64,000 nucleotides of DNA from Eledone cirrhosa (GCA_964016885.1 OZ024740.1:245954001-246018000), one strand, 5' to 3'. Counted from the first letter of the stretch, positions 1 to 64,000 are shown. The notes: generated by a model not told the origin, from the sequence alone. Numbers and translations are program-made.

Positions 1-416
1 CATATCGATAACGAGTAACATGATAATAACTTCAACAAGAAGAATGTTCGTGAGATGAAATGTATGTTTATTTTGTTGTAGCACAGAGTTATGTTTGTTA
101 AATTGTATGATTGTAGTTAAACATAAAAGGGTTACAAAATAAATGTGCCATTGTACCAGGCCTGAGGCAGGCTGAAGTGCAAATCTCACCATTACATATT
201 GTTTGTGTCGTTCCTTCGGAGTTCACGCAGCAAGAGACCAAGTGGCCTTTACATTACCATGTTCAGGATGCGAGAGAGTGATTTCTCAAATTCAAGCAGG
301 AATTTTTCCCTCAGGGCGCGTAGGGATACATTCTCTTCTACTGGCGCTGATTGGCTGAGCTGAGCCAAATCACGCACAGAGAATGTATGTGAGCCCGCGG
401 AATGTTGGTCACTACA
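1..416 (-). mobile_element. LTR (probably solo) related to the LTRs at 56528-56901 and 58934-59297; left boundary uncertain
   Basis: About 298-416 is nearly identical to about 56785-56901 and ends in GTCACTACA (minus strand starts TGTAGTGAC). The upstream part differs. Confidence 0.7.
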
Positions 417-732
417 AAGGTGTTCCATTCATGACCATCCTGTCTTCTTAGATACAGTGTATCAGGACTATATTATGCAATGTGTCATTCTTTTTTTAAG
501 ATGGTAAGGTATGATTTGAGATAATATTAACTGCCGTTTCTAGCATACTGAGAGACCATGTAGAAGCTCTCCTCACTGGTTCATAAAATGTTGATTTAAT
601 AGTGCTTTCAGCATTAATTGAAGAAGCTGACAAAAAAGCCTCTACATGGTTATTCATTTTGGCTAGCAGCCAAATATGCCCCATATTACATGTTTTTGTA
701 TATCTATGACACATGGAACAATGTAATCCTAG

Positions 733-2646
733 AAAAGCGCAATTTGGGAGACTGCAGCAGTCCGTCTTGCCAGAAAAGAACGGCGCAATGCTGAACGTGA
801 GTACAAACTTCACAAATCAGACATTAATAGGAAGAGGCGAAATAGATCGTCCAACCACCTCAAACAGGTGACAAAAAAGGCAGTGCTTCAATTTGAGCAG
901 CGCATAGCAACCAGCCCTGACAGTAAGGTGTTCTGGAAGTATGTTCACTCAAAGCAGAGGCCTCACTCTCCAGTTGGTCCTCTTCGCAATCCCCACACAA
1001 GCCAGGTTACTGACGACCCCAAGGAATACGCAGAGCTCATTGCTGAATGCTATGCAGGCATTTTCACCATTGAAGACCAGAGTGTACCATCTCCACCACC
1101 TATGACACCGGACTCTATTACAACCATGGAATTTACACCTGCAATGCTGCGACGTCACCTAAAAAATAAACGCAACCATGCCTCTCCTGGTCTTGATGGT
1201 GTTACGTACCTGCTTCTTAAACGTGGTGGGTACTTCCTTCTACACCAGTTATCACGCTTCTTCCAATTCTGTCTGAACAACAGTGCTACTCCAGAACAGT
1301 GGAAAACTGCCAGTGTCATTCCTCTGTTCAAAAAGGGTGACCGCACATCACCTGTGAACTATCGTCCAGTCAGTCTTACTAGTTGCATCGCCAAACTGAT
1401 GGAATCCTGTGTCAGAGAAACACTTTGGAACTTCTGGAGCTCTCACAGTCTTATCCGGCCCTCGCAATTTGGATTTATCCCCAACTCCAGCTGCTGTGAT
1501 CAACTTATAGAGTTTCTTGAGGACATCACCCGGATCACTGATGGCGGCTCATGGGTGGATGTTGTTTACCTTGACTTTGCGAAGGCCTTCAATTCTGTGC
1601 CACACAAAAGGCTTATGGCAAAACTCTCTGCAATGGGTGTGAAGGATGATCTTTTTAACTGGTTGAAGTCCTTCATTCTCAGTCGAAGAGAGGTAGTCAC
1701 GGTTCTGGGACAGCATTCCCCACCATATGAGATGTCATCTGGTGTACCTCAGGGATCTGTTCTTGGCCCCCTTTTGTTTGTGGCATATATTAATGACATA
1801 GATGCCAACTTAAGGAATGCCACAGTACTAAAGTACGCAGACGACATCAAGCTGTACCTTGAGATAAAAAGGACAGATCCTGAACACTATAGATCTTGCT
1901 TGCAGTCTGACCTGGACACAATGCAACAGTGGATCTCAGACTGGCAACTCAAGCTAGCTGTGGACAAGTGCACCACCATGCATTTTGGGAGTAAAAACCC
2001 AGCGTCCACATACTCCCTCCACAGCACTAATATCAAGAAGTCTTCCTGTGAACGTGACCTGGGCATTACGGTCAGTAGCGATTTGCGTTGGACGAGGCAT
2101 GTCTCTAAAATTGTCAAGAGGGCCGAGGGTGTCTTAGCATCACTCAGCAAGACCTTTGTCAGCCGCTCTCCAGATATCTATTTAAGGCTGTATACAGCTA
2201 TGGTGCGACCACACTTAGAATTTGCATCACCAGTCTGGAACCCCTATCTTGCTCAGGACATTGACCGCCTGGAAACTGTTCAGAGACGTGCAACCAAGCG
2301 AATACCCTCCATCAGGCATCTACCATACTCTGAGCGCCTTGCTTCCCTGGGCATGGATTCATTGAAGCTCCGACGCCTGGCAACTGACTTGGTAAACACC
2401 CACAAAATTGTTAACCATGTTGCCAACAACAACCCTGAGTGCCTTTTCGATTTCCATGTGTCTAACACACGTGGACATGCCCACAAAGTAAGAAAACAGC
2501 ACAGTTCCCATGACTTTCAGAAACATTTTTTCACGCTCAGAGTTGCTGAAGCATGGAACAAACTACCTGCATCAGTTGTTAGCTGTCGAGACACTGCATC
2601 CTTTAAGGCCTCCATGCTTCCCGAGATCCGCCAACACTACAGCTAA
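733..2646 (+). CDS. LINE ORF2 reverse transcriptase (uninterrupted; endonuclease lost by 5' truncation)
   Basis: Motifs SPGLDG, NYRPVSLTS, QFGF, YLDFAKAFNSVPH, GVPQGSVLGPLLF, YADD, ERDLG, RPHLEFASPVWNP, LETVQRRATK. The frame is open back to a TAG at 730-732. Confidence 0.93.
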   Translation, partial: KSAIWETAAVRLARKERRNAEREYKLHKSDINRKRRNRSSNHLKQVTKKAVLQFEQRIATSPDSKVFWKYVHSKQRPHSPVGPLRNPHTSQVTDDPKEYAELIAECYAGIFTIEDQSVPSPPPMTPDSITTMEFTPAMLRRHLKNKRNHASPGLDGVTYLLLKRGGYFLLHQLSRFFQFCLNNSATPEQWKTASVIPLFKKGDRTSPVNYRPVSLTSCIAKLMESCVRETLWNFWSSHSLIRPSQFGFIPNSSCCDQLIEFLEDITRITDGGSWVDVVYLDFAKAFNSVPHKRLMAKLSAMGVKDDLFNWLKSFILSRREVVTVLGQHSPPYEMSSGVPQGSVLGPLLFVAYINDIDANLRNATVLKYADDIKLYLEIKRTDPEHYRSCLQSDLDTMQQWISDWQLKLAVDKCTTMHFGSKNPASTYSLHSTNIKKSSCERDLGITVSSDLRWTRHVSKIVKRAEGVLASLSKTFVSRSPDIYLRLYTAMVRPHLEFASPVWNPYLAQDIDRLETVQRRATKRIPSIRHLPYSERLASLGMDSLKLRRLATDLVNTHKIVNHVANNNPECLFDFHVSNTRGHAHKVRKQHSSHDFQKHFFTLRVAEAWNKLPASVVSCRDTASFKASMLPEIRQHYS

Positions 2647-2757
2647 CACATACAAACATGTACTTGCCTGGCATTTGTGTATTATTCTATGTACTATATT
2701 GACGAGTTGTAGTGCACCTGAGCACTTTACACAATAATTTCATTATTATTATTATTA
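733..2757 (+). mobile_element. 5'-truncated CR1/L2-group LINE with (ATT)n tail
   Basis: Open RT frame 733-2646, short 3' UTR, and cattattattattattat tail at about 2741-2758. Confidence 0.9.
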
Positions 2758-2800
2758 TATACAAAAATACAAGATGATCACAGCTGGAATACTTTTCATT

Positions 2801-2989
2801 ATAATTGTTTCTACTTTAGGCACAAGGCCAGCAATTACCCAGTGCATTACTGGTACTTTATTTTATCGACCCCGTAAGGATGAAAGGCAAAGTCAACCTC
2901 GGCGGGATTTGAACTCAGATCGTAAAGGGACGTAACTATGCTGGAAAGCATGGCGTCCGACCTTCTACCGATACTGCCAATCCACCGCC
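2801..2989 (-). mobile_element. tRNA-derived SINE, family A (octopod-type)
   Basis: Minus strand reads GGCGGTGGATTGGCAGTATCGGTAG (A-box-like), GAGTTCAAATCCC (B-box), CTTTCATCCTTACGGGGTCGATAAAATAAAGTACCAGT, then AGAAACAATTAT. More than 12 copies in the window. Confidence 0.9.
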
Positions 2990-3472
2990 AATGACCTGGT
3001 TTGTTAATCAATACTAATTCCCCTATGTTAAGCTTGTTACTTGAATAAGAACACGTGTACCCATAGAAGAGCAGAAACTAGAGAGGAAGGGTGAGAAGAA
3101 AAGAGAAATGGCTAAATGAAAAGAAAAAGAGAAAGCAGGAGTGTGTGTCTTTGTTTTACAGCAATAATGATTATGGCAATCAGAGCATAGAATTCATACC
3201 AAACATTTATACTTCTTTTAGTATATTTTTTACAGTTGCTGTCATATATACATAGACGGATGTATATGTGTATGTATAACAAGTGTAAAATGTTGAAAGA
3301 TCAAGTGAGTAAAGCTATGCCAGCAATTAATCAATTTAATGCTCAGATTTTAGTATATAGATTTATTTCTATATACTAAAATGCAGCTTAAGTGAAATTC
3401 TTACAATTTCCTTATTTCATATTTCCTCTTGTTGAAACATAAATTTCTTAATCATTCTTATGTATTTATTTT

Positions 3473-3625
3473 ATGCAGATGAAGGAGCTCCAGTTCAACC
3501 GTGGAAGTACACATGTATTATATATATATATATTACTTGTGCATTATATATCTTCCAGGTGTTCCAGAAACCTATCCGCGATTTTATTGATTATATCGCT
3601 TTTAATCTATCAGAGATGGTCCAAG
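3473..3625 (+). ncRNA. Degenerate hammerhead-like motif with long stem II
   Basis: CAGATGA (3476), GGAGC/GTTCC and GGAAG/CTTCC pairings, GAAA (3567), GGTC (3618-3621). Stem I is weak. Confidence 0.3.
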
Positions 3626-3845
3626 TATGAAAAACCTTTTTGTATATACCGTTATTTTGTTGTATGTATAGTTTGTGCCTTCAGCCGGTTATCTTGGTGT
3701 CACATTTTATAACTACGATGTTTAACTCCGGACTTAATGTTTTGATTTTAACTTTCAATCCATTGAGTGCTCTGTGATTGCTGCAAAACAAATCGAATTG
3801 AACATGCTGTACTGCAGCTAAAGTTCAATTTACAAATATTATACA

Positions 3846-4734
3846 CTAGCATTAAAGCCCGGCGTTGCTCTAGGTCATTAAGTTACCAAAGTTAGGTTGC
3901 ACCACCCATTTTATGGCAGCACTTTTTTGTCTGCCAGGCACTGGGTGAATGAATTGCAGACCTGGAAGCAGGAGCTGCACCAGCAGTGACAATTGTAGTT
4001 TTGCCTATGGATATTATCTCTGTGCAAAAAAGTGTTGAAATTTATTGTTTCACAGTACTTGCGCAACACGCGCGTAGACGATGCCAGCCGAACAACAGAG
4101 CTGCGATGGAGTTGTTCTGCATGGTTGTCTGTGTGTTTTCTAAATTTAAGACAGTAGGGAGGGTTGTGATATGAGGGAGAATTAGCTGTTGTTTCTAGCA
4201 GGTTTAGTGACCTCATAAAGGATATGTTTTCTAAATTTAAGACAGTAGGGAGTGGTTTGATATGAGGGAGAGTTAGCTGCTGTTTCTAGCAGGTTTAGTG
4301 ACCTCATAGAAGATATGTTTTCTAAATTTAAGACAGTAGGGAGTGGTGTGATATGGGGGAGAGTTAGCTGCTGTTTCTAGCAGGTTTAGTAACCTCATAG
4401 AGGATATGTGTTTTCTAAATTTAAGACAGTAGAGAGTGGTGTGAACGGACAGTATCACCATCAAGCTTGGAAAGAGAAAGTAGCAGAAAGTATGAAGTTG
4501 TATAGATTTTGAATGGTAGTAGAAAGAGTTCAGCAGTTTAAATGAGAGAGAAAAATCGTAAAATATTGAGTTTTATCTATTTTTTGCGTAATTGTGGGTG
4601 AAATTGAAAAAATTATCTGCGTCAAGACGCAATCGAAGCTATTTAGAATACTGAATTGTAAATTTCAATTGAAGAAATTCTATATCATAGATTTCTATAA
4701 CGAAGGAGCATGACCACACACTGAGCTTTATAGA
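3846..4734 (-). mobile_element. Non-autonomous Helitron-like element
   Basis: Minus strand begins TC, ends with a GC-rich imperfect hairpin then CTAG, sits between A and T with no TSD, and holds an internal minisatellite. Confidence 0.65.
4134..4442. repeat. 91-bp tandem minisatellite, about 3.4 copies
   Basis: Unit starts TGTTTTCTAAATTTAAGACAGTAG at 4134, 4225, 4316 and 4409. Confidence 0.9.
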
Positions 4735-4813
4735 TTATGATATATAGTACCAGGAAAAAATTAGGAAAAACTAGGCAAGAAGAGGTGAACAGAAGAATTT
4801 ATTGTGTAATCTA

Positions 4814-4924
4814 TCTTTAACATATGTTTCTGCACAATTACATAACAGTCAACATCCGCTGACTACATTGTATAATGTTCATTTGTATGCATAACATGTC
4901 TGGAATTGCACTTCATCAAAGAGA
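4814..4924 (-). ncRNA. Degenerate type I hammerhead downstream of a decayed PLE
   Basis: Minus strand: TTGATGA, GTGCAATT...AATTGTGC stem II, GAAA, CATATG palindromic stem III, TT. C3 is mutated. Confidence 0.55.
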
Positions 4925-5459
4925 ATTATCCGGAAGAAAGTTAGTTATAATTTTAGCAGTGAGTTCCGCAGTTCTGCAATAAGCATCGCTTACTGCTGTC
5001 AAAGCTAATGTACAAATCTCATTTTGGTATACAGAGAAAATCAAAATATAATATATAAATAACAAAAATAGTGAACAAAAAATAAGTTCATGAATAACAA
5101 TAATGATACCATGTGATGCATATGAAAGATGGAAGCGGTAGAAAAAGGTGCAGAGTGCTGAATGTTGATGGAAGGCTTGGGATGAAGTGATAAAAGCTGA
5201 CCTTGCTCAATTGCACCCCTCAAAGGTGATGACACGGGGCCAAGATCTCTGGGGTTTTGCAGTAATACAGAAGATCTACCTTCCCATGAGCGCACAGGCT
5301 GAAGCATACATGTAGTATACACCACCTCCACCCCACCCCACTCTTCCATACACCTCCCATGAGCACAGGCTGAAGCATACATACAGTGTGCGCCACCTCA
5401 CCCCCTTCCACTTACCTCCCACGTGCCCAAATACCCACCTCCTCCACCGAAGTCCCCAG

Positions 5460-5720
5460 CCCACACTGTAAAGTGGTCGTGATGACAAAAAGCACCCAAC
5501 CCATACTGTAAAGTGGTCCTATAGGTGTCACGACAAAAAGCACTCAGTACTCATTGTAAATGTGGTTGGAGTTAGGAAGTGCATCCAGCCATAGAAACCA
5601 AACCAAAATCAGTTCTGTATAAGCAAGACATGGTCACCTGACTTGGAATTTCTCACAACAGGACAACTTGTCTAACTCATGCTAGCTTGCAAAAATGGAC
5701 GTTAAATGATGATGATGATA
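5460..5720 (+). mobile_element. SINE family B (RTE-tailed) with internal ~43-bp repeats
   Basis: TGTAAAGTGG... repeats, AGGAAGTGCATCCAGCCATAGAAAC core, and 3' end GGACGTTAAATGATGATGAT. Other copies at ~8345-8450(-), 8870-9158(+), 9574-9935(-), 24930-25100(+). Confidence 0.75.
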
Positions 5721-5949
5721 CCAAGTAGAGATACTAGATTTGTATATGGGGGGAGGGATTACAGTTCAAATGACCAATGAGAAGATTATTAAAGTTGTAA
5801 GTGGAGAAAGGTTAAAAGTGAGGACTATGACTGGTCAGGGAACTTATTGTAATCATATAGAGAGATTGGTAGTATAGAAGGGGGAAGAGAAAGAAAGAAC
5901 AAAAAGAGAAAAAGAAAAAAGAAGGAAAAACGAAAGAACCAGAAATGAT

Positions 5950-7220
5950 AAGATTTTGTTGAAAGATTATAAATTAAATTAAGGGCAGAATTTTAGAGTT
6001 ATCCCATCAGAAACCAACAACAGAGGAGATAAGTGGGCGCCAAGACAAATAAAGGCAGCGAGTGGGAATGTGATGTAAGGAGTGAGTTAATTAATGTAGA
6101 ATGGATACAAAGACATGAGATCCAATCCTATGCTAGTCCGGGTGATACTTAGCAAAAGTTTTTAATGCCTTATATTGGCAGTTGAAGAGTTCAATAGATC
6201 CAATTCAGTCATGATTGGTAGAGTAGGACAACCAGAATATTTTTCTATTTAAGATTCTATGATACCTATGTGAAGGAGGAAAATTTTCATGTATTAGTCT
6301 AAAGAAAAGAGAAGATATTTTGATAGTGACTAAATCATTGTGTGGAAGATTAAACCATAGGTATGACTGCTCTAGTGTTTCTTAACTGAAGATCTCATTT
6401 TTGATTTATCAGTGGTCTCACTAGTGCAGGTTTTGGAATGGTTATTCAAGAGGTTCTCATAATTTGTATGTCCATACTGGTGCATACTTAATGTTTTATT
6501 CTTGGTGGAGTAACAGTTTCACCGCCTGTCTGGTATATTAGGAATAGATTTTATTTGTCCGTTGGGGTTGGCTTTGTAGAGTTCTGCATTGTAATAAGTG
6601 AAATAGAGGAATAACTATCTATATAAAATTGGATAAACTTAGATGATGCCCTGTCCTCTATTCGAGTAAACCAGTCAATTACCTCCTTAGTATTGCCCCA
6701 AAATTTAATAGATAACTTATTTCTCATCTGGATTATTACTCTATGTTTTTACTGATACATCCTATGTCGGATTTAGGAAGGCAGATTAGTCTAATAGAAG
6801 GGTTAGACACAAAGTTATTCTTGTGATCCTTTAAGTTGAAAGTCAAATCAAGGTACATATAGTTTGGTTTGGTCAGCTATACATTATTTATATACTATCA
6901 CTAGGCCCTTCCTATTCATATCATTAATGGTTAATTTATTTATTTTTTAATATTTTTATGCAGTTCCTTAAATATAAATTTCTCATAAGTGTCAATGTCT
7001 AAGGAATAGACATTGCCTTTTTTATCGGCACGGATGAATACACCTGTTCTTTTTCAGTTCATGCATGGTGGATTGAAGGTTTTGCTGGAAATTATAGTGG
7101 TATTGGTATTTCTTGAATTTAACATAACTGATCATATCCATTAGATTGGTCTCGAAGGCTTCTAGATGAGGGTTATGTGGTGGACTTTTATAGGGATATA
7201 TAGTAGCATAGTACCCATCA
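5950..7220 (-). pseudogene. Heavily decayed Penelope-like element
   Basis: Minus-strand remnants IRADK, NPSIRLICLPKSDIG, YLDLTF, LWFN. The last two match motifs of the PLE at 33.4-34.6 kb. Confidence 0.65.
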
Positions 7221-8869
7221 TAAATAGTGGAGTTTACACTAAAAAATATTTAATTTAATGATTCCTTGATTACAACATTCTATGTAAAGATGCTTCAATC
7301 CTTGATTTTCCTTGACCTTCTCTTGTCACTCCAAGCCATCACTGTATTTCATTTTACATTCATTTAAATCAATTACAATAATTTTCTTTTCTTTAATCAT
7401 TATCAAACATATATGCTCTAAATTATGATGACTTTGTTCTATCTATCTTTGGACTGCTATTGGGATTTGTAGTTTGTTGATGTTATTGTCCAAAAATAGA
7501 TGCATCTGTCAGTCAGAGAGGTAGATAGATATGTAGATAAACAGTTGTGTAGATAGATAGCTAGACCAATAGATCAACAGTTAGGTAGATGTGTAGACAT
7601 TATTTTTACTCTAAGATAGATAGATAGCTAAAGATAGCAACAGTTGACCACTGACCTGCTTGTCAACATTGTAAGAGAGAGAAAGCTAAGTAGGGAAGAA
7701 TAACTATTTCCCTGTCAAAGTTCATCATTTAATGTGTGTTTTCCCACAACTGTCAACTGTCTCCGTGAGAGGTTGCATATACTGCAATGTCCATCAACAC
7801 TGGCTTAATGTTTTGTTGTCCACTTTTCCCACACATCCCATAAAGGCCACCTTAGCTCCCCCTGGCATCAGCATACAATAGACCCACCATATACATCATC
7901 TGAATATTCAATCTACTAACAGCATCAGATACACAGAGTAGAAGAGCTACCACACTAAATGACGTCATCAAAGTACCCATGAGCACACACATTGGATATT
8001 GCTGGATTCCATCAAAATAAATGGCACCAACGAGACACAAACTTCCCTGGACTGTTGCTGACTTATCAACACAACCATTTGACCTAAACCTTAACAGCAT
8101 GGCATCAAATTCTATTCTCCATTTTGTTTGACTTTTCTCCAATGCATTTCGTTTTGAAACAATTGGTAATTGAGAAATAAGTCCAATTGTTGATATAAAT
8201 ACTATATCAGCATCATTTGTACATGTTGGCATGGGTTAAAGAAAACTTTTTGGGGCAATATTTTACAGCCTTTCCTGACACTAACTCTTTTAGTTGCTTC
8301 TTACCTCACACTGGGATATGGTGTACCTATTCTCAATCGGATAAACACAGTTAATATACATTCCATTTTAGGATGGTTTCTATAGTTGGATGCCCTTCCT
8401 AATGCCAACCACTTCATGGTGTACCAGGCTTTTTTGTGCCACTGCCATTTCCACCTGAAAGGGAGGGTTGAGTGCAGCTGTCAAAGCAAGTAGCACTTTA
8501 CAATGTCAGTTGAGTGCACATAATTGTGGAAACAGCACACAAATGATTTCAATAATTAAACTATAGTCATACTGACACACATATATATATATATATATAT
8601 ACATATATACACACAATATATATAATAGTAGTAATTGTAATAAGATCAAAATCCAGAGAGGACTCAATAAGAGTTGCATATAGAGATATGCAATAAAATA
8701 TACAAACACAACATTCCTAGCAGCTACCACCGTGCCCTCCCCCCTGCGAAGTGGTTGATGATGGGAAGGGCATTCAGCCGTAGATGGCTTGTAAAACAAA
8801 GAGTCAGGAGGACTTTTCAGTCATGTCAAGGACAGGACAGCCTCCCTAGTGTTGGTGATCTACACAACA

Positions 8870-9158
8870 AATGCATCCAGTACACACTGTAAAGTGGTTG
8901 GTGATAGGAAGGGCATCCAGCCATAGAAAGTTTGCCAGTCAATGGGTTGGGAGGACCCTTCAGTTGTGTCAAGGTCATGACAATATCTCCTGTGCACTTG
9001 GTGGAACTTGAGACCATACATAAGTGAGACACAGATCCCTGGCCTGCCTGGAAGATCAGTGGTTCCGCTTCAGTACTGTCTTGGTTTGTGTGGACAAGTC
9101 TAACTCTCACCAGCAGGGAAAGTGGATGTTAAAACAATGATGATGATGGTGATAATGA
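8870..9158 (+). mobile_element. SINE family B
   Basis: Same core and RTE-like 3' end with (GAT)n tail. Confidence 0.7.
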
Positions 9159-9180
9159 TATGTATATATATATAAAATCA

Positions 9181-9252
9181 CAAAACAAATATTAGGAGCA
9201 CCGATTAAAAGTTTCAGCAAACAATTTCTGCTTTCACCCTTTTTCGGGATCT
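9181..9252 (-). ncRNA. 3' half of a hammerhead/pLTR of the family at 54066, truncated by a SINE
   Basis: Minus strand GATCCCGAAAAAGGGTGAAAGCAG...TTTGCTGAAACTTT aligns with GATCCCGTTAAGGGTGAAAGCAG...TTTGCTTAAACTTT at 54076-54118. Confidence 0.55.
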
Positions 9253-9257
9253 GTAAT

Positions 9258-9560
9258 AATAATTGTTTCTACTTTAGGCACAAGGCCAGCAATTACTCAG
9301 TGCATCACTGGTACTTTATTTTATCGACCCCGTAAGGATGAAAGGCAAAGTCAACCTCGGCGGGATTTGTAATAATAATGGTTTCTGATTTAGGTACAAG
9401 GCCAACAATTTTAAGAGGGAGGAGCAAATCAATTAAATCGACTGCAGTCCATCACTGGTAGAACTTATTTTATCGACCCCCGTAAGGATGAAAGACAAAG
9501 CTAACTTCGGCAGGATTTGAACTCAGAATGTAAAGGGCTGTAATTCTATGCTGCAAAGCA
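9258..9560 (-). mobile_element. Two adjacent SINE A copies (partial and variant)
   Basis: The TTTATCGACCCCGTAAGGATGAAAG core occurs twice. Confidence 0.85.
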
Positions 9561-9573
9561 CACATATATATAT

Positions 9574-9935
9574 ATCATCATCATTTAATAGCCATTTTCT
9601 TCTACACTTACATGGGTAGGATGTGTTGTCCTGTTGTGAGACATTCAGGTCAGAGGACTATGTTTTGCTCACACAGAACTGATTTTGGCTTGGTTTCTAT
9701 GGCTGGATGCTCTTCCTAATGCCAACCACATTTACTGTGTGTACTGAGTGCTTTTTGTCGTGATACCTACGCAACCACTTTACATTGTGGGCTGGGTGCT
9801 TATCGTGACTTGTACACGACTGCTTTACAGTGTGTACTGAGTGCTTTTTGTTGTGACACCCACACGACCACTTTACAGTGTAAACTGGGCATTTTTTGTC
9901 GTGGCTCCAGGATGACCACTTTATGGTGTGGATTG
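9574..9935 (-). mobile_element. SINE family B with about five internal ~43-bp repeats
   Basis: (ATC)n tail and repeated ACCACTTTACAGTGTGTACTGAGTGCTTTTTGT units. Confidence 0.75.
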
Positions 9936-10159
9936 GAGACTCAAGTGGGGAAGATAGATATGTAGCGAAAGAAATGTTTTCCCTCAGTGTTATCTTTTCA
10001 CTTACTGACACGGCCACGAAGTGACCTGCGACCTTGCAGAGAAGACAAGAGATAAATTCTCCTGAGGGTAGAATTTATGGCACCATTCCTAGGAAGAAGA
10101 TATTCTTGGGCCATCTGTTATCTATCAAAAATAACTAGCCATCATTATAAATAGGCTGT

Positions 10160-10329
10160 GGATTGGCAGTATCGGATGCCATGCTTTGCAGTAAAGAGTT
10201 ACGGCCCTTCATGGTCTGAGTTTAAATCCCGCCAAGGCTAACTTTGCCTTTCATCCTTACGGGGTCGATAAAATAAAGTACCAGTAATACACTGGAATAA
10301 TTGCTGGCCTTGTGCCAAAAGTAGAAACA
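10160..10329 (+). mobile_element. SINE A with 16-bp TSD
   Basis: ATTATAAATAGGCTGT at 10144-10159 and 10330-10345. Confidence 0.9.
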
Positions 10330-11419
10330 ATTATAAATAGGCTGTCCTGAGGTCCTAACAGACAGTCATCTGCCACATCTCCTAGACAACACAGTTTCCT
10401 GCCACTGCACTTGTGTAACACAACCTCACCATAATAAAGTTTACTACTACCTCTGCTGGTACATACTGTCTCATTACAACTTAACACTTTTTAAGGGAAC
10501 ATCACATGCTAAACAAAGAGACTTCCCCACAACACAGAAACCTTATTGAACACTATATTCATTTGTGAATACTACAATCAAATTTTATATTTACAATTCA
10601 AAGTAATCATATTTTCCCCCTTTTAGCTGAAGTGACGTAAAAATATAAATTCAACCAGAATTATTGGTATTTGTCGTCTTTATCATCCTCTTCCACAACA
10701 ACCAAAAATTTGCTTCAGATATAAGGGTATATGTATGTAGAAGTAGGGAACAGCTTTTCTTTCAAACATGTTATATTGAAAACAAGACTTCTGTTTAATC
10801 ATTTATATGAGGGATTTTGTATATTTCCTTATTAGTGCTTAGTTTGGAATTGGAACAGTAGTGTTCTTAAATCCATGTGTATATTAACTATTTTAAGGCT
10901 TCATGGTTCTAACTTCAGAATTAGAATGTTCATACTAGTGGCATATTGGTTTCATCAATGCTATATCAAAGTGCACAAGAGGTGAACACAGGTACCAAGA
11001 ATTGATGTTCCTGATTTGCTAGTATGGAAGGATATCATAGACCTAATCGAGATAATAGATATTTTCTTTATGCGAACGTAATAATGCAGTTGATAATGGA
11101 TATTTAATGTCTGTTCTAACACAGAAACTGCGTAATTTGACAACTGCAACTTGAAAAAACCCACCTCCCCTATAATCATATATAGAGCAGGTTAGTGGTT
11201 GGGATATATTAGCTCTAATATAGACATTTAGTTCATGACTGGCTCGGTTTTTAGAAATGTAATTTTTACAAGTTTGGAGTCCAGTAGATGCTTTGTTTAT
11301 TGTAGGGTTGGTTTTCCGAGTGCATTATTTATGTATAGGGCATTTGATGATTGCTTGAGTTTGTTCTGTATATATGTATTATATATGTGTAGTTTTAGGG
11401 TAGTTAACAATACTAATAG

Positions 11420-12800
11420 ACTGGTTGTTAAAACCTGTCTCCCTGACCACACATATCAGTAAAGTCATGGAACAAATCTTCAGAAAGAAACTGATCACGT
11501 TTCTCAAGGAAAATGAATGCCTAACTAACACTCAGCATGGCTTTCGCCCAGGAAGAAGCTGCCTTACACAGCTTTTACAACACTACAACTGAGTATTGAA
11601 ACAGCCACTGAACCACTTAAATGTGGGTTGTGATATCTCGACTTTGTGAAGGCCTTCAACAAGATCGACCATGGAATATGTCACAAACTACACAGATTTG
11701 GAATAATTGGAAACTTAGGTGAGTGGCTGCATGACTTCTTAAACGACAGAAGCCAGACTGTTGCAGCCAACAGAGCCTTCTCAAAAGGACCGCTACTGTT
11801 TTTGGTGGCTCTTTCAGACATGCTCTCTGTAGTATATACAGCATCCCTCACTTGCTAAGCTGATGACAAAGGTAGCACAGGCAATCAAGGACCCAGCTGA
11901 TGCTACTCTTTTACAAGATCTGGATGCCATATACAAATGGGCTGAAGATAACAACATGCAATTTAATGCTTGAAATGTCAAGCCCTACAATATCAACCTG
12001 CAAACACAAGGACAGTACAACAAAGCTAGAGTGGACTAGGAGGGATCGAAATCCCAGTGTCAAAATCAATATGAGACCTGGGTATAAACATGAGCGATGA
12101 TGCATCATTTCATTCACACATCATGAAAATGGCGACAATGTGCAGACAACTCGCTGGCTGGATCTTGAGGACTTTCATCAGAAGAGACCGAAAAACCATG
12201 TTGGTACTATGAAGGACATATGCCCTAAATCGACTGGACTGCTGCTCCCAGCTGTGGTCACCTCATAGTATCAAACTAACCACAGAGCTTGAGGCAATCC
12301 AACAAAGCTACACCAAAAAGATTGCCATGATGAAGATGAGCTACTGGGAAAGGCTAAAAGAACTCATAATCTACTCCGTGGAACGAAGGCAGAAGAGGTA
12401 CGCAGTGATATAAATATGGAAGATCCTGGAAGGACTAGCAGCAAACTTTGGCATTGAGAGCTGAACCAACCCTCAAACAGGACGCCACAGTGTAGTGCAT
12501 CTAGAGTAAGGAGCAGATATTGCAATAGCCTGGGGTTCAAAGGCCCCCAACTCTTTAATAAGCTGCCAAGAAACTTGAGAAATCCGCATGGTATGGATGT
12601 GGATGTTTGCAAGAAACATCTTGACACTCTGCTAGCCAAGATCCCAGATGAACCCATAGCACAGAATGAGGTAACCTAAGGGCAGTAACAAACTCCCTCC
12701 TACATCAATGGCAAGCCAACACAGGCGGGATATAGAAAGTGAAGCAACAAAGGCGGTGCCCCAGCATGGCCTCAGCTGGATTGCTGGAACAGGTAAAAGA
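11420..12800 (+). pseudogene. Decayed CR1/L2-group LINE RT
   Basis: QHGFRPGRSCLTQLL, DFVKAFNKIDHG, ADD and CSQLWSP remnants with stops and frameshifts. Confidence 0.85.
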
Positions 12801-12990
12801 GTATATTTATACTATAGGTTGTGATTTTCAACCTATACTAGATTTCTCGGTCATTTTAAACTTTAATAGACTTTTAGCAAAAAATCTCCCTACTAATAAC
12901 AAACTAAATAAGAAGTATGCCAGATAAGGTGGCTTTTAACAAAACAAGGAAATGAATCTATATTAGATTTCTATCTCCATTTCATTTCCC

Positions 12991-15800
12991 CTAGAACTTT
13001 GGTACTCCGTAACTTCCATCAATTTTGATCGCTCTGCACTTTTTTATACAACTGTCGTCTTCCATGCGCATCACGTGACCATACCAACGTAGTCTTCTCT
13101 CGAGTAAATAGCATCTGGTCCCTCTTATTCCTAATTTCTCACTTAGTTCATTTATGCTTTGCAGTTCACGTATATTACTATTACACATCCAACGGAGCAT
13201 GCAAGCTTCGTTCTTCTGCACACAATGCCCAAGTCTCACTGCCATGTAACATTGCTGTTCGTATGCAGGCATCATACAGCCTGCCTTTCATTTTTAGAGA
13301 ACCCTTTAGCAGCCAATAGTGGTATAAGCTCTCTGAACCTTTTCCATCCTGTTCTGACTCTGGCTACTGTATTTTCAGAGCACCCTCCACCACTGCTGAT
13401 TTTGTCACCCAGGTAACAAAGGTGTCCACTATTTCTATAGAACCATTTGGGAAATGGAAGGAGCTAGTATCCTGTGGGCACTTGTTACTTATTGCACCAG
13501 AGTACCGCCCACATATAAAATCTATGTTCTTAGTTAGCTTACCTGTGATGCCACTACATCTTTTATGCACCCATACTTTGCATTTGGGACATAAAATGGA
13601 GTTTCTGCCTGCTCCTTTCTACACACTGAGCATGGCCATTTCCCAGAGGGGACCAGTGCCCTATTTTCCTTGCTGCATTCTAGAACTCTAGACTTAGACA
13701 AGTTAATTTTAAGGCCTTTTGATTCTAGGCCATGCTTCCATGTTTGGAATTTCTACATATAGAAGTTGCCATGGGCAGCCGGTCTTGAACTCCTGTTATA
13801 GCCTGAAGGGCAATAATAAATAGGAGGGGGCTATGGACAGAGCCTTGATGAACACCAACTTTTACACTAAATTCTTCACTATATTCATTGTTAATACTAA
13901 CCTTGCTGACTGTTTCTTTATACATGGCTTGTATAGCTCTCACAAGCCATTCATCAACACTTAGTTTTCTAAGAGCCCACCAGCTAATGGAGCGGGGGAC
14001 TCTGTCAAAGGCTTTCTCCAAGTCAACAAAAGCTAAGTATAGGGGTTTACCTTTAGCTAGGTACTTCTGTAGTTGTCGTACAAGGAAAAGAGCGTCTGTG
14101 GTACTTTTACCTGACACAAACCCAAACTGCATTTCATCTAGATCAATTCGCTCTCTGATTAGTTGCGCTATAACTCTTTCTGTGACCTTCATGACCTGGA
14201 CAATTAATTTAATGCCTCTATAGTTTCCCCTATCTAGGGCATCTCCTTTACCCTTTGGTATGACTTGGTTTATTATCCGGGTGACCATAGTGTGCCCCAC
14301 CGATCCAGATGCTTTCAGCATTTCAGCAACTATCTCTGAAGGCCCAGCTGCTTTGCCTGTCTTCATATCTTTGATTGCCTTACTTATTATATTATTCTCT
14401 TCATTTAGTAGCCTCTTGTAGTAACACTTCCAAGCTACCTTCTTATCAGCATCAGTGATGGCAAGTATACCATCATCATTACGGACACACTTCTCCCCGA
14501 CAATATCACGGTTTTCCTTGACACATTGTCTAGCAATCCTGAACACCTCACGTTTTTGGTCCTCGCATTGTAGAACATGCTTGAACTTTCTTTCCTCTGC
14601 TACCCTTATTGCAAAGTAGACTTGTCTCCTAGCCATTTGATAGTGTTCTCTACTTCCCCCATCCCACCATACTTTCCAAGCTTGCTTTTTGGCTTTGACT
14701 GACTCCTCCACCTTACTGTTCCACTACCAAGTTACTCTCCTCCTGCCTATAGGTCTGCTCCAGCCACAGATTTCATCTGTCGCCTTCAGCAGGTTAACTT
14801 TCAGGAATTCCCACTGTTCCTCTACACCGTACGTCTCTAATTGCTCTTCCTTACTGTCAAAAGCATCAAGTAATATGCTTTTAAATTTGTTACTGGCTGT
14901 GGGGTCCTTTAACTTCCATATTCTTCTTCTCAAGGTGGTCCTCCTCTGTTGTCGAGTATGTCTCGTCCTGACTATGAGGCTATGTTGGGAGGTGCATTCT
15001 TCACAGAGGAGGGATTTAGTGTTTACAACAGACATTCTGTCACGTCTTCTGGTAAGGATATAATCTATCTGACTGGCGTGTTCCCCCTGATCTATAGGTG
15101 ATCAAGTGATTGTCTCGTTTTTTGAAGTTTGTGTTACAGATAGTTAGGTTATTAGCGTCACAGAATTCCAGGATTCTGAAGCCTCCCTCATTTCTGGTAC
15201 CAAACCCATAGCCTCCATGGATTCCGTCATAGCCGTCACAATGTTGTCCAACATGACCATTTAGGTCGCCATCAATAATTATGTAGTCACTGTCGGTTAG
15301 TTAGGAGGTAGTGAGCATTAGCGACTCATAGAATCTGTCTTTTATAACTCCAGGCAGTCCAGATGGGGGTGCGTAAGCAGATATTATTGTCACAGTAGTT
15401 CTATTTAGGACAAGTCTTATTTTGATTATTGTCATTCACTCTATTTACGTCAATTACCTTATCTACCCATTTTCCTGCTCACATAATTCCTACTCCACCC
15501 AAGCCATTTTCATTTCTCACCCAGAAAAGTTTATAGCATTGTTTTTTACCCACAATGAATCTAGCAGACCCACCCCTCCACTTAATCTCGTGGACGCATC
15601 AAGCATCTCTACAACCTCGTTAGAGCGACCTTTTAAAGTGCCTACTACATTCATGGTACCAACTCTGAAGTTTTGGATTTCGTTTCGTGAGTGGAAGAGA
15701 TGGGTTGGAGGTGCAGGGAGGGGTGAGGGAGATGAGGTTATGTTAGCCATCCGTGTCTGAAATAAAGAGGTGTCCTTGCATTCTCGTCCGGCAACATGAG
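12991..15800 (-). mobile_element. Near full-length decayed RTE-clade LINE
   Basis: APE start (TMNVVGTLKGRS, AYAP, GDLNGHVG), RT (NYRGIKL, QFGF, FVDLEKAFDRVPR, GVHQGS), PHD-like insert (HKRCSGITG), RLRWYGHVMR. Confidence 0.92.
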
Positions 15801-15868
15801 GTGAATTTATCTTTATATATTTATCTATATATATTTATTTTTATATATTTATCTACATATATATATAT

Positions 15869-17967
15869 ATCATCATTCCACGTCCGCTCTTCCCTGCTTG
15901 CAAGGGTGGGACGGGTCTTATTCAGCACAGCATCTCTCCACTTGTCACGGTCCTTCGTTATCTCCAACGTGAGCTTCAGCGATCTGAGGTCTGTTCTCAC
16001 CACCTCCACCCATGTTTTTCGTGGTCTACCTCTACAGCGTCTTCCCTCCACTGGGAATTCCTGGCACTTCTTCACTCATCGGTCATCCTCCATGCGCATC
16101 ACATGTCCATACCACCTCAGTCTCCTCTTCCGTACACTACATTCTATTCCTCTCAGACAGTTTCTCTCTCAACACATTCATGCTGGGTCGTTCATGCACA
16201 TTGACACTGCACATCCAACGGAGCATGCTTGCCTCATTTCTCTTCAGTCGTCGCATATCCTCTGCAGTTGATGCTCATGTCTCACTACCATGCAGCATCG
16301 CGCACCTCACACAGGCATCATATAACCGGCCTTTCGTACGCAGGGAGAAACCTTTCTTCGTCAGCAGAGGAAGCAGCTCCCTAAACTTCTTCCAGCCCAT
16401 CCTTATTCTAGCTACTATGGCCCTCGGAACCCCCCCCCCTCCCATGCTAATCTGATCTCCTAGGTACCGGAAGCTATCCACCACTTCTATAGCACCCGCC
16501 TGCACTTGAAAAATGTGTCTATCAATGCGACTTCTACTGTCTAATTTCCCTGTACATCTACTGCATACATATTTCTCCATACCTGTTAGTTTGCCTGCTA
16601 TCCCGCTACATCTCTTGTGTACCCAGGATCTGCATTGTGTGCATTTTATAGAATTTATGCCAGTTCCTTTTCTGCATATCAAACATGGCCATTTTCCTCA
16701 CGGAATCAGAGTTTTGTCCTCTTTTCTACTCATCAACACTTTTGTCTTAGCTAGGTTCACTCTCAGTCCTCTTGCTTCCAACTGCTGTTTCCATAGCCAG
16801 AATTTATTCTCTAGCTCCTCCACTGATTCTGCTATAAGAACCAGATCGCCAGCATAGAGAAGTTCCCATGGACAGCCAGTCTTAAACTCCTCTGTTATGG
16901 CTTGGAGGACTATAATGAACAAGAGTGGGCTGAGGACCGAACCTTGATGTACTCCTACTTGTATCTGGAATCCTCACTAAACTCCATTCCTACCCTGACT
17001 TTACTGACAGTACCTCTGTACAAGGTTTGCAGTCCTCACAAGCCATTCCTCAACATCTAGTCTCCTTAGGGACCACCAGATGACAGATCGAGGTACCCTA
17101 TCAAAGGCCTTCTCTAGGTCAACAAAGGCTAAGTATAGTGGCTTATTTTTCTCTAAGAACCTCTCTTGCAATTGTCTCACCAAGAAGAGGGCATCTGTTG
17201 TACTCTTCCCAGGCACAAAACCAAACTGCATCTCATCTAGTTTGACCCTTTCTCTAATTAGTTGTGCTAATATCCTTTCTGCCACTTTCATAACCTGATC
17301 CATCAGTTTTATACCCCTATAATTGCTCCTCTCCAGAGCATCCCCATTACCTTTGTAGCAATTTATGAGAATACTGCTGCACCAGTCTTTGGGTATGACA
17401 CCACCATATATAGCCTGATTGATGATGCGTGCAACCAGTTTAGTGCTTACGCCCCCTGATGCCTTCAGCATCTCAGCAACTATTCCCGATGGTCCAGTAG
17501 CCTTACCATTTTTCATTTCCTTAATCGCCTCTTGGACCCTATATTTGTCAATCTCAATAGCTGGTCTCTCTGTCGGATCTACTGAGGGTAATTTCTCTCT
17601 CCCATTCGTTCTCCACATTCATCAGTCTCTCATAATGACATTTCCAGGCCTCCTTTTTCTGATCATTCGTGACACTAAGTACACAGGCATCATTCCGGAC
17701 ACATTTATCTCCAACATCCTGATTTGCATTGACACACTGCCTTGCTATGTGGAACACCGCACGCCTCTGATCTTCCCGTCGCAGAACATTGGCAAACCTC
17801 CTACTCTCAACCTCCCTGTGTGCTAAGTACACCTGACGTCTAGCTTCTCTCTTAGCGGCTGTATATTCTTCCCTACTCTCACCCTTTTTTCCAAGCCTTC
17901 TATGCTAGTCTTTTGTCTTTAATGGCCTTATCTACGGTGCTGTTCCACCACCAGGTCACTCTCTGTC
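15869..17967 (-). mobile_element. 5'-truncated RTE-clade LINE with intact 3' end
   Basis: RT motifs in ORFs 17001-17618, 16698-16922 and 16275-16682. C-terminal RGRPRKTW and (GAT)n tail at about 15869. Confidence 0.92.
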
Positions 17968-20575
17968 TATATATAAATATATCCCGTGGTGTAAGTCTAC
18001 AACAGAATCTACAATGGCTGAAAACATCCTCAGCCGATTTTAAATTACTGCTGTATCATGGAAACTGGATAGCATAGCGCTTCTCTCATCTTTATCAGGA
18101 TCTATATTGGAAAACCTCAATATAACTATACATACATAGATAGATAGATAAATAGATATTAATATATATATATATATAACCATTGCTTTTGGTGTTATTG
18201 CTTGTAGATGCTGTGCCCAATGCTAGCTAAACTCTCCTAGGAAACTGAATTGGTGACAGTATTCATGAGTGTGTGTGTGAGTGATATGTATATAAATTTA
18301 GTTACACTCACCACATTCTGCTTTTCACCAGTAACATTTCTTTTATTCCTTAGAGAATTATTTGACCAACTGTTTTTGTTAATTGCTTTATTTATTTGTT
18401 TGTTATTTTTAATTTGTTTTCATTCTCTAAGACTTAAGTTTTGACAATTATCAATGTTTTAAATAAAATGTTATTCAATATTCTATATTTAAATTTTTTT
18501 GACTTTTTAGACCCCCCAAAAATTTTGATTTGCTATTTTTGATCAAAATAATTTTTTCTGTCATTTCTAAGCCATTTGAAACTTCCATAGACTAAGACTT
18601 TTTAGCAAAAAATTGCCCTACAAACTAAATAAGAACTATGCCAGATAAAGTGGCTTTTAACAAAACAAGGAAGTGAACAGATTACATTCTTGGTGAGAAA
18701 AAAGGGGTAAGTTGCAGCGTTCGTACCTTTACCAAAGCTATTATTGATATAAATCGAATGCTGTTGTTTAGCCCGAGCAGACCTATGATTAAAAGCATTC
18801 AAGCTGAGGCTCATTAGCTCGGAGCTTTCCAGTTTCACTGTTAAGCGACCAAGGGTACAAAACTCCATCACCGAGTTAGCTCACAGGTACTGCTGGTGCT
18901 CATTTTCAGTTGAATTGACTAAACTAACGTGTAATGCAGTATTTTGCTCAAGAACACAACACACCGCCCGGTCCGGAAATCGAACCTACGACGTTATAAT
19001 CCTAAGTCCAAATCCCTAACCAGTTGACCGCTAGCCTTCATGAGTATATTCTAGATGAGTGCAGTACACCCAACACAGTTCGTAAATAGTCTTTATAAAG
19101 TATCATGACACAATGAGTAACAGATTTAATCCGTCACCCGAATTAACACCATCTTCTCATTGAGTACCTTTAGCAGAGTCCAAATCGCCCGTCTCAGAGG
19201 CCCTATAAAGGTTCATGGGCAATGATTTTCTCTCCTTGCTCGTAATTTTCTTTCAAATCTAATAATACATACCAAGAAACAAAGATTATGTCAGTTTGAA
19301 GTCGCATCATAGAAATAGACTTCGTTTGTATATTTATTTTTGAGTAATAATTATTATATAATTGGTCTAGTGCTACTCAATGTATATAACTATATTATCT
19401 AAACTCATCTTTCTTAAGATGATATGGTGTGGTTTTGAAGATTTGGTTGTTATTTCTAGTAGGTAGTAACATTCAAAGTTTACTCGGTTGAAGTAATTTT
19501 CTTTTATGATAAATGCAACAATAAGGTGGTGGGATGTAGACTCGAGTCACCGCCCCGCCACCACTCACAACCTTTTTGTTTTTGTGATTTTCTTTTTGAA
19601 ACGAAGAAAGTTTATTATAAACGAGAGAGAAAAGACGGCGAGAGAAAGAGAAAAAAAAGGAGGGGGGGGGGGATACAATTATCTAACTTATTGTGAAATA
19701 TTGTTTAAATATGAACAATAGCAACAATAACAGAACTCATTTTTTATTTGCCCATAAATGGATCGATCGATGATGCTAGTGCAGCGCAATTTTGTCTTTA
19801 AAAAATAAATCATAAGAAAATATACAATAAAAACAAGGCTGCCGTTGTTATTTAGCTACATGTCAATCCCGACATTTAGCAGGTTTATAATCAAAAGTCA
19901 TTCCACCCATGACCACCTTGTTGATTTTTTTGGCTATGTAGGACTGCATTATCTCGCTAGCTAGTAAAAAAAAGGTTTTTACTTTTTGTTTAGCCCCATG
20001 GTCAAACATGACTGATTAGTCTTTATCCAATGCATATCTTTTCCCAAGAAGCTAGAGTAAGATTTGAAGATTTGGCTGCTATTTCTAACATGTCGAGCGA
20101 TCAGAAAGAGTTGCCCTTCATGTTTTAAGAAGACAGTGTGATTGAAAGGAAACTTGGCTGCTAATTATAGCAGAGTAGAGGCTCGCATGTTTGCACGTTG
20201 TTCTAGAAACAACTAGATTGTAGAAAGGCGGGTTTCAGAAGGTTTTTGATTGAAAGAACCCCTTATCTGTGTAAGTTGTCATGTATCGAGGTTCATCCTT
20301 AAACAGAGAAGAATGCCACGTTAACTATATTTTAGAAATTGTCAAGATAGGTAAAAGTTAATGTAGGTAAGCCTATGCAAGAATGAGCGTGTGTGTTTAT
20401 AGAACATCTATATATAGTTGTACTTCCATATATAATACACACGCGCACATATGGGCGCATTTGATCTTGAGTGAGAGAGAAAACTAATATTAAAAACAAA
20501 AAATATATAAATATTAAAATAGCATGAATATGGATTATTAGATAAGTTTCTAATTAAATAGAGATATGAACTCAC

Positions 20576-20690
20576 CATTCTACAAATGTAGATCGAATTC
20601 AGACGGTTAGTTCACGGAAAGAATAACAAATAACGGCGGGACATTGGAACATTTTAGCTCTTCGCACAGCCGCCATTTTGTAATTGACTA
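20576..20690 (-). promoter_or_regulatory. Probable host-gene first exon with YY1 motif and splice donor
   Basis: Minus strand AAAATGGCGG (20670-20679), then 5'UTR-like unique sequence with several CpGs, ending ATG|GTGAGT (donor 20570-20575). Confidence 0.5.
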
Positions 20691-21983
20691 GTTGAAACGC
20701 AATATGTGTCAAGGGCGATAACTTAGTACTTCAACGAGTGAGCTACTTTAAATGACCGGGAAAAATATTAAATAAGGACACCTGTTGAATGAAAAAACCT
20801 AATAGAAATGTGGGTGATAGTATACTTGATGTTTAAGTGAAAATCCTTCTCGAATCTAAAAGCTCATCAGTCGGAGACCTATGTGAGATTCATGTGGCGT
20901 AAAGCGACAGAGATTACAAGACTTCATTAGATAGAATGCAACATGACAGATTGCCTTGCTGAAGGACACGGATACAACATGACCGATTGTCTTGCTTAAG
21001 AACAGTGCATTGTTCGGTCCATGGATCGAAACTACAACTTTATGATGGTGAGTCTAACAGCATAACCTCTGGGTCACACTCCTTCACATGTTTGATGTAG
21101 TACACCAGAAAATTTCAACCTATATATGTATAGCGAGGATTTGTGGGTCGTGTGGGTAGTTGATTGTGTTGTGGTGTTGATTCGTTTGTTGCGTGCGTGC
21201 TCACTTGTAGCTTGCTGTGTGGTGTGGTCACTGTTGTGTGATAGTGTGACCAGAGGTTGCATGTGTGCAAGTAAGTAAGTGTTCAATAAGATGATGGTGA
21301 TATGATAGTTCCTTGATCACGCAGAAAATTAATATATATAAAAGAAACACGATAACACCAAACCGCTATATTATTCATTTATTGAAAATAGCTCACGCCG
21401 AAGCTGTACAAAAAATACACAAGAATTATGGACGTTATTTGTTTGTTTGTAAAAGTAGAGTTAAAGTCGTATTTACCAAGAAAACTTCATGAACTTTACT
21501 GGCTTGGTTGAGAGAGTAAGAGGAAGTAAGAGCCACTGAGACCCAAAGGGTCTGTGGAAAGCAAATATTTACATGTTTACTCAAGAATCGCTCCGAATTG
21601 TCTGGCCTGATCTAAGGCAGGCTATTTATCTATGTCGCTTCCTCTGTCTCCGAGACTTGAGAACAAAGGGCTGACCTTTCGAGATTGTCCCATCTCAGAC
21701 CTGTTGACGCCTGAAAGGAGATGACCGTTAAATGATGTCACCCAGGAGTCAATGTGTGGACAGATTTCGCTACCTATGTAGGTTGTTCAAGAGTGGGAAC
21801 ACCCAGAAATCTTCATATATTATGCGCGAACGGTAAAACGAAGAATCTGGTGTATTTGGAAGAAATTTTACTGTTTTCTTTTCTTTCTCACACACACACA
21901 CCACGGCCTCGTCTCATACTGTAAACCAGACAACGCAGCCAATACAGTCGTTTTCTCTTTTATCCGTCTTCTCTTATCATGTT

Positions 21984-22012
21984 TACCCGGGTGAAGCTGG
22001 GTAGTCAACTAG
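21984..22012 (+). mobile_element. Helitron-like 3' terminus (5' boundary unresolved)
   Basis: Hairpin TACCCGG-GTGAAG-CTGGGTA, then GTCAA-CTAG|T. Confidence 0.55.
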
Positions 22013-22366
22013 TTCAACAATAAAGCATGACTAGAACGGCGCCCCCGGGCCACATTCCTGCTCACTGCTATCGGAGCGGAGTTGGCTGTTCCTCGCCGTC
22101 CTCCTGGGATATGTAATATCCATCCTGTCGGCCGAAACCAAGAGGCAGAGGGTAAATTAGTTGGAGGTAGAGGAAACACGTTCGGACGTCACACATACTC
22201 AGCCACATACATATAAAGAGTGAAAACTAAAGTAGAGCAAAGTAATTCAACAATACGGTGACGTCATAATAACAAATTCAATATCGTTAATTATTGCTCA
22301 ACAGTATTGAAACTGTTATTAATCTCCACCGACATAATCAATCTAAACATTATTTGTACATACATG

Positions 22367-22551
22367 GGGTGGTGAATTGGCAGTATCGGTAGAGGGTTCG
22401 ACGCCATGCTTTCTAGTATAGTTACGCCCCTTTGCGAACTGAGTTCAAATCCGGCCGATTTTAACTTTGCCTTTCATCCTTACGTGGTCAATAAAATAAA
22501 GTACCAGTAATGTACTGAAATAATTGGTGGCGTTAGCCAAAAGTAGAAACA
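22367..22551 (+). mobile_element. SINE A with 18-bp TSD
   Basis: ATTATTTGTACATACATG (22349-22366) and ATTATTTGTACGTACATG (22552-22569). Confidence 0.9.
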
Positions 22552-25336
22552 ATTATTTGTACGTACATGATTAACAAATATTTTACTGGCAGTAGCGATG
22601 GGTTTTTAATAGATCATATAAAAGAAAAACGTGTATAAAAAAAAAGAAATCAAAAGGGAAAAAGTGAGAGATGGTACGCAGACTCAATCACACACCACAA
22701 AAGGCGCTGGAGTTAATAATTTTCTACACGCGGAGTTGGTGAGAAACTATATTCAACTTCTGAAGGTGGTGGACGAGGGAATAAATGGGGGGAGGGGGTG
22801 TTTCGCTTTAACTATATAAAATAGCTGACACTAAAATAATCGGGAAAGGAAACACTGAACAATAAAATATTACTGAGTAAAACGTTGAAGTCTTATCTTT
22901 GCTTTGGGAAAGATTCTTTTTCAGACACTTATATCCAACTATTTCACTTTTAAGGGCTAATTTATTTGCGGGCGGCAATTGACTGCAGTCTTTTGTTGGT
23001 CGATATGGGAAAGTATTCACAAATAAATCATTCAGAAACTTTTTCAGTTTATCGATTTAAAAAAATTCAAGAGGCGAAAATTTACAACGAAGATGTAGAT
23101 ACCTTTCATTGCTATTTCATATTCCTAGAGCGAAATACCATTTTTACGTTCAGAGTTAAAATATTTTGCATTTCATCGCTCCGGAGTCGATAGAAATAAA
23201 TAGCATTGAAATACAGGAATATATTTTTACTCAACTACAGTAATTTTTTAAAATGTTGTATTGCAATACGCTATCTATAAATGTTTTTATCAATTACATT
23301 AATACTCCCACTATTTTTTTTTTTATTAAAGATTTTGATATTGTGATTATCAGATGTCATGATTTTAATATGTGATTAATAGATTTTGATGTTATTTCAA
23401 AATGTTGTTAACAAATAAAACATCCAAATTTGATAAAAGTTGATGCACAGCTTGACTCACTTTTTCTCAAGATATTTCTGTACAGCTTCAGATTGTTCTG
23501 TATCTGTATTTCATTTATAAATGTATATTTTATTTCACTTCATTTTTTTCTTCTCTTCTCTATCTTGAAGATACCGAAAACAGAACCGAAGCTCACAATA
23601 GAGGTTAAAAAAAAAAAAAAAAGCAAGCTGAAACCTTGTAGAACGATTTTGTATAGATTGGAATGATTTTAATAGATTGGAAAGATCGTGAAAGTGTCTG
23701 ACAAAATGCATTGTGGAATTTAGTTACTGCCCTTTACGTTCTGCTTTCATATGCAGGCAAGATAAACTTTGCATTGGGTCGATAAAATATTATACTGGAT
23801 TTAGTCTAATCCATTATACCGTCCTCAGTAATTTGTGGTCTTCTAATATTGAAAATGAGTAAGTTGTTATTCGTCTATTAAAATTCATTCAGAACAATAT
23901 TAATCGGCCGCAGTATTTAACTGGTGGACAATAAATATAGTTACAGAAATGGTTATTTAGCTAGTTATTCCCCTTGGAACGTTTCTTACTAGTTCCCTCC
24001 TCGCGTCCAGAAAATTTAATTATTTTATAGCTTCTTACATCTTTCGACAATGAATTTTGTAATTCTTTCATATAACCATTTATATTTACAGCAAAACATT
24101 ATTTTAAAAACATTTGTTGTCAATCCTTAATTAAAATTTAAAATTAACTTAATTATCATTTTTCAATCAACAATCCAATTTCTTGGCATATTCATGCGAG
24201 CATATATAAATACACGCGTATATATATATATATATAAGGTATACAGTACAGGGTTGAGCAAGACTATGTAAATGTAGACATGTCAAATTTACGTATCACA
24301 GGCAGAACAAATTAGGACCATCCTGAATCAATTTTCGGCCCTTAAAAAAATACACCACTTATGACCCTATAAAACGTGCCAAATGCAGTACTAACAATAA
24401 AATGGTGGTCCAAATTTGCATGTTATTAATGCTTATGTTGATAGTTAATTTTAGGCGAATCTTCTGTTGTGACATCTCCTTTGTGAGCTTGCCTTTACAT
24501 GCAAGTGGAATGAAACGAACACGAGGTCAAACAATATTTAAATTTCTGTCTGCCTACATGCTTCCCACTCCCGCTTGCTTCCTTCCTGAACCTTCCCCAC
24601 CCTAATTCCCAAATCCACAGCTATTCCCTGTCTTTACCATCTATGTCCACCTATGTCTTCCTCTACTCACATCCTTCATCACTTCTCCCTCGTCAAATCT
24701 ATGCCAACGTAGAAATATGTGCTCCTCGCCCCACATGGGGATCCCCCACCTCGATTTAACTTCGATGTCAACATGGAAAACTGAGTATGCCCCACAATAA
24801 ACAGCCAAGCGTAGCTCACTTTCTTCAAGGCCACCTCCATGATCAGATGCTTGCTCTCATCTTATAACACCATTCCCATCAATGCCGCTCTAGCCTAGAC
24901 ACAACGAGCACTCAAATGTTAAAATAAGGTAGTGTTGGTGCAATGATAAAATGCACTCAGACCACTCTGTAAAGTAGTAGTATTGGTGCCACGATAAAAA
25001 CACCAATTTAACCTTGTAACGTGGTAGCAATGACGTCACGCTAAAAATCACCCTGTGAAGTGGTTGGCGTTAGGAATGTTGTCAAGTCGGAGAAATCAAC
25101 CCCAAAATGGAACGTAAGCCCATGACATGCCCAGTGTAGCCTCAGAACGATATGTTAATTCAAAAATCTATGTTCAAATAGAAAAATATTAATGAAAAGG
25201 AGACACGAGCCGAGAGTAGTCATTTGACCTGCTAGAAATTTTGGAAGAAGGAGCAGTTGGATGTATCAATGTTAGTTTTCCGAAACGATTTGAATTCAGG
25301 ATTTTGCCCAACGAATCTGCCAATCAACTACTTTAT

Positions 25337-25795
25337 AATAATTGTTTCTACTTTAGGCACAAGGCCAGTAATTATACCGGTGCATTACCGGTGCTTTATT
25401 TTATCGACCCCGTAAGGATGAAAGGCAAAGTTAACCTTGGCGAGATTTGAACTCAACTACTTTATAATAATCGTTTCTACTTTTGGTACAAGGCCAGCAA
25501 ATTACCCAGTATATTACTGGTACTTTATTTTATCGACCCCGTAAGGATGAAAGGCAAAGTTAACCTCGGCGGGATTTGAACTCAGAATGGCAAGGGCCGT
25601 AACTACTACATAATTGTTTCTACTTTAGGCACAAGGACAGCAAATACCCAGTACATTACTGGTACTTTATTTTATCGACCCATAAGGATGAAAGGCAAAG
25701 TTAACCTCGGCGGGATTTGAACTCAGACTGTAAAAGGACGTAACTATGCTAGAAAGCATGGCGTCCAACCCTCTACCGATACTGCCAATTCACTA
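25337..25795 (-). mobile_element. Three head-to-tail SINE A copies (two 5'-truncated)
   Basis: The core recurs with starts at about 25337, 25467 and 25610. Confidence 0.9.
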
Positions 25796-26009
25796 CATAA
25801 TAATGAGGTAAATTTTGCTATATATAACTCCATGATCGATAACTAAAGTATCAGTATATAACTCGGATTAATTCTTGTCTCTATCTCTCTCACGCACAGT
25901 TTTTGCAATCCGTTCACAAAAGATTCATTGCCTGAAATAATGTAGTAATTAATAGATAATTTTAAATATTGTATATTATTTGTTCGGAGTAATGTGTCTC
26001 GATAGAGTG

Positions 26010-26320
26010 CGTTGTCGGAGATTAGGAAGTCACTCCAGGTAGAGCCGCTACTTCTCCGGGGAGATCACAGTTTCGATACCTCGGCCATGTAGTTAGAATA
26101 TCTCAGGAAAGAATTCGGATTTTACGGACAAAACTAACCGGCAGGAGACCCAGGGGGTAAACCTCGAGTAAGATGGTTGGATAACATCCATGGACTCAGC
26201 TGGTCTCGTTTGAGGATCCAGCCGGATCAATTGGAGTCGGTTGCTTCTAACAGAACCCACTGGAAGAAGTGTTTGAGGACCCTGCTCTAACGACCCTCCC
26301 AGGAATAAGTAGGAGAAGAT
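26010..26320 (+). mobile_element. 3' fragment of an RTE-like LINE; homologous to 48380-49035
   Basis: Shared VEPLLL, GRRPRGKPRVRWLDNI coding remnants. Confidence 0.7.
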
Positions 26321-27193
26321 ATATTAATTGTTTCAGATCTCTACTCACGGAGTTCATATCCAACCCAGTTCAAGTTAGTCTTTCATCCTTTCAGGGTCGA
26401 TAAATGTAGTACATACCAGGGTAGTAGATGAATAAAACTATGAGAGCGTCGGACATGATGCAGTGCGGTACCTATTTTGCCATCTGTGTTCTGATTTCGC
26501 CTGTGATATCATTAGTTCTAAGCTATTAGGGAGCTGCAAGGAATAATTCCTCAGATGTCACATTTGCGTTATTATACAGCCAGCATCAATTGACCAGATC
26601 GATATAAGTAATATAAATGCCATTTATTATTTGAGATGAAGACGGTTTTGTATATGTTGATAATCTTGAAGAGAATTAACACACTGGAAGCTTTGAGTGT
26701 TGAGATATTAACTGATTAACACCTCCTAATCTTTCCACTATATCTCCTGTAGTCTCACTCACGCACGTTTCTGTGTAAAAATCAACAATTTTTGTGGAGG
26801 GAACAGTTAAATGTATCAATCCCAGTCCTTCGGTGGAATTTGATCGCGTAAGCAGCACTGTGATTGTTTCAGTATGCCCTTCGCCGACTTAATGGTGTTT
26901 TGGAGGCGAAGATATAAACAAACACGCGCATACAAATAAGATCTGCACCCCCAACCCCTCTCCCGGAGTTTTCTTTAACCCTAACCCTCACCCCCTGAGG
27001 CGGGGGGGATGAAAACATAACCCCTCCCTCTGTTTTTCAAGGTAAAAGTTCTTTGCAGCATGTTCGGGTGTAGGATTAGTTGGCAGCACACGAAAAAATC
27101 GCAGAAAACAGAAAAAACTTGCCCAAGAACTATATGACCGAACTATATGCTTTACAACGTTCTAAATAACACAGCATTGATTGTACCTTTATA

Positions 27194-27389
27194 TACGAAT
27201 ATGGGCTGAAAAGTTCATAGGCCGACTATGAAGGGGTGATGCTAGAGCTGTGAAATCTTGCATGCATTAATTTCAGTTCTTATTAACAACACCATTGTAT
27301 CTTTTCAGATATGTTGAAAAATAAACCTCATTTGGCCATTCCATGAAAATATCTTGGTCAGCTTATGAACTTTTCAGCCGACCCTCGTA
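27194..27389. mobile_element. Tc1/mariner-derived MITE
   Basis: ~30-bp TIRs (GGCTGAAAAGTTCATAGGC / GCTTATGAACTTTTCAGCC) flanked by TA at 27194-5 and 27388-9. Confidence 0.8.
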
Positions 27390-27704
27390 GTTTAGAACAG
27401 AAAGTCAACAATAATGATAACAATAAGAAATGCAAAAAATAAAGAAAACATAAACACAGGTAAATTCATTTATAATTGAGTTCAAAAGAACGAAGAAAAG
27501 AAATGAATATACAGATAGAAACGAGTTGATTTGAATCACATCGAGGTCAAATGTGAAGTGTGTAGGAGTAAATAAAAACGAAGCTGTTACCGCCCTGGCG
27601 ATAACTCTTATGTCATGAAACAAACTATTACACATTGAAATATGTAATAAACAATTTGTGAATACAATACATTAAGAAAGACAGCTGGCATCAATAGGAA
27701 ATAT

Positions 27705-28105
27705 AGTAATGGCTTCTTATATAGGCTCAAGTACAGCAATATTGAGGGAGGGGAAAGTCGATTAAATCGACTCCAGTGCAGCACTGGTACTTTATTTTAT
27801 CGACCCCGTAAAGATGAAAGCAAAGTTAACTCGGCAGGATATGATCTCAGATCATAAAAGGCTGTAACTCTATGCTGCAAAGCATGGCGTCCGACCCTCT
27901 ACCGATACTGCCAAAATAAAATAATTGTTTCTAGTTTTGGCACAAGGCCAGCAATTACCCAGTGTATTACTGGTACTTTATTTTATCGACCCCGTAAGGA
28001 TGAAAGGCAAAGTTAACATCGGCGAGATTTGAACTCAGAATGGCAAGGGCCGTAACTCTACGCGTCAAAGCATGGCGTCCGACCCTCTACCGATACTGCC
28101 AATCC
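27705..28105 (-). mobile_element. Two tandem SINE A copies
   Basis: The core motif occurs twice. Confidence 0.88.
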
Positions 28106-30340
28106 AGTAATAGTAATGCTTTCTTTAATAACCACAAAGGGTTTACAAAAAATACATTAACGACAGCACAGGACGGTACAGATATGGGTCTCTGCGTGTA
28201 AAAAGAAAACAAAAAGAATACAAAATAAAGGATGTAACAAAAAAACAAAAACGGAAACAAAGGAAATTCCCAATAGTGGGGAGACCACCGAGGGTTACTC
28301 ATGAAGAAAACCCACAAAAGCCACGCTCAGGAAAACGCCCTCTCCCAGTTGTCCTCCTACAATATTACAAGCACAAGCTCAGGGCAGGCCTAGTCACATG
28401 AGCCATTCTTGCCCCTCTCACCCATCTTTCAACAAACTGGCTGGAAGGTAGCACATCCCTCTCCACCCTCATTTTCCTTTTCAGGTGAGACCTGAAAAAG
28501 ATAATGAGAGTGTCGACGAAGAGGAAAGTGCCTATTTTCAACCCTTTCAGACGAGTCCACCATAAGACCTCTTTCACCATGGCGACCAGGCAGATAAAAA
28601 CTGCCTGCCCTTCTTGGTGAAAGGAGGGGAGCGGGGCAACCTTCACAATGGACTTAACTGATAACCGGATCCATCCTGCACACCACGACAGATGTTTGAC
28701 ATAAACCCACAAGTCAGCGATGCTCGGACACTGGACGAGTGCGTGCAGGATGGTCTCATGCAAACTCGGCTGTCGGCACTTCCATGCCTATAAAGTTTAT
28801 CTCGAACTGGCAACCCTCCCCGGTAGCATTGCCAGACAGGGACTTCCGGAAGTTATCCAATGGCCCTGAACCAAAAGTCCCCCGGAAGAGAATAGCTAGT
28901 TGATTTTCGTCGACGCCCAGAGTTTCGAAAAGGACATCATCGCTCTTGCCCTCTATAGAACATCAAGGTGGAGTTTCTATCGACTGTAGTGCCCGATTGG
29001 TAAAAGGTAGTGAGCGCTTGGAGACATTCCAGTTCCCACGCGCTCCCTCTCGGTATCCGCATGACCCAGGATTGCCTAGCGAAATGCGACCACACCTGTT
29101 CACCTATGAGGAAGATCTTAGCCTCAGTACATGTCTGCGCATCATCAGTTACTGCATACCCAGTCCTTCACGTAGCGGGTATTGACAGCACATGGACCGC
29201 CTGACCACCAGAGCGCGTCCATTCCACAAAAAGCAAAAGAGCAAACGCTTCAGTGCAATCAGATGAGGCTAAGGACACGGCACGACAGTCAGGCGGTAGT
29301 AGATGACGGACACGATGTACACGTTCGCCACCGCCACCTGACCTTTCGGGGATAGCTTCCTCTCAGCCCATTTCTGGGTGAGAGAAGCCACTCTACTTGT
29401 CCTAGTTTTTGTCCATATTGAGGTCCGGACCAAACCAGACCCTAGCAATTTAACCGGTCCGTCGCTCCAGCGCCCAACGACGCTGTTGGACGGTATGGAC
29501 CAGCCTCCTCATGTGCCGAGCCGCAGGCCCACCGACTTTTCCTGGTTAATTTTAGGTCCAGTAACCGCCTAGTATTCTCTTAGAGTAGCGCCGATCGCCT
29601 CGATTTGTTTGGCACTCGACACCACTACGGTGACGTCGTCGGCACATGCTGACACGGTTCTCTCGTATCCCAGTTCACGCGGGATGCCCCTCAACGTCTC
29701 CAATTTGTGCAGTAATGGCTCTAGAGTAATACATACAACAGGGACGAGAGCGGACCGAGCGCATGATGTTGAATGGTTCCGAAAGGGGACCGTTCACTCT
29801 CACCACAGAGCAGATGTCGCCGTGCATGGCTGTGACCCACCCTCTGAAAACGGGCTCAAAGCCGACTGCCCCGAGGATAGCTGCCAGGTATTGATGGTCG
29901 ATCCTATCGAATACTTTCGATTGATCTTAATTGATCAGGGCACCACCCGTACCAGGTTCCTTAGCTACACTTTCTATGATGTATCGTATGAGGTGGAGGT
30001 TGTCGTGGATGGATCTGTTTGGAATGGCGCATGTTTGCGCCTCTTCCACCATACTCTCGACGACAAGAGCCAACCTCATTGCTAATACCTTGGCCAAAAT
30101 TTTGAACTTTGCGTTCAGCAGAGTTATGGCCCTGAAATTATCTACGTTGTCGAGCTTGTTCTGGTCTTTTCTCAGCAGAACTGGAAATTATACTGTTCTG
30201 CTGCCAGTAGTAGTAGACCTCTGCCAAGAGGTCACCAAACAAGTTTGGCATGTGTACGTAAAGCTCGTGGGGCAGATCATCCAAACCAGACGATTTACCC
30301 CTCGTGTAGCTAGTCATTGCATCCCATATTTCAGCGGCTA
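28106..30340 (-). mobile_element. Decayed L1/Tx1-type LINE (RT and C-terminal zinc knuckle)
   Basis: Minus-strand remnants DNFRAITLLNAKFKILAKVL, INLDQSKVFDRIDH, SACADDVTV, LKINQEKSVGL, ETILHALVQCP; (ATT)-like tail at about 28106-28118. Confidence 0.82.
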
Positions 30341-30400
30341 ATAATAATGATGATGATGATAATAATAATTGTTTCTACTTTTGGCACAAGGCCAGCAATT

Positions 30401-30772
30401 ATTGATCAGGTGAGTCTAAAGGCCGCTAATCATTCGAAGTTGTGTCACTCGACATTAAATACAATGTGTGTCTCTGATCAAATCATCGGAATACTATTCC
30501 GATGATTTGATCAGGGACACAACTTCGAGTGATTAGCGGCCTTTAGACTCACCTGATCAATGAAACAATTATTAATACTGTAAATAAAACCCTTTTTGTA
30601 CAGCCGACTATGTTATTCTTCACTTTTTCACTACTATTACTCCAAGAATATCCTGCATGGGAATTCTCGCAATCTCGCTACCTAACTAAGGAAACCTCTT
30701 GTTGAGTCAAACAACGCTGTACGTTAAAACTATCCATAGTACAGATTACCTAAAACGATAACTTGTTATCCC
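30401..30772 (+). mobile_element. Non-coding fold-back PLE derivative
   Basis: 30401-30446 and 30468-30493 are inverted copies of parts of 30495-30561. The 3' end abuts (TA)n. Confidence 0.7.
30495..30586 (+). ncRNA. Hammerhead motif with CCGAUGA core
   Basis: TATT, CCGATGA, TTGATCAGG...CCTGATCAA stem II, GAAA (30562), near-palindromic CAATTATTAATACTG, TA, AATA. Confidence 0.6.
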
Positions 30773-30804
30773 ATATATATATATATATAGTTTTAATATA
30801 GATG

Positions 30805-30855
30805 AGATTCTACAGGACTAGAACTGTTTCATTCATTAGAAATCATCAGGAATCT
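30805..30855 (-). ncRNA. Minimal type I hammerhead, canonical core
   Basis: AGATTC-CTGATGA-TTTCTAATGAAT-GAAA-CAGTTCTAGTCCTG-TA-GAATCT: 6-bp stem I, GUA site. Confidence 0.8.
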
Positions 30856-31349
30856 GGGTATCAAAAAATAAATATGGTATTTATAGGTCTCTACAAGTGG
30901 TAGGAGAGGGTGGGGAGTGGGATGGGTGCAGGTCATTGGTTGATAGAAAAGGGAATTCATTAAAAGCTAATTCTACAAAGCTATAGTTTATTTTTATTTT
31001 TATTTATATTTATTTATGTTTTTAGAGTAACAAAGGCAGACAGAATTCTATAAACAGGTTCCGGATGGCATACCATTCCTTGTCAATAAGTTTCTCTTAA
31101 GCCAACAGATGTCTATAAAATCAGTGGGGGGTCAGTCATGGTCGATAGAATTAAAGAAAAGGGAGATTCTTTAAAAGCTAAAGTCATTAAGGTTCTACTA
31201 AGTGACAAAGGTCTAGAGAATTCTGCAGACAGATTCAAAATACTGAGTGCATATCTTACTATTATCTTCGAACTTCTCTTAAACTAATCAACTATATGCC
31301 AAAAATCAACAGACACATTCACAAAAAAAACAAAAAAAACAAAAAAACA

Positions 31350-31529
31350 AAAAAACACACATACTCACTCACACACTTACGCGCAACCATAAACACATAT
31401 ACACTCATAAAAACACACACACATATATAAAAATATATAAATATATATAAATATATATTCATGTACACACACATACACATACACACATACATACATACAT
31501 ACACATATAATACATATACATACATATAT

Positions 31530-31598
<69 letters not shown>

Positions 31599-31603
31599 CA
31601 CAT

Positions 31604-31636
<33 letters not shown>

Positions 31637-31791
31637 CACACAGATACACACACACATACACATACATACACACACACACACACATATATACACAAATAAA
31701 TACACTCACACGCATACATACAAACACGAGTATACATATGTATAAATATCTATACACACACACATATACACACATATATATATATATATAT

Positions 31792-31879
<88 letters not shown>

Positions 31880-31976
31880 CCATACATATACAAACATACA
31901 CATACATACACAGACCTATACATAAATATACACATATATATACAGACATATAACGCATATATACACACATATATAC

Positions 31977-32040
<64 letters not shown>

Positions 32041-32145
32041 ATATATACACACACGCGCATACACACATACACACACCCACACACAAAATATATATACACA
32101 CACTCTCTCTCTCACGCACATATATATATATATACACATATATAT

Positions 32146-32210
<65 letters not shown>

Positions 32211-32329
32211 CACATATATATATATATACACACATACACACACATACACACATATATACATACATACACACATACACATACACAGACACATACATATACA
32301 CATATATATACACACATATATACACACAT

Positions 32330-32400
<71 letters not shown>

Positions 32401-32407
32401 TACACAT

Positions 32408-32450
<43 letters not shown>

Positions 32451-32529
32451 TATATATATATATACACACATACATATACATACATATACACACACACACA
32501 TACACACATAAACATATATACATACAAAT

Positions 32530-32579
<50 letters not shown>

Positions 32580-32599
32580 CTGCCCACACAACCATATAC

Positions 32600-32674
<75 letters not shown>

Positions 32675-32705
32675 CACACACACACACGTACACACATACA
32701 TACAT

Positions 32706-32754
<49 letters not shown>

Positions 32755-32771
32755 TACACACATACATACAT

Positions 32772-32804
<33 letters not shown>

Positions 32805-32813
32805 TATATACAC

Positions 32814-32844
<31 letters not shown>

Positions 32845-32945
32845 TACATATACACATATATATATACATATACACACACATACATACATACACACATACA
32901 CATACATATACATAAACATACATACATACATACATACACATATAT

Positions 32946-33036
<91 letters not shown>

Positions 33037-33107
33037 TATATATATACATACATATACACAAACATATACATACATAAATATACACATATACACACAAACA
33101 TATATAT

Positions 33108-33182
<75 letters not shown>

Positions 33183-33200
33183 TACACATATACACATATA
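31350..33200. repeat. Compound (TA)n/(CA)n/(TACA)n microsatellite
   Basis: Direct reading. It is the source of the spurious YIYI/HTHT ORFs. Confidence 0.97.
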
Positions 33201-33400
33201 CAAACCAATATATACACATACAAGTAAATAGGTACTCAATAAATATACGCATATACGCAGGCACATAAAGACACCTCTACAGGCAGAAAATGTAGATACG
33301 AAAGAGGTACTCACATAACCATAGTGGCCGTATTTCAGGTTGAGGAGGGGTGGGGGTAGGGTGGGGAGGAGGTATAGGGGCCAATAGGGGGAGGTCGTTT

Positions 33401-34570
33401 TTAGCCATCGGGCTTTAACACTGGCTTAAAGTGTTTGAATGTTGCAAAGTTCTTGTGCATGCAGTTCGGGCAGTGTTCAGAGAGTTTGTTCAGTAGCGGG
33501 CCCTTGGCGAATAAAATTTCGTAGCTCTCTGAAATACAAAGGTCGCAGCCCTTGTGTCCGTTGTAAGAGCGCGCTTTCTGGAGTATTTTCCAATTAAGCG
33601 TGAAGGGGGTGGAGTTCCTTTTGAGGTCCCAAACGTAGGAGGCGAGTGTTGTCTGATTTGATTTATCCGGTCTTCTGAAGGAGTGGGTATGGGCATACCA
33701 ACGGGTCTTAAAGTTGTTGGAGGTCATGCCGATGTAAGTTTTTTTGCAATCCTCGGTGCCTGAGATGACATCGCATTTGTATACGATGTCATTTGTGAGG
33801 CATTTGTTTTCTAGTGGGCATGCTTCCTTATTTAGGCAATTACATAGAGCCCCAGTCCGGGGATTGGTTTCGGAGGTGGTTGGCTTATTTAGTTTAGAGT
33901 TGTGGTTGGCTATATTCCTAGCTAGGTTAGGTGTGGTGGAGTAAGATAGTCTTATAGTGTTCTTATTAAAGATGGTGTAGTACCTATGTTGTATGGGGAA
34001 GTGTAATTTCAGTAAAGTGAAGAAAATCCTAGCTATCGGAGTAGATACCTCTCTATTGAAGGGAGGGTTGTACCAGCTAATCTGCCTATGTCTATTCCTC
34101 CTCTGCAATTTTGCGGTGGTTTCTAGGTAAGTTATCTTATCTTTAAATCCGCTACGGGCTAGGGCGTCATTGTAGTAGGAGGCAGATGCATTAAAAATAT
34201 CTTTGTTGGCGGAGAGGCCAGATATTCTAATAGAGACGCTTTTTACTAGGTTATCAGTAATGTTTTGGGGGTGGTTTGAATTAACATTAATATATTTAAG
34301 GGACTCGTTAGGTTTGTGGTACGGGTAATAGAGGGAAGTATCTAGGTCGAGAGTGACATCTAAGAAGTTGGCCCTAGTCAAATTAGAATCTATAGTTATA
34401 CTAAATCCTAGATTAGAGAAGAAAGAGCTTAAGTTTTTCCGAAACCCATCGGTGGTTCTGGGGCTAACCTTATGCAGGGCGAAGAGGCCGTCGTCTCGGT
34501 ATAAACCTCCAGTTAGGCCGGTAAAGAGGTTCTTCAGGTTATGTAGGATGTACAGGCCCACAAGGTCGCT
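33401..34570 (-). CDS. Penelope-like element ORF, 3' part: RT C-terminus plus GIY-YIG endonuclease (5'-truncated)
   Basis: [43 protein letters not shown]-x5-CPL-x3-C, IVY...YIGMT, FKTRW..H, CDLC, LLNKLSE. Confidence 0.93.
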
Positions 34571-34613
34571 AATTTCATATATATATATATATATATATAA
34601 ATTTATATATATA

Positions 34614-34682
<69 letters not shown>

Positions 34683-34734
34683 TAATAAAAATAATGAATA
34701 AAAACAAAGTAACAGTTCCTTATATTAAAAAATT

Positions 34735-34870
34735 CATCATTTTACGATCGTTTCTAGGATATATATGCGTGTGTTGGTATGTATATCATATAGATCTATG
34801 TAAAAGTTTTACAAACTATCAAAGGGAATATACATACCTACACATATATATGCTGTCTTCAGAAATAATG
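34735..34870 (-). ncRNA. Type I hammerhead, canonical core, ~100-nt stem II
   Basis: CATTATTT-CTGAAGA-(ATATATATGTGT/GGTATGTATAT helices)-GAAA-CGATCG-TA-AAATGATG: 8-bp stem I, palindromic ACGATCGT stem III, GUA site. Confidence 0.82.
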
Positions 34871-35559
34871 ATATTTGTTTATTGAAAAAAACCAACAAAG
34901 ATTTAATATAATAGGTCTGTTTGGGAACAGGTTTTGAATTGACCAGTAGAAAGGTAGTAAGTGGTCAAGTTGATAGAATAGTAGTAGTAGAAATTTAATT
35001 TAGGGGTAAAAGAATGCAGACTTCAGTTTTGAATGGAAAGAGTATTTTCAATGAAAAGATTACTTTGGGGATGAAAATAGGTCAAGCAGGTGAAAGGTAC
35101 ACGAAAAATTGATGTTATTAAAGAATAATGCTAATGTTAAAATCTAAGGAGAATAAAATTTTACGATAAATGTGTTAGTGAAAAATATCAAACTTATTTA
35201 AAACATAAGGAATTTAGATCTATAAAAGAAATTAAATTAATTTAATTGTTAGGTATATTTATAGGGATAAATTTATATTAATTCATATAGATATGATAAA
35301 TAAGAGTTAGATGTTATTAAAGAATGTTGTTAAAAACGAATAAACATTTTTTTGGGGGGGGGGGGGGGGGTAAATGTATTAGTGAGAAATAACAAACTTA
35401 TATAGATTACAAGGAATATAGATTCATAACAGGAAATTAAAATAGTTTATATGTATACTTATTGGTATACATTTTAGGAAAAGATAGCTGTAAAAGGGAA
35501 ATAAAATTATGCAGTTCTTAGTAGTAGAATATTAATTATAGGTTAACTAATTTTTAAAA

Positions 35560-36375
35560 AATTTAATTATAATAATTTGTAAAATATAAGTGTATATTAA
35601 TTAGGTTTATAATATTTGAAAGTTTTTCTAATTCTATGATTGCATGATATATAATTAATTCTTGTCGCTTATTTAATAGGATATCCTTAGATTTCATTAT
35701 TTCAAAGAGTTCCTGGGAACATAATCTACATTCATATCTATTATTTTGATAAGGGGTGGCCCTTTTGAGCACACTCCAGGTCAGGTTATAATCGATATTC
35801 TTTTTTCTATAATTATTAATTATTTCAGCTAAGGATGTTGTATTAGCTAATGCAGCATTTTTAAAACTGTGTTTGTGGGCATTAAATCTTACTTTAAATT
35901 GGGGAGGATTGAACCACGTTACGTTGCGTTAGCGGCGGTGTCGCCTGCTGGTTCCGCTAATGGAAGCTGGACATTAGGATATTTCCTCCCGGAAGCCACT
36001 CCGCCTGAGGGCCTGGTTGTAATAAGGCGCATGTTCCTCGAATATCTGCTCATTAGCAGACAAACGAGATATGCGGAGGGAGATGTTTTTAACCAGGTTA
36101 TTGGTGATGTTTCTAGGATGGTTTGACTGGCGGTGGATGTAGTGCAGGTTGTCGTTGGGTTTCCTGTATGGGTAGTACAGATCATTATCGAGGTCAAGGG
36201 TAACGTCCAGGAAGTTTACTCGGGTAAGGGACGTTTGTAGGATTATTTAAAATCCCCAGTCGCGGAAGAAGCTGATTAATTGTTTACAGACCCGGTCTGT
36301 ACTACTGGGGTTGTACCCTTTAAGGGTAAGGAGCCCATCATCACGGTACAATCCACTGCCGAATGCAGGAAACAT
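35560..36375 (-). pseudogene. Decayed PLE RT/GIY-YIG fragment
   Basis: [43 protein letters not shown]. Confidence 0.85.
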
Positions 36376-37036
36376 ATCGGTGGAGTTTTTATTGGGGGGG
36401 GGGGGATTCTGAATTAATTTTTCGTATTAATTTTTTCTTATATATCGTACGAGCATTTATGTAGTTTGCATTAGAATTTATGTATTGTAGCGGTACTCTT
36501 ATATATCGTATTAGTATTCATTTTCGGGACTCTGAATTATTATTTCGTATTAGGTTTTTTTTTTAGTATTTTGGCCCCCTACTTGTTGACCTGTCATTGT
36601 AAGATAGATTAGGCCGAGTACTACTAATAAAATTCTTTCACTACAATCTCATATTTAGTATCCCGCCCCACCTATTAAACTTTTTTTTATAGTTTAGCAG
36701 TACCAGTGAGAGATTTGATGATTGTGGTAGGGGAATAGTAACCAGAAATTGTGTTTTTTTATATTTTTCACATTCTTATTTTTCTATATAAATTTACTCC
36801 ATATAGATCTACTTATTGTTTCGACTCCCCCCCCCCTCTTGACCTCTTATCCTTAGGATTCTGCTGCAGTCGTCACTTTCAACGCACGACTGGGTTTCCT
36901 CCACTCTCTCTCCCTCTTCTACTGGCAAGTTCAGCTACCCCTTCCTTCCACAAAATGCAATGATAGAATTATGTGTCTCAACAACAAACTTTTGACCAAT
37001 CCTTGTGACAATCACTTTTACCATATATGGAATATT

Positions 37037-37131
37037 ACCCCTGAGAAGCTCGGCTATTCATTTACCAGGATAAAAATGTTCATTTAGTCCAGAATTAGAC
37101 GTCGAAACGGCTTGAGCTCAGCCGTCGGGGT
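37037..37131 (+). ncRNA. Degenerate hammerhead in a PLE 3' end
   Basis: CCC-CTGAGAA...GTC-GAAA-CGGCTTGAGCTCAGCCG-TC-GGG. The core is degenerate. Same family as 38082-38280. Confidence 0.5.
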
Positions 37132-37287
37132 GCTACTCGTTCCTATTACCCACTCTACTAGCCTAAGTATTGAGTACTTTGGTGCGTTATGGTCCATCTG
37201 GTTCCTTACCATATTTCCTTCGCTATATATATATATATAGTATAAAGCAAACGAAAAATCAGTGATGCATCTGGACTTAATTTATTG

Positions 37288-37378
37288 CGTGTTACAATTT
37301 TTTCGCCGGCAGGTAGCTCGAGACATGGTCCCTGTATGGATCTGGCTGACTCTACAGCTGCAGGTTCTTTCAGACACG
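37288..37378 (-). ncRNA. Hammerhead motif (CUGAAAGA family), inverted-arm copy
   Basis: Reverse complement of 44416-44506 with one stem III change (AAATTG). Confidence 0.65.
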
Positions 37379-37948
37379 GGTATTTCGTTCGGAGAAAATT
37401 TTATCACTGGGGTGTTATCATAAAAAAACACCCTAAAAAAACCCTCTTCCACTCTTGTCATGGCATTGGCTGTTTTTACTCCACGTCATCACAAGTTCTG
37501 GTCAGTATTTACTGCCACACGGGTCATCAGCCATTTTCCGTCCGACACACTTCAAAGGAGTCATGCTGGGTTCAGCATCTCACACGTCTGTTCACACTCC
37601 AGAGTAAGCACCCACACACACGAATATACACACACATGCAGACACAGACACATTCATGCATACACACACGTACGCCTACATGCGTAGACACACACACACC
37701 CACATACATATATGTATATATACACACACACGCTCTCCCTCACTTCCACGGACACAGTCGCACCCACTTGTAGATACATATCGCCACAAGCCTTATAACA
37801 GCTGCTTAATTCGCGCCATATATCCGGTCGGTCAAGCATGGCCTACGCAAACATACACATATATACACACATACGCGCGCACACATACATACGCACAACC
37901 TTATATACATTTATATATATATATATACACACACATATATACATACAC

Positions 37949-38007
<59 letters not shown>

Positions 38008-38016
38008 CACACACAG

Positions 38017-38081
<65 letters not shown>

Positions 38082-38087
<6 letters not shown>

Positions 38088-38280
38088 AACGAGTAGGACC
38101 CCGACGGCTGAGCTCAAGCCGTTTCGACGGCTAATTCTGGACTCCAGAATTAGCCGTCGAAACGGCTTGAGCTCAGCCCTCGGGGTCCTACTCGTTCCTA
38201 TTACCCACTCTACTATCCTAAGTATTGAGTACTTTGGTGCGTTATGGTCCATCGGGTTCCTTACCACATTTCCTTCGTTA
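38082..38280 (+). mobile_element. Palindromic PLE pLTR fragment inserted in (TA)n
   Basis: ~60-bp arms (38082-38141 and 38143-38201), 1-nt centre, one mismatch, then a tail homologous to 37147-37225. Confidence 0.8.
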
Positions 38281-38382
38281 TATATATATATAGAGAGAGA
38301 GAGAGAGATAGATACACACACATATATATACTCACACATCCCCACACATACATGCAAAATACACATACGTACACACATACAT

Positions 38383-38433
<51 letters not shown>

Positions 38434-38753
38434 AAAAAAAAACCTAACATGCATACGCACACCCACACATATACATACATATACATACACACATGCAGAC
38501 ATATATACATCTACATATGCATACGCACACGTGCTGCTACATGCAGACACCTGCACATATGCATATTGGTTTACACACACATGTGCTTCCACATATATAA
38601 ACAAAACCGTAAATTAAAAATACATTATAAAATAAAAAACATTATATAATAAAAAAAAAAACACAATATACCATAAAATAACGGTAAAATACCATAACAT
38701 AAGATATAAAATATATAATATAAAGTATAAAATATCAATATATTATACAATAT

Positions 38754-38844
<91 letters not shown>

Positions 38845-39409
38845 TCATACATACACACACTTGTACACACATTCATACATACATATACGGATATATACAA
38901 AGGATGTATGATAAAGTAATACAAAAAGAATAATATTAATAAAATGCATATATACTCCATATATAATCATCCGTACACATTCCTGTGAGATGCACATAAA
39001 CACATACATGTATGCACAGATACACATACACACATATAGATGCCCCAATATGCATACACCCGCACCCACACACATATATATATATATACATATACATATA
39101 TATACACACTTACGCATCCACGCACACACACCTACTCATACTTAGCTATACGTACATACGCACACATATATAGATATACATATATATATATTCATATATA
39201 CATACATATATATATATATATATACATACACACACTCTGCCACATATTTACATACATGCACCTGTCCGCACATACATGCGCTCATAAGCTCAAGCAAACA
39301 CGCACCCATGCCCATATGCACACCCACGTATATATATATATCTACACACACACACACACATACATATACCTACGCACAGGTCCACACATAAAAAAACATT
39401 CTAAAACTA

Positions 39410-40242
39410 ACGCGGTGGAGATGGCGCACACTGGCCGTCAACCGCGGCGACAGAGTGACCGTATTTCGGAGCGCGGAGAACCACCCAGGGACCTGCCCTC
39501 AAATGACAACCCGGCCCCCGAGGCGACCAGAGCGCCCGTGGAGGGCGATATGGTCCAGCACCGAGAGGGAAACAGTAGAATGGGGGAGACAATAGTGTCG
39601 GCAATACAACACCCTGAGAACCTTGAGAGGGCCATAACAGATCGAGGCCCGGACATTGGATGCACAAGAACTGAGAACAGAACTTGTAACTGTAGAGCGG
39701 GCACCCGGTGCCCCTTACAGGAAAAATGCTTGATGAAGGACTTAATATACAAGTGTGTGGTTACAACTGAAAACGCGCATCGCACCTACATCGGCGCAAC
39801 ATCCACGACCTTTAAATCACGGATGTATAATCACACGAATTCCTTCAGAGATCGTAGCAAAAGGCACTCCACTATGTTAGAAGACCTGGTGTGGAACCTG
39901 AAAGACCAAGCCACTCCGTACGCCCTGGAATGGAGGATCGTTCGCCACGCGAGGGCATATTCGGCCGGAAGTAGAAAGTGTCGATTGTGCTTACACGAGG
40001 CCATGGAGATAGTCAGACTGAAAGATGACGCCGTCAACCTGAAGTCTGAAATTATCATGCCTGCAGGCACCAGAGAAGATGCACTTTTGCCGCATGGAAT
40101 CCTCCGGTGGCGCAGGCCGGGGGCATGGGAACGGATACCCATAGACCCGATTGGCCCAACGGGATTAGGGGACCTGACGCCATGCCATGATGACGGTGTG
40201 CGACCCGTGATGCAAACATATGTAAACCAGGGGCACGCCTGA
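39410..40242 (+). CDS. PLE GIY-YIG endonuclease fragment (frameshifted near the end)
   Basis: CNCRAGTRCPLQEKC, LIYKC, TYIGATSTTFKSRMYNH, CRLCLHE, VNLKSE. Confidence 0.85.
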
Positions 40243-40796
40243 CCGAGCACACAACATTGGAAGATACATCGCATGGGCCGGGACCGACTAACACGGGGTC
40301 CACTGCCGCCCGGTCCTGTGCCCTAAACATATAGAACAGCACACCCCAGCCACGGTGCTATGACCCATGGCGACCGGGCCGGGCGTCCCCTTGAATGTGT
40401 ACCCCCCGTCAATCGTGACTATATACTATCCACCTGTTCCACTTTGGAACAATGATTATTACTGTCATTATTGTTCTATTATTGTTCTGTTACTGTTACT
40501 TGTTCTATATACAGACCCAAGTTTGCACCTCATACTACCTGTGTGTAGTATATCACATGGATACACGCACCTTCTCCTGTACCCCCCGCCCCCCGTTTTT
40601 TTATTTTACCCCTTTTTTCATGTACCTATTTATGAAGTTACATACAGATTTTAGTGTATCCTAAAATATTGTAAATTTATTTATTTATTTTATTTTATTT
40701 TATTTTATTTTATTTTATTTTATTTTATTTTATTTTATTATACTATTGTGTTTATATTCACGTGTTTTTTTATGTGTGGACCTGTACGTAGGTATA

Positions 40797-40850
<54 letters not shown>

Positions 40851-41080
40851 CGTGGGTGTGGATGGGGGTGTGTATATGGGCATGGGTGCGTGAATGCATG
40901 AGCTTATGAGCGCGTGATTGTGCAGACAGGTGCATGTATGTAAATATGTGGCAGAGTGTGGTGTATGTATATATATATATGCGTTTATATATGAATATAT
41001 ATATATATATGGATGTATATCTATATATGTGTGCGTATGTACGTATAGCTAAGTATGAGTATGTGTGTGTGGGTGCGTAA

Positions 41081-41146
<66 letters not shown>

Positions 41147-41356
41147 TATGTGTGTGGGGGGGGGGTATGCATATGTGGGCATCTATATGTGTGTATGTGT
41201 TTATGTGCATCTCACAGGAATGTGTACGGATGATTATATATGGAGTATATATGCATTTTATTACTATTATTCTTTTTGTATTACTTTATCATACATCCTT
41301 CCTTTGTATATATCCGTATATGTATGTATGAATGTGTGTACAAGTGTGTGTATGTA

Positions 41357-41416
<60 letters not shown>

Positions 41417-41544
41417 AAGTTATATTTAAAATTGTTGGGTTACAACTAGTAAATATTTATAACTGATATAAAAGCACTCGACAAATATTTGGAGTATATT
41501 TACAATATTAAATAAATGGAAAACTATATTTATAAAACCATATC

Positions 41545-41610
41545 TATTTCATTATATATATTTCGGGGATATCGTATTAACAATATGCTATGCCTTCATC
41601 AGACAGAATA
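41545..41610 (-). ncRNA. Type I hammerhead, canonical core
   Basis: Antisense-arm copy of 41753-41818. Confidence 0.72.
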
Positions 41611-41752
41611 CAATATAAACAGTTTTATAGATAAATATATTCGACATACCGTAATAAACATCAACTTCATCTGCTAGCGTAAACCTCTTCAAATGAAGTT
41701 GATGTTTATTACGGTATGTCGAATATATTTATCTATAAAACTGTTTATATTG

Positions 41753-41818
41753 TATTTTGTCTGATGAAGGCATAGCATATTGTTAATATGATATCCCCGA
41801 AATATATATAATGAAATA
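41753..41818 (+). ncRNA. Type I hammerhead, canonical core
   Basis: TATTTTGT-CTGATGA-AGGCATAGCATATTGTTAATATGATATCCCC-GAAA-TATATA-TA-ATGAAATA. Confidence 0.75.
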
Positions 41819-41937
41819 GATATGGTTTTATAAATATAGTTTTCCATTTATTTAATATTGTATATATATATATATATATATTTCGTTTCTGAATTTTTTA
41901 AGCAAGATTCTTTATCTGAAAATGAGTGTTGAAACCG

Positions 41938-42389
41938 ATATTGTTATACTTTGGGAGGGTCATGTTGCCAATAAGAAACACACGCACCAGTTGCTTCACT
42001 TCAATTTATTATAATAAATTTATAAATTTAGGAATTTATAAATTTCCGGTTGGTTGGTTGGTTCCACAACCAGATGGTTGTTTATATATTGTCAAAGTTC
42101 TTTCGTCACACATTCTGTGTACACACACACAGAAACAAGATGGCGTAGGACAAAACAAAGGAGAGGTACAAAAACAAAGAAAAGAATCCCCAGTCACTGA
42201 AAAGGTCACAGAATGTGTGACGAAAGAACTTTGACAATATATAAACAACCATCTGGTTGTGGAACCAACCAACCAACCGGAAATTTATAAATTCCTAAAT
42301 TTATAAATTTGTTATAATAAATTGAAGTGAAGCAACTGGTGCGTGTGTTTCTTATTGGCAACATGACCCTCCCAAAGTATAACAATATA
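41938..42389. repeat. Fold-back element, ~180-bp near-perfect arms, ~87-nt spacer
   Basis: 41938-42119 versus 42207-42389; the right end abuts (TA)n. Confidence 0.9.
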
Positions 42390-42391
42390 TA

Positions 42392-42487
<96 letters not shown>

Positions 42488-42828
42488 TCATATTGTATAA
42501 TATATTGATATTTTATACTTTATATTTTATATTTTATATCTTATGTTATGGTATTTTACCGTTATTTTATGGTATATTGTGTTTTTTTTATTATATAATG
42601 TTTTTTATTATATAATGTATTGTTAATTTACGGTTTTGTTTATATATGTATATGTGGAAGCACATGTGTGTGTAAGCCAATATGCATATGTGCAGGTGTC
42701 TGCATGTGGCAGCACGTGTGCGTATGCATATTTAGATGTATATATGTCTGCATGTGTGTATGTATATGTATGTATATGTGTGGGTGTGCGTATGCATGTT
42801 AGGTTTTTTTTTTGTATATATACACATA

Positions 42829-43607
42829 CTAGCAGCTGAGCCCGGTTGCACCCGTTAATAATTTGAAAAATATTATTGAAAGTTTATTATAAAGAGGCAG
42901 TTTCAGGAAAAAAAATAGAAATATGTAATTGGGGCTGGACGGCGTACAATGAGAAGTGGAGCGATGTGAAAAGCGTTGTTTATTAACAGCGAAATAGCAA
43001 TGTCGATGATATGCAAGTTTGAAAATTCAGATTATGAAGGTTTGTATGATAGTTTACACTTTGATTGCCCTGTTCAGCAAGAGGGGCCTCTATATATTAG
43101 ACGTTTATTAGAAGAGGTGGAAATAACTAACCCCAGTATTAGAACAGGGGGTTCGCAATGTAAGGGTTTTATTACTTTTGTTAGAAAACAGTGACCTTTT
43201 TCGGTTTGGCATTTCGTAAAATTCTACTGCAGAATCGATTTCATAAAACGGTACTGTATGATCGTTATAGAAGTATTTAAATTTAATATAGAGCAATTGT
43301 AATTGAAAAATGAAAATAAAACGTACTGTAGAAGGCAACAGTTTATTAACAGCGAAATAACGTTGTCTTTGATATGTTATTTTAAATAAGACAATGAATA
43401 TTAAAGGGAACTGTTTAGTAAATAGACCGTTTGGGGGCCCTAGGGACCACATTTTTCAAGTTAGAGATTTGAAACATCGTCTATTTGCTTCCTTGGCACT
43501 TTTTGCATAGGTGTGTAAATTTTCATGTCCAGCCGACCACGTCTACTACCATTTAACCGTGCACAACTGAATTTCAACCACCACCCATTTCACAAATATA
43601 TATTAGA
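42829..43607 (-). mobile_element. Non-autonomous Helitron-like element
   Basis: Minus strand A|TC...hairpin (CGGGTGCAACCGGG)-CTAG|T. It is absent from the matching left arm near 38420. Confidence 0.72.
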
Positions 43608-43726
43608 TATATATATATATGTGTGTGTGTGTGTATGTAATTTTGTGTACGTATGTGTATTTTGTATGTATGTGTGGGCATGTGTGATTATATATATGTC
43701 TGTGTATCTATCTATCTATCTATATA

Positions 43727-43789
<63 letters not shown>

Positions 43790-44415
43790 ATGTGTGTGTG
43801 TATATGTATGTGTATGTATGTGTGTATGTATATATGTGTGTGTATGAGTGTGTATATATATATATAAATGTATATAAGGTTGTGCGTATGTATGTGTGCG
43901 CGCGTATGTGTGTATATATGTGTATGTTTGCGTAGGCCATGCTTGACCGACCGGAGATATGGCGCGAATTAAGCAGCTGTTATAAGGCTTGTGGCGATAT
44001 GTATCTACAAGTGGGTGTGACTGTGACCGTGGAAGTGAGGGAGAGCGCATGTGTGTATATATACATATATGTATGTATGTGGGGGTGTGTGTGTTTACGC
44101 ATGTAGGCGTACGTGTGTGTATTCATGAATGTGTCTGTGTCTGCATGTGTGTGTATATGTGTGTGTATATTAGTGTGTGTGGGTGCTTACTCTGGAATGT
44201 GAACAGACGTGTGAGATGCTGAACCCAGCATGGCTCCTTTGAAGTGTGTCGGACGGAAAATGGCTGATGACCCGTGTGGCAGTAAATATTGACCAGAACT
44301 TGTGATGACGTGGAGTAAAAACAGCCAATGGCATGACAAGAGTGGAAGAGGGTTATTTGAGGGTGTTTTTTTATGATAACACCCCAGTGATAAAATTTGC
44401 TCCGAACGAAATACC

Positions 44416-44506
44416 CGTGTCTGAAAGAACCTGCAGCTGTAGAGTCAGCCAGATCCATACAACGATCATGTCTCGAGCTACCTGCCGGCGAAACAATTGT
44501 AACACG
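44416..44506 (+). ncRNA. Hammerhead motif with 8-nt CUGAAAGA core
   Basis: CGTGT-CTGAAAGA-ACCTGCAGCTGTAG...CTACCTGCCGGC-GAAA-CAATTG-TA-ACACG. Confidence 0.72.
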
Positions 44507-44789
44507 CAATAAATTAAGTCCAGATGCATCACTGATTTTTCGTTTTCTTTATACTATCTACACTCTACTCTGTTGAATAGTGGTGAATCTTTATATAGCT
44601 TGTTCTGTAGTGGGGTGCTCCGATGTATCTCCTTGAGTGGGATGATAGCACCGGCTTTATATAACTATCGCTTCCTGTCCCCCACCTTGAGGGGAGAGTC
44701 AAAACATCAACCTGTTCACACTAAAAATGTTTTGACCTAGAATTTGATCTTTAGGTATCACCAAAGTTCAAGGCGCGGACAGATTTCGC

Positions 44790-44880
<91 letters not shown>

Positions 44881-45098
44881 GGGTTATAGTATCGTAAGAG
44901 AGGATAGAGTGGAGAGATAACGAGGTGCGACACAGAATACTACATGCCAAAAGCAGATGCATTGTGTGCTCAATGCTTGGGTTATCAGGGTTAAATATTA
45001 GAGAAAGTTAATATTTAGTGTAAGGATTAAGCACAGTTGGAATAAGCAAAAGAATGAGTGAATGAAAGTTACAAGCCGTTAAAACATATCTTTATATA

Positions 45099-45152
45099 GC
45101 TCTTACACGTGCTTCGCCCATGGGGGGGGGGGGGGGGGGGCTCGTTGGAGGC
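45099..45152 (-). ncRNA. Decayed hammerhead motif
   Basis: CCAACGA-GCCC...GGGC-GAAG-CACGTG-TA. Three core changes. The element's 3' end abuts (TA)n at about 44878. Confidence 0.4.
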
Positions 45153-45201
45153 AGATATTCAGATAGCAAAGTCCTTAATTACAAAGCCCTGAGAGGGTAT
45201 G

Positions 45202-45393
45202 ATAATTGTTTCTACTTTTGGCACAAGGCCAGCTATTACCCCAGTGTATTACTGGTACTTTATTCTATCGACCCGTAAGGATGAAAGGCAAAGTTAACCT
45301 CGGCGGGATTTGAACTCAAAATGGGAAGGACCGTCACTCAATACGTCAAAGCATGGCGTCCAACCCTCTACCGATACTGCCAATCCACCGCCC
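45202..45393 (-). mobile_element. SINE A
   Basis: Full-length core. Confidence 0.9.
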
Positions 45394-45635
45394 GGTATAA
45401 TAATATCACATCGCTATGCATTGCGATCTTAGATGTTATGGGTATAAATACCGGTGAAAGGGCTATAATTCGCTAAGGGAGATAATTACCGGTTCCCGTT
45501 GAAAGTTACTGCAATACTTATGACCAATACCAACTATGGGAAAAACATTTTTTTATTTAAAAGGAATTAACATAATGTTAACATTATGTTAATTCCTTTT
45601 AAATAAAAAAAATGTAACATTATGTTAACATTATT

Positions 45636-45823
45636 AAAGGGCGGTGAATTGGCAGTATCGGTAGAGTGTTGGACGCCATGCTTTCTAGCATAGTTACGTC
45701 CCTTTACAGTCTGAGTTCAAATCCCGCCGAGGTTAACTTTGCCTTTCATCCTTACGGGGTCGATAAAATAAAGTACCAGTAATGTACTGGGTAGTTGCTG
45801 GCCTTGTGCCTAAAGTAGAAACA
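45636..45823 (+). mobile_element. SINE A with 17-bp TSD
   Basis: ATTATGTTAACATTATT at 45619-45635 and 45824-45840. Confidence 0.9.
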
Positions 45824-46357
45824 ATTATGTTAACATTATTTTAAAGGAATTTTAACATTATGTTAACATTATTTAAAAGAAACGTGTTGGCAGTTGTCTC
45901 CCGCTACTTCTGTTGGAATCCGCTCGACGGCGCAAGCCATCAGCTTATCAATATTCATAGCTAGAAGACTTTCCAAATGTTTATTTGTAAACATACCGTA
46001 TATCATTAGATATATGAAATTCACATACTTACAAGTTAAAATATTCAACCACGTGATAGGAGAACACCAACACATTTTTTTTAACGGAACAAGACTTATT
46101 CGTCCATTTTGTTTGGTTGGTGTTGACAAAGAGACCAGCACTTTGGCCCCAGTTCTCCGATGACTTCGGTGAAGCAGCGGTCAATCGAATACCAACAAAG
46201 GTTTATAAAATTTTGTTATCCCTAAACAAAGCTAAATTCTAAGTAGGTCATCATAGCATATAGCCCAAGGTTATACAGTTTCAATGTACTACCTCACGTC
46301 AAATATACCAAAATGTACTTAGATCACAAGTAAATAAATAAAATTAAACCAAAATTA

Positions 46358-46674
46358 AACCAAAGCTGTTAATTGTATATTTAATTGATCAACATGTTTC
46401 GTCATGCTAAATAAGAACATTCTCATTAAACCCAACTCATGGGGATCTATAATAATTTAAATTAACATTAAGGAAACGTTACCTTCAATTGTACATCATG
46501 TACAGAAAGGTGTAGAGCATCTCGACTATCACGATATGCAATCGAAGGTAAGGTTTCTTTAATGTTAAGTTAAATGATTATAGATCCCGATGAGCTGGGT
46601 TTAATAAGAATGTTCTTATTTAGCATGGCGAAACATATGTTGATCTATTAAATATACAATTAACAGCTTTGGTT
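46358..46674. mobile_element. Older fold-back HHR element, ~143-bp diverged arms
   Basis: 46358-46500 versus 46530-46674, next to (TA)n. Confidence 0.82.
46580..46648 (+). ncRNA. Hammerhead motif with CCGAUGA core
   Basis: ATAGATC-CCGATGA-GC..AATAAGAATGTTCTTATT..GC-GAAA-CATATG-TT-GATCTAT. Confidence 0.68.
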
Positions 46675-46717
<43 letters not shown>

Positions 46718-47175
46718 TTCAAATATCTACACTTCCGGTATAACGTCGCCACCACCACCACTTCAACAACCATATATATAGAAAGAGGGAGTGTGTGATG
46801 AGAGAGATAGAGAGATTATGATTTTCTACACGCTGACGCGTATGAGTGTGCACATACATACATCTATATACAGTATATAACTATAATCGCGCAAACACAA
46901 ACTTATAAAAATACACGCTCACGGACATACATTTACACAAATACACATATATTCACACATACTTTCACACAAACATACATTCATTCACACATACATTTAC
47001 ACAAACACACACACACAGTCATGATAGCAGCGTTCGGTGAATTGGAAATGGGAGGGTAAAACAAGTATAACGTTTTATTTATTCATTAAGTCTTTATTTA
47101 TTTATTTATTTATTAACTCTTTTTTTTTAAAACTCATTTAATATAATGGTTACAGAACGAAAACACTAACAAATA

Positions 47176-47556
47176 TAATTGTTTCTATTTTTGGCACAAG
47201 GCCAGCAATTATCCCAGTGTATTACTGGTACTTTATTTTATTGACCCCGTAAGGATGAAAGGCAAAGTTAACCTCGACGGGATTTGAACTCAGACCGTAA
47301 AGGGACGTAACTCTATGCTGCAAAGCATGGCATCCGACTCTCTACCGATACTGCCAATCCACCACCCTTTTAATAATTGTTTCTACTTTTGGGACAAGGC
47401 CAGCAATTATCCCAGTGCATTACTGGTACTTTATTTCATCGACCCCGTAAGGATGAAAGGCAAAGTTAACCTCGACGGGATTTGAACTCAGACCGTAAAG
47501 GGACGTAACTATGCTGGAAAGCATAGCGTCCGACCCTCTACCGATACTGCCAATTC
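47176..47556 (-). mobile_element. Two tandem full-length SINE A copies
   Basis: Starts at about 47176 and 47372. Confidence 0.9.
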
Positions 47557-48175
47557 AATATAATATATACAAAGGAAAGGGAAAGGAAAAAAAAGAAAAA
47601 GAAAAAATACACAAGCACGTAATACAGACATCTTAGACCACATAGAACAAAATGCAGGCGAAAGAGTGGAAACGAGCCGCTACCAGAGCAAAAGATAGCA
47701 AAATAGCGAGGAGCACTGGGAAACCTCTCTAATAATTTTAGGCAGGCCAGCATGCTCGCAGCGTTACCTGGGGTGATGGCGACGCTGAGGTGCTGGAACA
47801 ACCAAGTGCCCTCACGAGCATCACCAGTTACCTCTGTTTGGCGAGCCGCCAGTGAAGATAAGAACCTCGCTGTCAGTAGCCCGACTCCCGCAAACGTCTC
47901 GAACGCCACAGGCTGGATAATGTCGTTAGCTGACAGAACACGGTATTTTAGGATTTTGTTCCGTTCAGCTGCGGTTGCTGTAGCTCTCGCCCTTACCGCT
48001 GCATCCAGAATGTGGGAAGAAGCAAAAGAGTCACTAACTGTGACATCCCAGTTAAGGCACCTGCCTCTTGACCAGGAGCACAGAGTAAGGCCGTCAAGTC
48101 TTTTCCCATCAATTCTGGACAACCCAGACGGTTCCAAAATTGAGGGGATGTTTTCCCGGCCCAAAGCTCTTAAGT
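47557..48175 (-). mobile_element. 3' fragment of an RLE-type (CRE-like) non-LTR retrotransposon
   Basis: PSILEP..DGKR(L)DGLT..W..GR.L.WDVTV, AERNKILKY, PVAFETF, WLFQHLSVAI..GNA. Confidence 0.8.
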
Positions 48176-48379
48176 GGTAATGGGACAGTGTGTGTATGTG
48201 CGCGCGTGTGAGTTTGTCGGCGTTCTTAAATTAGAGACATGTGTGTGTGTGTCACTGTTTTTAAGTTAGACATATATATGTTTGTATCCCTTTTCATTTT
48301 ACACACACATACATTCACACAAACACACATACACATTGTGTGATGGACGGGTGGACAGAAGTCCCTCAAATTTATATTC

Positions 48380-49035
48380 ATGTGAATGGAGTTCTACTGA
48401 AGCAGTTAGAGAAGTTCAAGTATTTATAGCCGTGTTCATGAGTGATGGAATGCAGGGGGCTGAATTAAGTGCAAGAATTGCAAAAGCTGATGCAGTAATT
48501 CGCCAGCCTCAGCATTCAGCAATCAGATGAAGAGGGGGGGGGGGGGGGGGGTAAAAGCCAAACTCGCTGTCTTCCTGGTATTCCTGCCAACTCTTACCGA
48601 GGATCATGAATCTTGAGTAATGACCAAAAGAATACAATTGCAAATACAAGTGGCAGAAATGGGATTCCTGCGAAGGGTCTTTGGAGTAACGTTACTCGAT
48701 AAAGTGCATAATTCAGAGACCAGAGAGTCACTCCTGGTAGAGCCGCTACTTCTCCAAATCGAGAGATCACAACTCCGATATTATGAGCATGTGGTTAGAA
48801 TGTCTCAGTAAAGAATCGCTGGACACATTTTACAAGCAAAACCAACCGGCAAGAGACCCAGAGGTAGACCCTGAGAAAGATAGTTGGATAACATCCATGA
48901 GCTTGGCTGGTCACACTTTGGGATCCAACTGGATCAGTTAGAGATGTTTGCTACTGACAGACTCACTGGAAGGAATGTTTGAGAAGGACTCTGCCCCCAC
49001 AACCCTCTCAGAAATAAGTGGGCGAAGAAGAAGAT
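48380..49035 (+). mobile_element. Decayed RTE-like LINE 3' part
   Basis: IQVAEMGFLRR, ERSQLRYYEHVVRM, GKRPRGRP, (GAA)n tail. Confidence 0.78.
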
Positions 49036-49388
49036 ATTGTCAATTTACTTTTCAATTTACATATATCTATATGCATATATATTTGCGTATAATACCAATA
49101 TGCACACTACATATTCTAGCAGAAAACCGCTCCTAGGGCAGTTTTTCTGCTAGTATATGTTAAAGATTAAACACTCAATAAATTTCTTCTTGCCTAGTTT
49201 TTATACTATGTATGCTAGGTAGACGCACTCAAGCATCCACTTTTCTAAAAAAAAATATATCACACACAAAACGCCAACAGTGTTCCAAGAGATGGCAACA
49301 TGAATGGACCTCTTTATTTTTATCTAAAAACATTTTTTCCAATCCATCCCACCCATCCTTTCAATTTATCTAATTTCTCATTCTTTCT

Positions 49389-49416
49389 GCTGATGAAGGA
49401 CTTAGCTTCCGAAACA
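49389..49416 (+). ncRNA. Hammerhead core (stem I and III partners not resolved)
   Basis: CTGATGA-AGGACTTAGCTTCC-GAAA-C, in an element ending at (TA)n near 49510. Confidence 0.45.
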
Positions 49417-49512
49417 TTAAGACCCTCTTCCTGCTATTTCAAGCATTAACCTAATATATTCCGTCTATATACTGTACCGATTGTGTTGTTATTTCTGTTT
49501 ACCTTTTACATA

Positions 49513-49565
<53 letters not shown>

Positions 49566-49567
<2 letters not shown>

Positions 49568-49981
49568 CAACACATCACCTGCTATTTCTTCCTTGCTGCG
49601 CCAACAGTGGCCAGCAAATCTGAGTCTCTGTCCACGTATTGACCTGCTGATAGGTGGTATATTGCCACAGAGATACTTATTTGTTGGGTGTTCCCTCCAA
49701 GACACGTTTAAAGCAGCGCGGAGCATACATGTGTATGCCCCGTCTAGCTTTTTCTCCAGTTTCGACGTTAGCGTCCAAGTGATAGAGCCATCTCATGAAG
49801 CAAGTGATGGAGTCCATCTCATGGAGCAAGAAACGCTGGTCGTCTCAAGAAGACATACGTCAAGCAACTTGAGGACGATACTGGATGCACTGAGGAAGAA
49901 CTGGCAAACGCTATGAGAGACAGAGATGGATGGAGGAAACGTGTCGTAGAAAGCCGAGAAAGCTCGACCTGATGATGATGA

Positions 49982-49985
<4 letters not shown>
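49566..49985. mobile_element. RTE-like LINE 3' fragment with 5' inversion
   Basis: The minus part ends RLRFAGHCWRSKEEIAGDVLL. The plus part continues SHGARNAGRLKKTYVKQL...DRDGWR to a (GAT)n tail. Confidence 0.8.
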
Positions 49986-50016
<31 letters not shown>

Positions 50017-50392
50017 GACACTTTCTTGTTCACAAGTGTTTTTAGGCCTCTTTTTATATGTATATATATATATATAGAAATAGAAATAATAATAAATTTG
50101 AAGACTAAAATCCAAAGAGGGCTCGATAAGATACATATATATCAAATATATAAGAACCGTAGAGCAAATATTTATTAAAATAACAGATTAAAGTTTAAGC
50201 GAAGAATCGCTGCTTTCACCCTTAACAGGATCTTCTGAAACTAAAAAAGTCAATCTGTGACGCAGAAGTAAATATTTCAAAAAACGTTGCAACCGAGGAA
50301 GACACGAAGACGATACTTTGGTTCGTGGAAACGTTCCCTGGCAAAGAATGGAAAAAAACGAAGATAATAAATATATATATAAAAAAACGAAG

Positions 50393-50482
<90 letters not shown>

Positions 50483-50510
50483 AAAATGTGGAGAGGAATC
50501 ACACGAGTTA

Positions 50511-50554
<44 letters not shown>

Positions 50555-50594
50555 GATATTAAACAAATGGAAACTATATTTATAAAACCATATT

Positions 50595-50660
50595 TATTTC
50601 ATTATACATATTTCAGGGATACCATATTAAAAATATGGCATGCCTTCTTCAGATAAAATA
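50595..50660 (-). ncRNA. Type I hammerhead (antisense-arm copy)
   Basis: Reverse complement of 52411-52476. Confidence 0.75.
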
Positions 50661-52410
50661 CAATATATAAGCAGTTTTATAAATAAATTTGACGTACCAT
50701 AAATATTGATCAACTTTTATGCAAGAAGTTGGTTTGGTAGTGAGATGTTTATAAATATTTAGTGTTAAGCACAGTTAGAAAGAAAGACGGAGAAAAGGAA
50801 GAAATGTATGTAAAGAAAAACAGAGAGATAGAGAGAGATAGGGGAGAGAGAAATAGTGAGGAGGTGAAAATGAGAGGCAGCTGAGGCAACAGATGAATAA
50901 TAATAATTCATCATACAAATTGAGAGATTTAGGAGGGAGGGGGTACTGTAATTATTTATTTATTTATTTATCTGGGTCTCCTAAATTTTTTAAATGATTT
51001 CTGCTAAATAAGTTTTGTTGAATAATTTTTGGTTTTTTGTTTGCTTTTTGATTCTGATTGCTTCTAATGAACTTGGCAATATATTGTCAGATAAATTGGA
51101 AGGGTAGATTTCTGTGGTTGATATGGGGGGCATACTGTGTTTTTTACGGCCCTAGATACTCTAGGGAGTGATGAAAATATTCTTAACGTTTTGATATCTC
51201 TGTGCCGATATATTAATATCTGTTGTCTCTGTGCAAAGGCCATATGTATTAATATTAATATGGAATGATTACAGAGTATATTCTATTTTATCTGTTTATT
51301 TTATCTGTCCATGTACATATTATGTGCGCACGCATATATATATATATATGTATGTGTGGCTATGGTTCTGGATATGTTACAGATATGCATAATATTCTAT
51401 ACATGAACGATAATCATATATGTGAGAGCAGGAATATTAATATTAATATATATTTTTATGTATATGTATGTATGTATATATATATAGTAAAATCTTTTAT
51501 AGCACAAGGGATAATTTTTTCCTGTGAAATAAGAAATTACAGAGTTGATCACGTAAGATCACGGGTATGTCTATAGTGTCAACTAGAACTTGAGATGACC
51601 TTCTCTTTTTCTCTTTCTTTCCTTTTCCGGAAAGTACATATATACTTATGTATTTCCGTATTTTTTGAAGTTTTATATCAGTTTTTGGTACATCGACCTA
51701 AGAATTTTTAAACTAAGCATATGGTCATTATTTTTCACACATTATATATCTATGTCTCATTCATGAATATTGATATTTACATTATAATACCCATATAATA
51801 TGAATTGATAATTCAAATTGATAGGACATAACGTAAAGTTGTAAATCTATCATCCTTCTCTCTAGATATAGCTCTTTCTTCTCCTCCCTCTATACATGAT
51901 GAAATTTAAGTATCGGTTATTTTAACTTTGCCTCTCGAGCTTCTCTATTGTTTTCTCTCTTACTTCTCTCCTATTTCTCTCACCTCCCCATATATAATTA
52001 TTATTATTTGGTCTACCTTTTTTTCCCCCCACCTCTATCTTTCTCTACCTCTCTGTTTTCTCTTTATTTATTTTTATTTCTCTTCGTCTCCTTAACACTA
52101 TAACTAAATAAATAAATAAATAAATAATTACAGTACCCCCTCCCTCCTAAATCTCTCAATTTGTATGATGAATTATTATTATTCATCTGTTGCCTCAGCT
52201 GCCTCTCATTTTCACCTCCTCACTATTTCTCTCTCCCCAATCTCTCTCTGTTTTTCTTTACATACATTTCTTCCTTTTCTCCGTCTTTCTTTCTAACTGT
52301 GCTTAACACTAAATATTTATAAACATCTCACTACCAAACCAACTTCTTGCATAAAAGTTGATCAATATTTATGGTACGTCAAATTTATTTATAAAACTGC
52401 TTATATATTG

Positions 52411-52476
52411 TATTTTATCTGAAGAAGGCATGCCATATTTTTAATATGGTATCCCTGAAATATGTATAATGAAATA
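52411..52476 (+). ncRNA. Type I hammerhead, canonical core
   Basis: TATTTTAT-CTGAAGA-AGGCATGCCATATTTTTAATATGGTATCCCT-GAAA-TATGTA-TA-ATGAAATA. Confidence 0.8.
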
Positions 52477-52603
52477 AATATGGTTTTATAAATATAGTTT
52501 CCATTTGTTTAATATCGTATATCTACTCCAAAACTTGTTGAGTGCTTTATATCAGTTATATAATATTTACTTGTTGTAACCCAACAATTTTAAATAAAAC
52601 TTT

Positions 52604-52674
<71 letters not shown>

Positions 52675-52680
<6 letters not shown>

Positions 52681-52987
52681 ACAGGGAGAAAGAGACGATT
52701 ATTAGGAAGAAAAATGTTTTTCCTTTTTTGTTTCTCTCTTTTTTCTGGGTTAGAAAATGATTAAAACCTAATGTTTTACTTTGGGTGTTTTATTTGTTAT
52801 TAAATATATAAATAGATAAATAAATGCCATTGTTAAATAAATAAATCAACTAATACCTTAACACTTCGCACAAAGTAAAACATTTCGTTTTAATCATTTT
52901 CTAACCCAGAAAAAAGAGAGAGAGATACAAAAAAGGAAAAAAAATATTTTTCTTCCTAAAAATCGTCTCTTTCTCCCTGTTTTCATA
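52675..52987. repeat. Fold-back/MITE-like element in (TA)n, ~110-bp arms
   Basis: 52675-52782 versus 52871-52987; no HHR core seen. Confidence 0.85.
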
Positions 52988-52997
52988 TATATATATA

Positions 52998-53370
52998 TTA
53001 GTGTATAGCGGTAGCTATGTTACTTCCGTAGGCGGTATGCCAAAATTAGCACTCGATATTCATCAGAGTAGAGTGTAGATATTATCAAGAAAAAGAAAAA
53101 TCAGTGATGCATCTGGATTAGTTTATTTCGTGTTACAAATGTTTCGCCGGCATGTAGCTCGAGTCATGGTCCTTGTATGGATCTGGCTGATTCTATCCAG
53201 TGATAAAATTTGCTCCGGACATAACAGCCGTGTCTGAAAGAACCCGCAGAAGTAGAATCAGCCAGATCCATACAAGGACCATGACTCGAGCTACATGCCG
53301 GCGAAACATTTGTAACACGAAATAAACTAAGTCCAGATGCATCACTGATTTTTCTTTTTCTTGATAATAT
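52998..53370. mobile_element. Mini fold-back of the 37-44 kb PLE family
   Basis: Arms 53079-53195 and 53253-53370, homologous to 44383-44577. Confidence 0.85.
53229..53319 (+). ncRNA. Hammerhead motif (CUGAAAGA family), independent diverged copy
   Basis: CGTGT-CTGAAAGA-ACCCGCAG...TGCCGGC-GAAA-CATTTG-TA-ACACG. Confidence 0.68.
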
Positions 53371-54065
53371 ATATATATATATATATATATGTTGACTGGA
53401 CACTTTCTTGTTCACAAGTGTTTTTAGGCCTCATATTATGTTACCATTATTTTTATATATATTTTTATGTGTATTTGGTGTATACGTTCGTATGTGTGCG
53501 GGTACAGGCGTTGCGTGGGTTTTGTATGTGTGTGCGGGTTTTTTTTAGTGTACGTGCTTGTATTTGTATACCTATGGCGTGTGTTTTTGCGTATGCTTGT
53601 GTATGTACGTATATGGATGCGTGTATGTATTTATTTAATTTCAATTACCTCTGTATTTTATTTACTTTATTCTTAATTCTGAAGCCAAGAATCATTCGGT
53701 TTCCTAGTTAGAATTTTAGTCTACGACTTCAGTTATACCATTTACGTGGTTTTGTCTTTGCGTGCAATTGTTCTCACACATTCACATAATGACGTATTAT
53801 CTTCGTTTTTTTCGTTCATTGCCAGAGAACGTCTCTATGAACCACCTAATAGAATATTAGTCTACGACTTCATTGATACCATAAACGTGGTTTTGTCTTT
53901 GCGTGTAATTGTTTTCACCGCTCCAAATAATTACGTATTATCTTCGTTTTTTCCCGTTCTTTGCCAGGGAACGTTTCCACGAACCAAAGTAACGTCTTCC
54001 TGTCTTCCTCCGGTTGCAACGTTTTTTTGAAATATTTACTTCTGCGTTCACAGATTGACTTTTTT

Positions 54066-54116
54066 AGTTTCAGAAGATCCCGTTAAGGGTGAAAGCAGCG
54101 ATTCTTTGCTTAAACT
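54066..54116 (+). ncRNA. Hammerhead motif with CAGAAGA core (antisense copy at 50192-50242)
   Basis: AGTTT-CAGAAGA-TCCCGTTAAGGGT-GAAA-GCAGCGATTCTTTGC-TT-AAACT. Confidence 0.6.
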
Positions 54117-54202
54117 TTAATCTGTTATTTTAATATATATATATATGTTGACTGGACACTTTCTTGTTCACAAGGGTTTTTAGGCCTCATATCATGTTAC
54201 CT

Positions 54203-54272
54203 TATTTTATCTGATGAGAACACAATTTTTGTCCCAGGATGATGTTGTTTTCGAAATGCGCATAATAAAATA
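54203..54272 (+). ncRNA. Type I hammerhead, canonical core
   Basis: TATTTTAT-CTGATGA-GAACACAA...TTGTTTTC-GAAA-TGCGCA-TA-ATAAAATA: perfect 8-bp stem I, palindromic ATGCGCAT. Confidence 0.85.
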
Positions 54273-54349
54273 TATGGAACTTTTTTAACCACCTTTTAAT
54301 TTCTTCTTTATATATATATATACGTACATACACATACACACACACACAT

Positions 54350-54860
54350 AGCTGAAATTCTGGAGAAACAATACTGCTCTGTTTTCATTGATCTACACAA
54401 ACCTGAAGTTCCGACATCAACTTGCAACCTCTCTACTTTGGAGGAAATTACTAGATGCAGTTTGTATACAGGGACATTTTCTACTCCAGTCTATTGTCCT
54501 ACTTTTTGAAAGGTGGGAACAAGTAACTTGCAGTGAATTACTGACCGATCTGAAGTACCTTTCATATCATCAATTTATTTGAGATTGTGGTGAGATCAAA
54601 AATAACTCACTTCTTTGATTTCAACCAGTGGTGTTTCTGTGATGGCAAGGGCTGCTTAATACAGCTTCTGTACCACTTTGATAGCGTTCTAAATGCTGTG
54701 GGAGACAGCTACAACTTAGATGTAATATATCTTGACTTTAGCAAGGCCTTTGACAAAGTCAGTCACAGCACATTGTTGAAGAAACTATCCAACATTAGAA
54801 CCTGGAGGAAGCCACTACAATAGATAAACTGTTTCCCGGTAAACAGAACCCACTAACAGG
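54350..54860 (+). pseudogene. Decayed CR1-group RT fragment
   Basis: CLIQLL, DVIYLDFSKAFDKVSH. Confidence 0.75.
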
Positions 54861-56225
54861 TTCAAGAGATTAGTGCTTTTACTAAATATAAAAAATAAAA
54901 TAATAAAAAATTGTGTTATAAAAAAATAGATAGAATAATGCTTTATCCATGGTACATTTCTATGCCAACACATACTTTTCAGTATGGTAAGAGATTCACC
55001 GACTTAATGGTGCTTTAGAGGTGAAGACATACACAAATACACACATACACACAAACAACGAGTTTTCAGAATACCCATCTAACAAATTCACTCACAAAAC
55101 ATTGGTTGGGTTGAGACTATAGAAGACATATGCCCCTATTATGAACTACGCTATGTTAGAGCTACTGTTAATTAATCCTAACCAGTCAAGTTCACTCTAT
55201 ATATAAATGAGCATCTCCAACCTATGTTTATTATACAAGAACCATACATATCGGCTTTAGCTTATTGTTGTCTCAATACGGGGTGGGTAAATGTCACCGA
55301 TGAAGGATAAACATTCCATAAACAGCTATCTAGCATTCTCACCGGCACTGAGACAGCTGTGCCCTGATCACAGCTTAAATGATTCATAACAAGACTCTCG
55401 TATGTTAATTATACATAAACATATCGTATGTTCTTTCATATGTAGCGAAAGAAATGTTCCTGCGGTTCCTCTCACTCACTTGGCCAATAAAAATCGACCT
55501 TTGACCACACCTAGAGAAAAACACATGAAGAATCCGGATCCTAGGTTTAACGACGCCAAAGAAGAAGATAGCGGGAGGCCATAGGTCAATATAAATAGGC
55601 TGTCCTGAAATCAGGGGACAGAATTTTATATCACCAAAAGAAAACGTCACCTACTCTTGTCACTGGGCGAGGACTACTACCTTGCTGCTACGACTAACGA
55701 ACTACCTTCTGTTTCGGAAGTGGCGGCGCTCGAGGCTCGGGTGGAAAACAGGACGCGCAACCGAACGCTCCGATGGCTAAACTGCAGCTACAGCCATGCA
55801 GCAACACCAGCTCATCTCGATGCGTTTTCCATCAGCGCCCGTGAGACCTAAGTCGTACCCGGGCGATCGATCCCATATGCTATTACCACCGTAAATTCGG
55901 TGAAAGGGCCCGTAAATGCCTATTGCCCTGTTCTTTTAGGAGGGACTCCCGTTATGTCCCGGGAAACGACGTGGCCAGGAAGTAACAACGGTAACTACAT
56001 CTGGTTCTTCCATACCTAGCCGCTTGTTCCACATTAGCAACCGATCAACCGGTGTTCGTTTTCTGGTGGACACCGGAGGTTAGCGTTATACCATCATCGC
56101 TGGTGCCAGGAAGTAGGAAACCCACAGCAGTCCTTCTCAAGGCGGAGAACCATTCTGCTATACCCACATGTGGAGAAAAGTCCTTAACCCTTGATCTTGG
56201 GCTCCGCCAAGTTTTCCAGTGGGTT

Positions 56226-59200
56226 TTTAGTGAACTGGCCATAAGGTTATTTACTCTAGTAGATAACACTGTATGCCAATCACAAATTTAATAAGTGAAG
56301 GAACACAAGAATATGTAAGGAAAGCAGGAAGCAAGATGATGAGATGCAGACAGGAAATAATATATATAATAACAACGATAAGTCTTCTCAACAGTATGTG
56401 AAGGTAGTTTTTCTTTATTCGTGTGCTTGTGCGTGTGTAATGGTTAAATGGCATACCTGTGACTTGCTTTGTTAATCCTTGTCAGAAGGATTGGAATACA
56501 TCTGAGCTGAGCCTTATGGTATAGGTCTATAACAGGACACTGGGTTGTATGTACAATTTTTATTTACGAAGATTGAGCTGAGTAGAGCTGAATAACTGAC
56601 ATGCCAAGAGAGATGAAACAATGAATTAAGGAATTCAGGAGGCAGGTCTACTGGCGGAAATGTTGCCAGACTGTGGTTAAGTTGTTGTGTTACATGTTGG
56701 CTAGTGATTTCACGACGAAAGAAAGTTAGTTGTTTACCTTTTCACAGTCAGGAAGCGAGAGGCTGATTCTTCAAATCAACGCGGGAACTTTTCCTTCAGG
56801 GCGCGTAGAGATACATTCTCTTGTACTGGCGCTGATTGGCTGAGCTGAGCCAAATCACGCACAGAGAATGTATGTGAACCCGCGGAATGTAGGTCACTAC
56901 AATACTCCTCCTCTAGACGTAAGACGATACAGATTATTGAATCAGCAGAAAAAAATGCTGAAAGAGCACATCAGTGAAAAAAAAATTGAACAGAAGAATG
57001 CATGCAAGAAAAAAATGAGGCGCTAAGGGCCGTGTTGAGCCGCTGTATCAAATGACTAGCTGTTTTGTAGTTTATACGTGACCACCAAAGGTTTAACAGA
57101 AAACGGATAAAGTCTGACATGGGCGAAGTTGCTGTTCTTGCATTAAATGTTAATGGTAAGTGTTGTACCAGTAGCTGTGGATGAAGCTATTATGGTAGTT
57201 TACCAGTGCTGGCAAGAAGATGATGGGTAGGCGAGAAAATGTCGGCCTCCCAAATGTATTGCCGAAAGTGCTAGGCAGCCAGGAAAAAATGGCTGGTTGC
57301 TTTGAAAAGAAAAAAAGCAAGTTCAATCTATAGGTAGGTAGTAGTTGCAGTGTAAATTCCATAATTCTGGCGAATCCATAGAAGTGGTGACAGGTCCATT
57401 TGTTTTTCCGGTGAGTCGGGTAAAGTAACAAGATGGAGGTTGTTATGGACGATGAGTGTGCAACGAGATGCGAAACTGTTTGAGTTCAGCTGCAATTAGC
57501 ATTCTCGTGTTGCGGTGCAGGTGAATTAAGCTGCAAACTGTCGATAGCAAGTTTGGTGTCTCCACAAAGTGAGAAGGGATCTCGCAGAACTTTACGACGT
57601 TTGAATATCATACACTAAGAACAACATGTTGGTGTGTGCATATGCAGGCATGTAATACAGCAAAGAATGTGTGGGTGAAGTCATATATACAATGATAAAG
57701 AAAATGATACAGTCATATATACAATGTAATCAACTTAAAAGAAGAGGTCAAAGGAGCAAAGAAACGTGCTCGAACATAGTTATTAAAAAAAAAGTTCAAA
57801 TGTTCAAAATAAAGTTAACAGGTATGTAAGCACATGACAACAGGAAAGAGAGTGTGTCCCCAAGAGAATGTATGCAGGTGGTTTCTGGGGTGCGGTACAA
57901 CGTGAAATTCCCAACCTCCGAAGGCGGTGAGATTTTCTCAGAGGAAGAGTGCTGTAAAAATAAATTCTGTGTTTTGTTCTGCTGGTTTTGGTTGTTGATA
58001 AAGCAAAGATGAAGCTGTGTTGTTGTTGTCTCGCGGAGTGAGATAACTCTTTCAAAGTTGTTTCAATTCACAGTAAAAAGTTTCCCAGAAAAAATGAGTT
58101 GCACAAAGTGCTAGAAATAACAGCCAAAGTTGATGGTCGATGTTGAGAACGCGTTGACCTGGATGGGTCAAGAGGCCAGCGACCATAGAAATAAGCATTC
58201 TGAATAAATGTGCAGTTTTCAACGGCAAATTTACGTGGTAAATTTTTAAACCGGCAAATATGAGAATATAGCTTAAAGCTGGAGAATCCTTGGCAAGAAA
58301 CTTTATCTATGGCGTGTGTTATCTCAGTGAGTCGAGATGTGTGCTCCCACACACGTGCCGAAACAAGGTTAAAGTCAAGTTGAATAAAAAAAATATTTCT
58401 TTTGCGCGAGAAAATGACAGTGGAACAGGTCGTTGGCAGCCATTTTTAAAATTTGTGTGTGAACGTGACAATATGATGAAAAAGAAGGAAAGGCTATATT
58501 CACTTTGTATAACAAATATGGCGAGAGTTCAATTTTTTTGTGAAAGTGATGAAAAAGTAGCGAAAAGGGCTTAGTTGAACGAGTTAACGATCTGTGATGT
58601 TCATCAAAATTGACATGTTGAATATAAGAAAGAATACAGGAGTCCAAGTCTTTTTTTGAGTATTCGTTGTGAGAAGAACGAAGGAAATATCCAATGAGTG
58701 AAACACATTTAAACGATGTAAGCACGTGAGGTGAAGAGTAAAATTTGTTCTTGTTTATTTGCTGCTGAGAAAAAGATTACTTCGATTTTTCGTTGTAGAC
58801 AGTTTCGGAGAAAAATCCATGTGGAATGTTGTTAGAGGAATTTTTTTTTTTTTTTAAATACTGCGAATTAATTTTCTTTTTTTCATATTCACATAATACC
58901 AAATCCTATTATTTTTTTCTCGGGGTCACCAATTATAACAAGACACTGGGTTGTATGTACAATATTTATTTACGAAGATTGAGCTGAATAGCTGACATGC
59001 CAAGAGAAATGAAACAATGAATTAAGAAATTCAGGAGGCACGGTCTACTGGCGGAAATGTTGCCAGGCCGTGGTTAAGTTGTTGTGTTACATGTTGGCTA
59101 GTGATTTCACGACGAAAGAAAGTTAGTTGTTTACCTTTTCACAGTCAGGAAGCGAGAGGCTGATTCTTCAAATCAACGCGGGAACTTTTCCCTCAGGGCG

Positions 59201-59426
59201 CGTAGAGATACATTCTCGTGTACTGGCGCTGATTGGCTGAGCCGAGCCAAATCACGCACAGAGAATTATGTGAGCCCGCGGAATGTAAGTCACTACAGGT
59301 CCTCAGCAGATTTGTTTCAGGCGGCCAAAAGGTGAAAAGAGCGCCGGAACGCTCCTTTATATACTGGCCTCGGGGAAGTAACTCCAAATAGTCTGGTTCC
59401 CCGGAGAGATGGCGCTAGTCGCTACA
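56226..59426. mobile_element. Solo LTR (~430 bp) interrupted by a younger LTR element
   Basis: TTTAGTGA...TCGCTACA termini with TSD GGTT (56222-5, 59427-30). Removing it restores the QWVFVI frame. Confidence 0.75.
56528..59297 (-). mobile_element. Non-autonomous LTR retrotransposon (LTRs 56528-56901, 58934-59297)
   Basis: Direct ~370-bp LTRs, TSD GGTC, PBS TGGTGACCCCGA (58920-58931, complementary to the tRNA-Trp 3' end), PPT AGAGGAGGAGTA, no long ORF. Confidence 0.92.
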
Positions 59427-59483
59427 GGTTTTTGTCATCACCGAGTTGCCGACTCCGATCCTAGGAGCGGATTTCTTACACAG

Positions 59484-59824
59484 ACTGATTGATTCTTTAG
59501 GCGGGGTGGTCGTCGGTCATCCCGTCTAGTTGGTTATTGTTTACTCGCTGGCATATCATCAAACAAAAAAGAACATACCTCAAGATTATGTTACGTGAAC
59601 ATTTTAATTAAAGCAAATCATAATACTGGTTAACACATCAGTGCTTCAAGGTTGGGTAGTGGTTCATTATCGTATTATGCCACGACCGCATGGTGTGATG
59701 TCGCTGCGTGGTTAAACTGCACGGGGACTAGCACGTCTGTTGTCTACGAGCTGCCATGGTCAGAGTGTTGTCGTCTCAGCAACTGACGTCAGAACGTGAC
59801 GTCATAACTAAGGGCAGTTAATCG
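59484..59824. mobile_element. Unclassified ~340-bp insertion in the Gypsy protease region
   Basis: Interrupts ADFLH...GFTVD, with ACAG on both sides and weak terminal inverted similarity. Confidence 0.45.
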
Positions 59825-60136
59825 ACAGGCTTCACAGTCGACGCTAGATGGCGTGATCATCTACAATTCCACCACGGGCTTCAATGTTCGCGGTATCAGC
59901 ACTAAGGCACTCTCCCTCAGCCCAGTTTTTTTTAAACCCAGTGCAGTCCGGCAGGTACGACGCTATCCCGCGCAGGCAGTCTGACATCTCACGCCCGATT
60001 TTTAACAGTCAGCCCGTGACCCACAGTGTTACGCATCATATCGTGACTAAGAGCCCTCCGGTTTCTTCTAAACCACGGCGACTCGCTCCTGACAGCGCTA
60101 AGATCGCTAAAGCAGAGTTCCATCATATACTAGAAC

Positions 60137-60491
60137 TATAATGAAGAATGTAAGTCGTTAGATCAGAAGGCATTAAATAGACAAACTCCATTATAAGTAT
60201 GTACTTCATTTATTCTTGCTTCACACTGTGAAACTCATTTTGCCTGTATTTCCATGTGTGAGATACGACAGGATATGGCGTATCGAAGAATCGACGTGTT
60301 GACGATAGCAGATTTCTCTGGAGACTGGTCTTCTGTCTTACTTCCGTTCTCTGGTCTAAGTTGTCCAGTTACTTGTATTGCTACGCCGAAGGTTTTGATT
60401 GGCTCACACTTCAGCCAATTTACTTCCGTAACATTTTTCACCCGCCGAAGGAAAATACATTTAATTACAAAGGATCTATATTACTGCTACA
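60137..60491. mobile_element. Solo LTR
   Basis: TATAA...CTACA with TSD GAAC. Removing it restores the EL|GIVRPS frame. Confidence 0.82.
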
Positions 60492-61323
60492 GAACTGGGC
60501 ATTGTTCGTCCATCCAGTAGCAGTTGGTCTTCCCGCTTCACGTGATTCCCAAGACATCTGTGGGTGACTGGCCACCGTGTGGGGACTATCGATTTCTTAA
60601 AACACGCACAAAACCCGATAAGTATCCGGTGCCTCACATACAAGATTTCTCTGCTACCCTACACGGAGCTAGAGTCTTTTCGAAAATCGACCTCGTGCGG
60701 GCGTACAATCAGATTCCTATTGAAGCTGATAACATTCCGAAAACGGTCATTACAACTCCTTTCGGCTTCTTCGAGTTTCTTAGAATGCCATTCGGTTTAC
60801 GCAATGCTGCATCGATCTTCCAGCGTTTCATCGACATAGTAGTACGTGGTTTACTCTGCGTCTACGCGTATATTGATGATATGCTGGTAGCTAGCATATA
60901 CACCCCTATTAAATATGCGAACTTCTAAACTACAGCTATTATTGCGCCTACACTTATAAAAATGAAAACAAAATAAAGATAAATTTGCTATAACATAATA
61001 TATCACGCAATATGTGGCACAATTCAGTGTGTTGTCATTCATCATAACATATCACATATTACAATGCAATTCAAAATAAACCGAATGTGCAACTTGACCA
61101 TGTACTACCGTAATGTACCAAAGTTTGGTACAAACTATAACAATAAAACCTAACATATTGTATGATCCATATATATATATACATGTGTATAGATGGTCAT
61201 ATACATACTTTTAAAATTTATATACATATAATGATGCATATTGTATCATGTAAAAAATTATTTCCAGTTGCATAATCACCAAGAATCCACGAAACTCAGA
61301 GTAGCAACAAAAAATAATGTCAG

Positions 61324-61413
<90 letters not shown>

Positions 61414-62666
61414 AACACGGTAGTGTGCGTGAGCGTGTGTTTGTGAACGAGATATACAGGAAGGATTATGAGGTATTAATCAGTTAAAGTCTCGATTCTC
61501 AAAGCCTCCAGTGTGTTAATCCTCTTCATGATTATCAACGTATACAAAACTGCCTTATCTCAAATAATAAATGGCCCTGACTGAATAATACCTAAATATT
61601 ACGTATATCGATCTGTTTAATTGATCGTGACTGGATAATACGTAAATATGACGTCTGAGGAATTATTACTTAAAACTCCATAATAGCGTTAGTAAAATTA
61701 GATGCTTTGAAATGGGAAGGGTGATAACTCTTCGAATAATAAGGACTAAGTGCAATGCATTAGCAACTACGCAGTCGCTTGAACTACTTAAAAATTGCAG
61801 CCAGGTGTTCATCAATCCCACCTTATTATGTTTAAAAAGGAAACAGTTGTTTATGGTATACTTGCACACGGAGAAAATATAGGATGAAATATAGGATGAT
61901 AACGACTAAAATGTCTATACCTTTACTCGATTGGGCCTGACCTCGATCCAAACAACGACAATTAGGAGAAGCTGTGGGTATTTATTTACTCAGTTCTGAA
62001 CCCACTGTAAACCCTTTGCCTCTTATCCCTTTGGGTCAAGGCACCAGTGAAGTATTGAGTTCGGTTTCTATTCCTATATTAGTTTATAATTTAGACACAA
62101 GGGCTGCGATTTTGGTAGGAGTTAGTCTATTATATCGATCACAGTAATTTAACGATCCCAGGAGGACGAAAGGAAAAGTTGATCTTAACGAGATTGAACT
62201 CACCAGAAACAAATGCTGTAAAGCATTTTGTCCGAGGCTCTGTCGAAATCGTTAATCCCCCCCATATATATTCTCTTATAATGCAGCCAAGATTTGATTA
62301 GAATTATAATAGAAGAGACAAAAGACTTCGCGTCTGGGGAAGATAATATATGTACCAGTTAGTTTTCAGCCTTCCTTGAACCTAGAGGCTCATCAGGTCT
62401 GAGTTTATCCCGGTATTATGTGGTATTAAGCAACTGAGAGTACAAGATTCCTTCTTGGACAGAACATCCATCTGTTGCATGGTTAACTTTCAGATGCTGT
62501 TATAATTCATATGTTAGCTGAGTAAACTGGAACAACATGAAATGGAGTACTTTGAACACGAACATAACACATCTCCTAATCTAGAACCTTACAACCGAGA
62601 AATCAACGCTTGATCACTAAAACACACGCCGTCATGTACTAAGGTAGAACGAATCAACTATATACT

Positions 62667-63150
62667 TGTAGCGACGTGGTTAGTCAGTCTGGTCACTACT
62701 TCTGATCAGATTTGAGAATAGCCCTTAGAAGGACTGTTATCGCATACGGTCTGATCGGATCTGAAGATAGCCCTTAAAAGAACTGTTGTCACATACGGTA
62801 AGGATGAACAGATGAAAGCACAAGTTGAAAGGACGAGCAAGGCGAGAGATGTAGTTTCGATCAGCTATTTATTTTCACATGAAGCGACGATACAAGGTAC
62901 AAGGCGTGTGTGAGTGACAAGCGTGGCAGAGGCGAGGAACAACGATACGCGGGTTGACTCTGCCAAAATCGACTGGCGAAAGTGTTTGGAACCACTCTAT
63001 TTATACAGAAATAATCGTTTGATGTTTAGCTGCTGCGTAGGCGTTTTATTCTGGTGGATTTGAAGGGTTGTTTGTTTCACGGTGAGGTAGCTAGCTAAGC
63101 AGATAGATGGAGCTGTTTATTTCACAGATGTTATTTCCAGTGGCTGTACA
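62667..63150. mobile_element. Solo LTR
   Basis: TGTAG...GTACA with TSD TACT and an internal ~49-bp tandem duplication. Confidence 0.8.
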
Positions 63151-63189
63151 TACTCATGCTAGGTCTTACGCAATGTTCCCTCTAATTTG

Positions 63190-63840
63190 TATGCTTGCAC
63201 TTCTTTCACAAGCCACTCATGTACCACCAGATCACATATCTTAGAATTCTGCCAGGTGAACGAGAGCTAGATATAGTAGTTGCTTAACCTTTGATAGGTC
63301 AGTTTAATTTAACTCTTTTATTTCTCGAATTAGTTGTGTTAATACTCTTTCTGTCACTTTCACATCTCGAGCTATCAGTGTCATTCTCCAGTGGTTGTAC
63401 CTTTCTAAAGCATGACCTTTTCCCTTCTGACAATTACCGATCATACTATCATACCATGGCAGTCATTGGATATGGCAACATCCTATAATACCCGATTGAT
63501 TATACGAGTGACTGTCTCGACTCCTACTTCAGATGATTTCAGCATGTCACCGACTATCTGACAGTTCAGCTGCTTTACCATTTTCCATCTCCCTGATTGC
63601 TTCTTTGACCTTGTAACTGTTATCTTCGATAACCAGTCCCTCTGTTAAGTCAACTAGAGATAGTCCTTCTTCCTTCCACTCATGTTCTAAATTCATCAAC
63701 CTCTCATAGTAACGTTTCCAAATTTTTTTCTGAGCATCATTGAGGCTAAGTGCACCAGTATTATTCCAAACATGTCCCCCAACAACATCCTGGTTCACAC
63801 TGACACACTATTTTGCTATGCGAAACATTTCACGCTTCTT
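63190..63840 (-). pseudogene. Decayed RTE LINE fragment
   Basis: WKRYYERLMNLEHEW, VKEAIREMENGKAA; homologous to 17001-17830. Confidence 0.8.
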
Positions 63841-64000
63841 TGCGTGCTATGTAAATCTGTTGTCTATTGTTCTTTATTGCCCCCTTTTTCTGGGCTTCCT
63901 ATGCTCGTCTTTAACATTAATGTGCTGTTCCATCACCAGGTCACCCATCGTTTAGCTGGTACCTTGCTCCAGTCGCTGGGGTTGTCCCGTAGAAATTTCT

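Follow-up and report, generated by a model that had tools for sequence, protein, structure and literature searches.

Hammerhead motifs, inverted arms and (TA)n tracts crowd positions 30401 to 54310 of the Eledone cirrhosa DNA analysed here (the window, 64,000 nucleotides), and they raise the question of whether the short fold-back copies among them form a mobile class of their own or are pieces of larger elements. Two questions in the literature, how inverted ends arise in Penelope-like elements (PLEs) and what the hammerhead does there (PMC8557442, PMC11167929), can be approached in this genome through young families, intact open reading frames (ORFs) and thousands of insertions with countable ends. 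The region is a pile-up of ribozyme-bearing ends from about ten PLE families (labelled F1 and so on), and its fold-backs are probably pseudo-LTR (pLTR) stubs that autonomous elements leave, each folded afresh on insertion, and not a separate class.

Hammerheads and pLTR arms of the region

The features are listed below by coordinates and strand (unstranded where none applies).

30401..30772, unstranded: F1 fold-back, its centre (30494-30495) where hammerhead stem I begins; on the right arm (plus) the hammerhead at about 30496-30578, then a tail; left arm interrupted by a SINE-like repeat
30790..31420, minus: F5 3' end, canonical hammerhead 30805-30855, arm end in (TA)n
30878-30885, minus: F5 TATA box, exactly 30 nt upstream of stem I
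33401..34570, minus: ORF A, 5'-truncated; Hydra-type reverse transcriptase (RT) C-terminus plus GIY-YIG
34680..35901, minus: F10; endonuclease end, 3' UTR, hammerhead 34734-34871 with a long stem II, end in (TA)n
35900..37223, unstranded: F2 head-to-head insertion; RT piece 35900-36388 (minus); plus-strand part with 3' UTR, hammerhead 37036-37131 and tail, candidate start 37086 within stem II
37240..44793, unstranded: large inverted F3 insertion hosting nested insertions (compared with L170); left arm 37240-39398 (minus), hammerhead near 37288; right arm (plus) with ORF B 39400-40242 (GIY-YIG end) and 3' UTR, then a candidate start at 44386, the hammerhead at 44416-44506 and a tail
38085..38278, unstranded: short F2 fold-back nested in (TA)n, without the first half of the ribozyme core
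41414..41860, unstranded: short F4 fold-back; tail 41414-41504, hammerheads 41545-41610 (minus) and 41753-41818 (plus), junction 41671/41672 one base into the leader
41882..42388, unstranded: F9 fold-back, mutated hammerhead at about 42193-42236 (plus)
45095..45175, minus: degenerate hammerhead-like motif, unconfirmed
46358..46677, unstranded: old F6 fold-back, arms 85% alike, hammerhead 46580-46648 (plus)
49217..49509, plus: F11 3' end, near-minimal hammerhead at 49390
50077..50369, minus: F7 arm and tail, A in place of U4 in the hammerhead near 50192
50555..52606, unstranded: F4b head-to-head insertion, F4-related (83-87%); 400-nt arms, 1.2-kb UTR-like centre, hammerheads 50595-50660 (minus) and 52411-52476 (plus), tail on the right side
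52678-52983: fold-back
52999..53366, unstranded: short F3 fold-back, left-side tail, hammerhead 53226-53318 (plus)
53454..54132, plus: F7 3' UTR and pLTR, candidate start 54066 at the first base of stem I
54147..54308, plus: F8 pLTR stub, canonical hammerhead 54203-54272

By core, stems and covariation these motifs are real type I hammerheads, 45099 aside, and putative ribozymes. A sequence-only reading of the window had claimed about 15: type I hammerheads are present at 15 of the 16 sites it listed (seven with a canonical core, eight with a variant one), the sixteenth, 45099, being doubtful, and it had overlooked two more, in F9 (about 42193, plus) and F11 (49390, plus). A strict type I descriptor with canonical core was passed at 30805, 34734 (stem II of about 100 nt), 41545 and 50593 on the minus strand and at 41751, 52409 and 54203 on the plus strand; it found no canonical hammerhead in 40 block-wise dinucleotide shuffles of the region, and none in the window's other 40 kb. 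The motif at 46578 (plus) qualifies once C is allowed for U4, and seven further sites, compared with other genomic copies, have all three stems around variant cores. At 30495 the family (F1) shows C or U at U4; at 37037 (F2) C3 faces A8 in the window copy, with a compensatory U3-A8 pair in 12 of 18 parsed family copies. The departures of F3 and F7 are family-wide, F3 (37288, 44416, 53229) carrying a single extra core base in 26/27 parsed copies and F7 (50192, 54066) an A at U4 in 41/41. The F9 motif, mutated in the window, is canonical in 24 of 30 parsed copies, and 45099 departs from the core at two positions, pairs weakly in stem I and found no relative among the fetched loci.

Stems pair in every family despite unrelated sequences, the core half stands at its expected position in families anchored on other parts, and covariation is seen in the F2 pair and in stem I of F5, where two subfamilies differ by a double compensatory change; three stems thus surround a conserved core everywhere except at 45099. 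The motifs had been described as minimal, and this does not hold for most of them, as stem II regions run from 12 to about 115 nt. Minimum-free-energy folds of single motifs are often not hammerhead-shaped, as expected because stem III is palindromic, and lend no support to activity. An Rfam scan of the window returned no hammerhead at E values up to 10, its matches being microsatellite-driven miRNA only.

The density is high and not exceptional: the region's 23.9 kb hold 25 pLTR arms, about four times the background of 108 in spaced control windows totalling 400 kb, and 4 of 40 ten-kb control windows hold 9 or 10. Across the 400 kb sampled, pLTR and tail segments of 12 probe families make up 3.3%, and canonical hammerheads number 29, against 0-3 in shuffles, which extrapolates to roughly 200,000 per genome; an Rfam-type search reported 235 hammerheads in a cephalopod genome paper (PMC6962438). 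The earlier description of PLE pLTR hammerheads and inverted insertions as very numerous in (TA)n was right. For annotation, such stubs resemble MITEs or unknown repeats.

Coding partners of the short copies

Copy numbers were taken as exact-pattern matches, because very common words are skipped in similarity search, and they range from 500 to 25,000 per high-copy family: F1 502 (a 26-mer), F8 610, F3 1,455, F4 3,045 and 3,535 and F2 23,521 and 24,251 (two patterns each), F9 7,731 and F7 25,192. The F6 pattern matched nothing beyond the two F6 arms themselves; tracing of F6, of the fold-back at 52678-52983 and of 45099 covered one exact pattern and the fetched loci.

In eight families other genomic copies carry PLE coding sequence upstream on the same strand: F1 (30495), F2 (37037), F3 (44416), F4 (41753), F7 (54066), F8 (54203), F9 (42193) and F10 (34734). 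Coding partners include L259-L263, L272 and L273 for F7 and L247, L257 and L269 for F8; L199, considered for F7, was rejected, as it belongs to F10. The window's F10 copy is 89% identical over 1229 nt to L274, which runs on into PLE coding sequence, and its F2 RT piece is 93% identical to the coding region of L177. For F6 (46580), F4b (50595/52411), F5 (30805) and F11 no coding partner appeared in another copy. Two families have an intact ORF, within a tandem unit of pLTR, tail, ATG, ORF, UTR and pLTR at L061 (F4, 737 codons) and a tandem element at L272 (F7). Short F4 copies match the element with the 737-codon ORF at its 3' end with 98-100% identity, and long and short copies occur in both F4 subfamilies, a division drawn from SNPs. 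The best named homologs come from Argonauta hians.

Most families are, on protein motifs, Hydra-clade PLEs, and the coding regions of the eight are mostly of this type. [quoted passage not shown] Insertion in (TA)n with a 3' hammerhead agrees with the clade. The RT of F9 is of another PLE type.

That element ends lie at or near (TA)n was confirmed. The companion claim, that each PLE ORF remnant has a hammerhead downstream on its own strand, survives in part: two families are fused in the chimeric remnant at 35563-36388, and the downstream hammerhead therefore belongs to its endonuclease half and not to its RT half, and ORF A is the probable F5 partner across a 1.8-kb (TA/CA) run on order and strand, a continuity unseen in other copies.

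Junctions and 5' ends

The sequence-only reading had proposed a non-autonomous fold-back class, recognizable as a self-propagating family by identical inner junctions. Counts of junctions and arms came from positional samples (first matches along sequence C1), since similarity search is biased to query-like junctions. The first 100 F4 matches include, by hand count, 37 head-to-head pairs, 24 of them short and 15 of these with gaps of 151-164 nt. Of 25 F4 junctions in the positional sample 19 are distinct (23 of 27 when selected by similarity), and the repeats sit on different SNP backgrounds; an inner junction inherited by descent is thus not seen in F4, whose fold-backs do not behave as a self-propagating class. 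Junctions of other families were inspected by eye only. With coding copies in eight families and long and short F4 copies together, the proposed class is not supported. Window copies are head-to-head or single, not head-to-tail tandems of the retrozyme type; elsewhere in the genome there is one three-unit F2 tandem (L164).

Both arms of a pair come from the same subfamily, the two being identical in 22 of 37 F4 insertions, compared with 685 of 2,664 pairs made across insertions, and the tail is on one arm only. Gene conversion could account for arm likeness. Among 39 insertions the tail lies on the shorter arm in 22 and on the fuller in 10, with 7 ties or unclear cases. A later inversion of the spacer between arms could blur this count. 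Cross-family inverted joins were found in two of 211 truncated arms (one clear, at L118, and one weak), and cross-family twin priming as a common route was rejected.

The other outcome envisaged, one-off random truncation, does not fit either, for 5' ends cluster at one site per family. What is new is where stub 5' ends gather: not at the ribozyme cut, but at a site that is initiator-like and, in two families, has a TATA box 30-31 nt upstream of it. Ends within -3 to +4 of the candidate start number 22/85 in F4, 9/30 in F3, 5/20 in F7, 4/30 in F2, 3/20 in F9 and 2/20 each in F1 and F8, the clustering being sharp for F4 and for F3, weak for F1, for F8 and for F9, diffuse for F2 (most ends downstream of the site), and partly post hoc, as candidate starts were chosen after viewing the ends and only the motifs are independent. 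None of the 30 F3 ends falls from -33 to -1. In six of seven families the start base is A, preceded by two pyrimidines and followed by T at +3, and the TATA box lies at -31 in F1 and at -30 in F5, which was read by eye and lies outside the end counts. In the window, the right arm of the short F3 fold-back begins at 53197, two bases ahead of the candidate start 53199, and F8 has two further 5' pieces, at 50014-50050 and 53391-53453, which begin at roughly the site where the stub at 54147 does. Ends within 3 nt of the cleavage site show no excess in F4 (1/85) or F2 (3/30), and ribozyme cleavage as their origin was rejected; for F3, F7, F1, F8 and F9 the sampling anchors lay upstream of the cut, and ends at the cut cannot show there. 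The Penelope promoter is located within the pLTR (PMC2377424), and the clustered site is likely, as predicted from its motifs, the Pol II start of such a promoter.

Proposed formation of the head-to-head pairs

The insertion ends point to leader priming and double priming, and predict exact transcription starts, in the window at 30855 (minus), 37086, 44386, 54066 and immediately ahead of 41672. We hypothesize, with somewhat better than even confidence, that the short hairpins are head-to-head pLTR pairs of autonomous, mostly Hydra-clade PLEs, each with its own junction, from two leader-primed reverse transcriptions that halt at the mRNA 5' end. The element protein would nick both (TA)n strands, priming would occur at the two start sites bounding the tail, the two reverse transcriptions would begin within the leader of the mRNA and end where its 5' terminus is reached, and the cDNA ends would be joined via 0-6 nt of microhomology; ribozyme cleavage would not define the ends; clusters would likely grow as the (TA)n flanks of each insertion became targets for the next. 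In vitro, a PLE protein nicks and extends both strands from two starts bounding the tail, with ribozyme activity unneeded (PMC11167929). No paper on strong-stop or twin priming in Penelope was found by title or abstract start in the open-access literature. A full mRNA leader and a short solo-pLTR transcript are not distinguishable by sequence.

It is also conceivable, if unlikely, that the pLTR works like a retroviral U3-R-U5, reverse transcription beginning in the 5' leader and the strong-stop cDNA jumping to the ribozyme-made 3' end before the ORF is copied. Every family examined has the predicted start first, then the ribozyme cut and then the two RT start sites, with 41-141 nt from start to cut, and a 3' hammerhead that removes the 3' tail would leave this stretch repeated at both RNA ends. 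Hundreds of thousands of stubs would then be failed strand transfers, and PLE hammerheads would gain a role.

About as improbable is a weak form of the non-autonomous idea, in which an internal promoter drives transcription of solo pLTRs or of earlier stubs and the transcripts are mobilised in trans, the short copies being SINE-like, non-autonomous and refolded at each insertion. Short copies are indeed very numerous, PLE promoters can be internal (PMC2377424), pLTRs alone suffice for trans mobilisation in rotifers (PMC3846280), non-autonomous Chlamys elements and retrozymes come from PLE ends, and the L118 join is cross-family; however, long and short members share both F4 subfamilies, F1 and F5 stubs have lost the upstream TATA box, cross-family joins are as rare as given above, and short-unit tandem arrays are absent from the window.

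A slightly poorer prospect is ordinary 5' truncation from the mRNA 3' end, the site being one where RT pauses at a structure or pyrimidine tract and not a start. A long pyrimidine tract just upstream of the site in F4 and F8 could stall RT without a start site, hammerhead stem I falls at the site in F1, F5 and F7, and F2 ends are spread out, but against such stalling stand the TATA boxes at -30 and -31, the initiator-like motif common to families, the differing site-to-ribozyme placement in F2, F3 and F4, and F3, which lacks a pyrimidine tract.

Self-priming, in which the second arm would arise by copying of the folded-back first cDNA, or of an antisense template that folds likewise (Arkhipova et al. 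2013; PMC3846280), would explain subfamily variants common to both arms and the perfect palindromic junctions near the start site (3 of 25 short F4 junctions), but is the least probable, as the tail is on one arm only and on the shorter in 22 of 32 decided cases, and a copied arm cannot outreach its template's outer end unless later trimmed or flipped; a tail on the copied arm being impossible by plain snap-back, the tail-side count favours double priming.

Three sequencing runs of unspecified kind contain, as contigs, the F4 family (query 41420-41858) and several arm-to-arm joints, and are uninformative on starts or expression.

Among known systems, the Hydra clade of C-terminal EN+ PLEs, which includes Hydra-1_Obim of Octopus bimaculoides (Craig et al. 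2021, PMC8557442), shares with these families the single RT and GIY-YIG ORF with clade motifs, (TA)n targets, a hammerhead close to the 3' end, a U-U closing stem II at its base (several families), an inverted 5'-truncated copy and a tail. By contrast, there are here at least eight coding families in one genome (one is listed for Octopus), units of about 3.3-4.1 kb (under 3 kb there), tails of about 80-140 nt (30-40 there), stem II of up to about 115 nt, family-fixed core variants and the differing RT of F9. Inverted pLTR and tail insertions of canonical PLEs (PMC3846280; PMC11167929) likewise have head-to-head pLTRs, palindromic or microhomologous junctions, a one-end tail, an initiator-like pLTR motif and solo pLTRs, whereas here pLTR-only pairs are the commonest product, the junction lies at the predicted start and the tail side favours double priming. 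In Schistosoma, opposite-strand hammerhead pairs 100-700 bp apart were interpreted as truncated PLEs (Cervera and de la Pena 2014, PMC4209133); arrangement, interpretation, U3-A8 covariation and palindromic helix III agree, while stems are longer here and the junction and promoter analysis is added. Non-LTR retrozymes (bioRxiv 10.64898/2026.07.22.740005) are also non-coding, pLTR-derived and equipped with a type I hammerhead, but form head-to-tail tandem units in families of their own, whereas the pairs described here are head-to-head and identical to coding elements.

Hammerhead motifs and the families that carry them

With a type I descriptor that permits a long stem II, seven canonical hammerheads turn up in the region (window 30401-54310); the remainder of the window has none, nor does any of 40 shuffled versions of the region. 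The sequence-only reading had listed 16 hammerhead sites here: 15 are borne out, seven by the descriptor and eight variant-core motifs by reading and comparison with other copies, while 45099 remains unconfirmed. Additional motifs lie near 42193 and 49390. Self-comparison of the region reveals fold-backs (short head-to-head pairs of pseudo-LTRs, pLTRs) in a nested layout, with a 7.5-kb inverted F3 insertion hosting F2, F4 and F9 stubs. The F3 and F7 cores deviate family-wide, and therefore some of these predicted ribozymes may be inactive; a U3-A8 core variant is already described (PMC4209133).

Families with pLTR hammerheads in the region (family, window position; exact-pattern matches in the whole genome; coding partners, by locus; arms ending at -3..+4 of the candidate start; dash, no entry)
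F1, 30495; 502; L182, L195 (endonuclease end only); 2/20
F2, 37037; 23,521 and 24,251 (two patterns); L160, L177, L178; 4/30 (11 within +15)
F3, 44416; 1,455; L170; 9/30
F4, 41753; 3,045 and 3,535 (two patterns); ORF pieces in 13/20 loci, L061 with an intact 737-codon ORF; 22/85 (six more at -5)
F4b (F4-related), 50595/52411; –; –; –
F5, 30805; –; –; –
F6, 46580; 2; –; –
F7, 54066; 25,192; L259-L261, L263, L272, L273; 5/20 (9 within +15)
F8, 54203; 610; L247, L257, L269; 2/20
F9, 42193; 7,731; L265, L266; 3/20
F10, 34734; –; L274; –
F11, 49390; –; –; –

Abundance, coding partners and clade

Exact-pattern counts across the 3.0-Gb source genome, in which the window occupies 245954001-246018000 of contig C1, tally individual arms that match exactly rather than whole insertions, and reversed-pattern controls gave 0 for each. 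In forty hand-spaced 10-kb windows across 16 large contigs (400 kb), 12 probe families contributed 108 arms, or 3.3% of bases; arm counts are overdispersed and correlate with (TA)n tracts (Spearman 0.63). The region, with 25 arms in 23.9 kb, reaches 3.9 times that rate. Applied to the same 400 kb, a strict descriptor returned 29 hammerheads, 28 of which are followed within 300 nt by a (TA)n tract; ten shuffles yielded 0-3. The cluster in the region thus sits at the high end of a pattern that runs through the genome. Many more unrelated hammerhead families with a palindromic 6-8 nt stem III occur near (TA)n at loci L341-L380.

Among long head-to-head pairs hand-picked from the exact-match lists, long copies of eight families have Penelope-like element (PLE) coding sequence 5' of the hammerhead and in the same orientation. 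Locus L061 consists of pLTR, hammerhead, tail (the segment 3' of the pLTR), an ATG about 45 nt on, the ORF, a 1.6-kb UTR, pLTR, tail and (TA)n; the nearest named homologs of its protein, among the best 120 of 136 matches, are from Argonauta hians (39% identity), which makes an octopod host likely. The Hydra-clade motifs of Craig et al. are found in the encoded proteins except the F9 RT, which is of another PLE type with a YVDD motif (L265, L266, L172), and thus at least two PLE clades occupy (TA)n and form fold-backs there.

The observation is real but mostly known biology, namely new Hydra-clade PLE families with their usual inverted stubs. Published accounts already cover the Hydra clade with its preference for (TA)n, its hammerheads and a single family from Octopus (PMC8557442), report both solo pLTRs and inverted pLTRs with a tail (PMC3846280), and interpret opposite-strand hammerhead pairs as truncated PLEs (PMC4209133). 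A repeat paper on O. vulgaris reports 31 recently active Penelope-like families, with no mention of hammerheads in its main text (PMC13282606). Further sources compared were PMC2377424, bioRxiv 2026.07.22.740005, PMC6962438 and PMC13725137.

Other repeats in the window are as follows.
733-2646: LINE-type RT ORF (637 aa, Pfam RVT_1)
6181-7053 (-): a further degraded RT of Hydra type, lying outside the region
13725-17904: RTE-like LINE fragments
2801, 9259, 25338-25793, 27772-28106, 45202, 45630-45828, 47175-47557: SINE-like repeat of about 190 nt, more than 10 copies, one truncating the F1 left arm at 30401
35900-35901: F2 RT piece fused directly to an F10 endonuclease end, a chimeric ORF remnant from deletion or template jump
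42826-43600: 775-nt repeat within the F3 3' UTR, short pieces matching L368; we take its start to be Helitron-like
47538-48230 (-): transposon-like open frame of 230 aa, with no Pfam match
60521-60928: LTR-type RT fragment

Junctions and clustered 5' ends

A 354-nt F4 fold-back, found full-length at 40 scored loci by similarity search (94-100% identity), at first suggested a family, but its centres differ between copies. The sequence-only reading had proposed that short fold-backs may form a non-autonomous class, with identical inner junctions as the mark of a self-propagating family. Against this, 19 of 25 F4 junctions in a positional sample are distinct, the three repeated types fall at microhomologies and do not share one SNP background (two also occur in both spacer orientations), and both F4 subfamilies contain long and short copies and F4 has coding partners. 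Among 211 truncated arms (a set whose two F2 samples overlap in part), 111 adjoin a same-family copy in inverted orientation, and 2 adjoin an inverted copy from a different family. F4 arms are identical within insertions in 22/37 comparisons versus 685/2,664 between insertions, and F3 arms differ by 4.75 mismatches within versus 11.1 between (12 insertions). The first 100 F4 matches include 37 head-to-head pairs, 24 of them short, with a gap of 151-164 nt in 15 (hand count).

The 5' ends of arms cluster at a candidate start in seven families, sharply in F4 and F3, weakly in F1, F8 and F9 and diffusely in F2, these starts having been chosen after the ends were seen, and the F4 set of 85 includes 20 loci selected as long or unpaired. 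In six of the seven, two pyrimidines precede an A at the start and a T occupies +3, matching the animal initiator consensus; this motif is support independent of the post hoc choice of starts. TATA boxes lie at -31 in F1 and -30 in F5. By eye, of 14 short F5 arms listed, about 11 start no more than about 9 nt away from the candidate start. A YY1-like motif follows the F9 start. In F1, F5 and F7 the candidate start coincides with base 1 of stem I, whereas it lies about 30 nt upstream of the hammerhead in F3 and about 80 nt in F4. In F2 it falls inside stem II of the hammerhead (37036-37131), which would leave the 3' copy as the only one able to fold; stem III is stable in this family, and long arms are rarest there (4/30, with anchors differing between families). 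Ends within 3 nt of the predicted cleavage site (F4, 1/85; F2, 3/30; anchors downstream of the cut) are not above the spread. An initiator-like motif within a pLTR is already described (PMC3846280); searches of open-access papers found none that links inversion point to transcription start.

A proposed insertion mechanism

Frangieh et al. (PMC11167929) showed for a Poseidon protein that each of the two target strands is nicked and extended. Synthesis starts at two RNA sites bounding the tail, close to where pLTR and ORF meet; the protein is a predicted dimer, and ribozyme activity is dispensable. The insertion products are observed; for their origin we infer a start site, double priming and a template. 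The mRNA would begin in the upstream pLTR and carry pLTR plus tail at both ends. cDNA primed in the 5' leader would be some 60-300 nt long when it halts at the start site. A short fold-back would arise when microhomology joins a pair of these cDNAs, made on opposite strands of the target, of which only one includes the tail; long arms would come from priming at the 3' pLTR copy. Pure snap-back fits poorly because the tail, present on one arm only, mostly sits on the shorter arm (shorter 22, fuller 10, tie or unclear 7; n = 39, 26 of them from a similarity-selected set). This tail-side count, together with the finding that fold points cluster at predicted promoters, is the added value here, and makes the mechanism of PLE insertion testable.

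Cross-family joins also occur: an F3 arm joined to an inverted F4b-like arm (L118) and, by eye, F7 running into an F2 start (L212) and F1 beside an inverted F7 arm (L186). L164 (1063-1501) has a head-to-tail run of three F2 units, spaced by about 210-230 nt, that resembles a retrozyme array. The fold-back at 52678-52983, between (TA)n tracts and with no hammerhead found in it, may be either a MITE or the stub of a PLE lacking a ribozyme; it has one 83% relative, likewise folded (L378, 1834-2014).
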